Shown here one piece after another: positions 1-64,000 of a DNA stretch of 64,000 nt. Numbering within the stretch: position 1 is the first letter of the stretch; each line of letters begins with the position of its first letter. The notes below the pieces were generated by a model. The model worked only from the letters and a program-made list of their open reading frames with translations. It was not told the origin of the DNA and searched no databases. A program made the position numbers and the translations under genes. This DNA is from a candidate division WOR-3 bacterium (GTDB lineage: Bacteria; Hydrothermota; Tepidihabitantia; Tepidihabitantales; Tepidihabitantaceae), in NCBI GenBank assembly GCA_965649295.1, contig CBFGKH010000001.1:224001-288000 (forward strand), read 5' to 3'.

Positions 1-101
1 TTGATCTCAAACCCCATCGCCTGGTAGTCTTTGTGCTCAATGTCGCGGAGGATGTGGTCAAACTCCTCCAACGAGCGGAGCACCTCGACCTTTGGGTTCA
101 T
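1..101 (-). CDS. Partial CDS running off the window edge (MNPKVEVLRSLEEFDHILRDIEHKDYQAMGFEI...), hypothetical, possibly a coiled-coil/zinc-ribbon protein
   Basis: ATG overlaps the EIIA stop codon (ATGA coupling at 98-101); frame open to the window edge. Confidence 0.55.
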   Translation of the reverse strand, partial: MNPKVEVLRSLEEFDHILRDIEHKDYQAMGFEI

Positions 102-556
102 CTTATCTTCTCCTCCAGTGTGCGGATAAGCTCAATCATCTCTTCCGGGGTCTGAGGGTCAAAGAGCCGCTTCCGTTTGGTCAGTTCCTGACAGACCATT
201 GCGACCCGGCCGAGAGTGATAAGATACTGATTGCCGGGATCCTGCGGTGGCGCCATGATAAGAAAGAAAAGGTGAGCCGGCTTCTTGTCAATCGAATCGT
301 AATCTACGCCCTTGGTCGAACGGCCGACTGCCATTTCCAGCTTGTCAATCAGTAGCGACCGACCATGAGGGATGGCGATACCCTTGCCGATGCCAGTCGA
401 ACCCAGTTCTTCGCGCTTGAGCAGCGTCTGCTGGAGCAACTCGGCCTCATCGCCCTGACGGATAGCTAGCACCAGTTCGCGCAATACCTCGGGCTTCTTC
501 TTGGCCTTGAGATCAAGATTGATGCGCTCCGGACGCAATAATGACGTTAGATTCAA
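98..556 (-). CDS. PTS EIIA (Ntr/Fru-type) domain protein, PtsN-like
   Basis: RE-x-GSTGIGKGIAIPHGR motif with phospho-His; TTG start at 556 preceded by GGAGG and overlapping the rsfS stop. Confidence 0.85.
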   Translation of the reverse strand: MNLTSLLRPERINLDLKAKKKPEVLRELVLAIRQGDEAELLQQTLLKREELGSTGIGKGIAIPHGRSLLIDKLEMAVGRSTKGVDYDSIDKKPAHLFFLIMAPPQDPGNQYLITLGRVAMVCQELTKRKRLFDPQTPEEMIELIRTLEEKIR

Positions 557-957
557 ATAGCACCTCCCGGTTGCCGGCGCGACCGAGCGTCGGCCCTGTT
601 TTGAGCTTGAACCGCGGCACCGAATGTCTGACGTGGCACGTCTCCCCAAAGTCGTTCGAGGCCGTAATACTCACGCACGTCAGCCAGTAGAATATGCACG
701 ACCACGTCGAAGTAGTCAAGCAGAATCCAATGACCGAGCTCGATGCCCTCAATGTGATGTGGCCGCTGCCCAGCTTGCCGAAGTCGCCGCGCCAGCTCTT
801 CGGCCAGCGCCTGCGCGTGTACCGTTGAACTGGCCGTGACGAGCACAAACCAATCGGCCAGCGGTGAGTGCCGCCGCAGGTCGAGCATCACTACGTCCTC
901 GCCGTGCAGCTCCTCAGCAACCGTGCCGGCCAGCCGCGCCAGTGCCTCGCTGTCCAT
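553..957 (-). CDS. rsfS: Ribosome silencing factor RsfS (Iojap)
   Basis: DVVMLDLR...ADWFVLVTASS...WILLDYFDVVVHI...REYYGLERLWGD matches the RsfS family pattern. Confidence 0.9.
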   Translation of the reverse strand: MDSEALARLAGTVAEELHGEDVVMLDLRRHSPLADWFVLVTASSTVHAQALAEELARRLRQAGQRPHHIEGIELGHWILLDYFDVVVHILLADVREYYGLERLWGDVPRQTFGAAVQAQNRADARSRRQPGGAI

Positions 958-964
958 TGCTGCC

Positions 965-1417
965 CTAATACAACGGTATCACCTTCGGGAAAAAGACGCG
1001 GTAGTCCTTGCCCACCAGCAGCCGTATCTCCAGGTAGCGCGATGAATCAATGGCCACCTCGTGGGCCGGAACAATCCAGTGGCCATAGTAGAACCGACCG
1101 AACTGCCGCCGCACACGCAGCGACTGCGCCACTTCGGCAGCCCGACGGCCGCTTCGATCGCGAAGATCAACAACCGTGGTCTTGTCAAGAATCTTGCTGC
1201 CGGTGAGTACATTATAGACATCGTAGCCCCGCAGCTGCAGTTCGTCAGCCACCGCCCGACCGACCCGCGCCTGACCGCAACAGTTGACCACCTCCATCCG
1301 CACCGACTTGCGGTCAAACGGGTACTCATGCTCCTCGGTCAGGAATCGCCATGCCACCGATCCTGCCGCTGCCAGAATCAGCGCAACGGCGATGAGCCAC
1401 GGTAAAAAACGCCTCAT
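965..1417 (-). CDS. LytR C-terminal domain membrane protein
   Basis: N-terminal TM helix; VRMEVVNCCGQARVGRAVADELQLRGYDV and IRLLVGKDY are LytR_C hallmarks. Confidence 0.75.
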   Translation of the reverse strand: MRRFLPWLIAVALILAAAGSVAWRFLTEEHEYPFDRKSVRMEVVNCCGQARVGRAVADELQLRGYDVYNVLTGSKILDKTTVVDLRDRSGRRAAEVAQSLRVRRQFGRFYYGHWIVPAHEVAIDSSRYLEIRLLVGKDYRVFFPKVIPLY

Positions 1418-2151
1418 CCACTCGCTACTGCTGCCCGCCGGATCAACTCCTGCTCGATTACCGCCAGTTGCTCCGGCGTGTTGGCCCCGAGCATCTCACT
1501 GGGGTCGTCGGCCAGCACCGCTACCGCCGAACCACCTGCAGACCGAACCTCGGCCACCAGATCGGTCAGATACAACTCGCCCGAAACCGAACTAGGACGA
1601 ATCCGCTCCAATGCCGGTAGCACCTCGCCCCAGCAGAAGGCATACGCTCCCGAGTTGACCTCGCTGATTCGACGCACTTCAGCCGTGGCATCTCGTTCCT
1701 CAACTATACACTCGACAAAGTCTCCCTCACCCCGGATTATCCGACCATAGCCAGTCGGGTCCGCCAGTCGGGCGGTGAAGACCGCCACGGTTGCTCTCGC
1801 CAACCGTCGCTGTTCGACCAGTCGGCGAACTGTCGCCGGCCGTACCAGCGGCGCATCGCCACAGAGCACAACACACTCTTCATCCCAAGCTAGCAGCGAC
1901 CGACACGAGAGCACCGCATCAGCCGTTCCTTTCGGCTCGGCCTGGATGGCGTATTCGATTCCGGTCGGAAAGGCAGCCAATATCGCTTCGCGACTGGGCC
2001 CAACTACCAGCACAATCCGACGCGCTCCGGCTGCCCGGGCTGTCTGGATCACATAGCTAACGAGCGGACGACCCTGCACCGGCAAGAGCACCTTGGGGAT
2101 GCCAGTGCCCATCCGCTTGCTCATGCCGGCAGCCAGAATGATTGCCGTCAT
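1414..2151 (-). CDS. Sugar nucleotidyltransferase, GlmU N-terminal (uridyltransferase) domain only
   Basis: IILAAGMSKRM..PKVL, Q-x-EPKGTADAV, GDAPL, PTGYGRIIR, EVNSGAY, ELYLTD; no hexapeptide acetyltransferase domain. Start could be 2172. Confidence 0.85.
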   Translation of the reverse strand: MTAIILAAGMSKRMGTGIPKVLLPVQGRPLVSYVIQTARAAGARRIVLVVGPSREAILAAFPTGIEYAIQAEPKGTADAVLSCRSLLAWDEECVVLCGDAPLVRPATVRRLVEQRRLARATVAVFTARLADPTGYGRIIRGEGDFVECIVEERDATAEVRRISEVNSGAYAFCWGEVLPALERIRPSSVSGELYLTDLVAEVRSAGGSAVAVLADDPSEMLGANTPEQLAVIEQELIRRAAVASG

Positions 2152-2289
2152 TGCCTGACAGCGAGCGGCCATTCCGCCCTGACTAAAGCCAGCGGCAGCC
2201 TGACAGTTCGTGTCAGGCTGCCTTGGTATCTTATCCGGTTGTCGGCTGTTGCCAGTTGCCGCAGCATCGGGTTGCGGCAGCAGGAGTCA

Positions 2290-2748
2290 CTACTTGGCGG
2301 CCGGCTTCTTTTCCGGCTTAGCCGGCTTGGGCTTGCGACCACCTTTTTCCTTGGCCGCGGCTGCTCGGGCTGCTTTCTCCTTGTGCCGCTCTTCTCGGAC
2401 AACGAGTTCGAGAATCGCCATCTCGGCACCGTCGCCGTCGCGTGGCCCAAGTTTGAGAATTCGGGTATAGCCTCCGGGCCGATCGATAAACCGCGGGCCA
2501 ATGACTGTAAACAGCTTCTTAATAAGTGACTTGTCGTCAACGAACTTGGCCACCTGGCGGCGGGCCGCCAAAGTTCCTTGCTTGGCAAAGCCGATGAGCC
2601 GTTCGGCATATCGCCGCGCTTCCTTGGCTTTGGGTAGCGTCGTCCGTATTCGCTCATAGGTAAAGAGCTGGGCAACGAGATTGCGCAGCATTGCCCGGCG
2701 ATGTTCCTTGGTACGACCGAGTTTCTTGACCGAATCGGCGTGACGCAC
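2290..2748 (-). CDS. rplQ: 50S ribosomal protein L17
   Basis: MRH..KKLGRTKEHRRAMLRNL, RPGGYTRILK, RDGDGAEMAILELV; Lys/Pro/Ala-rich tail. Confidence 0.97.
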   Translation of the reverse strand: MRHADSVKKLGRTKEHRRAMLRNLVAQLFTYERIRTTLPKAKEARRYAERLIGFAKQGTLAARRQVAKFVDDKSLIKKLFTVIGPRFIDRPGGYTRILKLGPRDGDGAEMAILELVVREERHKEKAARAAAAKEKGGRKPKPAKPEKKPAAK

Positions 2749-2751
2749 GGC

Positions 2752-3786
2752 CTACTCCTTCTCCGGTTCGGGCTCGTGCTCGGGCAGTGGCAAACCAGCC
2801 AGGTCCATCCCCAGTGACAGACCGAGGTCTTCGAGCACCTTCTTCAACTCTTCAAGCGACTTGCGGCCGAAATTCTCGATATCGAGCATGTCCTTCTCGG
2901 TTTTCATCACGAGGTCAGCGATGGTCTTGATGGCAATCCGCTCGCCAGTTCGTTTCGAGCGCCCCTTGACCAAGCAGTTGAGCGCTCGGTTAGATAGCTC
3001 CAGCTCCTCGACCGACTGGTTGAGCAGCTCAATCAGTTTGTCACGGTCGCGATAGAGCTTCTCTTCCTCGATGAACTCCGGTTCCTTTTCCGCCGGCACC
3101 AGCACCGCCATGTGGTTCTTCAGAATCGTGCCTGACTGAATCATCGCCTCATCCGGCCGGACGGTTCCGTCAGTCCAGACCTCTAGTACCAGCCGCTCGA
3201 AATCGGTCCGGTCGAGTACTCGCATCGACTCGACCCAGTAGTTCACCCGTTTGACTGGCGAGAAGAACGCATCGAGGAAAATCGTATTCTCCGGCGCGGT
3301 CCGGTTCTTCTTCAATCGCTCCGCCTTGACATAGCCGCGGCCGTTCTCGACAAGGAGCTCGATGTTGACCGAGCGTTTGGCGTCGGCAATCGTCAGAATC
3401 TTCTGTTCAGGATTGGCGATAACAATCTCCGGCGGCACCGTCAGGTCGCGGGCCGCAAACTCACGCTTGCCCGCGGCCCGTAGGTAGCACATCCGCGGCG
3501 TCTCCGACCAAAGCCGCAGCCGCAGTTTCTTCAGGTTGAGAACAATCTCAGCAACGTCCTCGACCACGTCGTCAATCGTCTCGAACTCGTGGGCCACACC
3601 GTCAATCCGCATCTCGGTAATCGCCGCACCCTGCACCGACGACAAAAGCGCCCGGCGCAAGCAGGTCCCCATCGTTGCGCCCCAACCTTTTTCCAGCGGC
3701 GCCAGGGTGAAGCGACCATAGGAGTCAGTGGCGGTCGTGGTGTCGAGCTCAATCTTCTCCGGCAGAACAAAGGGTTTGAGCTTCAT
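2752..3786 (-). CDS. rpoA: RNA polymerase alpha subunit
   Basis: PLEKGWGATMGTCLRRALLSS, DAFFSPV, CTD LELSNRALNCL...NFGRKSLEE; alpha-operon position. Confidence 0.97.
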   Translation of the reverse strand: MKLKPFVLPEKIELDTTTATDSYGRFTLAPLEKGWGATMGTCLRRALLSSVQGAAITEMRIDGVAHEFETIDDVVEDVAEIVLNLKKLRLRLWSETPRMCYLRAAGKREFAARDLTVPPEIVIANPEQKILTIADAKRSVNIELLVENGRGYVKAERLKKNRTAPENTIFLDAFFSPVKRVNYWVESMRVLDRTDFERLVLEVWTDGTVRPDEAMIQSGTILKNHMAVLVPAEKEPEFIEEEKLYRDRDKLIELLNQSVEELELSNRALNCLVKGRSKRTGERIAIKTIADLVMKTEKDMLDIENFGRKSLEELKKVLEDLGLSLGMDLAGLPLPEHEPEPEKE

Positions 3787-4397
3787 TTCGAGTACAACTC
3801 CACGATTAGCTGCGTGTTACAGGGAACATCCTTGACATCTTCCGGCGTCGGGACACGCAACACCGTCCCCTTGCCAGCACCGGCTTCAAGCTGCAGCCAA
3901 GGAGCGCTCGGTGCATCATGTTTGGCGAGAATCGGCCCAATCATCTTCAGGCTATTCTCGTTGCGGATACCGATTACTTCACCTGCCTTTACCTGATACG
4001 ACGGGATATTGATTCGTCGGCCGTTGACGGTGATGTGACCGTGGCGCACGAACTGCCGCGCTTGCGTGCGCGAGTCGGCAAAACCCAGCCGATAGACGAC
4101 GTTGTCCAGCCGTCGCTCAAGCATGATAACCAAACTCGCCGCGGTGTTACGGGTCTTAGCCGCCTTCTCAAAATAGTTGTGGAACTGCGTCTCCAGCACG
4201 CCGTACATCATCCGCAGCTTCTGCTTCTCGCGCAACTGAATTGAGTAAGCAGAGACCCGCCGTCGGCCCCTGGCCTCCGGCTCCTCACCGCGCTTCATCA
4301 GCACACACTTGTCGGAAAGACACTTGTCGCCGCGTAGAAAGAGTTTCTCACGCGACTTACGGCAACGCTTGCACTTCGGTCCGATGTATCTTGCCAT
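3783..4397 (-). CDS. rpsD: 30S ribosomal protein S4 (Zn-binding Cys form)
   Basis: MARYIGPKCKRCR, QLREKQKLR, LERRLDNVVYRLGFA, LIVELYSK. Confidence 0.97.
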   Translation of the reverse strand: MARYIGPKCKRCRKSREKLFLRGDKCLSDKCVLMKRGEEPEARGRRRVSAYSIQLREKQKLRMMYGVLETQFHNYFEKAAKTRNTAASLVIMLERRLDNVVYRLGFADSRTQARQFVRHGHITVNGRRINIPSYQVKAGEVIGIRNENSLKMIGPILAKHDAPSAPWLQLEAGAGKGTVLRVPTPEDVKDVPCNTQLIVELYSK

Positions 4398-4419
4398 CCT
4401 ATCCCCTGCTCACTTCCGG

Positions 4420-4794
4420 CTAGACCCGGCGCTGCTTGCGTGGCCGGCAGCCATTGTGCGGAATCGGTGTGATGTCACGGATCGACGTGATATCGAGCCC
4501 GGCGTTCTGCAGCGACCGAATTGCCGCCTCACGTCCCGGACCCGGCCCGCTGACCAGCACCTCAATCTTGCGCACGCCGAGTGCCGACGCTTCCTTGGCC
4601 GCCGCCTCCGCGCACTGGCCCGCGGCAAACGGCGTCCCCTTCTTCGATCCCTTGAAGCCGACCCGACCTGCCGAAGACCAGGAAATCACCGCACCAGTCG
4701 GATCGGCAATGGTAACAATTGTATTGTTGAACGACGTCGTGACGTGGGCCACGCAGAGTGGCGGCACCTTGCGACGGACTGACTTACGCGCCAT
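4420..4794 (-). CDS. rpsK: 30S ribosomal protein S11
   Basis: [34 protein letters not shown]. Confidence 0.97.
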
Positions 4795-4796
4795 CG

Positions 4797-5201
4797 CTAC
4801 TTACCTCCTGCCGGTTTGGCCGGAGCCGCCGCTTTCACCTTCAGCACACCCGACGTCTTACGCGGCCCCTTGCGGGTACGCGCGTTGGTTCGTGTGCGCT
4901 GACCGCGCACCGGCAGCCGCGCCTTGTGCCGGAGGCCCCGATAGGCACCAATCTCAATGTACCGCTTGATATTCGCCGACACCTCAGCCCGGAGTTCGCC
5001 CTCGACCTTGTAGCCGCTCTCAATCTCCTTCCGGATCGCCGCCACCTCGTCGTCGGAAAGCTCCCGAGTCCGACGATTCGGGTCAATTCCGGTTGCAGCC
5101 AGAATCTTGCGCGCCGAGTGCAGGCCGATGCCGTAAATGTGCGGCAGCGCATAAAGAATCTTCTTGTTGTCGGGCAGGTCAATACCCGCAATACGAGCCA
5201 C
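4797..5201 (-). CDS. rpsM: 30S ribosomal protein S13
   Basis: [36 protein letters not shown] start after AGGAGG. Confidence 0.97.
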
Positions 5202-5258
5202 TTATCCTCCTGTGATTGCCAGTGTCAAAGGATAAAATCAGCCTAGTCTAAGCCGATA

Positions 5259-5286
5259 CTTATAACAGATTGGCCCGCGTTGTCAA
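5259..5286 (-). promoter_or_regulatory. Sigma70-type promoter for the alpha operon
   Basis: TTGACA-16 bp-TATAAG on the minus strand upstream of rpsM. Confidence 0.6.
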
Positions 5287-5297
5287 CATCTGACGCC

Positions 5298-5329
5298 AAA
5301 AACCGGGGCGGGCAGCGCTGCCCGCCCCG
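5298..5329 (-). terminator. Rho-independent terminator of the RRM gene
   Basis: 26-bp GC palindrome cggggcgggcagc/gctgcccgccccg followed by a T5 tract on the minus strand. Confidence 0.75.
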
Positions 5330-5353
5330 AGACTGCCCTTGCGGGCCAGACCC

Positions 5354-5662
5354 TTACCAGCGATTGCCGGAGGGCCGACGCTCGCCGCCGCCGCGCGGGC
5401 CACGACCGCCCTCAGTGCGGGCGCGGGCCTCGTTAACGGTCAGGGGCCGACCTTCCATCTGGTACTGGTTGAGAGCGGCGATAGCGGCGTTGGCAGCATC
5501 GTCGTTGGCCATCTCGACAAAAGCGAACCCACGGGAACGCTCAGTGAAACGATCCTTGACGATCTCAGCCGACGTGACCTCACCATGCTGCGCAAACAAG
5601 TCACGCAGTTGCTCTTCGGTTGCGCTGAAGGGAAGATTCCCTACGAATATGCGCTTACCCAT
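5354..5662 (-). CDS. RRM (RNP-1) RNA-binding protein
   Basis: RNP2 IFVGNL, RNP1 RGFAFVEM, LTVNEAR and Gly/Arg tail. Confidence 0.95.
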   Translation of the reverse strand: MGKRIFVGNLPFSATEEQLRDLFAQHGEVTSAEIVKDRFTERSRGFAFVEMANDDAANAAIAALNQYQMEGRPLTVNEARARTEGGRGPRGGGERRPSGNRW

Positions 5663-5945
5663 GCTAACGTTACCTCCGGACAGTTACGCTTGGGAATCGC
5701 TGAAGGCTCGGGGCGGACGGACAGAACGCAGACCGGCCGGACACGGACCTCTCACTACCTCAAGCAATTCGGAACCGCTAATCTTCTCGCCGGCTAGCCG
5801 GTTCCATCGCTAACCGACGCAATATCGTAATCAAAAGCACCTTGCTGTCAAGCCCTGCCACAACATAAAGCGATAGTAACACGCGACCGCACCCAGCTAG
5901 ACCAAGAACTGATTGCGCTGACACCAACGAAACTCTTTTGGCGGT

Positions 5946-6264
5946 GGTCTTGGGCAGCGCCACCTGGCGGCCCGGCCGAGGCCCAATCAGCAGCAGCCCA
6001 AGAGACAGCTACAAAGACACCTGGCCAGTCACCGTACTAAACTCACCATATGATACTCACGCGAACGCAACCCAAAGCCCGTTGCCAAACAAACGGGCCA
6101 GCATCATGCCAGGGAGCTATCACCAGAGCGACGGAAAGCTCTAGAGAGGCATCTATTAGAACATGCTCTCCAGCTGAGCCCGAGATAGTCTCGGGAACGA
6201 CTCCCGGAACGGTAGGGTGGTAGGGGCAACAATTCATCATATCCCATTAGCATCTGCGAACTTA
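5946..6264. repeat. Degenerate 12-bp-periodic intergenic array A with terminal 25-bp motif
   Basis: 22 consecutive 12-mers (5946-6209). By hand count 19 end in purine-purine, 15 start with C and none start with A; motif tatcccattagcatctgcgaactta at 6240-6264. Confidence 0.75.
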
Positions 6265-6296
6265 CAGCTAGTTATGACTACGCAGGTACGAAGCGT

Positions 6297-6323
6297 CGGC
6301 GGCGGGCAAGTTGCCCGCCGCCG
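6297..6323 (-). terminator. GC-rich hairpin, probable terminator of M6 protease 1
   Basis: cggcggcgggcaa-g-ttgcccgccgccg just downstream of the stop at 6347. Confidence 0.6.
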
Positions 6324-6346
6324 TGTCTAGATTATTCTGCTCTTGG

Positions 6347-9300
6347 CTATCTCTCGATCACGAGCTTCTGCGTCGCTGCCAACTGCTCACCACTCAGCTT
6401 CACCAAATAGACACCAGCCGGTAGCACACGAAGGTCCAGTGTCACCGGTCCTGTACCAAGCTGTTCCAGCCGCTGAGCAAAGACCCGCCGGCCCAGCGCA
6501 TCGTAAATCGAAAGCGTCGCCGACTGCATAAGTGGGCGAGTGGTCAGGTGCAGATGTCCAGAACTGATCGAACTAAGACCAATCGTGAATCGGAAGCCGT
6601 CACTCGCGGTTTCGCTCGCCTGCACGCCATCGCGTCGCCGGTCTGCGCCCAAGGCGCGACTGAGCGAGAACTGCCAGACATCATTTGAGTTGTTACCCTT
6701 GATGGCCACTAACACATCACCGGCGGTCGCCGCGATATCGCCACCCGACTTCACCTTGACCTTACTACGAACGACCCCAATCTGAGGCAACGTTTCAAGC
6801 TCAACCCACTGATCGACATCGGGTAGGTATTGCCAGAACTCAGTTGTGTTGCTGCCCTTCAGAGCATAGATGCGACCGCTGTACCAGGCCGCATTCGAAC
6901 CGTCACCGGCCTTACTGTTGCGACGGGTATAGCTGCTATAGAGCGGCATCCCCTGCCGCGGTACTGTGTCCCAAGTCTGCGTCAGAACATCGAACCGGTA
7001 GAAGTCACGATACTTACCCTTGTGGGCATAGATAAAACGGTTCTCATCATAAACGAGCCACGAACCCTTGTCCCATTTGGGCCGCGTGCCAGCCGGTGGC
7101 GCTGGCAGCGTCTCCCACTCACTACGAGCGACACTGTACCGCCAGAACTCGTTGGTGCCGCCCTTCAGCGCATAGACAGCGAACCCATCCGGCCCTGGCG
7201 CATAGACCAAATCGGTCCCGGCCTTGACCCGCTTTGGCCCTGGTATCGGGTCCAGCCGCTGCCAAGTATCGGTAAGCATCGAATACCGCCAGAAACCATC
7301 GGTGTTGTTACCTTTCAAAGCATAGACGTACTCAACGTTGTCCGCTGTTCCGGCCGCACCGGCGCTGACTGGTTTGCCTTCAATTCCTCGCGGCATCGTC
7401 TCGCACTCTGTCCAGCGACCAGACTGTGGCTCAAAGAAGTAGAAGTCCTGAGTCTTGTTCCCTTTGGCCGCATAGACTCGCCCCAGCCCCGGCGCCGACG
7501 CCAACCAGCCACCGGCCTTGACTGCTCGGTTGGAGGGCGCTGACGGCATTGACCGGGCCGGACTCCAGCCTGGCCCAGCCGGACCAACAGCGACAACTTG
7601 GCACTCGGTGAACCGGACGTCGTTCAATGGCTGACGGTCACCAGCCAGCGCCACCGAACAGGTGACAACATGACCGCCAATCGCCAATGCCTGCCATGGC
7701 CGGAAGCTTACCGTGGCCCAGGAACCGGCTCCTAGCGAAACATGCTGGGTATCAGCATAAATACTGTCAATGGTCAGAATCACCGGGATTACTGCCGCAC
7801 TAGTACCGGCATTGGCAATCACTGCCTGAGGTATCACTGTTACGCCTGAATCATAAGCGCCGGTCGGTTCGCCCAGGGCCGCTACTGCCGCGTCAACCGT
7901 GCGCACGAAAACCGAACACCCAGCCACATCATTGGTCCGCACCAGGTCACCAACCAAAGCGGTCGAACAGCGGACTGCCGAAGGCCCGAGCGGTCGCGCC
8001 CGCCAGGAAGCAAACTCAACAGTAACCTCCTCACCCGGCCCAAGTTCGACCTGCTGGGTGTTCGCATATCCCGGCCCAATCCGCATTGTCACCGGAATAG
8101 TTGTCGTATAGCTGCCCCGATTGGCAACCCGAGCTGACGGTGTCACATATAAGTCTGCCTCGACCGTGTCAATCGGAGCAATCACCAGGCTGACCGCCGC
8201 ATCAGTCACCCGCACCACGCACTGCTTGAACCGCACGTCGTTTGCCGGCTGCCAGTCACCGGCCAGCGCCGCGCTGCAGCGCACCATCACCGTACCCCGG
8301 CCGCCTGGCAGCCAAGGATCGAAATTGACCGCGGTCTGAGCATTCGCTCCGATTGTCACTGTCTGTGTGTCGGCATAGACTCCGCCAATGGTCAGTATCA
8401 CCGGAAAGGTCTGCTGGCTCGTGCTGTTGTTCCGAACGACTGCCTGCGGCGTGACCGCAACTCCTGAGTCACAGCTCGCACCCGGCTGGACAATACTGAC
8501 TACTGCCGCATCCACGGTGCGTACCGTCACCTGCCGTTCGCGCACGTTGTTCGTATCGCACAGGTCACCGGCCAAACCCACCGAGCAACGGGCAACGTGC
8601 GTCCCGCGCTGAATCGCATACCAGTCGGCAAAAGTCACCTGGGCCTGGTCTCCTGACCCAAGCGTGATGCTCCGCGTATCAGTGTAGAACGACCCGATGC
8701 GCAGCGTCACCGGGATTGTCGCCGCCCCAGTACCGCCATTACGCACCGTGGCCCGCGGCGAGACTGTAACCCCAGAATCGTAAACACCGTTCGGCTGGTC
8801 AAGCGCGACCAGCACCGCATCAGTCACCCTAACCGTCACCGTACCGCTGAGCGAATCATTGGTATTGTCTTCGTCGCCAGCCAAGGCAGTGGTGCAGCGC
8901 ACAAGATGCTGACCGCGCTGCTGCACTGACCACGGCTCAAAACTGACCTGCATCGCTGCCGCCGGATTGAGTGCTACATTCTGGGTGTCAGCATAGAATC
9001 CGCCAATCCGCAGAATAACCGGGAAGGAGGCCGGGTTGGTTCCGCTATTGCGCACCGTGACCTTGGGCACAACCATCACCCCAGAGTCGAGTATTCCGAC
9101 TGGTTCATCAATCGAGACTACTGCTGCGTCATTAGCGTCAACCCGAACCGTGACGGCAGCACTGGCAGTGTCGTTGTCACTACGCTCATCACCGGCAAGA
9201 TTGACCGTGCAACGGGCAACGTGAGAACCGACATCTTCAGCCAGCCAAGGAGTGAAACTGACAATCCGCTCCTCAGCCGGGGCCAGTGAGGTGCTGACGG

Positions 9301-12300
9301 TGCTGGAGTAGCTGGCAACCGTGAACGTCGCGGTGATGTTGCCTGACTGCGTGCCATTGTTGCGAATCCGTACCTTTGGGACAACCGTTGTATTGGAATC
9401 AACGTTGCCTACGGGCTCGACAATCGCCACCACCGCGGCATCGGTCAACCGCACGCCAGTCATGACCGTGGCCGTATCGTTCGCCCGGTTCATGTCATTG
9501 GCCAGGCTGGCAACGCACTGGGCAGTGTGGATTCCGCGCTGCTCTGCCGACCACGGAACAAATGAGACCTGTGTCTGAGCTTCAGCACCAAGAAGGACGA
9601 GCTGGGTGTTGGTGTAGAACGAACCAATGGTCATCGTGACATTGAAGGCCTTCGGCTCGGTACTGTTGTTACGAACTGTCGCCCGGGGTGTAACAACTGT
9701 GCCCGAATCGTAGATGCCGACCGGCTCATCTATCGCCACGACTGCCGCATCAATCACCCTCACATTGACCGTCGCCCCAATGGCATCATTGCTTGAATAA
9801 AGCTCTCCTGGTACCGCCGTTGAACAACGCACTGACAGTGCCCCTCGCTCGGTCGCCGTCCACGGACTGAAACTGACTGACGCCTGCGCACCCGGGCCTA
9901 AGTCCACCGAACGGTTATCAGCATAGCTACCAATGGTCATTGTGACCGGCACGGTCAGTGGCACTGTTCCCCGATTGCCAACCGTCGCCTTCGGCACAAT
10001 CACGGTTCCTGAGTCAACCGTGCCTGTTGGCTGCTCTACCAGTACGGCAAAGGCATCCGCTACTCGTACATCAACCATACTGGAGAGGGTGTCATTAGCC
10101 GGATAGTTGTCGTCCGCGAGCTTCGTTGTGCAGAGGACGACCTGCGAGCCCCTCGCTCCAGCAGTCCAGTTGGGCAGAACGACGTTCGTGAGCGTCCCGG
10201 CTGGGTGATTCATGACCAGGGTTGATTCGCGGTAACTGGCACCGATTGTCATCCTGACATAATAGGTCTTGGCCGTGGCCGAATAGTTGAACACCGTTGC
10301 CTGGGGCACGTAGGTCTGGCCCGAATCAGCCGTGCCGACTGGTGCATCAATGGACAAAACACCGACGTCATTCAGCGGCGGTCGGAACTCCACCGCCCGT
10401 TGACTCGCGAGCAGGTTACCGATTGGAGCGCCGTTGAACAGATATTGCAACCCAATCGTGCCGTTCTCATTTTCGATACCTACCGTTGCACTCCTGCCCC
10501 AGTTGCGAAGCGTGTCAGAGACCGAACAGTCCTTGTACTGGGCGACGATACGACCATTTTCACAGATGATGAGCTGAAACGTGACTTGATTGAGAGTCGG
10601 TGCACCGACAATGCGCGCGTTCTGCCAGGTCACCACCGTCGAACAGTTCGGACTGGTGCCGAAGTGCTCGCAGTAAAGGTAGCCAGAATCAGTCGGCACC
10701 AGATTGAGGTCATCCCAGAAAGCGTAGATTGCCGCATTAGGAGTAGCTCCACTTGGCAAGCTGACGTTGGCCGGTGCGTTTGTGCCAGGGTCGGCGCCAA
10801 AGCTAACCCAGCCATTGGTCGAAACCCACATCGAGCTGTAGGTCTGTCCATAGAAGCGGAAAGCGTAAGGCAGGGTGACCTGAAAACGGGCCTCGTTTCC
10901 GCTACCGAGTGGCAACGACGGTGCTGCCACACTGCGCCACGCATAAGCCGGACCGCCATCATCCGAATCAAGCCAGGTATAGCCGGCTGCGTCGGGCCCA
11001 CCAGCAAAAAGACCGGTCACGCCGGATGAAGCCCGAAATGTCATCGAAGCACCGGAAGCCGGTATGTTCTGCACGAAACTGCCGGTGGGCAAGGGACTAG
11101 CCAGCGGATAGTTTGTCCTCGTGTTCGGATTGGTCCCATCGTCAAAAGTAGTCCGGTTCAGTCCACCTGGCCACGGATCGTTACCATCGCCACGGTTGTT
11201 GCCGTTGTACAGGTGATCAAGACCGTCTGCCTGTTCGAGCGCAACACCATACTTCCAGCCCGCACCGCCGTTGTTGATTGCATTGCTGCCACGGCGCCGA
11301 ACGATAACCGAGTCGTCGATGTGGTAAATCAGCAGACCCTGGCCAGGCAAGTTGATGTCAAACCCGGTCCTGCGCCGGTTTTCAATCAGGAAGTATTCGG
11401 TAAATGTACGGTTGCTGCCGATTGTCCAGATGGCATCGGCATTGTACTCAACCTGATTCAAAGTGTAATTCCCGTCGCATCGCACCGCTCTCGGGCTGAG
11501 CCAGCCCAGTTCCATCTTACACCAGGCATCAAGGTGTGCCGGATACCACGGGGAGTTGCCATTACCGCCCCAGGAACCACCAGCCATCAGGCTCCAGTTG
11601 CCCAAACCCTGCCCGCCACCATCGGTATCGTAGAGATCAGGCAGGCCCAACGCGTGCCCCCACTCGTGACAGAAAACGCCGATGCAAACCATCGAACCGT
11701 AATTGCTGTAGTTACTCCGCTCGGGATCGATTGTATAGTCATCAATCTTTATGAACCCACCATTGCGCGGATCAGGGTCATTGGTCACATAGACACCAAT
11801 CCCTGCCGAAGAGAAGCTCCATGCATGCGAGTGAATGTCGGCACCACTGCCGGTCTCCTCGCGCCCATAACCGGCGTGGATGCAGGTAAAAGCATCAACA
11901 TAGCCGTCGCCGTCGTCGTCATAGAGGGAGTAGTCCAGCACCGCGTCTGCTGCTGCGGCCGCCTCTTTGGCCAGCATTGCCGCCCGCTGGAATCCATTCG
12001 AGTAGCCATAGTAGGCCCTGTTGTTTATGGCCGTGTACCAGCCTGCCACTGTTCCGGTCAGGTTGAACTGCCCATATGAGACCTGACTGTAGTAGTCACG
12101 AGCAGAGCCTGTAGGCCATGTGCCAAAGAGCATGTTCTGAAACTCAGCCACCGAGTAGTTGTTGGGATAATCTGGATAATTGATAGCTACAACCGGAAAC
12201 TGTCTTGTCCCAACGACCAGTGGTAGGACATCGCCAGGCCGGTTTCTGATTTCACGCATTCCCAGACTGCGCACCGGGCGCGTGAACTGGTTGAGACCGT

Positions 12301-12427
12301 TGCTAATCGCATCGAGTTCGTGCGGCAGGGGCTTAACTGAGTTATCAATTGGCGGCATAGCCTGCACCGACAGAACGAAGGGAACGGTTAGCAGCAGGAC
12401 AGCTAGCAAAGCACGCATCAGTTTCAT
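6347..12427 (-). CDS. Secreted M6 (immune inhibitor A-like) metalloprotease with 9 CARDB-like Ig repeats, Kelch-like propeller and T9SS-type C-terminal sorting domain
   Basis: Signal peptide; IGVFCHEWGHALGLPDLYD, WSLMAGGSW, EYFLIENR; repeated D-A-A-V-V-x-I-x-x-P...VRCST-x-L-x-GD...ND units; KGNNT repeats; C-terminus GVYLVKL...TQKLVIER. Confidence 0.9.
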   Translation of the reverse strand: MKLMRALLAVLLLTVPFVLSVQAMPPIDNSVKPLPHELDAISNGLNQFTRPVRSLGMREIRNRPGDVLPLVVGTRQFPVVAINYPDYPNNYSVAEFQNMLFGTWPTGSARDYYSQVSYGQFNLTGTVAGWYTAINNRAYYGYSNGFQRAAMLAKEAAAAADAVLDYSLYDDDGDGYVDAFTCIHAGYGREETGSGADIHSHAWSFSSAGIGVYVTNDPDPRNGGFIKIDDYTIDPERSNYSNYGSMVCIGVFCHEWGHALGLPDLYDTDGGGQGLGNWSLMAGGSWGGNGNSPWYPAHLDAWCKMELGWLSPRAVRCDGNYTLNQVEYNADAIWTIGSNRTFTEYFLIENRRRTGFDINLPGQGLLIYHIDDSVIVRRRGSNAINNGGAGWKYGVALEQADGLDHLYNGNNRGDGNDPWPGGLNRTTFDDGTNPNTRTNYPLASPLPTGSFVQNIPASGASMTFRASSGVTGLFAGGPDAAGYTWLDSDDGGPAYAWRSVAAPSLPLGSGNEARFQVTLPYAFRFYGQTYSSMWVSTNGWVSFGADPGTNAPANVSLPSGATPNAAIYAFWDDLNLVPTDSGYLYCEHFGTSPNCSTVVTWQNARIVGAPTLNQVTFQLIICENGRIVAQYKDCSVSDTLRNWGRSATVGIENENGTIGLQYLFNGAPIGNLLASQRAVEFRPPLNDVGVLSIDAPVGTADSGQTYVPQATVFNYSATAKTYYVRMTIGASYRESTLVMNHPAGTLTNVVLPNWTAGARGSQVVLCTTKLADDNYPANDTLSSMVDVRVADAFAVLVEQPTGTVDSGTVIVPKATVGNRGTVPLTVPVTMTIGSYADNRSVDLGPGAQASVSFSPWTATERGALSVRCSTAVPGELYSSNDAIGATVNVRVIDAAVVAIDEPVGIYDSGTVVTPRATVRNNSTEPKAFNVTMTIGSFYTNTQLVLLGAEAQTQVSFVPWSAEQRGIHTAQCVASLANDMNRANDTATVMTGVRLTDAAVVAIVEPVGNVDSNTTVVPKVRIRNNGTQSGNITATFTVASYSSTVSTSLAPAEERIVSFTPWLAEDVGSHVARCTVNLAGDERSDNDTASAAVTVRVDANDAAVVSIDEPVGILDSGVMVVPKVTVRNSGTNPASFPVILRIGGFYADTQNVALNPAAAMQVSFEPWSVQQRGQHLVRCTTALAGDEDNTNDSLSGTVTVRVTDAVLVALDQPNGVYDSGVTVSPRATVRNGGTGAATIPVTLRIGSFYTDTRSITLGSGDQAQVTFADWYAIQRGTHVARCSVGLAGDLCDTNNVRERQVTVRTVDAAVVSIVQPGASCDSGVAVTPQAVVRNNSTSQQTFPVILTIGGVYADTQTVTIGANAQTAVNFDPWLPGGRGTVMVRCSAALAGDWQPANDVRFKQCVVRVTDAAVSLVIAPIDTVEADLYVTPSARVANRGSYTTTIPVTMRIGPGYANTQQVELGPGEEVTVEFASWRARPLGPSAVRCSTALVGDLVRTNDVAGCSVFVRTVDAAVAALGEPTGAYDSGVTVIPQAVIANAGTSAAVIPVILTIDSIYADTQHVSLGAGSWATVSFRPWQALAIGGHVVTCSVALAGDRQPLNDVRFTECQVVAVGPAGPGWSPARSMPSAPSNRAVKAGGWLASAPGLGRVYAAKGNKTQDFYFFEPQSGRWTECETMPRGIEGKPVSAGAAGTADNVEYVYALKGNNTDGFWRYSMLTDTWQRLDPIPGPKRVKAGTDLVYAPGPDGFAVYALKGGTNEFWRYSVARSEWETLPAPPAGTRPKWDKGSWLVYDENRFIYAHKGKYRDFYRFDVLTQTWDTVPRQGMPLYSSYTRRNSKAGDGSNAAWYSGRIYALKGSNTTEFWQYLPDVDQWVELETLPQIGVVRSKVKVKSGGDIAATAGDVLVAIKGNNSNDVWQFSLSRALGADRRRDGVQASETASDGFRFTIGLSSISSGHLHLTTRPLMQSATLSIYDALGRRVFAQRLEQLGTGPVTLDLRVLPAGVYLVKLSGEQLAATQKLVIER

Positions 12428-12526
12428 ATTGCCAACTCCTTGGAGAGCAGCCTCGACGGTCAGTTGTGGCCGACGCTAACCGCGCCGGAAGCCTCAGAGT
12501 AAGTCTAGAACCAGGCTACCCACTGT

Positions 12527-12566
12527 CAAGCAACAGAAGCGGCCTGCAGGCCGCTTCTGTTGCTTG
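12527..12566. terminator. Perfect 40-bp palindrome, probable terminator of M6 protease 2
   Basis: caagcaacagaagcggcctg|caggccgcttctgttgcttg, 17 bp after the stop at 12584. Confidence 0.65.
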
Positions 12567-12583
12567 TGGCTGTGGGCGGTGGG

Positions 12584-15500
12584 TTACTGCTCTACCACCA
12601 GCTTGGTCTTTTCACTACTACCGCCACCCTCAAGACTCAGGATGTAAACTCCCGCTGCCAGCCCGTGCAGGTCAAGCTGACACCAGTCGCGGCCTGCCCG
12701 AACCGACTGCGAAACAAGACACCGACCAGCGACATCCCGGACCGATAGCCACCGATTACTGGTTGTCGGCGAAAATCGAATGACCAACGTACCGGTTGAC
12801 AACGGATTAGGAACGGCAGCAAGCCGTACCCGCGCATCAATCGTCCTGTCGCTAGCCATGACCCCGCTCTGGCTGTGACTAATCGCGTTCTGCCAGGAGA
12901 TTCCGCCTGGTACGTATGTCCAGAACTGTCGAGAACGATTGCCCTTCAGCGCGTAGCAGACGCCCGTCTCGGGATAGTAAGCCAGGGCAGCGCCAGCCTT
13001 GACCCGCTTACGCGCACTGCTGCCCGGGTAGGCTTTCGGAATTGACTCCAATTCAATCCACGTATCATCTGCGGGTAGATACTGCCAGAACTCCTGAGTG
13101 CTGTTCCCCTTGAGAGCATAGATAACATTACCATCAAAGGCAGCACAACCGCCATCACCCGCTTTCTTGTTTCGCCGCCCAGTCACACCGCTGACCAGTG
13201 GCATCCGGGAGAGAACTACCGCGGTATCCCAACGTTCCTCGCTGACGTCGTAACGGTGCAATTCGTTGTACCTCGCCTTCAGAGCATAGATGTAGCGACA
13301 GCCATCGTAAACCAGCCATGAGCCGCGCCCATACCTTGGCCGGTCGCCGACTGGTGCCGGCGCTAACTCCACGAACGTATCGGTTCCGACATCGTAACGC
13401 CAGAAAGCATTATCGCCACCCTTGAGCAGATAGACATGGTCACTATTCGGTTTCGCAACATAAACCATGCCTGCGCCCGACCGCACCTTCTTGCGATTCG
13501 GGCCTTCGGGAATACTAGTCAGAGCACCCCATGTCTGGGTCGCGACATCGAACCGATAGAACTCGGTCGTGTTGTTGCCCTTGGCCAGATAGACACAGCC
13601 TGCGCCGCAGCAAATCGCACTGCCCCGGTAAACTCCGCGATCACGGTCACCACCGGGCACACTCGGTTCCTGCGTCCAGCCAGAATCGCCAGGCCGATAG
13701 GACCAGTATTCCAGAGTCCGGCTACCCTTCAACGCATAGAACTTGCCGCTAATCGGTTCGAACGTCAGCGCACCGCCATCCCGCACATACGTCGTGCCAG
13801 GCAGTGATTCAGCCGGATGCCAGCCCGGTGCCAGATTGCCCAGGCCAACAACAAACTGTCGCTCTAATGAGTTGTTCTCAGGACACTGTTCGGTCGCTAG
13901 CACCACCATACCGCGTGCAGTGTAGCGGCCTCGTCCTGCATTCCAAGGAGCAAACTGCAGCACCGTATCAGCCTCGACCGGCAGACCTGAATCGAGCACT
14001 AGACTATCGGTGTAACGGGTCGGCCCAGCAATGTCGAGTAGCACCCTGACCGGCTCGCGCACGGTACCACAGTTGCGCAGACGCAACATTGGCACCACTA
14101 CACCGGGCGGAACCGAATCACTCGGTGCCATTAGCTCTACTACTGCCGCATCGTGGACCGCGACTGTCACACTCGTGCTGGCAGTGTCGTTTGCCGGCAC
14201 CGCATCGCCCTCAAAGTCCAGCGAGCAGCGAACGGTCTGCCGACCGCGGCCGGTGGCCGCCCAGGGCCGGAACAGCACCTCGGCCTGGTCACCAGCCGCA
14301 AGCTCAATCGTGTATTCGTCACGGTAGTCGCTGCCGATGCTGAGGACCAGGGCAAACACTGCCTCTTCGGTGCCAGGATTGTAGATTGAGACTGCCGGCA
14401 CAACCTGAGCGCCCGAGTCAATCGTGCCGTGCGGCCTACCCAGACCAGAAACCCCGACGTCGAGAACCCGAACCACCGCTGCCGTGGTCAGCGTGTCATC
14501 AGCCCGCACCATGTCAAAGGCAAGCCCGGTTGAACAGCGCACGGTATGCTCTCCTCGCACCATATTGTCCCACGGCGCAAAAGTTGCCTCGGCTTCCTCA
14601 CCCGGTTGCAGCACAACATACTGCGTATCACAGTAGCCAGAACTGACACTGAGCGCCACCGGCACTACTGCCGGCTCGGTTCCGCGGTTAACAACGACCG
14701 CATGGGGAATCACCAGCGTGCCCGAATCATACACCCCACTTGGCGCGTCAATCGAAAGCACCCCAGCGTTCCAAACCCGGACTCGGGTACTACTCACCAG
14801 CGTGTCGTTACTCCGATTAAGGTCACCGCTCAGCACTGTCCAGCAGCGCACGTCCTGTACTCCCCGCTGCATCGCCATCCAGTTACCAAAGGTCACCTCA
14901 TTCTGGGCTCCGGCGGGAACGGTGACAGTGCGAGTGTTGGTGTAACTGCTGCCAATTCGCATCGTGACCGCAAACGTCGCCGCAGCCATACCATAGTTTG
15001 CAACCATGGCCCGCGGCGTAACAACAGTGCCCGAATCAACCGCCCCGGTCGGCGCCAGAACGCTAACAACACCAGCATCGGTGACGTTAACCGTGACACT
15101 ACCAGTGACCAGATTGTTGCTCGCCACCTGGTCGCCAGCCAAAGCCGTCGAACAACGCACCGCCAGATTGCCGCGCTGCTGCGCGGTCCAAGGCGAAAAT
15201 GTCACCACCGACTGACCGCCAGCCGGCACCGTGATACTCTGCGTGTTGCTGTATAGACTGCCGATGCGCATCGTCACCGGAATCGAAAGACTCTGATTGC
15301 CGCGATTGGCAACAGTCGCCTGAGGTGTAATCACTGCCCCAGAATCAACCGTCCCGGTCGGAGCCGCAATAGTCAATGCCGCGGCATCAGTCACCCGCAC
15401 AAACACATTGCCACTAATGGTGTCATTGCTGCGCTGCTGATCACCACTCAAGTAGGTCGAGCAGCGCACCACCAGATTACCTCGCGGCAGTGCCGTCCAG

Positions 15501-18043
15501 TTGTTGAACGAGACGCTGACCTGCATGCCCGGTTGGACGGTTACATTCCGGGTGTTGCTGTAGGCGGTACCAATCCGCAGACGCACCGGAACAGTCACTG
15601 CCGCCGTTCCATAGTTGGCCACCAGCGCCTGCGGCGTAATCACTGCCCCCGAATCAACTGTCCCGGTCGGAGCAGTTATCGTCACGGCCGCAGCATCCAC
15701 AACTCGCACCGTGACAACGCTACTCATCGTGTCGTTGGCCGAGTTGGCGTCGTTGGCAAGCCCGGTTGAACAGCGGACAGTCAGGTTGCCTCGCGGTAGC
15801 GCTGTCCAGGCTGCAAAGGCGACACTGGTCTGAGCACCGGCCGCCAGTGAGACTGTCTGGGTGTTGACGTAGAGGCTGCCGATTCTCAAGGTAACCGGAA
15901 AGGTGACGGCAGCCGTTCCGTTGTTGACCACTGTTGCCTGCGGAGTGATGACCGTGCCGGAATCAACCGTCCCGCTCGGCGCGCTGATGGCAACCACCGC
16001 CGCATCACTGCCACCAACAACAACCGTGCTGCTCACAGTATCATTGGCACGCACCAAATCACCAGCCAGTCCAGTCGAACACCGCACCGTCAGCGTACCC
16101 CGTGGCGACGCGGTCCAGTTAGCAAAAGTTACGCTAGTCTGCGCACCGGCGGCAAGCGCGACACTCTGGGTGTTCGTGTAAGCAGTACCAATCTTCAAGG
16201 TAACCGGTATCGTTGCACTCACACTGCCGCAATTCTGGACTGTCGCGCGGGGCGTGATGACCGCTCCGGAATCAACAGCGCCGATTGGAGCGGTAATGGC
16301 GACTACTGCCGCATCAGTCACTCGAACTGTTAGCGAACGCGTCTTGCAGTCGTTAGCAGTATTGGCATCGCCGGCAACCAGTGTTGAGCACTTGGCGGTG
16401 TAGGAGCCACGCGGAACTGCCACCGTCCAGTTCGCGAAAGTCACGAGGGTTGATTCTCCAACCCCAAGACCCGCCACTGTCCGGGTGTCAGTGTAGTATG
16501 AGCCGACCCAAAACCGGACCGAGAAACTACCAATAGCAGTCGTGCCGTAGTTCTTCACCCAAGCAGCAGGTGTCTGCACCGATCCGCTGTCAATCGTCGT
16601 CGCCGGGGCGGTGATTGCCGCCACCCCAACATCACCACTCGGTGGCGGTGCTGAGCCGCCTGACTTGAGCGAGCAGACCGCATAGTAGCTCTTAGGCGGA
16701 ATCATCCAGGCCTTACAACCAGAAAGACCATTCGCCGGCGAGTTCAGCCGAGCGCGGGACGTGCTTGAGCTGTCCGAGAAAACAGTCCAGTTGCCAAACC
16801 CCGGCCAGACGTCATCACCGTCGCCCCGGTTGGTGCCGTCCTGCAGGTCAATTGCACCGTCAGCCTCTTCAACGCAGACACCGTAGGGCATGATTCCGCC
16901 GGCGTTAATCATGTTGAGTGACTCGCGCGCCCGGATCACTGCGTTGTCAATGTGCTGAATCAGCAGCCCGCCTCCCTGTACACCCGGCAGCATCAGGTCA
17001 TAACCAAGATAGCAGCGGTTGGTAATCAACCAGTATTCGCTCGTGTCGGCCGCGGTCACCAGCTTGTAGATACGGCCATTACTGTAGGTGGCAGCCGGAA
17101 TAGTACAGAGCGTCGCGACATTTGGCACCACGATCGGCGTGCGCCAGCCGAGCCGCTCATAGCACCAGGCATCAGGACAGGTTGGCCGCCAAGGCGAGGC
17201 GTTGTTGCCACCCCACGAACCGGTCGCCATCAGACTCCAATTGCCGATCCCTGAACCACCGCCATCGGTGTCATACAGGTCCGGCAGCCCCAACGCATGT
17301 CCCCACTCATGGCAGAACACGCCGATACTGACCATCGTTCCGGTCTGAGTGATGTTACTGCGCTCCGGGCACATGACATAGCCATCAATCTTGATGTACT
17401 GGCCTGGGTGTCCTGGCCTGGGGTCATTAGTGGTGTACACCCCAACACCAGCTTCGGACAGGCTCCAAAGATGCGACCAGATATCATCGTAGTCGCCAGT
17501 CTCCTCAAGTCCGTAGCCGGCGTGTATTACTGTGAAGATATCTACGAAACCATCGCTGTCGGCATCAAAGGCAGCAAAGTTCAATAGGGAATCAACCTTC
17601 TGAGCCGCCTCCTTGGCCAGCAGTGCCGCTCGCTGTATCCCACTGCCGTAACCATAATAGGCACGATTGTTGTTTGCGGTTACCCACCCGACAACTGTCC
17701 CATCAATGTCGAATTGCCCGAAGCTGACCGTCTGGAAGTAATGCCGAGCCGAAGGGTTCGGCCACTCAATCACATTGAACAATCGCTGCTGAAAGGCGCC
17801 AGTCGTGTAGGTCTCGGCAAAGTTTGGGTACTTGATGCAGGCAACCGGGAAATACCTGGTACCAGTGACGGCAGTTGCCTCACCCAGCCCGCGGATGGGC
17901 CGCAGTGCACGATTGAGACCCTGTTTTAGCGCGGAACGATAATCAGCCGTTATCAACGGCTTGTCGAGCTTGTGGTAAGGAGGCATCGAAACCGCGATGC
18001 CAGCAAAGAGCAAAACAGCGGTCAGTAGCTTTCGGGTTGTCAC
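12584..18043 (-). CDS. Second secreted M6 metalloprotease with 9 CARDB-like repeats, Kelch-like propeller and T9SS-type C-terminal domain
   Basis: Signal peptide; IGVFCHEWGHALGLPDLYD; same repeat architecture as its neighbour; C-terminus GVYILSL...KTKLVVEQ; GGAGG RBS before GTG. Confidence 0.9.
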   Translation of the reverse strand: MTTRKLLTAVLLFAGIAVSMPPYHKLDKPLITADYRSALKQGLNRALRPIRGLGEATAVTGTRYFPVACIKYPNFAETYTTGAFQQRLFNVIEWPNPSARHYFQTVSFGQFDIDGTVVGWVTANNNRAYYGYGSGIQRAALLAKEAAQKVDSLLNFAAFDADSDGFVDIFTVIHAGYGLEETGDYDDIWSHLWSLSEAGVGVYTTNDPRPGHPGQYIKIDGYVMCPERSNITQTGTMVSIGVFCHEWGHALGLPDLYDTDGGGSGIGNWSLMATGSWGGNNASPWRPTCPDAWCYERLGWRTPIVVPNVATLCTIPAATYSNGRIYKLVTAADTSEYWLITNRCYLGYDLMLPGVQGGGLLIQHIDNAVIRARESLNMINAGGIMPYGVCVEEADGAIDLQDGTNRGDGDDVWPGFGNWTVFSDSSSTSRARLNSPANGLSGCKAWMIPPKSYYAVCSLKSGGSAPPPSGDVGVAAITAPATTIDSGSVQTPAAWVKNYGTTAIGSFSVRFWVGSYYTDTRTVAGLGVGESTLVTFANWTVAVPRGSYTAKCSTLVAGDANTANDCKTRSLTVRVTDAAVVAITAPIGAVDSGAVITPRATVQNCGSVSATIPVTLKIGTAYTNTQSVALAAGAQTSVTFANWTASPRGTLTVRCSTGLAGDLVRANDTVSSTVVVGGSDAAVVAISAPSGTVDSGTVITPQATVVNNGTAAVTFPVTLRIGSLYVNTQTVSLAAGAQTSVAFAAWTALPRGNLTVRCSTGLANDANSANDTMSSVVTVRVVDAAAVTITAPTGTVDSGAVITPQALVANYGTAAVTVPVRLRIGTAYSNTRNVTVQPGMQVSVSFNNWTALPRGNLVVRCSTYLSGDQQRSNDTISGNVFVRVTDAAALTIAAPTGTVDSGAVITPQATVANRGNQSLSIPVTMRIGSLYSNTQSITVPAGGQSVVTFSPWTAQQRGNLAVRCSTALAGDQVASNNLVTGSVTVNVTDAGVVSVLAPTGAVDSGTVVTPRAMVANYGMAAATFAVTMRIGSSYTNTRTVTVPAGAQNEVTFGNWMAMQRGVQDVRCWTVLSGDLNRSNDTLVSSTRVRVWNAGVLSIDAPSGVYDSGTLVIPHAVVVNRGTEPAVVPVALSVSSGYCDTQYVVLQPGEEAEATFAPWDNMVRGEHTVRCSTGLAFDMVRADDTLTTAAVVRVLDVGVSGLGRPHGTIDSGAQVVPAVSIYNPGTEEAVFALVLSIGSDYRDEYTIELAAGDQAEVLFRPWAATGRGRQTVRCSLDFEGDAVPANDTASTSVTVAVHDAAVVELMAPSDSVPPGVVVPMLRLRNCGTVREPVRVLLDIAGPTRYTDSLVLDSGLPVEADTVLQFAPWNAGRGRYTARGMVVLATEQCPENNSLERQFVVGLGNLAPGWHPAESLPGTTYVRDGGALTFEPISGKFYALKGSRTLEYWSYRPGDSGWTQEPSVPGGDRDRGVYRGSAICCGAGCVYLAKGNNTTEFYRFDVATQTWGALTSIPEGPNRKKVRSGAGMVYVAKPNSDHVYLLKGGDNAFWRYDVGTDTFVELAPAPVGDRPRYGRGSWLVYDGCRYIYALKARYNELHRYDVSEERWDTAVVLSRMPLVSGVTGRRNKKAGDGGCAAFDGNVIYALKGNSTQEFWQYLPADDTWIELESIPKAYPGSSARKRVKAGAALAYYPETGVCYALKGNRSRQFWTYVPGGISWQNAISHSQSGVMASDRTIDARVRLAAVPNPLSTGTLVIRFSPTTSNRWLSVRDVAGRCLVSQSVRAGRDWCQLDLHGLAAGVYILSLEGGGSSEKTKLVVEQ

Positions 18044-18264
18044 AATCGCTCCTCCACAGTAAATGACGCATCCACACCCGATGCTCTGGCCGCTCGTCCC
18101 GGAGCGTCATTACATTCTACCCCTCCTGTCAATGACTGTCAATCAAACTCAACCGGTAGCTTCCAGTCACCGCGACAACCCTGATGCCGAACGCAGTTCG
18201 CGCTAGCGGAACCGACCGCCTGCACCCTTTTTCGGGTGCAACGCACGCTGGCGAACATCAGACC

Positions 18265-18606
18265 TAACTCTTCTTCTCCCAATCTGATGCCCGAGCCCTG
18301 CTCTTCTCCCCTCCCTCGTCCCCCGGACTACTACCAGCAGCCTTCTGCCATCTCTCCTCATCAATACTGGCTTGGGTACCTACGAAGAAATCCCAAGCTT
18401 CGTTGCAACAGCCCTTTTCCAGAACGCCTTGCAGTGAGTCCTACGACTAGCCACTAGAATCGCCTTAGGCGAGGCTACCCACTAGCTCGGCTACCAGACC
18501 TGCGACCCTCCTTGCTACGACCTCTGCCAGTATCCATGCTGACAGACCTGCAGGTCTACTTGAGCCCCAATCCGCTTCGACCTAATTCCCACCCCTGTCA
18601 CTGCTC
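18265..18606. repeat. Degenerate 12-bp-periodic intergenic array B (opposite orientation)
   Basis: Motif taactcttcttctcccaatctgatg at 18265-18289; 24 12-mers from 18319 (tcccccggacta...), of which 22 start with pyrimidine-pyrimidine. Confidence 0.75.
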
Positions 18607-18685
18607 TAATTGTGCTCGACATCGGCTTCGACGCTATCAGTACGTTCTGCTGCTAGGCACAGCCGGTGCTTTAGCAGTTGCGCTG

Positions 18686-18713
18686 TTGACCTTTCCCTGG
18701 CCCGGAATATGAT
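18686..18713 (+). promoter_or_regulatory. Sigma70-type promoter for the SSS gene
   Basis: TTGACC-16 bp-TATGAT. Confidence 0.55.
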
Positions 18714-18827
18714 GACCTGCTGGCTATGCCAGGCTTGCACTGACATCACTAGTGTCAGCCAAGCCATCCCGGCCAGGTCGGGATGGCCTAGCCATTCCCG
18801 GCAATTGAGCAAACCGGCGGAGGCAAC

Positions 18828-20417
18828 GTGCTCCAATTGCTGATCATCGTTGGCTACCTTGCCATGCTGGCCGTCCTCGGCCTGTGGGCAAGACGACTGC
18901 ATACTGGCGGGCATGAGTCATACTTTCTCGCCAATCGCTCAGTCGGCCCGGTTGCACTGCTCCTTACCATGGCCGCCACCAACTTCTCAGCCTTCACCAT
19001 CCTTGGCTTCTCTGGCGCCGGCTACCGGATTGGTTACGGCTATTACCCGATAATGTCATTTGGCACCGGCCTGATGGCAGTCACTTTCTTCTTCATCGGC
19101 ATCCCCGCCTGGCAGGCAGCCCGACGACTCGGCGCAATCACTCCGCCTGAACTCATCTATCGCCAGCTCGGTCACCGTCCGCTCCATCTTGCCTACTTGG
19201 CAGTGATGGTCATCTTCACCCTGCCCTATCTCGCGATTCAGCCGATTGGCGCTGGCTACGCGCTCCAGAGCCTGCTCGGCATACCCTACCGATTTGGTTC
19301 GGCCCTGGTTGTGCTGATTGGTACGAGTTACGTCCTGCTTGGCGGGCTGCACGGCGATGTCTTGACCGACGTCTTCCAGGGGCTCGTGATGCTAGTTGCC
19401 CTCGTCGTGGCGTTTGTTGCTACTTCGCTCGCGCTTGGCGGCTTTACCGCTGCCAGCGCTAGTGTCCTGAAGGAAATGCCCGAACTCTTCGCCCGGCCCG
19501 GCGGTGGCGCCACCCTGCCAGCCGGCATCTGGTTCTCATACCTCCTGCTCTGGCTGCTCTGCGACCCGGTCTTTCCCCAACTCTTTCAGCGATTCCTTGC
19601 TGCCCGCAGCGCCAACTCGCTAGCACTCTCGGCAACCTTGTATCCGGTCGTTACCGGCATTCTTTTCTTTTTCCCGGTTGCCATTGGCGTCCTTGGCCAT
19701 CTCGTCGCTCCCGGACTTGCTGGACAGGCCAGTGACAGCATTCTGCCACTGGTTGTCAACCGACTCTTGCCCAGCTGGCTAAGTGCCGTTGTCGTCGCTG
19801 GCACCCTGGCCGCCCTGATGTCAACGATGGACTCCCAGCTTCTCACGCTCAGCTCAATGCTTGTGCGCGACAGCGGACTGGCGCGCCTGCCGCCGCGCTT
19901 GGCAACAATGCTGCTGGCCGGAGTCGGACTGGCAATTGCCCAGCGGCCGCCCGCACCATTGCTGGAGATAGCCACCGAAACTTTCACCGGTCTTGCCGTA
20001 CTCCTCCCAGTGACAGTCGCAGCCATCTACTGGCCGCGACTCAACGGTTGGGCCGGATTCGCTTCAATCGTTACTGGCGAGGCAATGGTCACACTCTACC
20101 ACTACCGGCTCCTGCCCAGATTCGGTCTGCTGCCTGTCGTCCCAACGACGGTTGTCGTGACCGCAGTGCTGGTTGCCGGTAGCTTGCTCGGACGCCCCTC
20201 GAATCGTCCACCATTGGCGCGGCTGGCCCCTGGTGCATGGCGCTGGTTGGCTACCACGGCACTCGTCTTCCTACTCGCCTTGGACCTCTGGAACTGGAAC
20301 AGAACCGAGCCCCTCTGGCTGGGAGTTCCCTACTGGTTGTGGTACTCAGTCGGACTTAACGGCTTGCTCGTCCTGCTCTTCGCCCGGATGAGCCGCGCTC
20401 GCCTTTTTCTTGACTAA
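18828..20417 (+). CDS. Sodium:solute symporter (SSS, PanF/PutP-like) with C-terminal DUF3311-like segment
   Basis: YFLANRSVG, ATNFSAFTILGFSG, TDVFQG, AALMSTMDSQLL; about 13-14 hydrophobic helices plus a tail containing WNWNRTEPLWLGVPYWLW. Confidence 0.88.
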   Translation: MLQLLIIVGYLAMLAVLGLWARRLHTGGHESYFLANRSVGPVALLLTMAATNFSAFTILGFSGAGYRIGYGYYPIMSFGTGLMAVTFFFIGIPAWQAARRLGAITPPELIYRQLGHRPLHLAYLAVMVIFTLPYLAIQPIGAGYALQSLLGIPYRFGSALVVLIGTSYVLLGGLHGDVLTDVFQGLVMLVALVVAFVATSLALGGFTAASASVLKEMPELFARPGGGATLPAGIWFSYLLLWLLCDPVFPQLFQRFLAARSANSLALSATLYPVVTGILFFFPVAIGVLGHLVAPGLAGQASDSILPLVVNRLLPSWLSAVVVAGTLAALMSTMDSQLLTLSSMLVRDSGLARLPPRLATMLLAGVGLAIAQRPPAPLLEIATETFTGLAVLLPVTVAAIYWPRLNGWAGFASIVTGEAMVTLYHYRLLPRFGLLPVVPTTVVVTAVLVAGSLLGRPSNRPPLARLAPGAWRWLATTALVFLLALDLWNWNRTEPLWLGVPYWLWYSVGLNGLLVLLFARMSRARLFLD

Positions 20418-20922
20418 CAGCTTGCCGGCCTCGACGGAAGAAATCCTCCCATTCCGCAACTGCGCCCGGCGTCATCTCCGGCTTCTCAGCCGAGGACTCA
20501 TCGCCGCGGGCAGCCGGACCTCGGCCAAGCGCCGATAGCTCGCTGGCGAAGTCGGCAGCCGAGACGACTCTTACGCCATAATCGCGGGCGTGCAAAGCGA
20601 TGGAGTTATCAGAAGACACCAGTAAGCAGGCCCTTGGGTGTTTCTCGACCGCCATCATTCTCTTGATGACATCATCAGCACTCTGCGGGTGGCGGGAATA
20701 GACTACGTCAACTCCGAAATGCCGGGACGAAATTGACCGAACCGATGTGCTCTGGCCGTCAAAAACAACTGTCACTCGCACTTTTCGCGCCACACTGTAG
20801 CGCTCAAGCTGAGCGACCAACCGCTCACGCGCCCTCTCCGTATCAACAGGCAGCAACTTGGCCAGTGCCGGAATCTTGTGGATGAGATTGTAGCCGTCAA
20901 CAATGCAGCGCTGCTGCGACAC
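20356..20922 (-). CDS. NYN-domain (YacP/Rae1-like) PIN-fold nuclease
   Basis: IVDGYNLIH, VTVVFDG, SADDVIKR, LVSSD; GTG start 7 bp after the upstream stop. Confidence 0.85.
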   Translation of the reverse strand: MSQQRCIVDGYNLIHKIPALAKLLPVDTERARERLVAQLERYSVARKVRVTVVFDGQSTSVRSISSRHFGVDVVYSRHPQSADDVIKRMMAVEKHPRACLLVSSDNSIALHARDYGVRVVSAADFASELSALGRGPAARGDESSAEKPEMTPGAVAEWEDFFRRGRQAVSQEKGERGSSGRRAGRASR

Positions 20923-20929
20923 AGTCTGC

Positions 20930-22903
20930 CTATGGTGCCAGCCCCACCTGTAGCAACAACCCGACGGTTGCCGCCACCAGTGAGACAACAGTGATAATTA
21001 ACCCGGTACGAAACCAGGCGCCAAAGCTGATTGACTGGCCGGTAACTCGCTCATACATTCCCACCGCGACGAGGTTGGCGCTGGAACCCACCATCGTCAG
21101 GTTGCCACCGAAACAGCCACCAAACAACAGCGCCCACCACAAAACTGACGCGTGGGGTAACTTCACTGCCTGCAACGACTTCACGACCGGTACAAGCGCA
21201 GCAACGATTGGCATGTTATCAACAAAACCCGACCCAACACCAGCACCCCAGAGCATCAACACCAGCGCTGAGCCGGTTACGCCGGCGCTGCCAAGCAGGT
21301 GATTAACCGGCGACCGTTCGGCTGCCTGCAGCAACAGGTAGCCAATCTTGGTCGTCACGCCGGTGTGCTCGAGACAGGCCGCGCAGGCAAACAGGAACAT
21401 AAAGAACAAGAGCGTCCACCAGTCAATACTCCGGGCGATGAGCTGCCGGCCGCGCTCCTGCTCGACAAAAATCACAAAAGCAACCGCGGCCAGCGGCGCT
21501 GCCATCAGCATCGTCCCTTCACCCAATCGTAGCAACGTTTCAAGTCGCGCGTGAAACATAATCGCCGCCACGACCGCAAGAAACGTGATACCTCCCAAAC
21601 GCAGCTCATCGGTATCGAAGCCACTTGCCATCCGCTCAAACTCACGATTGTCCACAACCTGCCGCGTCGCCAGTTGGCGACGAAACAGTAGTACTATCAG
21701 TCCACCGATGGCCAGCGCCGAGACAAAGGAGATTGGCGTTGCCCAACGTAGGAAATCCTCAAAGGTGAGCTGGGCAATGAACGCGAGATACACGCCAATG
21801 GGATTACCGACAAGCGTCAATGCGCTGCCGATATTGGTAGCAAAGACCAGCGCTAAGAGGTAGGGTAACACCGGTGTCTTGGTGCGGCGAGCAATCTCCA
21901 CTGCCAGCCCAAATGTCACCAGGATGCCCGAGACCTCGCCGACAAAACCACTGAGCAACACCGAAAAACCCATCAGGATTAGCAGCAAGACCCACGGCAC
22001 GCCGCCGACCCGACGGACGACCTGAATGACAATGAACTTGAACAGCCCCTTGTCCTCTACCCACTTGATTAGCACCATCATTGCCATCACGAAGATGATC
22101 GTCGGCAGCGACATGTACTCAACCATCTGCGGCAGGTCAATAACTCCCGCCAGCAATAGCAGGCTGAGTCCCACTCCCACAACCGCCAACCGAAACTTCC
22201 AGAAAAGTAGGGTGCCAACAATCATGGCAGCGAAAATCGCTACCACCAGTGCCTGCCGGGACAGCCACGGCTCAAAGTTGAACCGCAGCAGACCAAGCTC
22301 CTCATAGACGCTCCCCGCCGACAACACTACTCGCGGCAGCAGCAGCTTGGCGCCCACCCAAACCCCAACTACTACCAGCGCTGTCAGCAGAATGCCTCGA
22401 CTCCGCCAAAGCCAGTTTGGGGTCGGCGAACGTCGCAGCAGTTGCACAATCTGCTGAGCTGAACTGGCCCGCAACAACCGGCCCTTCAGATACTCGTTCC
22501 CGAGCAGGCGGGCAACCGCCGCTAATGTCTGCAGGTAGCGTGACCGCGCTGCTGCGTCGGCAACAATAACCGCGACCAGTCGTACCGGTTCTCCATCAAC
22601 AGCGTGCCAGTCTATACCGCTGCGAATCCGGACCAAAACAACTGCCGGCTCAGTCCCGGTTGCCGGAATCAAAGCGTGCGGCAACGCGACACCAGCGCCG
22701 ACCCCAGTCGAACCCTGCGCCTCACGCTGCAACAAGGCCTGCACCAAGCCGGCCTTATCGGTGACCAGGCCGGCGGCCGCCAGTCGCTCGGCCGCAACGC
22801 GAAAGACCTCTTCTGGTCCGCTAGCCTCGGCCAGGTCAACAACCAAGTCTATCCCCAAGTTGAGACCTGGTTCGTGTCGGCCAGTATGAATTGGGTCAGT
22901 CAA
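20930..22903 (-). CDS. PTS EIIA domain fused to ArsB/NhaD/CitMHS-type (IT superfamily) permease
   Basis: REAQGSTGVGAGVALPHA; permease motifs ATNIGSALTLVGNPIG, IDWWTLLFF, SGFVDNMP, GGNLTMVGSSANLV. Confidence 0.85.
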   Translation of the reverse strand: MTDPIHTGRHEPGLNLGIDLVVDLAEASGPEEVFRVAAERLAAAGLVTDKAGLVQALLQREAQGSTGVGAGVALPHALIPATGTEPAVVLVRIRSGIDWHAVDGEPVRLVAVIVADAAARSRYLQTLAAVARLLGNEYLKGRLLRASSAQQIVQLLRRSPTPNWLWRSRGILLTALVVVGVWVGAKLLLPRVVLSAGSVYEELGLLRFNFEPWLSRQALVVAIFAAMIVGTLLFWKFRLAVVGVGLSLLLLAGVIDLPQMVEYMSLPTIIFVMAMMVLIKWVEDKGLFKFIVIQVVRRVGGVPWVLLLILMGFSVLLSGFVGEVSGILVTFGLAVEIARRTKTPVLPYLLALVFATNIGSALTLVGNPIGVYLAFIAQLTFEDFLRWATPISFVSALAIGGLIVLLFRRQLATRQVVDNREFERMASGFDTDELRLGGITFLAVVAAIMFHARLETLLRLGEGTMLMAAPLAAVAFVIFVEQERGRQLIARSIDWWTLLFFMFLFACAACLEHTGVTTKIGYLLLQAAERSPVNHLLGSAGVTGSALVLMLWGAGVGSGFVDNMPIVAALVPVVKSLQAVKLPHASVLWWALLFGGCFGGNLTMVGSSANLVAVGMYERVTGQSISFGAWFRTGLIITVVSLVAATVGLLLQVGLAP

Positions 22904-22906
22904 TCG

Positions 22907-23320
22907 CTAGCCTGCGTTGGTGATGAGAATTGGACAGGGCAGAGTGGGCAGAAACTCATCAGGCAACCGGTAGTTTGAACCAGCAAGGCTCGCCGAGCTT
23001 AGCACGACAAGGTCACTACCGGTATTGTGAGCCAGGGTCTGAATATCCTCAACATCGCCCTCACGGGCCATGACCGATGATTTGATGCCGGCTGCCTTGA
23101 ACTCCTCTTCCAACCGATAGAGGTCGTGCCAGCACTTGCGCTCACGCTCCTCCCGTACAACCATACGGCGAGTATCGCCATCCGTGGTTGTCTCGCGATT
23201 ACAACCGATGGCAAACAGAGCACTGAGCAACACGGTGCTGTCGGTCCGCCGGGCGAGGTCCATTACCAGATGCTTCTCCTCCTGCTTTTCGCTCACGATA
23301 TAGAGTATCTTCTTGAACAT
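22907..23320 (-). CDS. Universal stress protein-like protein
   Basis: MFKKILY.., REGDVEDI, SDLVVL, LPCPILI match the USP fold pattern. Confidence 0.65.
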   Translation of the reverse strand: MFKKILYIVSEKQEEKHLVMDLARRTDSTVLLSALFAIGCNRETTTDGDTRRMVVREERERKCWHDLYRLEEEFKAAGIKSSVMAREGDVEDIQTLAHNTGSDLVVLSSASLAGSNYRLPDEFLPTLPCPILITNAG

Positions 23321-23335
23321 TGGCTTAGACTCCCT

Positions 23336-25282
23336 TTAGGGTGCCAGACGCAACTGCAGTAGCAGTGCAGCCGTGGCAACAACAAGTGAAACTGCCGTTA
23401 TTATCAGGCCATACTTGAGCCATTCAACAAACCGCACTGACTTTCCGGAGACTTTCTCGAATGCACCAACGGCCACCAGGTTCGCAGTTGACCCGATGAC
23501 GGTGAGGTTGCCGCCGAAACAACCACCGAACAGCAGCGCCCACCACAGAATGGACGCGTGCGGCAGACCGGCCCGCGCCAGGTCCTTGACCACTGGTACC
23601 AACGCAGCAACAATTGGCAGGTTGTCCACAAACCCCGAAGTCAAACCGCTGAACCAGAGCATCAGCACCGCTGTGACGCCCGTGACGTTAGCCGGCGAGG
23701 CCGCTGCCCCAGCGATGGCCCGTGAGGTATTCAGCATCACATAACCGAGCTTGGTAGTGACGCCGGTGTACTCCAGACAGGCGGCGTTGGCAAACAAGAA
23801 CATGAAGAACAGTAGCGTCCACCAGTCAATCCCGCGCTCGACCAGCAGCCGACCCTTTTCCTGCTCGTAGAAAACGATGAAACCGACAACCAGCAACGCC
23901 TCAGCTACCAGGGCTGTCCCCTCAGCCAGGTTCAACAACAACTCAACCCGACGATGGATTGCTACCAGCAGGATCACTGTGACAAAGGTGATAATCCCGG
24001 TGCGTAGCCGGGTGAAATCGACGTTCTCGGCCGACCGTTCGAGGTCGCGCAGGTCAAGGTTGTAGCGCTGGCCGAAGAACTGCTTGCGATAGAGTAACAG
24101 ACAGATAGCAGCCGTAACCACTGCCGCCAGCACTGATACCGGTGTCGCCCAGCGCAAAAAATGCTCAAAGCTCAACTTACCGGCAAACGCAATATAGACG
24201 CCAATCGGGTTGCCAACGAGGGTTACTGCGCTGCCGACATTGGTCGCAAATACAAGACAGAGTAAGTAAGGTACCAGTGGCGCCCTGGTCCGGCGTGACA
24301 CCTCCAGCGCCAGCCCGAAAGTGACCAGTATTGCCGATACCTCATCCGCGAACCCGCCAAGTAGCACCGAAAAACCCATCAGGAACAGTAGCAGCAACCA
24401 GGGAATGCCACGCACCCGTTGAATCGCCTTTGTCACGAGATAGCGGAAAACGCCGATATTCTCAAGCCACTTGACAATCACCATCATCGACATAATGAAA
24501 AGGATCGTCGGTATCGACATGAACTTGACCGTTGTGTCCAGGTCCATGACGCCAGCGACCAGTAGGATTCCCAGGGCGGCGGCAGCGATAGCGACCCGGA
24601 ACCGCCAGAAGAGCAGCGTGCCCAGCACCATACCGACAAAGAGCGTGACGGTCAGGTTCTGACGGAATAGCCAGACCGGCTCAGATAGATGGGCGAACTC
24701 CTCACTGGCATAAGGACCGGTATTGGGTAACACAATCCGCGGCAGAACAGTCTGGGCCACCGCATAGACAAACAAGACTGCCGCGCCGAAAAACGCCAGT
24801 CGCCGATGACGTTCAAAGAAACCGGCATGAGGCGGATTGGTAATGGCACGGACGATGTCGCGCGGATTACGGGCAGCAAGCACTGCCTGCTGCACCGACG
24901 GCTGGTTAAGAGAACGTGCCAGCTCCGCCAGCAACTCCAAATACTTGCTGCGACGGTTGGCGGCGGCCACGATGATGACAACAACCCGCACCGGCTCGTC
25001 GTCAGCACCGCCCCAAGGCATACCGCGGGCCAGCCGAACAATGACCACTGCTGGCTCGGTAACGCCATCCATTATTGCATGCGGCAGAGCTAGGCCGTGG
25101 CCAACTCCGGTCGGCCCCTGGGCCTCGCGCCGTTCCAGTTCAGCAATGAACGCGGCTGCATCGGGTATTGTCCCGCGCTCGACCAGCTTCGCGGCCGCCA
25201 ACTCAAATACCTGCCGCGGCGACTCGGCTGAGGTCAATTCAAATGTCAGCTCCGGCCGAACGAAATCAGCCAGCTTCAACAC
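23336..25282 (-). CDS. Second PTS EIIA - ArsB/NhaD-type permease fusion (paralog)
   Basis: REAQGPTGVGHGLALPHA; ATNVGSAVTLVGNPIG, SGFVDNLP, GGNLTVIGSTANLV. Confidence 0.85.
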   Translation of the reverse strand: MLKLADFVRPELTFELTSAESPRQVFELAAAKLVERGTIPDAAAFIAELERREAQGPTGVGHGLALPHAIMDGVTEPAVVIVRLARGMPWGGADDEPVRVVVIIVAAANRRSKYLELLAELARSLNQPSVQQAVLAARNPRDIVRAITNPPHAGFFERHRRLAFFGAAVLFVYAVAQTVLPRIVLPNTGPYASEEFAHLSEPVWLFRQNLTVTLFVGMVLGTLLFWRFRVAIAAAALGILLVAGVMDLDTTVKFMSIPTILFIMSMMVIVKWLENIGVFRYLVTKAIQRVRGIPWLLLLFLMGFSVLLGGFADEVSAILVTFGLALEVSRRTRAPLVPYLLCLVFATNVGSAVTLVGNPIGVYIAFAGKLSFEHFLRWATPVSVLAAVVTAAICLLLYRKQFFGQRYNLDLRDLERSAENVDFTRLRTGIITFVTVILLVAIHRRVELLLNLAEGTALVAEALLVVGFIVFYEQEKGRLLVERGIDWWTLLFFMFLFANAACLEYTGVTTKLGYVMLNTSRAIAGAAASPANVTGVTAVLMLWFSGLTSGFVDNLPIVAALVPVVKDLARAGLPHASILWWALLFGGCFGGNLTVIGSTANLVAVGAFEKVSGKSVRFVEWLKYGLIITAVSLVVATAALLLQLRLAP

Positions 25283-25393
25283 CGAAACACCTCAAGAAAG
25301 AACATCGTCCTCCTTACAGATGAGAGCAGAGAAAGGCACTCAATAACCCATTTGCGCTGGCATCACCGGCGCCCTCCAAAGTATCCCGATATG

Positions 25394-25421
25394 AGTATAG
25401 TCTCGCTTGCCCATCTGTCAA
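25394..25421 (-). promoter_or_regulatory. Sigma70-type promoter of the EIIA-permease operon
   Basis: TTGACA-16 bp-TATACT. Confidence 0.65.
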
Positions 25422-25630
25422 AGCACCGCGACCGCAAACTCTGCAAACAGACACCTATCCTGCTAACTTGCATTGACAACAGCAGAACAGACCCAAGTCT
25501 AGCCACGGGAACGTTAGTCGCCTCGTTACCGTCGCCTCTTGCTAGCCGAAGCTAACACTTGAAAGAACCTAAACTTGACAGACCGTAACGTCAGGCTAGA
25601 ATGAATCACAAGTTTCTAAGGAGGACCCGA

Positions 25631-26251
25631 ATGCGTCGTACACTGTTCGCACTGGCCGTATTCGCCGCAGCAGCTCTGCTTCTGACAGCTTGTGAGCAAC
25701 GCTCCAATGTGCTGCGGGTCGCGAACATCAATGACGGTATCCCAGTCTATGCAGACATCGCCGACTGGTACCTCTACATCCACGGCGACCCAGCTGAACC
25801 CGACTCCGACTGGATTGCGTTCTTCAACGACGACATTGCCGATGTTGAATTCCAATATGTAGAAATCGGCGCCGGTCTTCCGACCTGGACCCCCTACGTC
25901 GCCACCATCAACTCCTACACAATCTGGTACCGTTCATCCGCAGACACGACTGTCACCTACGATTCAATAGTGGTGCCGACCACGGTAGTTGTCCCCGCCG
26001 ACCGTGAAGGAAAGCGTACAACTAAAGCCAAACTGATGCTCGTATCCGGTTCTTGGAAGCAGCAGTTCTTCCGGTCTCGAATTGGCGATGAACCCAACGA
26101 CGGCGACGGCTTCAACGACATACTACAGGCTCGTATCAAGTTCTCCGGCTACGACTCAGTAGCAAATCGGAAAATCACAGCTAGGGCAAATGCCACGATT
26201 CGGGTCGCGGATTTCTGGGATAGTCCAAGCAGTTACGAAGGCGGTCGCTAA
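25631..26251 (+). CDS. Hypothetical lipoprotein
   Basis: GGAGG RBS; MRRTLFALAVFAAAALLLTA-C lipobox; beta-rich mature region. Confidence 0.75.
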   Translation: MRRTLFALAVFAAAALLLTACEQRSNVLRVANINDGIPVYADIADWYLYIHGDPAEPDSDWIAFFNDDIADVEFQYVEIGAGLPTWTPYVATINSYTIWYRSSADTTVTYDSIVVPTTVVVPADREGKRTTKAKLMLVSGSWKQQFFRSRIGDEPNDGDGFNDILQARIKFSGYDSVANRKITARANATIRVADFWDSPSSYEGGR

Positions 26252-26407
26252 CGGCAACCGGCGACGCCAAGTCAGAACTACATAGGCTCTGTTTTGTCAT
26301 TTTGGCGACGACTGCCTCCTAGGCCAATGCCTAGGAGTCTATAGTGTCGTGGCCTAAGGTTAAGCCAGACCACGACAGAGGCAGTTCGGTACATCAAAGG
26401 AGGTTCT

Positions 26408-28435
26408 ATGGACCGTAAGACCGTATTGGTGGCGCTGCTGACGGCGGCAATGTTCCCGGCGGCAGCTTTCGCTTATATTGGAGTCGGCGGTGGTCGCGGT
26501 CTGTTCCGCGTCCAAAGCGCAATGGTCGAAGAAGCTGCCGGCCTCACTGTTGGATTCCACGCACTTGGTCGCAAGGCTGACTTCGATATCTATGACCTTG
26601 GTATCCCCGCCTTGATGGACAAGACCGCCTGGGTGGCGGATGTCATCGGACCAGAAGTCTGCTATGCGCCCGTCGCGACGAAATATCTCGGTCTCGAGCT
26701 GTTTGGCTCGTGGGGTGGCAAGTTTCAGATGCCACAAGACACAGCCATCACCGGCATCAGCATTGCCAGCGGAATGAGAGACGCCAAAGTTGGCGGCAAA
26801 CTCTCGGTGCCATACCTACCTGTACTCAAACTGGGTGTAAGTGGCGACTACAGCTTCGACCTATTTGATGAAACCCGCCAATGGGCAGACCCGACTGCGC
26901 TACCGATTGTTAGAGACCCGGCATACACCTGGCGGGTACTTGCCGACTTGCGATTCCAAGACCTTCTGCCGGCAGTGCCCAACCTTTTCTTCAACTACGG
27001 TAAGGTGAACGGCAACACCGAGATCGGCGCTGGGCTCGAACTCGCTGGCAAAAACCTCGGTCTCTTCGTCGAAGCACTCTCATCGCAACCTGCCGGTCGC
27101 GGCCCGCTCGACATGACGCGGAACGACCCGACCAACCCGACAGCCCCGCAGGGGCACGTCTACCTGACGCCGGGCGTAGTGCTCGGTTCACCATCTGGTG
27201 TCGCCCTCAAACTGGCCTACACAATGGCCTGGGGCTGGCACGAGTATGATGAACTCCTTGCCGGACTGACCATTGCCACCGGTTTCGGCAAGCGCGTACC
27301 GCCGCAATTCGGCTCCATCGCCGGATCAGTGACTGACGAAGTAACTGGTGCACCAATCGCGGCCAACATCAGCTTCCCCGACCATCCTAAGCTGGCCCCA
27401 TTGGTTGCCGACGCGAACACCGGACTGTTCACAGCCAAGAAGGTACCGGTCGGGTCTGTAACGGTCGAGGTGACAGCTGAAGGCTACCGGAAGATGATCG
27501 TTCCGCTCGCTATCGAGAACAACAAAGTCACACCGTACGAATTCAAACTCAAACCCCTTGTCGTTTATGGCAGCATCGCCGGCGTTGTGACCGACGCCAA
27601 GACCGGCAAACCTCTCGATGCGACGATTGAGTTCCCGGGCAGCAGCCTGTCACCGGTAACAACCAACGCCGCTGATGGTTCATTCCGGGTCCAGCAGGCC
27701 CCGGTCGGCGCTTACACGGTCACCGCGTCGGCTCGTGGCTATGTTCGCAGCTCCCAATCGGTAGCAGTTGAGCAGGGCAAAGCCGTTGCCTTGACATTTG
27801 CCCTGAACCCAGTTGAGGTAACGCCAGCGGTCAGTCCGAGCATCTTCACTGGTACAATCAAGGATAAGAAGACCGGTGCGCCAATAGCCGGCACAATCAG
27901 GTTCCCGGGTACAACGTTGCCTGACGTGACCGATGATACCAAGACTGGGGTCTTCCAGGTAGAACTTGCGCCCGGCTCCTATGCTGTAACAGTTGAAGCC
28001 GAAGGTTACGTCCGTCAGGTCGCCGCCATCGTTGTCGAACCAGGCAAACCGCTCGTCCGCGACTTCGAGCTCGTCAAAGAAGGTATGGCGATTACGCTCA
28101 AAGGCATCTACTTTGATGTCGGCAAGGCGACAATCAAACCAGAGTCGCATGAAGCCCTAGCTGACGCAGCCAAGATTCTCAAAGACAATCCCACCATCCG
28201 CGTTGAGATTCAGGGACATACCGACAACACCGGTTCGGATGCCCTGAACATGAGGCTCTCCGATCAACGGGCTTGGGCTGTCGTCAACTACCTTGTTGAG
28301 AACTTCGGCATCGACCGGAACCGATTGACCGCCAAAGGCTACGGCAAGAACCGGCCAGTCGCCTCAAACGACACGCCAGAAGGACGTGCTCTGAACCGAC
28401 GAGTTGACTTCGTAATCCTCAGCGGCGAGAAGTAG
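26408..28435 (+). CDS. OmpA-family protein: N-terminal putative beta-barrel, three carboxypeptidase-regulatory-like domains, C-terminal peptidoglycan-binding domain
   Basis: Signal peptide; 3x G-x-I-x-G-x-V-x-D-x-x-TG-x-P-I; IYFDVGKATI, IQGHTDNTG, LSDQRA, NRRVDF. Confidence 0.9.
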   Translation: MDRKTVLVALLTAAMFPAAAFAYIGVGGGRGLFRVQSAMVEEAAGLTVGFHALGRKADFDIYDLGIPALMDKTAWVADVIGPEVCYAPVATKYLGLELFGSWGGKFQMPQDTAITGISIASGMRDAKVGGKLSVPYLPVLKLGVSGDYSFDLFDETRQWADPTALPIVRDPAYTWRVLADLRFQDLLPAVPNLFFNYGKVNGNTEIGAGLELAGKNLGLFVEALSSQPAGRGPLDMTRNDPTNPTAPQGHVYLTPGVVLGSPSGVALKLAYTMAWGWHEYDELLAGLTIATGFGKRVPPQFGSIAGSVTDEVTGAPIAANISFPDHPKLAPLVADANTGLFTAKKVPVGSVTVEVTAEGYRKMIVPLAIENNKVTPYEFKLKPLVVYGSIAGVVTDAKTGKPLDATIEFPGSSLSPVTTNAADGSFRVQQAPVGAYTVTASARGYVRSSQSVAVEQGKAVALTFALNPVEVTPAVSPSIFTGTIKDKKTGAPIAGTIRFPGTTLPDVTDDTKTGVFQVELAPGSYAVTVEAEGYVRQVAAIVVEPGKPLVRDFELVKEGMAITLKGIYFDVGKATIKPESHEALADAAKILKDNPTIRVEIQGHTDNTGSDALNMRLSDQRAWAVVNYLVENFGIDRNRLTAKGYGKNRPVASNDTPEGRALNRRVDFVILSGEK

Positions 28436-28455
28436 TAAAGCGACAGAGAGTAGCT

Positions 28456-28484
28456 AGAGGCGGCGGGCGATGCCCGCCGCCTCT
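28456..28484. terminator. Hairpin terminator between convergent OmpA and PAC2 genes
   Basis: agaggcggcgggc-gat-gcccgccgcctct. Confidence 0.7.
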
Positions 28485-28501
28485 CTTTAGGATTCGAACC
28501 G

Positions 28502-29461
28502 CTAACTTGTCCTATTACCGAAAAGGTCCAAGAAGCGATCCTCGTATAGCGAGAAAAGACCCCAGCGGTCCAGCTCTCGCTTCAATTCCAAGGCCTTGGA
28601 CCGATCGAGCTGGGCCTGTTCGAACAACTCCTCAATGTGCTGCATCAGCTCGTGCGGCTCCGGTCGCTCATCCTGACTATCAGGTGCCTCTTCGGCCCTT
28701 CGGGTCGTGGAGTGACCACCCGTCATCTGCTCACGTAACGAGCGAATCGCCTCGCTGACCCTGTTCTCAAACTCTTCAAGGAGTCGATCGGTATCACGCA
28801 CCGCCTGGTTGATTTCGTCGAGGTCAACTGAAGTATTGAGTATTCGTTCGAACACCTGCACTACCGCCCGCGAGGCCCGGGGATTAGGAGTTTCAATTGC
28901 ATATTGCGGCATGGTCGCCAAGAAACAGGCGGCCGGCAAACCTCGTGTCCGAGCGATACCAAGCAACAGGCCGTTGAGACCGGATATACGGCCTTCCTTC
29001 AAAGGAATGACGCCAAGTGCGCCAAACTCATCACGAATCTTCTCGTCAGTCGCCACCCCGTAAACTTCGGTTGGCTGACGATAGCTAATTGGCATGGCAT
29101 AGGCAGCACCCGTATAGACCGCACCGACTCCGTGAGACTGAGCGTAGTCAAGCAGCTCGTTGGCCAGCCGCAGACCTGATTCACCAGCAAGTTGGCCCTC
29201 GCCAACAAAGACAAGTACCGACGGTTCGACGACGTGGTATAGCGACTGTCGGGGCGGACTCGGCACCTGCCCGAGCCCATCGCTGACCATTATCTCATCA
29301 GGATGATAGTATGAGCTGACGTCAACCCTAGCAACTAGCTTTCCGTGGAGTTTGCGCCGAATATAATCAGCCGCACCCAAGCCGACCTGGCCCATGCCTG
29401 GCCAAGCGGCAATTAGTATCGGTACTCTGAAGTCGGTTTCAATTAAACTCTGTATTGCCAT
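28502..29461 (-). CDS. PAC2 family (proteasome assembly chaperone-like) protein
   Basis: LIAAWPGMGQVG, GRISGLNGLLLG, PNPRAS; C-terminal LKRELDRWGLF..YEDRFLDLF. Confidence 0.8.
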   Translation of the reverse strand: MAIQSLIETDFRVPILIAAWPGMGQVGLGAADYIRRKLHGKLVARVDVSSYYHPDEIMVSDGLGQVPSPPRQSLYHVVEPSVLVFVGEGQLAGESGLRLANELLDYAQSHGVGAVYTGAAYAMPISYRQPTEVYGVATDEKIRDEFGALGVIPLKEGRISGLNGLLLGIARTRGLPAACFLATMPQYAIETPNPRASRAVVQVFERILNTSVDLDEINQAVRDTDRLLEEFENRVSEAIRSLREQMTGGHSTTRRAEEAPDSQDERPEPHELMQHIEELFEQAQLDRSKALELKRELDRWGLFSLYEDRFLDLFGNRTS

Positions 29462-29468
29462 CTACTAC

Positions 29469-31094
29469 TTAGACGCGATCGGCGGGGCTCGAGTTCGGCA
29501 TTACTGACCGACGCCTGCCTAGCAGGTCGTGCATCGCGGCTTTGACCTCGCCTATCCCCGCGATCATCGCGCCAGACAAGTATACGCCAATTCCAGCCAG
29601 CCCGGCAACCCCCACCTGCAGCAATTGCTGAACCAATGAAATCGTCCCGATCAGCCGACGTAACAACTCGGCACAGCCGAAAGCTGCAGCAGCGGCAAGA
29701 ATGGCGACCAGTAGCACACGTACTGTCAAACTAGCAAGATAACGACCAGCCAACCCGCCAGCCCGACGACGGAGAATAGTGAAGAGTACGAAGAAGTTGG
29801 CAGTCTGCATGGCTGATGCAGCCAACGGGAACGAACGAAAACCGACCACACGCATAAGTATTACGTTCATCAGAATGTTCCCCACTACAACCGCGACGGC
29901 GACAAATGCCGGCGTCCGAGTGTCACCGCAGGCATAAAAACCGGCAGCAACATTGCGGGTGGCGGCGGCTGCCCAGATGCCAATACAGTATAGCGCCAGT
30001 GCCTGGGCGGTCAGCGCCGTGTCGCCGGCAGTAAACCGGCCATGCTCATACACCAGCCGGGTGACCGGCACAGCCAATGCCAGCAGCAGCAACGCGGCCG
30101 GTAGGGTGAGAACCGAAACCAATGCCATCGAATGCCGAAACCGCTCCCGAATCGCAGAGTATTGATTCTCAGCAGCACCGTGCGCAAACTCGGCAATCGC
30201 TACCGAGCCGATTGCTACGCCAAACAAGCCAGCCGGCAGATGCTGGATGCGATAGGCATAACTAACCCATGTCACTGAGCCCTCGGGCAGAAATGTCAGA
30301 AGAAAAGTATTGACAAGGAAGTTTACCTGCCAGGTGGCGAACCCCAAAACCATCGGCAGCCAGCGTCGCAGAACCTGCCCAAGTTCAGGCGACCGCAGAT
30401 CGAGTTCTGCCGAGTAGCGAAAGCCATGGCGAAAGAGCACCGGTAGCTGAATGGCGAACTGAGCAACCGCACCGACTACCACGCCCCAAGCCATGCCGAG
30501 AATCGGATTCTGTCCCCGCGCCTGAAAGAAACCAAAGCCTAGTGCCGGCACCAGTGCCGAGAAGAGGTTGAACGCGGTCGGCGCCAGTGCCGGCACAAAG
30601 AACGAGCCGCAGGCGTTGAGCACACCCATTGCCCACGCTGCCAGTACAACAAAGAAAAAGAAGGGGAACATGATGCGCGTCAAAGTGGCAGTCAACGCGA
30701 GCTTGGCTGGCTCCGCACCAAAACCCATCGCAATCAGACGGACTATTGATGGTGCCAACGCCATTCCAAGCAACGAGATGACAGCTGTAGCCAACGCCAG
30801 TGTGTTCAGCATGTTGGCGGCAAACCGCCAGGTACGAGCCCGGTCACCGGTGCGCAGACTTTGGACAAGCGTCGGCACAAAGGCAGCCGACAATGCGCTC
30901 TCCGCAAACAGGTCACGCAGGAAGTTAGGAATCCGAAACGCAACATTGAAGGCATCAGTAGCAAAACCGGCCCCAAACAAGCCGGCAAAAACCGACTCGC
31001 GCACCACGCCAGCGATTCGCGATAGCAGTGTTCCAATCGAAGACAGACCCACGCGTCGCGTAAAACGGGCATTCTCGGCAGAGGAACTGGCCAT
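29469..31094 (-). CDS. murJ: Lipid II flippase MurJ (MviN)
   Basis: TLLSRIAGVVRE, DAFNVAFRIPNFLRDLFAE.ALSAAFVP, LPAGLFGVAI; ATG at 31094 lies 6 bp after TATACT. Confidence 0.93.
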   Translation of the reverse strand: MASSSAENARFTRRVGLSSIGTLLSRIAGVVRESVFAGLFGAGFATDAFNVAFRIPNFLRDLFAESALSAAFVPTLVQSLRTGDRARTWRFAANMLNTLALATAVISLLGMALAPSIVRLIAMGFGAEPAKLALTATLTRIMFPFFFFVVLAAWAMGVLNACGSFFVPALAPTAFNLFSALVPALGFGFFQARGQNPILGMAWGVVVGAVAQFAIQLPVLFRHGFRYSAELDLRSPELGQVLRRWLPMVLGFATWQVNFLVNTFLLTFLPEGSVTWVSYAYRIQHLPAGLFGVAIGSVAIAEFAHGAAENQYSAIRERFRHSMALVSVLTLPAALLLLALAVPVTRLVYEHGRFTAGDTALTAQALALYCIGIWAAAATRNVAAGFYACGDTRTPAFVAVAVVVGNILMNVILMRVVGFRSFPLAASAMQTANFFVLFTILRRRAGGLAGRYLASLTVRVLLVAILAAAAAFGCAELLRRLIGTISLVQQLLQVGVAGLAGIGVYLSGAMIAGIGEVKAAMHDLLGRRRSVMPNSSPADRV

Positions 31095-31192
31095 CGCCGG
31101 AGTATAACCAACACCAGCCGGGCTGTCAGCCTCCGACGCTGTTGACTCGGCAAGGCTGGTTGCTACATTGAGCTGTTCGGGACCACCCAGTA

Positions 31193-31897
31193 ATGGCGAG
31201 ACGCGAGAAACCACCAGTCATTGCCGTGCGCGGCCGGCGCATCCGGCGCATCCCGGTGAAAACGCACGTCCTGGTCGAAAGTGACCCACTAATCGAGACT
31301 GTCCGGCGCTATGCCGCGCCAGTCCTCGAACGCGGTGACATCCTGACCATTGCCGAAAGCCCGGTTGCGGCAATGCAGGGCCGAGCGATTCCGGTCGAGC
31401 GGATTCGACCTGGGTTCTGGGCCAACGTCCTCTGGCGCTTTGTCAAGAAAGTCCCCTACGGTATCGGACTGCGCAGCCCCTGGTCAATGCAATGCGCCAT
31501 TGACGAAGTCGGGGCCCCACGCATCCTGCTTGCAGCTCTGGCTGGTGCCTGGGGCAAGTTGCGCGGTCGTAGCGGCGATTTCTATCGCGTCGCCGGCAAA
31601 CAGGCAGCAATGATTGACGCTGCCCACACCTCGGGTGTTCCCGAATTCTACAACTCTGTCATCCTCGGCCCGCGCGACCCCGACCGAGTTGCCACCGAGC
31701 TAGCGCAGGCACTGGGCTGTCCGGTAGCGATTGTTGACGCCAACGATATCTTCGGCTGTACGGTCGTCGGCGCTGCCCCCGGACTTGACAGTGAACTTGT
31801 CCAGTTAGCAATGAGCGATAACCCGGCCGGCCAGGGCAACGAGCTGACACCGATCGTCATTTTGCGCGACCTGGGGCCGGCCAGTGATTCGGATTGA
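31193..31897 (+). CDS. Coenzyme F420-0:L-glutamate ligase (CofE)-like protein
   Basis: IPVKTH, AESPVAAMQGR, IVDAND, DNPAGQGNELTPIVILR; true substrate unknown. Confidence 0.7.
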   Translation: MARREKPPVIAVRGRRIRRIPVKTHVLVESDPLIETVRRYAAPVLERGDILTIAESPVAAMQGRAIPVERIRPGFWANVLWRFVKKVPYGIGLRSPWSMQCAIDEVGAPRILLAALAGAWGKLRGRSGDFYRVAGKQAAMIDAAHTSGVPEFYNSVILGPRDPDRVATELAQALGCPVAIVDANDIFGCTVVGAAPGLDSELVQLAMSDNPAGQGNELTPIVILRDLGPASDSD

Positions 31898-31951
31898 CTC
31901 ACTACCAGCCCAACGCTACAATTCGGCCGAGAGGCTTACTGAGGATGATCT

Positions 31952-32896
31952 GTGCTGAGTGACCCAAGGGTAGTCAAGCTCTTTGAGCTGCTCCTGGAAA
32001 AGAATCTACCCGGAATTGAACCGGTGTTTGCCCCCAGCCGCGACAGCTGGGTCAGCTATCCAACAGTCGAACGGGCACTGGCTGTTGATGCCGACTATGC
32101 GGTGCAACTGCTGGAGGACCTCCATCGGCTCGGTTACCTGTCGCGTCGGTTTCACGACCGGGTGGCCTGCTGTCCGGCCTGCAATTCCCAAGACCTCAAA
32201 CTAACTAGCTCTTGTCCCAAGTGTGGCTCACCCCATGTTGGCCGCCAGCGCCTGCTCGAACACCGCAATTGTGGCTACGTCGGCCCGGACAGCGATTTTG
32301 CCAAGAATGGGTCTCGAGTCTGCCCCAAATGCCGGCTTGAACTTCAGCTCATCGGCAACGACTATCAGAGCCTTGGCCTACGTTACCGCTGTCAGGACTG
32401 CGGCGCCCTAATCGAGACGCCGATTGAACGCTGGCACTGCAACACCTGCCAGCGCAACTACGCCAAAGGCGACATTCGCGAGCTACTGCTCTACAGCTAC
32501 GTCCTTGACCAGGCCCAGATTGCCAAACTGCGTGTCGAACGGATCCCCAAGGCTCGCGTGCGGGAGTTCCTCGCCCGCGAAGGCTACGAGATTCAAGAAT
32601 CGGTCCAGATCACCGGTCGCTCTGGTGCCGAGCATCGCATTGACATCCTTGCCACCAAACGTTCTGGTCCGCTCGAACACCGCATCGTTATCGGCTTTGC
32701 CAACGCCGAACAAGAGGTGGACTCGGAAGAGATAATCAAGCTCTACGCCAAGGCCTACGATGTCAACGCCCAGGACATCATCATGATCGCCTCACCCAAG
32801 CTGTCCGAAGATGCCCGCCAGTTTGCGGCTCACTACCACATCCGCGTTTACAACGCCGACGAACTCGACAAACTTGAGTTCGGTCGGCCCAAGTAG
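31952..32896 (+). CDS. TackOD1-like multi-zinc-ribbon domain fused to an Mrr-like restriction-endonuclease fold
   Basis: Five CxxC motifs plus HxxC (CPACNS, CPKCGS, HRNCGYVGP, CPKCR, CQDCG, CNTCQ); C-terminal GRSGAEHRIDILA...ARQFAAHYHIRV. Confidence 0.7.
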   Translation: MLSDPRVVKLFELLLEKNLPGIEPVFAPSRDSWVSYPTVERALAVDADYAVQLLEDLHRLGYLSRRFHDRVACCPACNSQDLKLTSSCPKCGSPHVGRQRLLEHRNCGYVGPDSDFAKNGSRVCPKCRLELQLIGNDYQSLGLRYRCQDCGALIETPIERWHCNTCQRNYAKGDIRELLLYSYVLDQAQIAKLRVERIPKARVREFLAREGYEIQESVQITGRSGAEHRIDILATKRSGPLEHRIVIGFANAEQEVDSEEIIKLYAKAYDVNAQDIIMIASPKLSEDARQFAAHYHIRVYNADELDKLEFGRPK

Positions 32897-32940
32897 CTCC
32901 CGTCATTTGACAGTTACTGGCCGAACGCTACTCTCTAGTC

Positions 32941-33447
32941 GTGGTACGGCGATGGTTTATCTGGGCGGCGATTACCGCCCTCTTTCTTGACCAGCTTACC
33001 AAGGTTGCCGTTTACGGCGCCCTCCGTCCCGGCGAATCAGCCCGAGTGATTGGCAACCTGCTAAGGATAGTCCACAGCAGCAACGAACACGGTGTCTTCG
33101 GCATCAACTACGGCCCGCGGTTGCTCTACTTCATCCTGCCGCTTATCGGCTGTCTCCTCGTTGTCTTCTTTGCCCTGCGCAGCCGCGACCGCTGGTCGGC
33201 AACTGCCTACGGAATCATTCTTGGCGGAGCACTCGGCAACCTAGTTGATCGAATCCGGCTTGGTGGCAAGGTTATTGACTTTATTGACTTCGGCATTGGT
33301 GGCTGGCGTTGGTACACCTTCAACATTGCCGATGCTAGTGTCGTCATCGGTGTCCTGATGCTCCTTGGCCGCGAGTTTCTATTCCGCCCTCGCCCCAAAC
33401 CCGAAGCAATTGAGGCGACTAATGCAGCGAATCTACCTCGACAATAA
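32941..33447 (+). CDS. lspA: Lipoprotein signal peptidase II
   Basis: LDQLTK, N-x-G-x-FG, GGALGNLVDR, VIDFI, FNIADASVVIG. Confidence 0.93.
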   Translation: MVRRWFIWAAITALFLDQLTKVAVYGALRPGESARVIGNLLRIVHSSNEHGVFGINYGPRLLYFILPLIGCLLVVFFALRSRDRWSATAYGIILGGALGNLVDRIRLGGKVIDFIDFGIGGWRWYTFNIADASVVIGVLMLLGREFLFRPRPKPEAIEATNAANLPRQ

Positions 33448-34591
33448 CTCAACCACGCCGATTGACCCTCGCGTTGCGGCCGCACTCGAACGCTACATCC
33501 GGGAAGTCTTTGGCAATCCCTCAAACATCCACTCTTTTGGCCGTGAGTGCGCCGATGGGCTAGCCGAAGCCCGCGATGAGGTCGCCCGGTTCCTTGGGGC
33601 AACGCCCGACGAAATCTACTTTACCGGCTCGGGCAGCGAGGCTGATAACTGGGCAATCAAGGGTGTGCTTGCTGCCAGCCCTCCCCATCGGCAGCACATC
33701 ATTGCCAGCCCGATTGAGCACAGCGCGGTGCTCGATACTGTCCGCTATCTCGAATCACGCGGCGCCCGAGTCTCTTGGCTTCATGTTGATGGTCACGGCC
33801 TCGTTGACCCGGACGAAGTCCGACAGCTGCTGGCAGCCGACACTGCCCTGGTCACAGTGATGCTTGCCAACAACGAGATTGGCACAATTGAACCGGTCGC
33901 TGAAATTGCTCGCATCTGTCGTGAGGCGGGTGTGCTCTGCCATACCGATGCTGTGGCTGCCGCCGGCAAGATCGAAGTCAACGTCGCAACCCTTGGCGTT
34001 GACCTGCTTGCCATCTCCGGGCACAAGCTCCAAGCCCCGAAAGGTGTCGGCGCGCTCTATATCCGCAAGGGTACCAAGATCCATCCCCTCATTCACGGCG
34101 GTCATCAGGAACGTGGTCTGCGCGGTGGCACTGAGAATACCATCGGCATCATCGGCCTTGGCACTGCCTGTCGGCTACTTGCCACCGAGTGGCCGGCCAA
34201 CGCCGAACACGAACGCCGGCTTCGCGACCGGCTCGAAGCCGCCCTGCTTGCCCGGATTCCAGCGATTCGCATCAACGGCCATCCCACCCAGCGCACCCCT
34301 AACGTCTGCCACTGCAGCGTCGCCTACATCGAAGGTGAAGCCCTGCTGATGAGCCTTGACCTAGAGGGAATCGCTGTCGCTTCGGGCTCAGCCTGTTCCA
34401 GTGGCGGCAGCGGCCCGTCTCCCACGCTCAAGGCGATTGGCCTGCCGCCGCTCTATCTCAATGCGCCGGTGCGCTTCTCGCTCGGGCCGGGCAATACTGA
34501 AGAAGAGATTGACCGCACGGTTGCCGTCTTCGAGCAGGTTGTCGCCCGACTTCGAGCGATATCGCCACTCTGGCAAAACCGCTCCGGCTGA
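33422..34591 (+). CDS. Cysteine desulfurase (IscS/NifS family)
   Basis: IYLDNNSTTP, GNPSNIH, SGHKLQAPKGVG (PLP Lys), RGGTEN, SGSACSSG; ATG at 33422 overlaps the lspA end. Confidence 0.92.
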   Translation: MQRIYLDNNSTTPIDPRVAAALERYIREVFGNPSNIHSFGRECADGLAEARDEVARFLGATPDEIYFTGSGSEADNWAIKGVLAASPPHRQHIIASPIEHSAVLDTVRYLESRGARVSWLHVDGHGLVDPDEVRQLLAADTALVTVMLANNEIGTIEPVAEIARICREAGVLCHTDAVAAAGKIEVNVATLGVDLLAISGHKLQAPKGVGALYIRKGTKIHPLIHGGHQERGLRGGTENTIGIIGLGTACRLLATEWPANAEHERRLRDRLEAALLARIPAIRINGHPTQRTPNVCHCSVAYIEGEALLMSLDLEGIAVASGSACSSGGSGPSPTLKAIGLPPLYLNAPVRFSLGPGNTEEEIDRTVAVFEQVVARLRAISPLWQNRSG

Positions 34592-34594
34592 GAA

Positions 34595-35014
34595 TCAGGC
34601 GTCGAAGATGACATGCGCCTGCCAGCCCGCCGGCGTTTGCTTCAGGCTATACTCGTGATAGGTCGGTACCTTCAGCTCTATCTTCAGTCCGTGCCGGTCA
34701 AGGTCAAATCGCTCGCCGCTGAGCACCGCCCGCAGCCGAGTGGCTGTCACCTCTTCGAACTCTACCCGGCCAACAACAAAACCGCGCGTCGAGAAGAGAA
34801 ACAGCAACTCCCGCAGCCAGTCGAGCAGTAACTCCGCCTCGTCAGCCGCTGTCAGCGCAACCGTCAAATGCTCGCTGACCCGAACCTGCGCCAAATCAAT
34901 CATCACGTCAAATACACAGTAGGCGGCATTACGCAGTAGTTCGGCAAAACTGGCCCCATAGACCTCAACTCGGACGTCAGCCGTATGGTCAAGCAGCCGG
35001 TACTTCACAGTCAC
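34595..35014 (-). CDS. Archease
   Basis: YRLLDHTADV, LLDWLRELLF, ELKVPTYH, IFDA. Confidence 0.9.
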   Translation of the reverse strand: MTVKYRLLDHTADVRVEVYGASFAELLRNAAYCVFDVMIDLAQVRVSEHLTVALTAADEAELLLDWLRELLFLFSTRGFVVGRVEFEEVTATRLRAVLSGERFDLDRHGLKIELKVPTYHEYSLKQTPAGWQAHVIFDA

Positions 35015-36678
35015 TTCCGCCCCTTGCTACCATCATCAGCCAGCATCCGTTGCACCGGTACCACCAGCAGCCCAATTGCGGTCTGGACAACCGCCGGACT
35101 GAACCGCGCTGCGGCCAGCGCCGGCCGCAGACGCACGGCAATCTCACCGCCACCCAGAACTGGTAACGGCAGGCTGCCCTCATCACCGCCTGCCGACCGG
35201 GAACCATATTCTGCTATGACCTCATCACCGACAGTCACGCCGACCCAATCGCAGCCCAGCGCACCGGTCAGCAAGACCAGTGCCTCAACCACGTGCTCAC
35301 GCGGCGGCAGTCCCAGCGCCGTCAACCCAGAAATAGCCGTCAGCAGCGCGGCCTCTGGGTCCTGCTGGCAGTCGAGCTCGAACAGCAACCGGCTGGCAAA
35401 GCGGGCATCATCGGCCGCTCCCAGCCGCCGAAAAACACCGGCAGCCACACTCAGTTGTTCGCGAGCCGGCCCAGCCTCACCCTGCCTGAGCAGAAACCGA
35501 CCAAACTCAAATCGAGCTCGGGCCGATTCATAGCTCTCCTCACCAGAACCAAGAACTTCAAGAGTCTGTTCAAACTGCTGTTGGGCCCTGACTATCTCTC
35601 CGGCTTGCTCAGCCAGCAGGGCATAGACCAGCATTGCTGTCCCCTCCTCAGTCCGAAGCCCAAGCTCACGGGCCAGCGCCTGGGCGGCTGCTGCCAGTCT
35701 GCCAGCAGCCGCTGAGTCATTCTGAACAACCGCCAGCTCGGCCATCCGCAGCAGGCAGACAACCTCGCCGCGCCGGTCCTGCCCGCTCCGACAGAGCTCC
35801 AAAGCCTCGGCAAATGCTCTCTCTGCTGCGTCCACCTCACCCAATCTGGCCCGTGCTCGCCCCAGATTGACAAGTCCGTCCCGCAGTACCATCACGGTCG
35901 TAACCCGACTCCTGCCTGCTGCCACCACCTGCTCAAACAGCTCGGCTGCCGCCATCGCTCGGCCCCGTCCGAGCCATAGCTCGCCAAGCGCGTTCTTGGC
36001 ATAGGCGCCAATGTCTCCAAACCCATACTGATCACAGATGGCGATTGCCCGCTCCAGACACCCCACCGCGTCCTCCCAGCGCCCCAGTTGCCCAAGCACC
36101 AGTCCGATATTGACGTGCAGACCCGCGCCCGAATATCGGTCACCGGTCTCCTCATTCATCTGCAGGCAGGCCTGATAGTGCGCCAGCGCCTCCTCTAGCC
36201 GCCCCTGAAGCAAGGCGATATTGCCCAGTTCGTTGCGAGCCGACTGCACGCCTAGCGCATAGCCGGCCCGCTCTGCTGCTGCAACACAACGCTCGCTGCA
36301 AGTTCGCGCCTCATCATACTCAGCCCTGGCCAGATGGATTGCCGAAAGCAACGACCACGCCGATGCCTCCTGTTTGGCGTCGCCGGCAGCTTGGGCGAGC
36401 TCCAGTGCCCGCCGCACCTGTGCCCTGGCAGTGGCATCGTCGCCAGCCCGTAAGGCGATATTGGCCAGATGGCGACAGGCAGCCGCCTCACTGCTCTTAT
36501 CCCCAAGGCCCTTTGCCAGTTCCAGCGCCTCACGAGCCAGTGGCTCGCTTTCCAGGGCAGCGCCGTCTGAAAGCTCATCAGCGAGTGCCAGCAACCGGCT
36601 CAAACGTTCAGCCGGACTGGTAGCCGCTGCCAGCTCTGCCTGCAGCCGGGCTCGACGCTCTGCGCGCGTCTCAGCCAT
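35011..36678 (-). CDS. TPR-repeat (MalT-like) protein
   Basis: Repeated NELGNI/NIGLV/NALGEL/NLGRA...G..EEAL..Y..AL helices. Confidence 0.8.
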   Translation of the reverse strand: MAETRAERRARLQAELAAATSPAERLSRLLALADELSDGAALESEPLAREALELAKGLGDKSSEAAACRHLANIALRAGDDATARAQVRRALELAQAAGDAKQEASAWSLLSAIHLARAEYDEARTCSERCVAAAERAGYALGVQSARNELGNIALLQGRLEEALAHYQACLQMNEETGDRYSGAGLHVNIGLVLGQLGRWEDAVGCLERAIAICDQYGFGDIGAYAKNALGELWLGRGRAMAAAELFEQVVAAGRSRVTTVMVLRDGLVNLGRARARLGEVDAAERAFAEALELCRSGQDRRGEVVCLLRMAELAVVQNDSAAAGRLAAAAQALARELGLRTEEGTAMLVYALLAEQAGEIVRAQQQFEQTLEVLGSGEESYESARARFEFGRFLLRQGEAGPAREQLSVAAGVFRRLGAADDARFASRLLFELDCQQDPEAALLTAISGLTALGLPPREHVVEALVLLTGALGCDWVGVTVGDEVIAEYGSRSAGGDEGSLPLPVLGGGEIAVRLRPALAAARFSPAVVQTAIGLLVVPVQRMLADDGSKGRK

Positions 36679-36727
36679 AATCAGCTTCAGAATAGGTCAG
36701 CAACCAACCAAGTCAACGCTGCAACCA

Positions 36728-36753
36728 CAGCGGCGGCCTTACGGCCGCCGCTG
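36728..36753 (-). terminator. Hairpin, probable terminator of the 36773 gene
   Basis: cagcggcggcc-ttac-ggccgccgctg. Confidence 0.6.
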
Positions 36754-36772
36754 GCAAGGTTACGAACCGCGG

Positions 36773-39700
36773 CTACCGGGTCACCACCAGGCGCTGGACC
36801 GACTGCCTGCCCGCCGTTTGCAGCAAGACTAGATAGACTCCACTGCCCACGCGCCCGAGGTCAATCGCCGCCGTGCCATACCCAGTCGCAACACAACGAC
36901 CGGTCACGTCGAAAACCCAAGCACCAGTCCCCTCTGGCAATTGGAGCTTTCTGCCAGACCCGATCGTCTGTGCCGAATACCAACCGGGCCAAAGGCCAGC
37001 CGAAACGCTACCCGCCTGGCAACCATCAAAGCCCTCGGTGAGCTCTTCCTTTTTGCACTCGTAGGACCAGACATCATCACAACCGCCGCCCTTGATTGCT
37101 GGCAACGATACCGGCACCCCAGGTCGGTCAAAGCCGGTGTAACCAGTGATATCGCCACCGGCTTTCACCCGCCAAGGCTTGCCGCCGCTCCGGCTGGCCG
37201 GCATTGAATCGAGCGGCCGCCATTGATTAGTGCTGATGTTATAGACATAGAACTCATTGGTGTTGCCGCCTTTCAGGGCAACAATCACTCCGTCGAGATA
37301 GAACCCCGATGACCCGTCCTTCGCCTTCCGCTTCTTGCCACCGCTTTCAATCGGAATGCCGGGCAAGGCGGTCGGCGCCCATTGCCTGGTCTCGATATTG
37401 AACGTCCAGAGCTCACTGTACTTCGCCTTGTGCGCATAGATTGTGCTCATACCATCGCAGACCACCCAGGAACCTTCAGCCCACTTCGGTTTACGTCCGG
37501 GCGGCGGGCTGGGTAGCACAGACCATACCATGCTATCAATATCAAAGCGCAGGAAGTCGTCCTCGTAGCCCTTGAGGAAGTAGATACTTGGTCCGTCCGG
37601 ACCCTCGGCATAGACCATTCCGCCGCCGCCTTTCACCGCCTTGTTCGAAGGTTCAAGCGGCACCGGTTCCAGTTCCTGCCAGTGACCGGTGAACACATCA
37701 AATCGGAAAAACTCCCGGGTATTGCCGCCCTTGACCATGTAGAGATAGCGATTGCCATCAGAACAGGCGGTGCCACCTTTCTTTACCTTTCGCTGACTGC
37801 TACCGAACGGCACACTTTCCAGTGACTGCCAGCTATCCTGGCGCGGGTTCCAACTGTAGAAGTCCGACGTGTTGTTGCCCTTGACCAAGTAGATAAGCCC
37901 ATTCCCAACATGGTAGGTAAACGAGGCACCAGCCTTCGGCGCTTTACCCGAAGGCTCAGCCGGCACTGTGCTTCGCCAGCGCCAACCGGTAACAATACTC
38001 ATCACCAGCACCGAGTCGCTAATCAAGTCGTTACTCGGATCGCGGTCGTTCGTCGCCTCGGTCACAGCATTCAGCCGATACCTGCCCGTGACAACGGGAG
38101 TCCAGGCTGTGCCGAAAGAATGGTCAACGCTGCCGTTCACCGGCACCACTCCGGTCAACTCCGCCACGTTATAGACCTGGTTCCAAGCCGAGTCATAGAC
38201 GACAAACCGCACCGGGATTGGACTCGGCGCAGTTCCGTAGTTGCTCACCCTCACCTGCGGAAACACCGGCTCCCCAACGAGAATCGTGCCCTGCGGTGCC
38301 AGAATCGCAGTCGCTGCTGCGTCAGAAACGCGCACGTCGCCGCGAGCCACTGCCGTATCATTGCGCGGGTCAATGTCAGCCAGCATCGTACTACAACGGA
38401 CCTCGAACGGTCCCACCAGCAGAGCGTTCCAAGGCGGAGCAAACGTCACCAGCCGCGACTCGCCCTCCTGCAGCATCGTCACCATCTGCGTCTGTTGATA
38501 GCCACCAGTGATAGTCAGCCGAACGGCAAACGACTCGGTAAAAGTACCCCAGTTGCGGACAATCACTTGCGGCGTAATCACTTCACCTGAGTCAATCAGC
38601 CCGACCGGCGTGACAATTGCCTGCACGCCGACGTCGTGGAAACTCGTCGGTCTGCCATCGCGGCAGTAGAGCTCGACACCACCGTCCCGACCCGGCCGCG
38701 AATCCCGCCAGACGACAACCGTTCGCGAAGCATAGCTGCCCGCGATTGACGGCAGGTCAGGATTGCTCCCAGCCGGCAATGTGGTCAGTGCCACAATATC
38801 GTCCCAGGTCCCGCTCGGATTGCGCTCCCGAAATAGAATCTGTGGGTTCGCCATGCCGATAAGCTTGCCGGCCCAGACAACGTGTCCTCGGCCGTCCGGT
38901 GTCATCGCCAACTGACAGCCACCCTGGCCAACAGGGTTGCCCGGCTCCGATACCGTATCTGCTGCACTCCAGCCTCCGCCTGAGCGGAACTTATGGATAA
39001 TACGTTCCGCCGTACCGGTTGTTGGCCTGCCCCGCCAGACCACATGCGGCTCATTCGTCAGGGGGTTACAATTAATCGAAGGCCACCCCTGCGGACCTGC
39101 CGCCTGCGAAACATTCTCCGGCACCGGCTGCCAGCTACCACCACTTCGGGCCAGATAGAATATCTGGAATAGTCCCGAACCTTCGTCAAATCCGGCGTAA
39201 GCAAGATGGACGCTGTTGTTCCTGGCTCCAGCCAGAACCGGATGCTGTTTGGCCGTTGGCGAAGGAACGAGCAGTTGCTCTGGTCCCAGCGGGAGGCCCG
39301 AGGCAAAACTACGATAGGCGATTGCCCAATTATCTATGTCCAACCGCTCAATCCAAACTAGATGTGCTAGCCCATCCGGTGTTGTCGCCAGCCCTGGATA
39401 CTCGCGGTCGAAAGGTGGCGGCAGTGTTGCTGCCGCGATGGTCGGCGACCAGCCGCCATTACCCAGCCCGGTTGGCACGCAGCTCTTGAGATATATCATT
39501 GCGGTCGAACCGATGCCGCCGACCCAAGCCACATACACCCGACCGGTTGAGTCAACGCTAATCACCGGATTGCGGAGGAGGGTATCGCTGATGTCAGAAC
39601 TGATAATTGTGTCGGCAGTCCACTGCTGAGTCAGGGGATTGCGACGGATGTAGTGAATGGCCTGTACTGGTAGCGCCGAATACCAGACAACGTGCACCAT

Positions 39701-39898
39701 CCCATCCGGCCCAATTGCCACGTTACGCTGGCCTGAGAAATCGAGCAGCTCCTCGTAGGAGTTGTTCGTGAGTTGGACCTCCGGCTGCCAAGCAGTCGAA
39801 TCCCTGCCGCCCGGCACCGGCTTGGCGACACCAAGCTCGGCGGCAAGAACTGGACCAGCCAGCAGCCCGGCAACGACGACCACGACCAAGCCTTTCAT
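36773..39898 (-). CDS. Secreted protein: BNR/propeller-like N-terminus, 2 CARDB-like repeats, Kelch-like propeller, T9SS-type CTD
   Basis: Signal peptide; repeated P-x-I/L-A-x-x-PDG-x-x-HVVW blades; DVGVQAIVTP; KGNNT/KGGNT motifs; GVYLVLL...VQRLVVTR. Confidence 0.8.
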   Translation of the reverse strand: MKGLVVVVVAGLLAGPVLAAELGVAKPVPGGRDSTAWQPEVQLTNNSYEELLDFSGQRNVAIGPDGMVHVVWYSALPVQAIHYIRRNPLTQQWTADTIISSDISDTLLRNPVISVDSTGRVYVAWVGGIGSTAMIYLKSCVPTGLGNGGWSPTIAAATLPPPFDREYPGLATTPDGLAHLVWIERLDIDNWAIAYRSFASGLPLGPEQLLVPSPTAKQHPVLAGARNNSVHLAYAGFDEGSGLFQIFYLARSGGSWQPVPENVSQAAGPQGWPSINCNPLTNEPHVVWRGRPTTGTAERIIHKFRSGGGWSAADTVSEPGNPVGQGGCQLAMTPDGRGHVVWAGKLIGMANPQILFRERNPSGTWDDIVALTTLPAGSNPDLPSIAGSYASRTVVVWRDSRPGRDGGVELYCRDGRPTSFHDVGVQAIVTPVGLIDSGEVITPQVIVRNWGTFTESFAVRLTITGGYQQTQMVTMLQEGESRLVTFAPPWNALLVGPFEVRCSTMLADIDPRNDTAVARGDVRVSDAAATAILAPQGTILVGEPVFPQVRVSNYGTAPSPIPVRFVVYDSAWNQVYNVAELTGVVPVNGSVDHSFGTAWTPVVTGRYRLNAVTEATNDRDPSNDLISDSVLVMSIVTGWRWRSTVPAEPSGKAPKAGASFTYHVGNGLIYLVKGNNTSDFYSWNPRQDSWQSLESVPFGSSQRKVKKGGTACSDGNRYLYMVKGGNTREFFRFDVFTGHWQELEPVPLEPSNKAVKGGGGMVYAEGPDGPSIYFLKGYEDDFLRFDIDSMVWSVLPSPPPGRKPKWAEGSWVVCDGMSTIYAHKAKYSELWTFNIETRQWAPTALPGIPIESGGKKRKAKDGSSGFYLDGVIVALKGGNTNEFYVYNISTNQWRPLDSMPASRSGGKPWRVKAGGDITGYTGFDRPGVPVSLPAIKGGGCDDVWSYECKKEELTEGFDGCQAGSVSAGLWPGWYSAQTIGSGRKLQLPEGTGAWVFDVTGRCVATGYGTAAIDLGRVGSGVYLVLLQTAGRQSVQRLVVTR

Positions 39899-40376
39899 AG
39901 CGTCCTCCCATCACGAGATTAGCGGGACTAGGCCCGCGCACCCTGAGCCGGACCCATCAGTCAGCGTGCGGGGCCTAGACCCGCGCATCATAATCACCGA
40001 AGAACTTAGGGTTGTCAAGCCCAAAGAGTATTCACGAATTCCGACATTGAACCACAAAACCTGCCCCGAGCCTATCGGATATCAACAAAGGGACGCCTAG
40101 AGCGCCGAGCAAAAGGAATCTACTGCCTCCATCACCCTCTTTGTGCCATGGGTGTCCTGGTGGTGAGCTTCTATGTCGGATTAGGCCCTCTACCAGACTT
40201 GACAACGAGCCGACGTTGTTCAACAATGATGCTGTCGAGACTGGTCAGGACTCGTAGAGCGCATTGGGCAATTGTCTGCGGACGTGCGGCGCGAACGCAC
40301 GCATCCGACAGCCCGAAGGGCGGTGACTGCCGGACGCACAACTGACTGACCGCCCGGTTGTCCGAAGGAGGCCCAA

Positions 40377-42761
40377 GTGTCCGACACCAAGGTTCTCGCA
40401 CTGGCAGCCTTCTGCTGCCTGCTTTTCACCACCGCGGCATTCGCCGTGGCGCCCTTTGCCAAGTCACAACCAGTTACCAAGTTCGGCAGCGACGCCATCA
40501 CAATTCCCAGAATCCTCTCCTATCAGGGCAAGCTGACCGATACCTTAGGCGTGCCGGTGGCAGACACGCTCCACTGGGTACGGTTCCGGCTCTATACCCA
40601 ACCGTCGGGCGGCACTCCGTTCTGGGATGAGGAGGTCCAGAACGTGCGCACCAGGGCTGGGCTGTTCTCGGTGCTGCTTGGGTCGGTTGAACCTCTCAGT
40701 GCACTGCCCGATGGTGGTGAGGTGTATCTGGGAATGGCGGTTGACGGTGGAGCCGAGCTACTGCCCAGGCTACGGATAGCCAGCGCCGCGTATGCGTTTC
40801 TTTGTGAGCGGGCAGCGAACGCTGACCTGCTGCAGGGCCGGGACACGGCTGCGCTTGATGGTCGGTATGTGAACGAAGGCCAAGCAAACGCAGTCAGCTC
40901 AGCGATGATTACTGACGGCACGATCGCGGCTAGTGACCTTGGGCAGATGGGCGCTACTGTAGGTCAGGTAATGAAGTGGACTGGCAGCGTCTGGGAGCCA
41001 CGAAACGACAGCGTCGGCGTCTCTGGTGGTGGCACGGTAACAAGCATTGGTCAGGGGACAGGCGTGGTCTGCACGCCCAATCCGATCACGACCACGGGCA
41101 CGGTTGGGTTCGACCAGACCTATGGTGATGGACGGTATGTGAACGAAGGTCAGGCTGCGGCCGGTGACCTGGCCGGCACCTATCCGAACCCAACACTCGC
41201 CACCAGCGGCGTCACTGCCGGCACCTATGGCAGCGCGACTCAGGTGCCGCAAGTGACGTTTGATGCTAAGGGCCGGGCGACAGCGGCGGCGAACGTCACG
41301 ATTGCGGGCGTGGCTCCGGGCGGGACTGCCGGCGGCGACCTGACCGGCACCTATCCCAACCCAACCGTGGCCAACAATGCTATCACATCGGCCAAGATAC
41401 AGGATGGTCAGATAGCCACGTCAGACCTCAACGCAACCTCTTTCTCAGCCTGGGATCAGAACGCGGCGAACGACATCACCAACACCACTGCGGCTGGCGG
41501 CGACCTGACCGGCACTTATCCCAGCCCGACACTCGCCACCAGCGGCGTCACTGCCGGCACCTATGGCAGCGCGACTCAGGTGCCGCAAGTGACGTTTGAT
41601 GCTAAGGGCCGGGCGACAGCGGCGGCGAACGTCACGATTGCGGGCGTGGCTCCGGGCGGGACTGCCGGTGGCGACCTGGCCGGCACATACCCCAATCCGA
41701 CCGTGGATGGGCTGCAGGGACGCACCGTGTTGGCGACTGCGCCCGCGACCAACCAGAAGCTCGGGTGGAACGGCAGCGCGTGGGGCCCCACCGACGAGGC
41801 TTGGGTGCGCGTCGGCACGGACAGCGTGCTCTACACCGTGAGGCAAGTCGGCATCGCTCGCGGCGGGTCGTTCAACATATTGAACGGGACACAAACCTTC
41901 ACCCAGACGAACCTGGGCGCCTATCAGTGCACAACCGGTGTTGCCGGCACGAGCTACAACTATCAGACTGTGAGTGGCGGCTGTCGCTGTGTTGCCGAAT
42001 CAACGGGCGCAACGGTTGGCGGCGGAATGGTAAACGAGGCCCGTGGGCAGTATGCGACTGTCGGTGGCGGGTTCGACTGTATCGCGAAGGGGTCGTACTG
42101 CACTATCAGCGGTGGGTATGACAACACGGCAAATTCCGTGGGTGCCACAATCGGCGGCGGGGCCATCAACACCGCGAGCGGACCCTACTCCACAGTCCCG
42201 GGTGGTGCGCAAAACGCGGCTCGCGGTCGGTACAGCTTTGCAGTCGGATTTTTTGCCAAGTCTAATCACGCCGGCTCGTTTGTCTGGAGCGATTCTTCGG
42301 ATCGTTATTATGACTCTGTTTACACCACCGACGCAAACCAGTTCCGGGTCCGGGCTCGGGGCGGGACGTGGTTCTTCAGTAACGCGGGTATGACGACCGG
42401 TGCTTATCTGGCACCAGGCTCCAACTCATGGGCCTCAGCCTGTGACAGTGCCACGAAAGAAGACTTCCGTGACGTGGATAAACAGGAGCTGTTGCGGACG
42501 GTTGCTGGGCTACGGGTGCGAAACTACAAGCTGAAAGACCAGAATGACGGCACGCGACACATTGGTCCCGTGGCCCAGGATTTCCACGCGGCATTTGGCG
42601 TGGGCGAGGACAGTAAGAGCATCAACTTGGCCGATGCCGACGGCGTACTCCTGGCCGCAGTCCAAGCGCTCTATGAGCAGAATCAGCAACTGTTCGACCA
42701 GAATCAGGAGTTGCGGGCTGAGCTCGACGCCTTGAAGGCCGAGCTGGTTGCAAGAAAGTGA
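40377..42761 (+). CDS. Signal-peptide-bearing fibre/adhesin-like protein with C-terminal peptidase S74 intramolecular chaperone
   Basis: LSYQGKLTD N-domain; GGDLTGTYPNPT repeats; TVGGG-x-x-N-x-A beta-roll repeats; SACDSATKEDF...HIGPVAQDF plus coiled coil. Confidence 0.85.
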   Translation: MSDTKVLALAAFCCLLFTTAAFAVAPFAKSQPVTKFGSDAITIPRILSYQGKLTDTLGVPVADTLHWVRFRLYTQPSGGTPFWDEEVQNVRTRAGLFSVLLGSVEPLSALPDGGEVYLGMAVDGGAELLPRLRIASAAYAFLCERAANADLLQGRDTAALDGRYVNEGQANAVSSAMITDGTIAASDLGQMGATVGQVMKWTGSVWEPRNDSVGVSGGGTVTSIGQGTGVVCTPNPITTTGTVGFDQTYGDGRYVNEGQAAAGDLAGTYPNPTLATSGVTAGTYGSATQVPQVTFDAKGRATAAANVTIAGVAPGGTAGGDLTGTYPNPTVANNAITSAKIQDGQIATSDLNATSFSAWDQNAANDITNTTAAGGDLTGTYPSPTLATSGVTAGTYGSATQVPQVTFDAKGRATAAANVTIAGVAPGGTAGGDLAGTYPNPTVDGLQGRTVLATAPATNQKLGWNGSAWGPTDEAWVRVGTDSVLYTVRQVGIARGGSFNILNGTQTFTQTNLGAYQCTTGVAGTSYNYQTVSGGCRCVAESTGATVGGGMVNEARGQYATVGGGFDCIAKGSYCTISGGYDNTANSVGATIGGGAINTASGPYSTVPGGAQNAARGRYSFAVGFFAKSNHAGSFVWSDSSDRYYDSVYTTDANQFRVRARGGTWFFSNAGMTTGAYLAPGSNSWASACDSATKEDFRDVDKQELLRTVAGLRVRNYKLKDQNDGTRHIGPVAQDFHAAFGVGEDSKSINLADADGVLLAAVQALYEQNQQLFDQNQELRAELDALKAELVARK
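41193..41668 (+). repeat. Two identical 140-bp direct repeats inside the fibre gene
   Basis: 41193-41332 = 41529-41668 (acactcgccacc...gggactgccgg), offset 336 bp, in frame. Confidence 0.9.
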
Positions 42762-42770
42762 GGCAGAGCT

Positions 42771-43328
42771 GTGAAGACGAATCTTGTTGCGCTGTTGTGT
42801 GGTCTTGGTGCCCTGGGTCTGCTTGGCAGTAACGCTGCTCGTGTCCAACCCTATCGCTGTGACTGGAGCGTGAACGGGATTGGAGGCGGAGAGATGAGTT
42901 CGACCGCGTACAAGTGCGGCTCCAGCGCTGGCCAGACCGCAGTTGGGCTGGCGACAACATCGGGTCTGCAGGTGTTTGCCGGGTTCTGGCTGCCCGACTA
43001 CGGCGTCGGTATCCAGGAACCGAGTGACACCAGAGTCGGCAACGTGGCTCTGGTCACGCGGCTGGAACGGGCCGCGCCGAATCCGGCCCGACGAATCGTT
43101 ACGATTCGCTACACCCTTGCTCTTGACCAGAAGGTGTCACTCGCAGTTTGTGACCTGACCGGTCGGGTGGTGCGCGAGCTTCTCGGGTCGAGCGTCAATC
43201 GAGGCGAGCACACCGTTGTCTGGGACGGCTGTGATGGCAGTGGCCATCTGCTGCCGGCCGGCGTCTATCTCCTGCGGTTCGCTGCCGGCGACTACAGGAC
43301 AACGCAGAAGCTCATTCTGCAGCGGTAA
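42771..43328 (+). CDS. Small secreted protein with FlgD-Ig/T9SS-type C-terminal domain
   Basis: Signal peptide; GGG-x-MSS-x-x-Y...SAGQ...AGFW; PNPARR...VWDGCDGSG..LPAGVYLLRF...TQKLILQR. Confidence 0.8.
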   Translation: MKTNLVALLCGLGALGLLGSNAARVQPYRCDWSVNGIGGGEMSSTAYKCGSSAGQTAVGLATTSGLQVFAGFWLPDYGVGIQEPSDTRVGNVALVTRLERAAPNPARRIVTIRYTLALDQKVSLAVCDLTGRVVRELLGSSVNRGEHTVVWDGCDGSGHLLPAGVYLLRFAAGDYRTTQKLILQR

Positions 43329-43500
43329 CCGGACGCAGTTCTCAGGATTCTCGGCGGGGCGCAATGCCCAGCCGAGCCGCTGTTTGCCCCACAGCCATCA
43401 TCAAGTTATACGCACGAGTGAACGGCCATGAGCACAAGAAGTTCTGACCGCCAGCTTGCACCCTTTTCAAGGTGCAGAACTAATAGTGGCCGACAGGTCC

Positions 43501-43842
43501 TAAATCATTACTTTGCAATCGCATAGCCAGCTCCTCGTAAGCTACCCTCCCCCATCCCCGGGACTACCCCCAACAGTCTCTCCTGAACTCCTGCCCCTGC
43601 TCTCCTCCGAACCCGTTGCCAGCGAGCCATCGTCAGTGTGACCGTAGCTACTTTCAAGCCGGTTACCAAATCAGCTATCGGCAGAGTTCTGAACTGAGCT
43701 ACCAATATTGCTCTTGCTTGGACTCCGGACGCCCCTACCGGTTGTCTCGGCGGATGAGCCAGCAACGGTGCTGACAGGCCACCTTGCCGCCGCATCTGCT
43801 AAAACCCCCTGCTTGCTCCCTTTACGGTTGCTTCATGTTTGG
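43501..43842. repeat. Degenerate 12-bp-periodic intergenic array C
   Basis: Motif taaatcattactttgcaatcgcata at 43501-43525; 24 12-mers from 43555 (tccccgggacta...), of which 22 start with pyrimidine-pyrimidine. Confidence 0.75.
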
Positions 43843-43985
43843 CATCCTACTGCGAAATGAACCTGCCACCCGTTGTCTGCATCTTCTGGCCGCCCAGCTG
43901 CCGTACGGGCTCAGCGGATGACCAGACTGCAACCGCTCTACTGTCGCACTTCCCATCAGCCAATTCCGGCTTATACTTCTCGCAA

Positions 43986-44705
43986 GTGGCTGCATGCCTT
44001 GTCCGTGACCTTGTCCGCGACTACGGAACGTTGCGGGCACTTGCCGGCATCTCATTTTCGATTCGCCCCGGCGAGATCTTCGGCCTCATCGGCCCGAACG
44101 GCTCAGGCAAAACCACTACCCTGCGCATCATCGCTACGCTGTTGCAGCCGACCGCGGGCAGCGTTGAGGTCCTCGGCCACGATGTCACCAAAGAACCCGG
44201 CCATGTTCGCCGCCTCCTTGCCTACCTACCGGAGGATGCCGGCGCCTATCGCAACCTCACCGGCCGCGACTACCTGCGCTTCATGGCCACGTTCTACTCT
44301 AAGGACAACGCCGGCCGCGATACGCTTGTTGCCCGGGCTGAGCAAATCTGCGGCCTCGGCAACCGACTGCGCGACAAGGTCAAGACCTATTCCAAGGGCA
44401 TGACGCGCAAGCTGCTCCTTGCCCGCGCCCTGATGACTGAACCCAAACTGGCGATTCTTGACGAGCCGACTTCTGGCCTTGATGTCGGCAACTCAATGGA
44501 GGTCCGCAACCGGATTAAGGAATTCGCCGCTCAGGGCACGACTGTCCTGCTTTCGTCCCATAACATGCTTGAGGTGGAGTTCCTCTCCGACCGAGTGGCG
44601 CTGATTCGCGCCGGCCGGATAATCGAAACCGGCACGCCTGCCGAGCTCAAGGCCCGCTACAACTGCCGCAATCTCGAAGAGGTCTTTCTCCAGCTTGACC
44701 GCTAG
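43986..44705 (+). CDS. ABC-2 type exporter ATP-binding subunit (NatA-like)
   Basis: GPNGSGKTT, YSKGM, ILDEPTSGLD, SSH; GTG start at 43986. Confidence 0.9.
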   Translation: MAACLVRDLVRDYGTLRALAGISFSIRPGEIFGLIGPNGSGKTTTLRIIATLLQPTAGSVEVLGHDVTKEPGHVRRLLAYLPEDAGAYRNLTGRDYLRFMATFYSKDNAGRDTLVARAEQICGLGNRLRDKVKTYSKGMTRKLLLARALMTEPKLAILDEPTSGLDVGNSMEVRNRIKEFAAQGTTVLLSSHNMLEVEFLSDRVALIRAGRIIETGTPAELKARYNCRNLEEVFLQLDR

Positions 44706-44711
44706 CTACTG

Positions 44712-45989
44712 ATGCGCACGATTCTAAACATCGTCCAGAAAGAGGCCCGCGAGCTGCTCACTCCCCAGATGCTCGTGCCCTTTGTGGCGATGATGTTCAT
44801 CTTTCTCGTCATTGGCCGGGTGCTGCGGTCCGAGTTCGCTCGCTCATCCCAGCCCCAGACCGTGCTCGTCTGCGATCTCGACCAGACCAGCCTCTCTGCT
44901 CAGATTCGAGACGACCTGGCGGGCAACCAGCTTGCACCGGTCCTGTTCAGCGGCCCGACCGACTCAGCTTTGGCTCAGGCCCAGACCGCCGGCATCAACT
45001 GGGTGATTGTCATTCCGCCGGGTACGGCCGATTCGGTTGCTCGCCTGCGACCCGCACCCATCGAGGTCTATAACATCATCCGCGGGTTCTCGATCGCCCG
45101 CACCATGCGCCAGCTTCAGCTCAAAACTGTCTTCGAGCAGCTCAACGGGCACATCACCTTGTCTCGACTCCAACAACAGTTTCCTGCTGCCGATTCAGCG
45201 CTCCTCCTCTCACCACTCACGCTGCGTGAGTTTTTGCTCGTCAAAGGCCGACTCGCGGCTGGCAGCGCTGCCATGCTCGAAGGCCTGGTCTTCTCCCAGA
45301 CATTTCTCGTGCCGATCGTCCTGATGATGATCATCATCTACTCCAGCCAGATGATTGCTGCATCAATCGGTCAGGAGAAAGAGAACAAGACCCTCGAAAC
45401 CCTGCTCACCGTCCCCATCAACCGCACTAGCATTGTTATTGGCAAGATGCTCGGCGCGTCGCTCGTTGCTGTGGTTATTGCTGCCCTGTTCATGGTCGCA
45501 ATGACCTACTACATGGGCTCCTTCACCAGTTCGATGCCGTCATCCGGAATGGCCCCACCGGCAATACTTGCCAGCCTCGATATTGGCCTCACCCTGAAGT
45601 CGTTCGCCCTGGTTGCGGTCGCCCTGCTCCTCGCTGTGATTGCCGCACTCTCGCTCGCCACCCTGCTTGCCGCCTTTGCCGATGATGCCAAGAGCGCCCA
45701 GATGACCACCACGCCACTGATGATGCTTGTCACCTTGCCTTATCTTTTCACCATCTTTCTCGACCTCGAGGCTGCATCGCTGCCGGTCAAGATACTTGTC
45801 TATGCCCTGCCTTTCTCCTATCCGTTTCTCACGCCGCGGGCAGTTGCCTTTGGCCAGTATGGCATTGTCTTGGCCGGTTTTGTCTATCTCGCAGCCTTCG
45901 CCCTGGTCTGCATCGTGATTGCCGCCCGGATTTTCGCTACTGACCGGATTCTGACCGCCAAGCTCCGCTTCCGCCGCTCCCAGCGCTAG
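44712..45989 (+). CDS. ABC-2 type exporter permease (NatB-like)
   Basis: KEARELL, EKENKTLETLLTVPINRTSIVIGK; six TM segments with a large extracytoplasmic loop. Confidence 0.88.
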   Translation: MRTILNIVQKEARELLTPQMLVPFVAMMFIFLVIGRVLRSEFARSSQPQTVLVCDLDQTSLSAQIRDDLAGNQLAPVLFSGPTDSALAQAQTAGINWVIVIPPGTADSVARLRPAPIEVYNIIRGFSIARTMRQLQLKTVFEQLNGHITLSRLQQQFPAADSALLLSPLTLREFLLVKGRLAAGSAAMLEGLVFSQTFLVPIVLMMIIIYSSQMIAASIGQEKENKTLETLLTVPINRTSIVIGKMLGASLVAVVIAALFMVAMTYYMGSFTSSMPSSGMAPPAILASLDIGLTLKSFALVAVALLLAVIAALSLATLLAAFADDAKSAQMTTTPLMMLVTLPYLFTIFLDLEAASLPVKILVYALPFSYPFLTPRAVAFGQYGIVLAGFVYLAAFALVCIVIAARIFATDRILTAKLRFRRSQR

Positions 45990-45998
45990 GAAGACACC

Positions 45999-46421
45999 AT
46001 GTCAGTTCGCGAGACTGTCGAGGCCCGCTGCCCGGCCTGCGGTGAGGAATCAACCGTCACGGTCTGGCGCGCCATCAATGCCACGCTCGACCCTGATGCC
46101 CGCGAGCTGCTCCTTGCCGGCAGTGTCAACGTCTTCACCTGCCCCAAGTGCCGTTACGAATCCTTGCTCGACATTGACCTGCTCTATCATGACATGGAGC
46201 GCAAGTTCGCAGTGCAGTACTATCCGTTCGAACGCCTCGCTGACGACAGTTTCCTGGCCGCCTTCGACAGCACCGGCCGACTGCTGCGGCCCGAATACGA
46301 ACTGCCCGAGGCTGCCGAATATCTGCTCCGGCCGCACATCGTCTTCGAGCTGGGTGAACTGGTGCGCTACGTCGCCTTTCGCGAGCGGCTGCACGAGCTT
46401 GCCCAGCCCAGACCGGACTAA
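45999..46421 (+). CDS. CpXC-domain protein
   Basis: CPACG...INATLDP...FTCPKC...LLYHD. Confidence 0.8.
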   Translation: MSVRETVEARCPACGEESTVTVWRAINATLDPDARELLLAGSVNVFTCPKCRYESLLDIDLLYHDMERKFAVQYYPFERLADDSFLAAFDSTGRLLRPEYELPEAAEYLLRPHIVFELGELVRYVAFRERLHELAQPRPD

Positions 46422-46438
46422 CAGTTACCACCCAAAAC

Positions 46439-46464
46439 GAGGCGAGGCCCGCCGGCCTCGCCTC
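46439..46464. terminator. Bidirectional hairpin terminator
   Basis: gaggcgaggcc-cgcc-ggcctcgcctc between convergent genes, flanked by A and T runs. Confidence 0.7.
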
Positions 46465-46484
46465 TGATTTCGAGCTTGCCTGAA

Positions 46485-49388
46485 TTAGCGCACGAGCACG
46501 AGCTTCTGGAGTTCGCTCGACAGGTTCGTATCCAGCTGCACAAAGTACAGCCCGGCCCGGAGTCCATCAAGCGCAACCTGCCGATCTTGACCGTCAAGCT
46601 GTGCCTTCAACACCTCGCGGCCGGTCAGGTCAAACACCCGCATCATTCCGCTGCCCAGGTTCGCCGGCAAGTCCAGCACTGACCGCTTGTATGGACTCGG
46701 CAGCCGGAACTTCTCGCTCACTACCGATCGCTGGCCCTCAGCCATACCGATGTAGGGCGGATAGTAGTAGAGTACGGTTGTGTTCGGCGCTGGCAGGTGA
46801 TTGGCAGGGTTACCATTGAAGCAGTACTGATGGTACCAGTTACCCGCACCAGTCATACCCTGTATTCCGAGCGTACTTGAGTTCACAGCATCGGGCAGGG
46901 TCTGGTAGTTACACCTTATCCGACCAGAGTTATCAAGAATCACCTGCCCGGTGAAGGTACCGGTTCCTGAATACGGCGGAACATTAACCCAGGCAAAAAC
47001 CGTATAGTTGTTGGCCGGGCTGTTGTACTGATAGACTGCGCCACCGCGGCCAGGATGCAGGTCATCCCAGTAGAGACCGATGAAGTTGGTGATATTGGCT
47101 GCTGGCAACGCCGTGTTGCTGTAGGATGTAGCTGTGCTGGTTTGGAGGAACCCATTAGTGCAGATATTAATGCTGGTTAGGTCCTGACCATAGTAGCGGA
47201 ATGTGAACGGCAGCGCACAGGTCGCATAGCCGTCGTCACTTGAACCCTGCCAGGTCGTTATCTGGGTTCCACCGGTCGGATCAATCCAGTTGTAGGTGAC
47301 AGTGTCACCTTCCTGGGTTGACTCGTAGATATAGCCGAAGCCGTCCGGGTCTGACCCGCGTCGGCACATCGCTCGACCGGCGAGCGTGTCATTGCTCGGA
47401 TTCTCGTCGCCGGCCAGCATTGTCCAGGCGGTTGTAATGAAGACATCGCCGATGTTTGGCCGCAACGAGCCGATGGCAATATCAGCAGTCGCCGCCGGTG
47501 CCAGCCCGGTCACCGTCGCCTCACCCTCAAACCGGTTGGCACCAAGCAATGAATCATACACCTGGAACCGGACATTGAAGGTCTCGGTATTGGCTCCCAG
47601 ATTGACTACTCGCACAGCGAAGTGAGCTGAGTCGCCCGGCCGCACCCGACCGACTGGCGAAACCGACTGCACTGCCACATCATGCTGCAGCGGCGCGAAC
47701 CCAACCGCTGCCACGTCGTCAATCATCCAGCCATTGTTTACGACTGAACCGTCGCTCGTGAACCGCCAACGCAGCATAAACCCGGTGCCGCTGTTGACCG
47801 GAATCTTGAACAAAGCCAGCACCCACTGCCCCGGTCCGGCACCGGTATAGCCGCGGCCGCCGTTGGTATAGACCGTGTCGTCATAAGGCGCACTGTATTC
47901 GAGCCACGGGGTGATAATCGGCCAAGTCATGCCACCATCGGTCGAGATGCGCAAGTTGCCGCCGTCAAAGCGCGTCTCGGTCTGATACCAGTGCCAGAAG
48001 GCCACGACCGGCGTATCAACGTTCGCGGTGTAGCTGGGAGTTGTCAGTCGCCAATCGAGGCTGTTTGGATACTGGCCGGCCAGTGGCGCTCCCCAGACCT
48101 TGCTGCCAGAATGCGCACCGGGCCGCGGTGTCTGAGGCTCGCCCCATTGCCAGCCCGGCGCTGGCGAACCGGAAGCGACAAACCCAGCATCGCTGCTTTC
48201 GAAGTCATAAACAATGTCAGCAATCATCGCGAGCGAAGTCCTAAAGTCGTTGCTAGCCACTTCGTCGCCAGCCAGCATCGTGCTGCAGCGGGCAGTGAAC
48301 ACACCACCGCCAGCCGGCACCCAGTCGTCAAAGGTGACCGTCATCGTCTCGCCGACACCAAGCCCAGGCACCATGGCAGTTGAAACGTAGCCACCGGTTA
48401 TCTCCATTCGGACTTCGAACGACCCGACTGCCGCCGTGCCGAAGTTCTTGACTAGCGCGGCTGGCGTCACTGGGTTGCCAGCATTGAGAAACCCCACTGG
48501 CGCCAGTAGTGCGGCAACACCAACATCGTTCGCCGGTGGTATCACCCGGAAGCAGAAGACCGAATCAAACGGGTCGCTCTGGGCCAAGGCTAAGAGGAAC
48601 GTGTCGCCCCGCCACATCTCGCAACCGCCGTGAACCGGTCCGAGCTCCGGCATCACCATCGTGTCAACGACTGTCCAGGACGGATAGTCATAAAGTATCA
48701 CCTCGCCCGAGTTATCAGCCGTTGTCGCGAACGCCCGGTTATGAGTAAGATCAATCGCCATCCCATAGATGGCATAAGGCGGAACCGGCGCCACCTGCCG
48801 CGACCCAGTTCCATTCGTTGCGAACTTCACCACCGGGCTGTTTGTGAAGTTGGCGCTATACAGCGAATCGCCATCGAACGCCATTGCCCTTACCACGCTC
48901 GGGGTCGTGCTGCCGGAAACCGTGTAGCTAGCGATTAGCGCATGAGTCGTGGCGTCAATCTTGTCCAGACGATTGCCGTCTGAACCGGCATAGACGACAT
49001 CCTCAACCGGGTCATAGGTCATGTCCCGGTATCCCCACTCAGTCGTCACCGCCTGCTGAAACGAATCTACCAGCGTAAGAGTCCGCGCGTCGAAGATGAA
49101 TATCCAGTTCGGGTCGGTTGTCGCCGAGCGCCCGCCCGAAGAAACCCAGATGAGCGTCTCCTGCACTGCGGTGACGCCCAGCGAGAGAATGTTGTTGGTA
49201 CTGAACCGCCACTCGACCGTGTATGGCCATGCATCGCGACTGCGATTAGGTTCACGCAATACGCTGGCCGCATCGGTAGTTGAAGGGTTGATGGACGCTG
49301 GCTGTTTCTTTGCCAGCTCTTTGGTGGCTGCTGGACCGGCCCAGAGAGTCGCCGCCAGCAGCATTAGCGCGATCACTGTGGTACGCAT
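46485..49388 (-). CDS. Secreted multidomain protein (propeller, CARDB-like, MAM/cleaved-adhesin-like, T9SS-type CTD)
   Basis: AAGGAGG RBS, signal peptide; DFES...WQWG.P...FWHWYQTE..FDGG...RWRFTSDGSV..GWMIDDV; GLYFVQL...QKLVLVR. Confidence 0.8.
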   Translation of the reverse strand: MRTTVIALMLLAATLWAGPAATKELAKKQPASINPSTTDAASVLREPNRSRDAWPYTVEWRFSTNNILSLGVTAVQETLIWVSSGGRSATTDPNWIFIFDARTLTLVDSFQQAVTTEWGYRDMTYDPVEDVVYAGSDGNRLDKIDATTHALIASYTVSGSTTPSVVRAMAFDGDSLYSANFTNSPVVKFATNGTGSRQVAPVPPYAIYGMAIDLTHNRAFATTADNSGEVILYDYPSWTVVDTMVMPELGPVHGGCEMWRGDTFLLALAQSDPFDSVFCFRVIPPANDVGVAALLAPVGFLNAGNPVTPAALVKNFGTAAVGSFEVRMEITGGYVSTAMVPGLGVGETMTVTFDDWVPAGGGVFTARCSTMLAGDEVASNDFRTSLAMIADIVYDFESSDAGFVASGSPAPGWQWGEPQTPRPGAHSGSKVWGAPLAGQYPNSLDWRLTTPSYTANVDTPVVAFWHWYQTETRFDGGNLRISTDGGMTWPIITPWLEYSAPYDDTVYTNGGRGYTGAGPGQWVLALFKIPVNSGTGFMLRWRFTSDGSVVNNGWMIDDVAAVGFAPLQHDVAVQSVSPVGRVRPGDSAHFAVRVVNLGANTETFNVRFQVYDSLLGANRFEGEATVTGLAPAATADIAIGSLRPNIGDVFITTAWTMLAGDENPSNDTLAGRAMCRRGSDPDGFGYIYESTQEGDTVTYNWIDPTGGTQITTWQGSSDDGYATCALPFTFRYYGQDLTSINICTNGFLQTSTATSYSNTALPAANITNFIGLYWDDLHPGRGGAVYQYNSPANNYTVFAWVNVPPYSGTGTFTGQVILDNSGRIRCNYQTLPDAVNSSTLGIQGMTGAGNWYHQYCFNGNPANHLPAPNTTVLYYYPPYIGMAEGQRSVVSEKFRLPSPYKRSVLDLPANLGSGMMRVFDLTGREVLKAQLDGQDRQVALDGLRAGLYFVQLDTNLSSELQKLVLVR

Positions 49389-49517
49389 ACAGACACCTCC
49401 TTGGAACTTCCTGCAGGTGCGACAGCATACCATCACTGGCCTACTTGTAAAGTCCCTTGACACAAATCATTACCGGCAGCAGGACAGGCTGCCACCGACA
49501 ATTCTTTCGACTGCTGC

Positions 49518-49877
49518 CTATTCGAGCCAGACCTCGATGTGCTGACCTTTCTCCGTGTCCTCGATATCAACAATCTTGCCCGTGATCCCACGCTCCAGGG
49601 CCTCGGACACCGCCTGCATATCAATCTCGTGTTCATCAATCTTGGCCTTGGCTGACTCCGGAGCCAACTTCATGGCCCAGCGCACCAAACCAACCGGCAC
49701 GGTGATGTTCACCTTCGGCCGGGCACCATCCTGTTCGGTCACCCGCACCTTGACAAAACGATTGACCTGCCCTCCGCCTTCGCTGCGCCTGATAGCATCG
49801 AGCAGACGGGCTGCTTCCTCAGCCGTGATCTTCTTCTCCTCAAGCAGCTTGAGGATACGATCCTGTTCAGCACTCAC
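49518..49877 (-). CDS. SHOCT-like domain protein
   Basis: EQDRILKLLEEKKITAEEAARLLDA; KVNITVPVGL; IVDIED...IEVWLE. Confidence 0.75.
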   Translation of the reverse strand: MSAEQDRILKLLEEKKITAEEAARLLDAIRRSEGGGQVNRFVKVRVTEQDGARPKVNITVPVGLVRWAMKLAPESAKAKIDEHEIDMQAVSEALERGITGKIVDIEDTEKGQHIEVWLE

Positions 49878-50131
49878 TTTGCCCTCCGAATTTGATTGAT
49901 GGCCTTTTCAACGTCAATCTTGCCAGCTTCGAGATCCGAGATGATCTGCGACCGGGACCGACCCTGCCGTATCTGCCGCCTGATCCTTCGCCAGATAAGC
50001 ACGACGCCGGCCGCGACAACAAGCAGCGGCCAGTCTCGTCGAAACTCCATATACGGTACGCCCAACGCCGAAAGCCAGATCCACAACCCGACGACAACCA
50101 TGAATATTCCCCAGCCGAGCAACCGCTTCAT
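49874..50131 (-). CDS. Small membrane protein (DUF5668/LiaF-like TM) with SHOCT-like tail
   Basis: Two TM helices with DWPLLVV; LEAGKIDVEKA. Confidence 0.7.
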   Translation of the reverse strand: MKRLLGWGIFMVVVGLWIWLSALGVPYMEFRRDWPLLVVAAGVVLIWRRIRRQIRQGRSRSQIISDLEAGKIDVEKAINQIRRAK

Positions 50132-50171
50132 CGCTCACCTCCTGACAACGACCAACAGTGCCGCTGCTGGC

Positions 50172-50360
50172 TCATCCCCGCCTCCCGCGGCGAATCAGCC
50201 ATGAAATACCCTCACCGATTTCTAGCAATCCGATGATGACGATAATCACCGGCCAGTCACGTCGGAAGATGATTCCCGAAGTTATCACCCCAAGATTGGC
50301 CAGCCATATCCACATACCGATAGCGATGACAATCAGACCCCAGATTATGCTTCGGACCAT
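50172..50360 (-). CDS. Small membrane protein (DUF5668/LiaF-like TM)
   Basis: WGLIVIAIG...DWPVIIVIIGL; paralog of its neighbour. Confidence 0.7.
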   Translation of the reverse strand: MVRSIIWGLIVIAIGMWIWLANLGVITSGIIFRRDWPVIIVIIGLLEIGEGISWLIRRGRRG

Positions 50361-51251
50361 CTATGCCTCCTTGCTGTTGCGAACAGTTATGTCGCCGGTG
50401 CGCGTGCGGCAGACGAGCTTCGGCCCGCCGGCGCCAACCTTCAGATAGACGTAACCGTCACGTCGTTCCAGCTCCTCAAACTGACCGCTCAGGTCAACTT
50501 CGATTTCGCCGGCGTGCTCTTCCCAAGCTTCTAGCTGAAGTTCAAGCTCAAGATTGACCGCTGCTGGCAGCGCCACCTCGATATCACCAGATTTCGAAAC
50601 CAGCCGCCCAGCGATATTGCCAGTGGCCTCGACATCAATGTCACCGGACTTAGACTCAACACTGACCCGACCCTCAGAGCGGATAAGCTGAACGTCACCG
50701 GCGACTGTGCTAATGCTGACTTCTCCCGCAACTGCTGCCAGGTTTATGTCTCCTGATACCGATTTCAGAGCAATTCGCCCGGCAAGACCCCCAATGTCAA
50801 TCTCGCCCGAAACAGTCTCGGCTTCAAGCGTACCGGCAACTGGCATCGTGGCGTCAACATCACCGGAGATTGACCTTACCTGCACCACCTCACCGCGACT
50901 CCGAATCTTCACCATGCCGCCTGAGTAACTGACACTGACCGTCTCTTCCGAACTGGCCCCAATCGTGACATCACCAGAAACAGTCTTCACCGACAGGTCG
51001 CGTTTGCCGACAAATTCCTGGGTGTCCTCGTCCTTGGCCTCAAGGCCGGACTGAACCGCGTTCGCCACGATGTCCGGCAGAATATCGAGCGTTCGAAAAG
51101 CACCATGTCGCCGGACGCGGATACCTGCGACCTGGGTAGTTGACGGTCCTGACTGGCGCACACCCAGTGCCTCGATTAGCCTTGCTGCCTGATCAGCAGT
51201 AATCCTGCCGTCTTCAAGCAGCTTGAGAATTCGTTCTCGCTCTTCGCTCAT
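50361..51251 (-). CDS. DUF4097 beta-strand-repeat protein with N-terminal SHOCT-like domain (YvlB/LiaX-like)
   Basis: EERERILKLLEDGRITADQAARLIEAL; repeated (T/S)VSGD(I/V) units. Confidence 0.8.
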   Translation of the reverse strand: MSEERERILKLLEDGRITADQAARLIEALGVRQSGPSTTQVAGIRVRRHGAFRTLDILPDIVANAVQSGLEAKDEDTQEFVGKRDLSVKTVSGDVTIGASSEETVSVSYSGGMVKIRSRGEVVQVRSISGDVDATMPVAGTLEAETVSGEIDIGGLAGRIALKSVSGDINLAAVAGEVSISTVAGDVQLIRSEGRVSVESKSGDIDVEATGNIAGRLVSKSGDIEVALPAAVNLELELQLEAWEEHAGEIEVDLSGQFEELERRDGYVYLKVGAGGPKLVCRTRTGDITVRNSKEA

Positions 51252-51266
51252 ACTTCACCTCTGCCT

Positions 51267-51638
51267 TCATTTGCCGCCACCCCGCAGTAGCTTCTCCGCC
51301 TCTTCGGCAGTTATCTCGCCACGCTCCAGCATTTGAATCACCTCGCTTGAATCAACTCGACCCGCCTGGTCACCAAAACCGAGCGCTGCCAGCGCCGCAT
51401 CGAGCCGGGAACGGACAGTGGGATAAGAAATCCCCAGCTCCTTTTCTACGTCCCGAATCACGCCGCGATTCTTGATGAACACCACCAGAAACTGATAGAG
51501 GTCATCGGGCAGGCTGCAAAGACTTGGAATCGCGAATCGGCCGCGAACAGCAGTGCCGCATTCTTCACAGCCGAGCTCGGTAATGACCATCTTTCCTTCA
51601 CACACTGGGCAATGACTCACAAACTGCTTTCTCGCCAT
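51267..51638 (-). CDS. DUF2089 family Zn-ribbon HTH regulator
   Basis: CPVC...CEECGTAVRGRF; EKELGISYPTVRSRLD; LERGEITAEEA. Confidence 0.88.
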   Translation of the reverse strand: MARKQFVSHCPVCEGKMVITELGCEECGTAVRGRFAIPSLCSLPDDLYQFLVVFIKNRGVIRDVEKELGISYPTVRSRLDAALAALGFGDQAGRVDSSEVIQMLERGEITAEEAEKLLRGGGK

Positions 51639-52072
51639 CTCTTCTCCCTATTTCACAAACACACTCAGACCAATTATCGACGGAGAACTGACCAAGCGGC
51701 CGTCTAACGAACGCCACCAGACCTCAGTAAACATCAACTCCCCCATAGCCTTCTGCCAAGAAACTGTTGCCACAAAAATCGGGTATTGGCGCGACCAGCC
51801 TTGGCCTCTCAGCAACCATAAGCACCTCCGCCACTACACCAGTCGTACTAGAAACATACAAGTGGCACCTGAACTGCTTGCTCAGCTCACACCCAACCAG
51901 GACACCGAGAATGACAGCGATAGACACCTTCACAGACAATCGATCTCCCAACGAAGCATCCTTGATGGTATTGCAATAATGATATTGAATCCTGGTCATA
52001 CTTTGGCTTAATTTCATTGTCGCAATTGCAGCTCAGTTATCTATTAAGCTAATACTAACATTAACTGACTCT

Positions 52073-52100
52073 ATCATAGCACCATAACGGCAAATGTCAA
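52073..52100 (-). promoter_or_regulatory. Extended -10 sigma70 promoter toward the DUF2089 operon
   Basis: TTGACA-16 bp-(TG.)TATGAT in an AT-rich patch. Confidence 0.55.
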
Positions 52101-52407
52101 TATCCAATTACATTCATAGTCAATATAGTTAATCTAGCTATCAATAATAGTAATCATGATTCTGTTTTCGTATGAATAATATTCATAAACCAACAGCCGG
52201 TAACGGGCTAAATTGATGATGGCTGACATCCCCTACGAGCTCATCTGAATCTCAGTAGTAGCGAACACCAACAACCTCTGGGATGGCTGTCATTTGCCAA
52301 ACGGCAGTGGACTCCTGAAATCCGCAGTGGGCATAGGATTCAGCCCTAGGCCGGGCCAAAGGCGGGTTGCGTTGACTTTGTTCTGACCATGATTATCTTT
52401 GGACCCA

Positions 52408-53484
52408 ATGCGCAGGGTCACTATGCTACTACTTCTGCTGCCGGTTCTCGGCATCGGCAACCCGCCAAGCGGTGACGTACGGATCGTTGGCCGCTGTCCG
52501 ATTGACAATGTGACCGTAGTCCAATCTGGCCGGTTCGTCACCAGTGACATTGACGACTTGCTTGTGCTGCAGTCATTAGGGGAGACCGAGCTGGCTGGGC
52601 CACGGATTGGTGGCCGCTGCCGGGTATCGCTCGGTCGGCTTGTGCTCTTGCGCTACAACGCCAGCAGATTCAGCCCGGTCTGGCAGAGCAGTATTTTTGT
52701 GACCAACTCCGGCCCAGACATCATCCCAACTGCTTGGACAGCAGCCGACCTCACTGCTGACGACCGCCTTGAGGTCATCTTGGTCCAGGCCGACTCGGCT
52801 CGCATCTTTTCCTTCACTGGCGACACTGTCGGCAGCATCACACTACCCTTTCCCTCAGCCGGTGTTGAACAAGTCACCGGTTGGTTGGCTGATAACAACA
52901 CAAAGGCCATCCTCGTGACAATCGAACGGGCCGGCATTGAACCAACCGGCTACGGCATCGCTGCCTACCGGCTTGAGCAGGATTCCTGGATTTCGGCGTA
53001 CCCGCTGCTCGGGCTGGGCATTGACTCAGCAACCAGTCCGGTTCTACTCGGCACAGCCCGCTTTGCCGACTACTACGAACCGATGCCAGTCGTTGCTCTG
53101 GTCCGCTCGACTCTTCGTCCCAGCAGCTATCTTGCACTGGAACCGCTCGAACTTGGCCGGTGGCGGCTCAATAGTTTGCCATTTCCGCGCCAAGAATGGT
53201 TCAGCAAAACCACCCCCCTGCCTGCCGGACCGCTCAGGCTCTTCAATGTTGGTGACACCCTTGTCGCCTATGGCTACTTTGTCCCGGGTGCAAGACCGGC
53301 TGGGCCGAGTGGCAGCTTTGCCGCTCTCGACGACGGTGAATGGCGAATACTCCAGTTCACTCCAGCTGCCCAGCGACTGACCGGGCCGGCCTGTCGCTTC
53401 CGACTGGCTGGGGTTGACGGCTGGATCGAAATCAGAGACGGCCTAATCTACTTCTACTCTGGCGAAGTATTTCACTGGCGCTGA
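52408..53484 (+). CDS. Hypothetical exported protein (FG-GAP-like motif)
   Basis: Long ORF with hydrophobic N-terminus; ADLTADDRLEVI. Confidence 0.65.
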   Translation: MRRVTMLLLLLPVLGIGNPPSGDVRIVGRCPIDNVTVVQSGRFVTSDIDDLLVLQSLGETELAGPRIGGRCRVSLGRLVLLRYNASRFSPVWQSSIFVTNSGPDIIPTAWTAADLTADDRLEVILVQADSARIFSFTGDTVGSITLPFPSAGVEQVTGWLADNNTKAILVTIERAGIEPTGYGIAAYRLEQDSWISAYPLLGLGIDSATSPVLLGTARFADYYEPMPVVALVRSTLRPSSYLALEPLELGRWRLNSLPFPRQEWFSKTTPLPAGPLRLFNVGDTLVAYGYFVPGARPAGPSGSFAALDDGEWRILQFTPAAQRLTGPACRFRLAGVDGWIEIRDGLIYFYSGEVFHWR

Positions 53485-53538
53485 CGCTGTTCTATACCGG
53501 TAGTTTGACCGTTTGGGCGCCATTGACTACAATAGGCC

Positions 53539-53970
53539 GTGCGCAAGCTCAAAGTTTCGGAACACGACCTGCTATTTGCCTTGGAAAATCGGGTTGCCGG
53601 CGTAACCCACTACCTGGACACCGAAACTGGCGATGTTGTTCCAGTCTTCACCTATAATCGCGAGCTAATCCTTGCCGCTGTCAAAGAGAATCCTAGCCGC
53701 TATGTTCGGCTTGCGCCCCAATCCGGCTCTCAGGCCTACAAGGCAATGATTGACTTCACCCGCACCGTGAACCGGCCTGACCTACGTACTAAACTTGAGG
53801 CCGCACTCACCCAGCCCAGCCGCTTCCGGCTATTCCGCGAGCTTTTGGCCGAGTACCAAGAAGAACAAGCCCGCTGGCGTCAGTTCCGCGGCGCAGCCAT
53901 GCTCCAGGCGCTCTGCGATCGGCTGCGCGAATCGGCGATTGAACTTGTGCTTGTCCGCTCCCGCTGCTAG
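53539..53970 (+). CDS. UPF0158 family protein
   Basis: HYLDTETGDV, S.QAYKAMIDF, FRLFRELL...WRQFR. Confidence 0.8.
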   Translation: MRKLKVSEHDLLFALENRVAGVTHYLDTETGDVVPVFTYNRELILAAVKENPSRYVRLAPQSGSQAYKAMIDFTRTVNRPDLRTKLEAALTQPSRFRLFRELLAEYQEEQARWRQFRGAAMLQALCDRLRESAIELVLVRSRC

Positions 53971-55979
53971 CGTCCCTTCAGTACGAGCTTACGCGAGTCG
54001 TTGTCTGCTCCTGATGCCAGCCGCACCGTATAGACCCCAGCGCCGACCTGCCGCCCCTCCTCATCAGTACAGTTCCAGACCAAACGGTTAGGTCCGGGCC
54101 GCACCGGTCCTGAAACAAGTCGTCGCACCAATCGGCCGGCTGGATTGTAGATGTCAATCTGCACCGATTGTTCAGCAGGCACCGTATAGGTCAGTTCAAC
54201 CCGACCCGTGGCTGGGTTTGGGCCAAGGCTCAGCAGTCGCGCTCGCACTCCGGCACCGACGTCCTCGGCAATGCCAAGCCGGACCGTATGCCGCTCCAGA
54301 ATCCAGTCGTTGGGGTCAAACACGATGCCAGTTGGCTGAGCCGGAACACTAAACACTGCTCGTTGCGGATTGGCCGCAACATCAAACCGAAACGTCTGGC
54401 TCCCGCCAGACCAGCTAACCTTCACCTCAACCGGCATGTGAAAGAGGCTTGGCGCTCCGCTCATGTTATGCTGCTCAACATCAATCACGACTTCCCAGCC
54501 GCCCTGCACCTGACGGCCAAACCAACCAATCGTGTAGTTCGGATAACCAAGACCATAGACCCACTCATCAAAGAACCAGCCTAGGTCAAGCCCAGTAACC
54601 TGCTCATGAATCCGCCGATAGTCCTGGGTATTCGCGTTGCGGTAACGGAATGAGTCGCCATAGACGCGCATCGCCCGAAAGAAAACACCTGGCTCAGCCC
54701 AGACCGTGTCGCCTTCGACGAAACGCAGCATGTGCTGAACCCAAGCTGCCTTGCAGTAGGTATGGCCCCAGTCAAACAACTGGTCCGGAAACGGCGGATC
54801 GTAGATCGGTCTGGGGTCCTGGGCTTCTTCATCAAAGTAGTCTTCGGCCCGACTCGCAATCAAGTTGAGAAACGCGGTTCGGCCACTGCGGTGATATTCG
54901 TAGAGCTCATCCGAGTAGGTTGCAAACCCCTCGTTCAGCCAGATTTCACGCCAGTCCTGACAGGTGACCATATCGCCCCACCATTGGTGCGAGAGCTCAT
55001 GGGCAATACCGTTGTCCGAACCATAGACAACCCAGTAACGATGAACCATCGTCATCGTCTGATTCTCCATCCCGCCCCATTCAAACGGGTAGGCCTCAAC
55101 ATGACCATACTTCTCAAACGGATATCGGCCGTAGCGGAGCGAGTCGGAAAAGAAATCTATCATGTCCACAGTATTGGCAAAGGCGCTCACCGCCGCACCT
55201 GAATCAGCCGGCCAGACAAAGGTCTGAACGTAACTCGACTCGGTCGGGCTATAGTGAAACCAGTGCCGCAACTGGGCCCAGCGCGAGGCTGCGAAGGTCA
55301 TCAGGTAGGTGGTAATCGGATACTCATGCCGCCACCAGTAGGTCTTAGTACGATTGCCAGCATTCACCGTCACGCTGTCAAGCAGCCCATTGGCCGCGAC
55401 CACCATCGAGTCCGGCACAGTCACGTTGATACAACAGCCATTCTCGGCCTTGTCCCATGGTTCATCAAAGCAGGGCAGCCAGTAGCGAGCATCAGCCGGC
55501 TCGGTTGTCGTGTAGGCCAGTGCGTGATGACCAGTCTGATAGCGGGTGTACCAGAAGAAACCGCGGTTGCTGACGCTGCCGGAGCGCCGATAGTAGATGT
55601 CAACTGCCAACGACTCACCCTGCCCGAACTCACGGTCAAGGTCAATCCACAGCCGGCCGGCCCCAGTCGAAAACGCACAGACATTGCCATCGCGCCGGAC
55701 TGAATCGCAAATGAGGTTGATCATGTGCAGACTGAACGTATCGAAGTTTGGTTCGTTTGCCACCAGGGCGACACGCACCCGCGCCGAATACGCGCCTGTC
55801 ACCATCGGTAGGTTCAAGTCAACCCGATAGTGGCGAACATCAAACGAATGGAATGAATCAGCCGGCATTGGCAGAAGCGTGGTCGGAAACAGGGTGAACT
55901 TGCCATCACCCCGCCACGGCGACCGAGAAATACCAAGTCCGACGAACAAGACCAGGCCAAGCAGTAGTAATCTTCGCAC
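53967..55979 (-). CDS. Secreted M1 family aminopeptidase with FlgD-Ig/T9SS-type CTD
   Basis: GGMENQ, HELSHQWWGD...WLNEGFATY; C-terminus PNPA...GVYTVRL...RKLVLKGR. Confidence 0.92.
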   Translation of the reverse strand: MRRLLLLGLVLFVGLGISRSPWRGDGKFTLFPTTLLPMPADSFHSFDVRHYRVDLNLPMVTGAYSARVRVALVANEPNFDTFSLHMINLICDSVRRDGNVCAFSTGAGRLWIDLDREFGQGESLAVDIYYRRSGSVSNRGFFWYTRYQTGHHALAYTTTEPADARYWLPCFDEPWDKAENGCCINVTVPDSMVVAANGLLDSVTVNAGNRTKTYWWRHEYPITTYLMTFAASRWAQLRHWFHYSPTESSYVQTFVWPADSGAAVSAFANTVDMIDFFSDSLRYGRYPFEKYGHVEAYPFEWGGMENQTMTMVHRYWVVYGSDNGIAHELSHQWWGDMVTCQDWREIWLNEGFATYSDELYEYHRSGRTAFLNLIASRAEDYFDEEAQDPRPIYDPPFPDQLFDWGHTYCKAAWVQHMLRFVEGDTVWAEPGVFFRAMRVYGDSFRYRNANTQDYRRIHEQVTGLDLGWFFDEWVYGLGYPNYTIGWFGRQVQGGWEVVIDVEQHNMSGAPSLFHMPVEVKVSWSGGSQTFRFDVAANPQRAVFSVPAQPTGIVFDPNDWILERHTVRLGIAEDVGAGVRARLLSLGPNPATGRVELTYTVPAEQSVQIDIYNPAGRLVRRLVSGPVRPGPNRLVWNCTDEEGRQVGAGVYTVRLASGADNDSRKLVLKGR

Positions 55980-56008
55980 AGCTTCTCCTTGTGACCTAGA
56001 CAGAGATT

Positions 56009-57349
56009 CTAGGACTCGGCCGCGCCAGCGTCAACGCGGTCAGGACCCTGGCTACAGCCGTTGGTTGCCAGTTCTGGCTGAGCTGGCAGTTCATTCGGCT
56101 GACCGAAATACTCAGTAGCCAGCTCACCGGCCCGGGCTAGTCTGTCACCATACTCCGGGTCAAGAAAAACCATGAACTTCCACAACCGCTCCTGCCGCTT
56201 CTTCAGATTCTCAATCTCCTCGTTGTTTTCCAACCGACGCGGCGGCTCTCCGGCCCGCAGCCGGAACAGAGCATTCGCCTCCCGTAACTGCATTGACGAT
56301 GACGGGCAGTAAAGAATCACCGACCGAAATGGTACCCGCAGCTTGCGACAGAGCCAACGCTCTGCCTCAGCCCGCGCGGCTGGGTCAAGATGATACCGGG
56401 TAAAACGCTCTGTCGAAGAGATGCTGCGGCGAGAGACAAGATAAGCCTTCTTATAGAGTCGCCGACCCCAGAATCTTTCCACTAGATAACGGGCAGGCGC
56501 TGGCCCAGAGCCGATAATCCGCAGAAAACCCTCGTCGCCGACGTCATAGAACGACCGCTCGGATAAGCGCATCTTACCGCCCAGACAGAGTTCTAGCGCC
56601 TTCGAGACCATTGCTGAGGCTGCATTCTTGGCCGGATGGTAATAGACCCGCTCGCTCAAGACATACCGCATCCGCAGGACATTCAGAGTCTCAGACAGCC
56701 CGTCCATCCGAAACAGTCCTCCCCGCACGAGATTGATACACAATGCGCCGTCAGCAATCACGAAATACTTGAACAACCGCTCGTCATACTGCTGGGATAG
56801 GCCGGTGAAATATGAGTCCCGTTCCAGATAGTCCAAAAGGTCAGCACAGATAGTGCTTGATACAATATCGTAGTGGTAGGTCGGCCCATCCTTGTACAGC
56901 CGCTTAGTTGCTAGCAGCCGTTCAATATCCGACCGCACTCCCAACTTGGCCAGAACCTTGCCAGTGTCGGTGCGACTGAGAAAGTAATCAATCCGGCCGA
57001 CATTCTGGTCATGCCGCACAAATACCCGCCGCTCGTCCTCAATAGTATGGCCAAAAGGGATATGGGTGATGTCGTGGACAAGAGCATAGAGACAGATTAG
57101 CCGTTCATCCTCAGCCGAAATCGCCCCCTCACCGCAGTTGCGGCGAATGTGACCAATCATCTTCTTCGCAATCCCGCAGGTGCCCAGACTGTGCTCAAAA
57201 CGGGTGTGCACCGCACTAGGATAGACCAAGTAGGACGCACCAAGCTGCTTTATCCCGCGCAGACGCTGAAAAGTGCCAGTATCAATCACTGCCAGCTCAT
57301 CAGCCGTAAACTCAATGTCTCCATGCACCGCGTCGCGAAACGTCTTCAT
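56009..57349 (-). CDS. HD-domain phosphohydrolase (SAMHD1/dNTP triphosphohydrolase-like)
   Basis: FRDAVHGDI, FQRLRGIKQLG, HTRFEHSLG, VHDITHIPFGH, ADLLDYLERD, RVYYHP. Confidence 0.85.
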   Translation of the reverse strand: MKTFRDAVHGDIEFTADELAVIDTGTFQRLRGIKQLGASYLVYPSAVHTRFEHSLGTCGIAKKMIGHIRRNCGEGAISAEDERLICLYALVHDITHIPFGHTIEDERRVFVRHDQNVGRIDYFLSRTDTGKVLAKLGVRSDIERLLATKRLYKDGPTYHYDIVSSTICADLLDYLERDSYFTGLSQQYDERLFKYFVIADGALCINLVRGGLFRMDGLSETLNVLRMRYVLSERVYYHPAKNAASAMVSKALELCLGGKMRLSERSFYDVGDEGFLRIIGSGPAPARYLVERFWGRRLYKKAYLVSRRSISSTERFTRYHLDPAARAEAERWLCRKLRVPFRSVILYCPSSSMQLREANALFRLRAGEPPRRLENNEEIENLKKRQERLWKFMVFLDPEYGDRLARAGELATEYFGQPNELPAQPELATNGCSQGPDRVDAGAAES

Positions 57350-57400
57350 CAAAGCCAATCCTAGACCTCGCTTCTTGCTGGTCAAGAACTACAGAAGAAC

Positions 57401-57753
57401 CACTGCTGCCAAGTCTGTCAGTAATCTCTCCACGGACCCACTATCAGACAGCGGCCAAAACTCCTAAGCAGAGAGAGTGGGAACATCACCCACCAGTGAG
57501 CTGCCAATGCAACCCATAGGCGTTCTCAGAATCAGGTCCGGATGTTCGTCTGCCGATGCCCTGCAAGACCAACCTTCCGACACCTCCAGAAAAGACACCC
57601 AGAAGCCACTGCCAAAACCAGTCCCAAACCACGATACCGGCCCACATGCAAACACTTTGCCAATCAGTTCAGGGAACGACTCCCGGGATGGCCCACTGTA
57701 GGACCTGCCCAGTAACGGCCCTGGCCACTAACCCATTGATTCACAAGCAGTTG
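57401..57753. repeat. Degenerate 12-bp-periodic intergenic array D
   Basis: 24 12-mers (57401-57688), of which 19 end purine-purine and 13 start with C; last units cagttcagggaa cgactcccggga; motif taacccattgattcacaagcagttg at 57729-57753. Confidence 0.75.
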
Positions 57754-57897
57754 CGCCGGAACGCCAAGACAACGCGTTCGATGGCGAATGTGGCAATGGC
57801 CGCGAAGATGAACTGTTCAGTGCCGTTCATCTATCAGTCTTCAGCAAGACTGACGTCCCCTATTACCCAGGCCAGAAGGAAGATTCAATCGGTTTGT

Positions 57898-58989
57898 TCA
57901 GGCGCTGGTTCGGTGACGCCTACGGCTGCCCGGCCCCTTACCAGGAACCCGGCCAATCGCTGCCAACGTGGCCAGGAGCTTCTCATGAAACACTTCTGCC
58001 GTATCCGGCGCACTGGCCTTACCCGGATAGATCTCATACAGAGCACGATAGCGAAGCGGAGTGAGATTCGGCATCCAGACGTTTGCCCCCCGCATTAGCC
58101 CAAGCTCGCGGCCGTGCTCACGATTCACCGTTGCCAGCGCTGTGGTCGAGGGGATATTCGCATCCGGACAGACAAGCCGAGTCAAAGCAACCACCTTGGT
58201 AGTCATTGTGTCTGTTGCCGGCACTTGGTCCGGCAACGTTCGGCGGTTAGGGTCCGGCATTCCTAGTGGCGTATCCGGATGGGGCACGAACGGCCCGCAG
58301 CCAATCATCTCGAGATCAAGTTCACGAAAGAGCATTATGTCATCAGCCAGTGACGCAAAGGTCTGACCCGGGATGCCCACCATCACTCCTGAACCTACCT
58401 CATAGCCCATTGTTTTGGCCGCCCTGAGCAGTCCGATTCGATCGCTCACCTCGTCCGCGCAGTCCGGATGGATGCGTCGAAACAGAACCGGGTCTGAGGT
58501 CTCATGCTTGAGCAGGTAGCGGTCTGCCCCGGCCCGACGCCACTCTTCGAGTTCAGCGAGCGTGCGCTCACCCAAGGCCAGGGTGACCGCCAATGGTGTT
58601 TCCTGCTTGATACGCTTCACCAGGTCGGTAATCAACTCCCGCCCAAGGCCAAGGTCCTCCCCCGACTGAAGAACAACCGTGCCGTATCCGAGTCTGGCTG
58701 CCAGTCGAACGCAGTCCAGCACCTCATCTGCTGTCATTCGGTAGCGCTCAATCCGTCGGCTCGCACGGATGCCGCAGTAGTGACAGTCACGCCGGCAGTA
58801 GCTTGAAAGTTCAATCAGCCCGCGCAGGTGGACTTCGTCGCCGACCTGCTCCTTGCGCACGCGGTCGGCCTCCTCCCAGAGAAAGTCGAGTTTCCACTCC
58901 TCCTCTTCCCGCAACCAGGCAAGGACCTCGTCCCGGGTCAGCCCTTTCGGGCCCGGCCCCTGTCCGCGCCGACCTTGCAGCAGCTTCAT
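57898..58989 (-). CDS. hydE: [FeFe]-hydrogenase maturase radical SAM protein HydE
   Basis: VHLRGLIELSSYCRRDCHYCG, VLQSGED, RYLLKHET, GANVWMPN, YEIYPGK. Confidence 0.93.
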   Translation of the reverse strand: MKLLQGRRGQGPGPKGLTRDEVLAWLREEEEWKLDFLWEEADRVRKEQVGDEVHLRGLIELSSYCRRDCHYCGIRASRRIERYRMTADEVLDCVRLAARLGYGTVVLQSGEDLGLGRELITDLVKRIKQETPLAVTLALGERTLAELEEWRRAGADRYLLKHETSDPVLFRRIHPDCADEVSDRIGLLRAAKTMGYEVGSGVMVGIPGQTFASLADDIMLFRELDLEMIGCGPFVPHPDTPLGMPDPNRRTLPDQVPATDTMTTKVVALTRLVCPDANIPSTTALATVNREHGRELGLMRGANVWMPNLTPLRYRALYEIYPGKASAPDTAEVFHEKLLATLAAIGRVPGKGPGSRRRHRTSA

Positions 58990-59045
58990 AACCGCGACCG
59001 CGGCCTGGATAGCAGGTCAGCCGCCTTCCGAGGGATTGAATTGCC

Positions 59046-60299
59046 TCATTCCGTTACTCTGCTAGGGCTGTGCTGTCGTCGTGTTTCCCTAAAAACCTCA
59101 AGCGCTGCTGGAAACGGCTCGAGCGCTCGCTCAAAGATGCCAAGCGAATAGGCAATGGTTAACCCGTAGTTGGTGATGGCAACGCCCTGCTCCCGGCATT
59201 GGGCTACCCGGTTGAGAACTGCCCGACGGTTGGTCATGCAGGCGCCGCAGTGAATCACGAGCTTATATGGCGATAGGTCAGCCGGAAAATCGTGCCCCTG
59301 CTGAGTGACGAATTCGAGCCTGCCGCCGACATACTGGGTGAGCCAGCGTGGAATCTTGACGCGGCCGATATCATCGCCAATCGGGTGGTGGGTGCAGCTC
59401 TCAGCCACCAGCACCCTGTCGCCAGGCCGTAGCTTATCAATCGCCGTTGCCCCGCGCACCATCTCAACCAAGTCGCCCTTGTAGCGGGCAAAGAGAATCG
59501 AAAAAGATGTCAGGCGAACATCTTTGGGCGTGTCACCGGCAACCTTAAGAAACGCCTGCGAGTCGGTAACGACAATATCCGGCTTGCGGTTCAGGCGTAG
59601 CAGCGCGTCGCGCAGCTCCCGCTCCTTCACAACCAGGCAATAGGCATCGTTGTCAAGAAGGTCACGAATCGTCTGCACCTGCGGCTGAATCAGTCGTCCC
59701 CGCGGTGCTTCCTTGTCTATTGGTACGACCAGCACCGCCAGTCCGCCCGCTGGCACCAGGTCGCCGATAATCGTTGGCGGATTCACGAAATCTTCCGGTG
59801 CCACCGCAATCAGCGCCTCACGCAGCGCTAGAATACCTTCTCCCCTTTGCGCCGCAGTTCTCACCACCTGCAGCCCCGCGTCCCGTAACTGCTTCTCGAT
59901 CCCCTCATCGGGCATAACCAGGTCGGTCTTGTTGAAGACCACCACGACTGGCACTCGGCGCTTTCGCAGCTCGTCAACCATCGCCTGCTCGAATACGTCC
60001 CACTGTCCTGCCTCAGCCACGACGATACCGACATCGGTCCGTTCAATCACCCGCCGTGTCTTCTCAACCCGCATCGCTCCCAGCGCACCGATGTCATCAA
60101 CACCGGCCGTATCAATGAACAACACCGGCCCCAGCGGCAATAGCTCCATCGGCTTCTCAACCGGGTCAGTTGTTGTCCCAGCAACGGCTGAGACAATCGA
60201 AACCTGCTGCCGCGTCAGTTCATTCAGTAGTGACGACTTGCCCACATTTCTGCGGCCGAATATACCGATGTGGAGCCGCAGACTCTTCGGCGCCCTCAC
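59046..60299 (-). CDS. hydF: [FeFe]-hydrogenase maturase GTPase HydF
   Basis: GRRNVGKSS, GTTTDPV, DTAG, NKTD; CTHH...HCGAC Fe-S motif. Confidence 0.95.
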   Translation of the reverse strand: MRAPKSLRLHIGIFGRRNVGKSSLLNELTRQQVSIVSAVAGTTTDPVEKPMELLPLGPVLFIDTAGVDDIGALGAMRVEKTRRVIERTDVGIVVAEAGQWDVFEQAMVDELRKRRVPVVVVFNKTDLVMPDEGIEKQLRDAGLQVVRTAAQRGEGILALREALIAVAPEDFVNPPTIIGDLVPAGGLAVLVVPIDKEAPRGRLIQPQVQTIRDLLDNDAYCLVVKERELRDALLRLNRKPDIVVTDSQAFLKVAGDTPKDVRLTSFSILFARYKGDLVEMVRGATAIDKLRPGDRVLVAESCTHHPIGDDIGRVKIPRWLTQYVGGRLEFVTQQGHDFPADLSPYKLVIHCGACMTNRRAVLNRVAQCREQGVAITNYGLTIAYSLGIFERALEPFPAALEVFRETRRQHSPSRVTE

Positions 60300-61936
60300 T
60301 GTGCGCTCCCGAGCCGGTTCACCGCTTCCGGCGACACCAATTCGTCAAACCGCGCCGGCGAAATCCCATACTTCGTGGTCGCGAGCTCGCGCAGACCCCT
60401 ACCGGTCTGGCGCGACTCCTTGACCAGTGCCTCAGCCCGCTCATACCCAAGTTCGGCAACGAGGGCAGTAACGGTGGCAGTAGTTGACTCGACGTAACGG
60501 CGGCAGCGCTCGACATTAGCCCTGATACCGCTGACGCAGTGCAGCCGCAGTATGCGGCAGGCATTGTGGAGCAGCTCCAGTTCATCGAGCAAAGCGTGAG
60601 CAATCAACGGCAGAAACTGGTTCAGTTCCAGATTGCCAGCTGAAGCCGCTTGGGAGATGACCGCATCATAGCCCAAAACCATCATCGCCGCCTGAGCCAC
60701 GGCTTCGGGAATCACCGGATTGACCTTGCCCGGCATTATCGTCGAGCCAGCCTGCCGTTCCGGCAGCATGATTTCACCAAGGCCGGCTTCAGGCCCAGAT
60801 GATAGCAAGCGCAGGTCGTTCGTAACCTTGATGAGATTGGCGGCACACGCCTTCATCGTGCCCGAAACCTCAACGAAGGCATCAGCGTTCTGCGTCGCTT
60901 CGACGAGGTTTTCCGCCCGACCAAGGCCGATACCGGTGATGTCGCGCAAATAGTCAACCACGCTGAAGATATAGCTCCGCGGCGCACCAATACCGGTGCC
61001 AATCGCCGTGCCGCCAAGGTTCACAGTCCGCAGCCGTTCCTCGCTCTTGAAGACCCGCCAACGGTCCCGGGCAAAAGCCTCTGCATAGGCACCCATCTCC
61101 CGACCGAGCGTAGTAAGCACCGCATCCTGCATCTCAGTCCTGCCAACCTTGACGACGCCGGCGAACTCCTGCTCCTTGGTCTGAAACGCCTCCTGCAACA
61201 GGACCAGCTCTTCCTCCAGTTCACGCAGGGACTTGATGGCCGCAACCCGCAACGCGGTCGGGAAGGTGTCGTTCGTGGACTGATGCCGATTCAGGTCATC
61301 GTGCGGCGATACCCGAGCATAGTTGCCCAGCGGCTCTCCGAGAATCTGCAACGCACGATTCGCCAGCACCTCATTCACATTCATATTCGTCGAGGTACCA
61401 GCTCCGCCCTGCAAGGCATCCACCAGCACTTGGCCGTCGAACCGACCTTCCATCATCTCCTGACACGCCTGCTCAATTGCATCAGCCTTGGCCTGGTCAT
61501 GCTGCCAAATGCCAAGCGCCCGGTTGGCCCGAGCGCAGGCGAGCTTCACCGCACCGAACGCATGCACCAGCAACACGTGCACCGGCCGGTTGGCAATTGG
61601 AAAGTTCTCCAGCGCCCGGACAGTGTGAATACCATAAAGGGCTGTTGCTGGCACCTGCCGTTCTCCAAGCAGGTCAGTTTCGGTCCGGGTTGCCGCTCCG
61701 GCGCGAAACCGGGCAAACTCCTCGCGCACAAGCTGGGCAAGCTCCCCAGTCACGTTCTCACCGAAAACCGCATACTCCGTGTCCGAGACAACGAGCTCCG
61801 CCGGTTCGAGCCGCTCCGTCCCCACGCTCCAAAGGAAATCCCAGCGCCGGCCATTCGCTTGGCACAGCCAGAGCTTGGCAGCCTGGCCCCGTACCAGTCG
61901 GCCAAGCGTCTCTCTAAAAGCAGAGGTCTCGCTCAT
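60296..61936 (-). CDS. aspA: Aspartate ammonia-lyase with ~80-aa N-terminal extension
   Basis: RTETDLLG, QGGAGTSTNMNVNEV, QSTNDTFPT, GSTIMPGKVNPVIPE. Confidence 0.88.
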   Translation of the reverse strand: MSETSAFRETLGRLVRGQAAKLWLCQANGRRWDFLWSVGTERLEPAELVVSDTEYAVFGENVTGELAQLVREEFARFRAGAATRTETDLLGERQVPATALYGIHTVRALENFPIANRPVHVLLVHAFGAVKLACARANRALGIWQHDQAKADAIEQACQEMMEGRFDGQVLVDALQGGAGTSTNMNVNEVLANRALQILGEPLGNYARVSPHDDLNRHQSTNDTFPTALRVAAIKSLRELEEELVLLQEAFQTKEQEFAGVVKVGRTEMQDAVLTTLGREMGAYAEAFARDRWRVFKSEERLRTVNLGGTAIGTGIGAPRSYIFSVVDYLRDITGIGLGRAENLVEATQNADAFVEVSGTMKACAANLIKVTNDLRLLSSGPEAGLGEIMLPERQAGSTIMPGKVNPVIPEAVAQAAMMVLGYDAVISQAASAGNLELNQFLPLIAHALLDELELLHNACRILRLHCVSGIRANVERCRRYVESTTATVTALVAELGYERAEALVKESRQTGRGLRELATTKYGISPARFDELVSPEAVNRLGSAQ

Positions 61937-63332
61937 CGCTCGTCCTTATTCTCTGAATCCGCTCCCGTACTTGGCGCTGCGTGCGCTCGTCAGCAAGCTT
62001 GGCTACCTCGCGCTCAATCAGCTCGAAACCGGCCTGTCTTGTCTCCTGACTGGCGTAGTCGGTCAGGTATTCAGCCAAAGTCACCAGCGCATTCGGCGTG
62101 CAATAGCGCTTGATGAAACCCGGAATCGAAAACTCCATGAAGTGCTCACCGGTCCGACCCAGCCGATAGCAGGAAGTACACCAACTCGGAATGTAGCCAT
62201 CGGCGATCAGCTCGCGCACCACGACATCAAGCGGCCGGGTGTCATGCAGCTCAAACTGCTCCCGCCGCAGGTCCTGACACTCGCCGTCCTTGCACTCCTG
62301 GTAGGCACCGAGCTCAATCCGCGAGCCGGCGTCAATCTGGGAAACGCCCAACCGCAGTGCGGCGCGACGCAGCTCAGGCCGCTCGCGAGCAGTCAGAATC
62401 AGCCCAGTGTAAGGCACGGCCAAGCGCAGCACTGCAATCACCTTCTTGAAATCATCGTCAGCGACAAAGTGTGACCGGTCAATCGCAATGTTCGAGGCGA
62501 CATTGACGCGCGGAAAGCTGATCGTATGCGGCCCGACACCAAACCGCTCCTCAAGGTGAATCGTGTGGGCAACCAGCCCCATTACCTCGAACCGCCAGTC
62601 GTAGAGGCCGAATAGCGCGCCAATGCCAACGTCATCAACTCCAGCCAGCATCGCCCGGTCGTGGCTTGTCAGCCGCCAGCAATAGTCGCCTTTGCGCGTA
62701 TTCTCAGGATGAACCTTGCGGTAGGTCGCATGATGGTAGGTCTCTTGGAATACTTGGAACGTCCCAATGCCGACCGCCTTGAGCTGACGATAACCCTCAA
62801 CATCAAGCGGCGCGGCATTGACGTTCACCCGCCTAATCTCGCCGTGCCCGAACTTAGTCTCATAGACTAGCTTGATGACTCGCGCCATCTCAGTGGCCGA
62901 GTAGTCGGGATGCTCGCCCCAGACAAGAATCAGCCGCTTGTGCCCCTGAGCTTCGAGCGCAAGCAACTCCCGGCGCAACTCTTCGTCGGTCAACGTCTTG
63001 CGCACCACCTCCCGATTTGTGCTCTTGAAGCCGCAATAGGCGCAGTTGTTCACGCACTTGTCGCCGATGTAGAGCGGCGCGAACAGCACTATCCGATTGC
63101 CATAAACCTCTTCCTTCAACTCTCGTGCACCGGCAAATATCTCTTCCCACAAGTCTGGGTCTTGGACCCGCAGCAGGCTTGCGGTTTCATCGAGATTCAG
63201 TCGCTGCTTGCTCTTCGCCTTGGCCACAATCTCCCGCACTCGCGCTGAGTCGGGCCGGGCCTCGGCCAGTTTCGTCTCAATTGCCCCATCATCAATGAAA
63301 TCAACCAGCTCAGCAACCGAACTAGACTTCAT
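61914..63332 (-). CDS. hydG: [FeFe]-hydrogenase maturase radical SAM protein HydG
   Basis: VLFAPLY..CVNNCAYCG; GVGPHTISFPR; C-terminal WCTSCYR...YCTPNA second cluster motif. Confidence 0.95.
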   Translation of the reverse strand: MKSSSVAELVDFIDDGAIETKLAEARPDSARVREIVAKAKSKQRLNLDETASLLRVQDPDLWEEIFAGARELKEEVYGNRIVLFAPLYIGDKCVNNCAYCGFKSTNREVVRKTLTDEELRRELLALEAQGHKRLILVWGEHPDYSATEMARVIKLVYETKFGHGEIRRVNVNAAPLDVEGYRQLKAVGIGTFQVFQETYHHATYRKVHPENTRKGDYCWRLTSHDRAMLAGVDDVGIGALFGLYDWRFEVMGLVAHTIHLEERFGVGPHTISFPRVNVASNIAIDRSHFVADDDFKKVIAVLRLAVPYTGLILTARERPELRRAALRLGVSQIDAGSRIELGAYQECKDGECQDLRREQFELHDTRPLDVVVRELIADGYIPSWCTSCYRLGRTGEHFMEFSIPGFIKRYCTPNALVTLAEYLTDYASQETRQAGFELIEREVAKLADERTQRQVRERIQRIRTSDERDLCF

Positions 63333-63619
63333 CGCCCGCCTCCGTTCTTCCTGCGCAACGCACTCTTGACGCTCACTCCCGGAATCGTACCCAGCTTGCC
63401 GGTCATCGCCCCAATGTCGTCATTGGTGCCGTCAACGATGACCGCCACGACCGACAGATTCCTTTCGCGATAGGGAATGCCCATTCGCCCCACAATCAGA
63501 TGGGCATAGTCAGAGAGCACCTGATTTACCTTGGGTGCCGACTCCAGCCGATTCTCGACAAACAAGGCCACAACACCAAGGCGGTGCTCGTTCCGATTGT
63601 CATTGTCACTACCAGACAT
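63329..63619 (-). CDS. TM1266-family iron-only hydrogenase system putative regulator
   Basis: RLGVVALFVE, VNQVLSDY..LIVGRMGIPY, IGAMTGKLG.IPGVSVKS; GGGAG RBS before ATG 63619. Confidence 0.9.
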   Translation of the reverse strand: MSGSDNDNRNEHRLGVVALFVENRLESAPKVNQVLSDYAHLIVGRMGIPYRERNLSVVAVIVDGTNDDIGAMTGKLGTIPGVSVKSALRRKNGGGR

Positions 63620-63793
63620 AACTGCTCCCTTCTGCGACGAACGACACTCTGCCTTCGGTCGCACACTAATACCGGTCGGGAAGCACTGGAGCAGAACCTG
63701 CCCCATCAGACTTAGGCCAAAAGGCCCTCACCCTGGGACAACGGCTTCCTTTGACTCCTCTGGGCCAGCCAACGCCGACCCATCAGCGAAACT

Positions 63794-63822
63794 ATCATAA
63801 CCGCAAATAGCGGCACTGTCAA
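63794..63822 (-). promoter_or_regulatory. Sigma70 promoter of the hyd maturation operon
   Basis: TTGACA-17 bp-TATGAT. Confidence 0.7.
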
Positions 63823-63909
63823 AACGACTGTTCGCCGCCCTTCCGGATGGGGCAGATTGACAGCCGCCCGCTCTGGCGTATTCTGATACGATAAGGAGAA
63901 GTCTTACCC

Positions 63910-64000
63910 ATGAAAAGGCAGATTGCGGTCGCGATTCTAGGCTTTACATTGCTGCTGGCGGCAACTAGCGCCTCCGGTCAAACAGTCCTCCTGTCTGAGT
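63910..64000 (+). CDS. Partial secreted protein (signal peptide) running off the window
   Basis: TTGACA-16-TATTCT promoter, AAGGAG RBS, MKRQIAVAILGFTLLLAATSASGQTVLLSE... Confidence 0.7.
   Translation, partial: MKRQIAVAILGFTLLLAATSASGQTVLLSE

Follow-up and report, generated by a model that had tools for sequence, protein, structure and literature searches.

A dispersed family of 12-nt-phased, evenly spaced intergenic arrays in a hot-spring bacterium and its likeness to REP/RAYT elements

Results

Four polar arrays in the window

The window (the whole 64,000-nt stretch of DNA analyzed) carries four intergenic elements, R1 to R4, in which a ~115-nt head precedes an array of at most 25 twelve-base units. 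The minus strand carries R1 and R4, the plus strand R2 and R3. Their parts are listed below, with YY denoting a unit that starts with two pyrimidines and with the type of evidence in parentheses.

5932..6323, minus: element R1, whole, head and array (blind scan region 5879-6232; profile score 41, minus strand; anchor at 6207)
6297..6323, minus: R1 hairpin with 12-bp GC stem, stem at -116 (sequence)
6186..6209, minus: R1 anchor units TTCCGGGAGTCG and TTCCCGAGACTA
5932..6232, minus: R1 array, 25 twelve-base units, YY start in 19 of 25 (period, register count)
18221..18597, plus: element R2, whole (blind scan, profile, anchor)
18221..18240, plus: R2 head hairpin TGCACCC-TTTTTC-GGGTGCA, subfamily A (sequence)
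18319..18330, plus: R2 anchor unit TCCCCCGGACTA
18297..18597, plus: R2 array, YY start in 22 of 25, signal weaker in the last third
43457..43832, plus: element R3, whole (blind scan, profile, anchor)
43457..43476, plus: R3 head hairpin TGCACCCT-TTTC-AAGGTGCA, subfamily A (sequence)
43555..43566, plus: R3 anchor unit TCCCCGGGACTA
43532..43832, plus: R3 array, YY start in 22 of 25
57412..57779, minus: element R4, whole (blind scan, profile, anchor)
57759..57779, minus: R4 head hairpin GAACGC-N9-GCGTTC (sequence)
57677..57688, minus: R4 anchor unit TCCCGGGAGTCG
57412..57712, minus: R4 array, YY start in 19 of 25

The R1 hairpin may also act as terminator of a 2026-aa gene ending at 6347.

Pyrimidine periodicity (Y and YY indicators) peaked at exactly 12.0 nt in all four regions, with power at that period exceeding that of 500 dinucleotide shuffles each (p <= 0.002 per region). 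Over the whole spectrum, YY p values for the four regions in order were 0.000, 0.066, 0.002 and 0.000. In the best register, 19, 22, 22 and 19 of 25 units started with YY, whereas shuffles averaged 10.8 and reached 16 at most. An earlier note on this DNA had given the same four counts and proposed a comparison with shuffled controls; the phasing it described is borne out, whereas its array length of 22-24 units is short of the 25 found here. Windows with power above 2.0 numbered 640 at 12 nt and 2-18 at each of the periods 9, 10, 10.5, 11, 13, 14 and 15. A blind scan of the 2.28-Mb genome (19 contigs) of this hot-spring bacterium returned 72 regions and 57 strong copies, and adding weaker head matches brought the total to ~67. 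R1-R4 all belong to a single family: polar, non-coding elements that are self-contained and lie between genes.

The family is undescribed: with its fixed 12-nt register, anchor and polarity, it matches no named element. Rfam gave no match at gathering score within the window, chance-level matches only for R3 at E values up to 10, and a single match (E 0.13) for 19 element loci at E values up to 1. Paper searches found nothing similar in the published literature, in line with the earlier note, which knew of no element of this form.

Conserved heads and drifting arrays

Within the head, a hairpin sits at -100, and there are also two short motifs separated by ~17 nt, a box rich in C, and the anchor, YGTC-CCCGGG. 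The shared anchor first noticed in the window is real, CC[CG]GG[GA] being present in 52 of the 57 strong copies, and conservation of the T in the GTC before it is 90% or more. A 25-bp motif, proposed as a common end element, is indeed carried by all four window copies but by only 12 of 52 anchored copies genome-wide. It lies at -57 to -55 from the anchor in 10 of its 12 occurrences, was absent from all 1040 shuffled heads, and marks one head subfamily. Head hairpin stems contain 18 G.T versus 5 A.C mismatches, counts of sequences rather than events because several G.T stems represent one inherited variant, and the loops contain 99 T versus 35 A among 200 letters. By these asymmetries the hairpin looks built for one strand.

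Stacked without gaps, copies show a pyrimidine signal from -25 to +275 relative to the anchor, corresponding to 25 units. Each unit has two marked positions that are ~90% pyrimidine, and in each of the 25 units both are pyrimidine in 75-100%. Similarity had been reported to be highest at the anchored end, and head and anchor are indeed conserved, but it does not fade gradually along the array. The register is strict and was kept in 31 of 35 testable copies (8.8 expected), although unit identity is near chance (0.337 within and 0.294 between copies) and only the pyrimidine pair and a weak G are common to all units. Conservation is far lower at purine positions than at the pyrimidine pair. Identity between copies was 0.300 in register and 0.296-0.298 at shifts of 12, 24 and 36 nt, compared with 0.25 out of register. 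Arrays therefore drift freely inside the register while heads are conserved. In the R3 array, one related strain has diverged sequence in place of the distal 78 nt, with no change in length, and another contig spans R3 with no gaps. Units of this genome showed neither dyad symmetry nor pairing covariation, and no conserved tail was found (6 spurious pairwise hits for tails versus 516 for heads).

Twelve nucleotides equal four codons, and the regular arrays of relatives sit in long open frames (one of 585 aa in G004, for instance), as might be expected of decayed genes for tetrapeptide repeats, a competing reading named in the earlier note. However, stops across 52 copies numbered 2.54-3.40 per 300 nt in the six frames versus 2.90 expected, and frames over arrays in relatives matched no Pfam family; we consider a protein-coding origin extremely improbable. 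With stops no rarer than chance in any of the six frames, the arrays are non-coding, as the earlier note had argued from in-frame stops.

Even spacing and independence from neighboring genes

Copies are evenly spaced along the chromosome, a new observation that the earlier note had not foreseen. The ~67 copies recur at ~30-kb intervals, and the 52 within-contig gaps range from 11.3 to 50.4 kb with a coefficient of variation (CV) of 0.38, compared with a mean of 0.87 and a minimum of 0.59 in 5000 null draws. No gap was shorter than 10 kb (14.0 expected). Neighboring copies tend to alternate, with opposite orientations in 35 of 52 pairs. Even spacing could not be demonstrated in a second genome: G033 offers just six gaps (12.8-36.8 kb), and in G004 spacing is irregular (two arrays 4.8 kb apart, others 34-115 kb).

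Array orientation is independent of neighboring genes, which here are diverse housekeeping genes. The earlier note had the distal end pointing to a promoter and, in three tandem-gene gaps, the motif end facing the 3' end of the previous gene; genome-wide the arrangement is mixed (orientation classes of 16, 13, 11 and 9 among 52 copies, and 3 without an upstream gene). Mixed neighbor orientation, together with head models that match the elements and nothing else, supports autonomy of the element. The neighbor statistics also contradict a role as cis-regulatory leader, terminator or Rho attenuator of adjacent genes, a reading akin to the promoter-directed polarity of the earlier note, which we judge very unlikely. 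Three window copies do point at a co-oriented gene, a canonical promoter follows directly after the array in 13 of 52 copies, and a promoter-like site lies between +250 and +410 in 50%. Yet promoters placed after the array leave it outside the 5' UTR. The downstream gene has the same orientation as the array in 31 copies and the opposite one in 21; for the upstream gene the counts are 24 and 25, and 11 copies lie between convergent genes.

Relatives and RAYT-like transposases

Related genera share this architecture, with 12-mers that have dyad cores and are far more regular. Copy number is patchy among genera, with 0 to 90 head matches, and positions are unconserved between genera (an array at 1 of 11 orthologous ABC-transporter loci). 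G033 has arrays of 87-91% identity at 10 other loci, and higher-order repeats of 24 and 36 nt in G004 indicate growth by whole units. Between G008 and G017, tails are 95-98% and heads 83-90% identical with the array unalignable. Among 54 ORFs adjoining arrays in 19 relatives there was no recurrent family, and no reader protein was found.

An association with RAYT-like transposases, likewise unforeseen, emerged among relatives. Y1_Tnp was detected in 10 of 13 relatives with verified arrays versus 4 of 27 others, a contrast that overstates the association because kin are not independent. G019 has regular arrays and no Y1 hit, and G009, G018, G013 and G020 have Y1 and no head match. Of 19 loci with Y1 genes, 7 had an array within ~2 kb; 4 of these arrays are robust, and 3 rest on 2-3 pattern matches, a number that ~6% of unrelated loci also reach. 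The gene-array arrangement is not fixed among these loci. The best model for the relatives' Y1 proteins was REP-associated tyrosine transposase, at 62-71 bits and below the NCBIfam cut-off of 80 bits. By eye, GGGG(N)CAGTCCCC-type palindromes are common to RAYT-like gene flanks and array heads. In this genome no RAYT/Y1, rve or RVT_1 gene was found in the 19-contig assembly (a copy may be unassembled). A relative's RAYT-like protein used as query also returned nothing, and no transposase or Mu/Tn7-type DDE gene was found.

Discussion

REP sequences are described as 20-40 bp palindromes tagged by unpaired GTAG or CGTC, one published consensus being CGTC, and REPINs as two inverted REPs (PMC3337134, PMC5581495, PMC3733652). 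The present elements resemble them in their many extragenic copies, in part in a short palindrome (6-15 bp only) with an unpaired tag (YGTC before CCCGGG, TGTC being commoner than CGTC), in strand-specific hairpin features, and in the RAYT-like genes of relatives, which co-occur with and sometimes adjoin the repeats. Unlike a REPIN, the element has one head and a 300-nt direct array of phased 12-mers, with no conserved tail in this genome. Also unlike REP/RAYT systems, whose cognate RAYT gene is flanked by the repeats, this genome yielded no RAYT by family or protein query, and RAYT-like genes are multi-copy in G008 (7) and G034 (12) where typical RAYTs are single-copy. We know of no report of even spacing of REPs.

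Pneumococcal BOX elements have the form boxA-(boxB)n-boxC, with 0-8 well-conserved copies of the 45-nt boxB. They too are dispersed modular repeats with a conserved head and an internal tandem module; here, by contrast, ~25 units of 12 nt share only the pyrimidine pair.

Plasmid centromere and iteron arrays are bound by ribbon-helix-helix or HTH dimers; plasmid R1 parC and the MetJ metboxes are arrays of this kind. Another is the TP228 parH array, which is described as made of degenerate tetramer boxes (PMC3130281). The likeness to such arrays lies in tandem, phased, partly degenerate units, with dyad cores in relatives. By this comparison, a filament binding cooperatively to a set number of sites would be the natural reading. 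Phasing is present here, but dyad symmetry is gone from the units of this genome, whose period is 12 bp, and ~67 chromosomal copies among housekeeping genes, with no adjacent binding-protein or ParA gene, differ from one or a few arrays per replicon beside a gene for the binding protein or partition ATPase.

Rho utilization (rut) sites are described as ~78 nt, C-rich and G-poor, with cytosines every 11-13 nt (PMC6407284). Pyrimidine marks at comparable spacing on an unstructured strand recall them. The arrays, however, extend over 300 nt with a spacing of exactly 12.0 nt, their marks are C or T (C in 37-38%), they are unoriented to upstream genes, and most have more G than C: the C/G ratio has a median of 0.89, exceeds 1 in just 19 of 52 copies, and is 0.89, 2.21, 1.77 and 0.62 in the four window copies in order. 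For rut sites a C/G ratio above 1 is the published criterion (PMC6407284), which most copies do not reach. The same features bear on the possibility that the elements are non-coding RNA genes, in which the head motifs would be a promoter for an alternative sigma factor and a ~300-nt unstructured transcript would bind many copies of a single-strand-binding protein (e.g. four Rho hexamers or an OB-fold protein) as sponge, scaffold or self-terminating transcript. The code is read on one strand and hairpin and loops are strand-asymmetric; the head motifs, by eye ~17-18 nt apart, end ~20 nt before the array; arrays fold no better than shuffles (z -0.2 for 26 copies, -0.51 for R3 and -0.12 for one G004 array); the 12-nt spacing falls within the rut interval of 11-13 nt; and a rho gene is present. 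Against these points, no canonical promoter was found in either direction (a score >= 12 was reached by 8% of windows upstream and 17% of those in heads, compared with 12.6% of windows taken at random and 41% of those ahead of genes), and tRNA genes of this genome have clear TTGACn-N17-TAnAAT promoters. No terminator was found with the arrays, motifs downstream of a hairpin included in the RNA could not be its promoter, and even spacing has no obvious reason for RNA genes. Together with the low C/G ratio and the C content of the marks, this leaves RNA genes a doubtful explanation.

Purely selfish, satellite-like mobile DNA would have no host function. The period would be a relic of 12-mer tandem duplication, pyrimidines would persist because transitions exceed transversions (~2-fold between strains), and spacing would reflect target immunity at insertion. 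Patchy copy number, near-identical copies in G033, higher-order repeats in G004 and unconserved positions all fit. Neutral decay, however, should add frame-breaking indels and does not predict the retained register, the weaker conservation of purine positions or the conservation of heads while arrays drift; gaps are bounded above as well as below, and no transposase gene was found. We regard this explanation as unlikely.

The reading we favor, at a probability of about 0.4, is that of a REP/RAYT-like element family, immobile here, with arrays kept as phased tracks for a candidate oligomeric reader of double-stranded DNA, single-stranded DNA or RNA. The family would descend from, and spread as, a REP-like element that is mobilized in trans in single-stranded form by a putative RAYT-like tyrosine transposase recognizing the tagged palindrome or hairpin of the head. 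We infer this mobile origin from relatives, in which near-identical copies persist and RAYT-like genes are still found next to arrays; mobilization in this genome is purely inferred. Copies here are probably immobile, because no such gene was found and arrays lack positional homology. The lack of register-breaking indels implies that the array may serve as a track whose phased sites would hold an oligomer or filament, either seated or moving in 12-nt steps. A loading site plus phased sites for a predicted oligomeric reader is the most economical reading of the array, and was one of two put forward in the earlier note. The other, iterative growth from the anchored end, holds for whole-unit growth in relatives but finds no proximal-distal gradient here. 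Even spacing would point to a chromosome-level role, e.g. domain or loading sites.

More tentatively, the arrays may constitute a genome-encoded ruler domesticated from a REP/RAYT-like element: ~70 evenly spaced, orientation-alternating tracks carrying only a pyrimidine mark per 12 nt. Such arrays could change letters fast, only register and marks being read. A candidate oligomer (a hexameric motor, a filament of AAA+ or OB-fold type, or a protein spiral bound to DNA, for example) would be loaded at the head and sit on the array or step along it unit by unit, and the system, if real, would divide the chromosome into stretches of ~30 kb or patrol it in such stretches.

Register and anatomy of the element family

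By Fourier analysis, the strongest period of pyrimidines (Y) and pyrimidine pairs (YY) lay at exactly 12.0 nt in all four element copies of the window (R1 and R4 minus-strand, R2 and R3 plus-strand), which bears out the phasing proposed in the earlier note; for each copy, no more than 1 of 500 dinucleotide-preserving shuffles equalled its power at 12.0 nt. When the copies are written as 12-mers, the register can be seen by simple inspection. In the best register, 19, 22, 22 and 19 of 25 units begin with YY, upholding the numerators of the earlier hand counts, against 10.8 on average and at most 16 in shuffles. An anchor unit is indeed common to the four copies. The 25-bp motif previously described near it also recurs in all four; genome-wide, 12 of 52 copies have it, 10 with the motif at -57 to -55 relative to the anchor, compared with 0 of 1040 shuffled heads.

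The window spans C1:224001-288000 of a 2.28-Mb genome in 19 contigs. A blind scan of this genome returned 640 windows with 12-nt power above 2.0, compared with 2-18 at each of the periods 9, 10, 10.5, 11, 13, 14 and 15 nt. These merged into 72 regions, R1-R4 all among them, and 57 of the 72 were strong and clearly oriented. The 15 weak regions lie mostly inside ordinary ORFs and were left out of membership; they include a weakly periodic stretch beside R1 (5519-5716 of the window, profile score 7, without an anchor, inside ORF 5280-5813), which was judged not to be a family member.

The anchor, CC[CG]GG[GA], stands at the run start in 52 of the 57 strong copies, and a sequence model of the anchor region has 65 matches in the source genome. 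With 52 copies stacked ungapped on the anchor, the pyrimidine signal runs from -25 to +275, equal to 25 units, and then stops. With copies in best register, each marked position is 75-100% pyrimidine in all 25 units, and the distal fading suggested earlier did not hold, there being no gradient along the units. The unit profile is YYy-ss-G-rrr-..-G. Of the 35 copies with signal at both ends, 31 have their first and last 108 nt in the same phase (8.8 expected by chance).

Upstream of the array, the head carries a hairpin at a fixed position (-100 to -82), a yTAAsT motif and, ~17 nt on, a GATAGC or GTTAGG motif; its array-proximal part is a C-rich box followed by a YGTC tag and a CCCGGG palindrome. 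Clear hairpins, present in only 36 of 52 copies, are of two main types, TGCACCC...GGGTGCA and TGTGTACT...AGTACACA. Head motifs are absent from the source genome outside the elements, and no conserved 3' tail was found there. Hairpin loops are T-rich, and stems contain 18 G.T versus 5 A.C mismatches, several such stems sharing descent. REP-associated tyrosine transposases (RAYTs) read REPs on one strand, and the hairpin bias fits a structure read in this manner.

The window holds several further features:

6347-12427, minus strand: ORF of 2026 aa built from 309-nt (103-aa) tandem repeats
12584-18043, minus strand: ORF of 1819 aa built from the same kind of repeats
12527-12566: perfect 20+20 nt palindrome between these two giant genes, probably a bidirectional terminator
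20930-22903 and 23336-25282, minus strand: two adjacent ORFs (657 and 648 aa) with 71-72% identical stretches at ~2.4 kb spacing, probably tandem paralogues
41154-41370 and 41490-41706: 217-nt direct repeat, 93% identical, 336 nt apart, inside ORF 40377-42761
42771-43328: ORF of 185 aa with paralogues on contigs C2 and C6 (DNA 78% and 75% identical)

The giant-ORF pair is flanked by R1 and R2. By eye, C-terminal residues of ORF 6347-12427 and of the 185-aa ORF resemble type IX secretion sorting domains.

Coding, RNA and regulatory readings

Stop codons occur at chance rate in all six frames, in line with the view that the arrays are non-coding. An Rfam search of the window, R3 and 19 element loci returned nothing, and the window contains no tRNA or tmRNA. 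The arrays are not unusually structured (mean fold z over 26 copies: Y strand -0.2, opposite strand -0.6; R3 z -0.51), RNAalifold predicted 0 pairs on the anchor, and no coherent base-pair covariation emerged within or between units, the best z of 4.4 belonging to one isolated pair. The tRNA genes of the organism have textbook TTGACn-N17-TAnAAT promoters. Where one would be needed to drive the element, in either direction, canonical promoters are at or below background; promoter-type sites are enriched in two places, immediately beyond arrays, where they serve the downstream gene, and at the outer side of heads, where they serve divergent genes. The main rival to the interpretation favored below nevertheless concerns RNA: a transcript of the element would act as a multivalent single-strand platform. 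We consider this doubtful; it keeps its weight because every strand-specific feature fits it. Within rut sites, as described in PMC6407284, cytosines are spaced 11-13 nt apart, a range that takes in the 12-nt spacing of the arrays; the arrays differ from such sites in composition, length and context.

The earlier proposal that arrays are polarized toward a neighbouring promoter failed genome-wide, with counts of 16, 13, 11 and 9 for the four neighbour-orientation classes. This mixture speaks against a leader or terminator of neighbouring genes, and no recurrent neighbouring gene was found. The genome's single rho gene (G000:C3:33943-35014) adjoins an element directed away from it, with ~250 nt between gene start and element head; one adjacency of this kind is roughly what chance allows (~7%). 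The idea of units as spacers or guides directed at the host genome itself was rejected: 12-mers in register matched elsewhere 287 and 305 times, and other registers 286-346 times. Replication-linked orientation was likewise rejected (GC skew split 32 to 20, not significant). The window shows no reversal of GC skew at the elements, which excludes them as origins.

Elements are evenly spaced along the chromosome

A new result of this analysis is the even chromosomal spacing of the family. With 10 further head matches added to the 57 strong copies, the 52 within-contig gaps range from 11.3 to 50.4 kb (median 29.7 kb). In 5000 null draws, which placed each contig's number of copies among 754 permissible gene boundaries, the gap coefficient of variation (CV) averaged 0.87 with a minimum of 0.59, compared with 0.38 observed (0.47 for the 57 strong copies alone). 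Gaps below 10 kb numbered 0, against a null mean of 14.0 and never fewer than 5, and the largest gap of 50.4 kb compares with a null median of 105 kb. Of 52 pairs of neighbouring elements, 35 are oppositely oriented (one-sided p = 0.009). In relative G033, six within-contig gaps only, worked out by hand, measure 12.8-36.8 kb; spacing in G004 is irregular, with too few arrays in a 400-kb stretch.

Array evolution and relatives

Array identity between copies is 30.0% in register, 29.6-29.8% at shifts of 12, 24 and 36 nt, and 25% out of register, so the arrays share a unit profile without positional homology. Unit identity is 0.337 within a copy versus 0.294 between copies; units slightly more alike within a copy give each array its own flavor. 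Related strains, 5-8% diverged, have R3 and R4 at the same loci. One of their contigs spans R3 with 104 differences and no gaps, and in another the distal 78 nt of the R3 array are replaced by diverged sequence of equal length. A metagenome scan for close strains yielded one 43% relative. Near-chance unit identity together with a register that has been kept is difficult to reconcile with neutral decay. That the elements are purely selfish DNA with insertion immunity is, in our estimate, improbable.

Matches to the head model are patchy within the same family (G033, 90; G008, 46; G012, 43; G017, 39; several genera, 0), weak in a sister family and absent from three other families of the order; in a sample of 150 phylum genomes they occurred in Tepidihabitantaceae alone. 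In 13 of 19 relatives the best matches precede arrays of 12-nt units, which are often much more regular than those of the source genome. Across genera, unit number (17-27) and head layout are conserved; unit sequence is genus-specific, with an often dyad-symmetric core. Shuffles fold just as well as the G004 array (z = -0.12).

Typical array units in the genomes of five relatives
Genome; typical units; units per array
G033; TCCCCTAGCGGT / CCCGGGGACGGC; ~20
G023; CTTCGGGAGTTG / CCTCCGAGGTTG; ~19
G019; CCTACGGGGCTA / CTCCCCAGGTTG; ~21
G004; CTTGCCAAGCTG, with 24- and 36-nt higher-order repeats; 24-27
G008; TTGCGGGAGGAC-like; ~24

G033 has whole arrays with 87-91% identity at 10 other loci, a sign of recent spread. 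G008 and G017 share tail modules at 95-98% identity and heads at 83-90%, but their intervening arrays do not align. Genera do not share array positions: only 1 of 11 orthologous ABC-transporter loci carries an array. Elements at several loci (G033 contigs C40, C60, C88, C89 and C64; G004 1700425-1701180) often have two tandem arrays, ~90-130 nt apart and of two different unit types. The arrays break assemblies of related genomes, in which many of them are found at the ends of contigs.

Association with RAYT-like transposases

Genes for Y1_Tnp tyrosine transposases (Y1 genes) occur in 10 of 13 relatives with verified arrays versus 4 of 27 others, among 40 relatives whose kinship makes them non-independent. 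The best model for the Y1 proteins is the NCBIfam REP-associated tyrosine transposase, at 62-71 bits, below its cut-off of 80; IS200 scored 22 bits. With a detector of ten YY pairs 12 nt apart, which also responded weakly in 5 of 79 unrelated loci, 7 of 19 Y1 loci had an array no more than ~2 kb from the gene, and four of the seven had at least 10 matches. The gene-array arrangement varies. By eye, RAYT-like genes are flanked by TTATTGGGGAC / GTCCCCAATAA and nearby array heads have GGGGGCAGTCCCCC-type palindromes, both resembling the source-genome anchor CCCGGGGACTGTCCCGGG. The R1 head model gave chance-level matches only on four Y1 loci, and Tandem Repeats Finder found nothing relevant on three. 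At locus L204 of G036 (1323-1476), two copies (98% identical) of a 78-nt unit that contains TATTGGGGACA and a TTGACA-type promoter box stand immediately upstream of a RAYT-like gene.

No Y1_Tnp, rve or RVT_1 gene was found in the source genome, and a relative's RAYT-like protein used as query found nothing in it. Reverse transcriptase, one of the co-occurring gene families named in the earlier note, was rejected as a diversifier, being absent from the source genome and poorly correlated in relatives, with no association comparable to Y1.

Discussion

We propose, with a probability of roughly 40%, that the arrays are the unprecedented cargo of a REP-like element family that a RAYT-like enzyme would spread in relatives and that is probably immobile yet maintained in the source genome. 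What appears to be maintained is register, pyrimidine marks, unit number and, in the source genome, chromosomal spacing, a combination that argues for a phased track used by some oligomer or filament and for a chromosome-level role. The elements resemble REP/REPIN-RAYT systems in their tagged palindrome and in the enzyme family, and differ in lacking REPIN architecture and, in the source genome, a RAYT. Plasmid centromere arrays follow a comparable phased-site logic; the elements differ in copy number and have no adjacent binding-protein gene.

Full-text searching of the literature found no description of such arrays, and to our knowledge bacterial elements with information almost wholly in register, not letters, are very rare. 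The function of REP-like repeats is a question decades old, and a repeat carrying a large, clearly constrained cargo would add to the REP/RAYT story. The fence-post-like spacing of such a family would give a new handle on the organization of small bacterial genomes.
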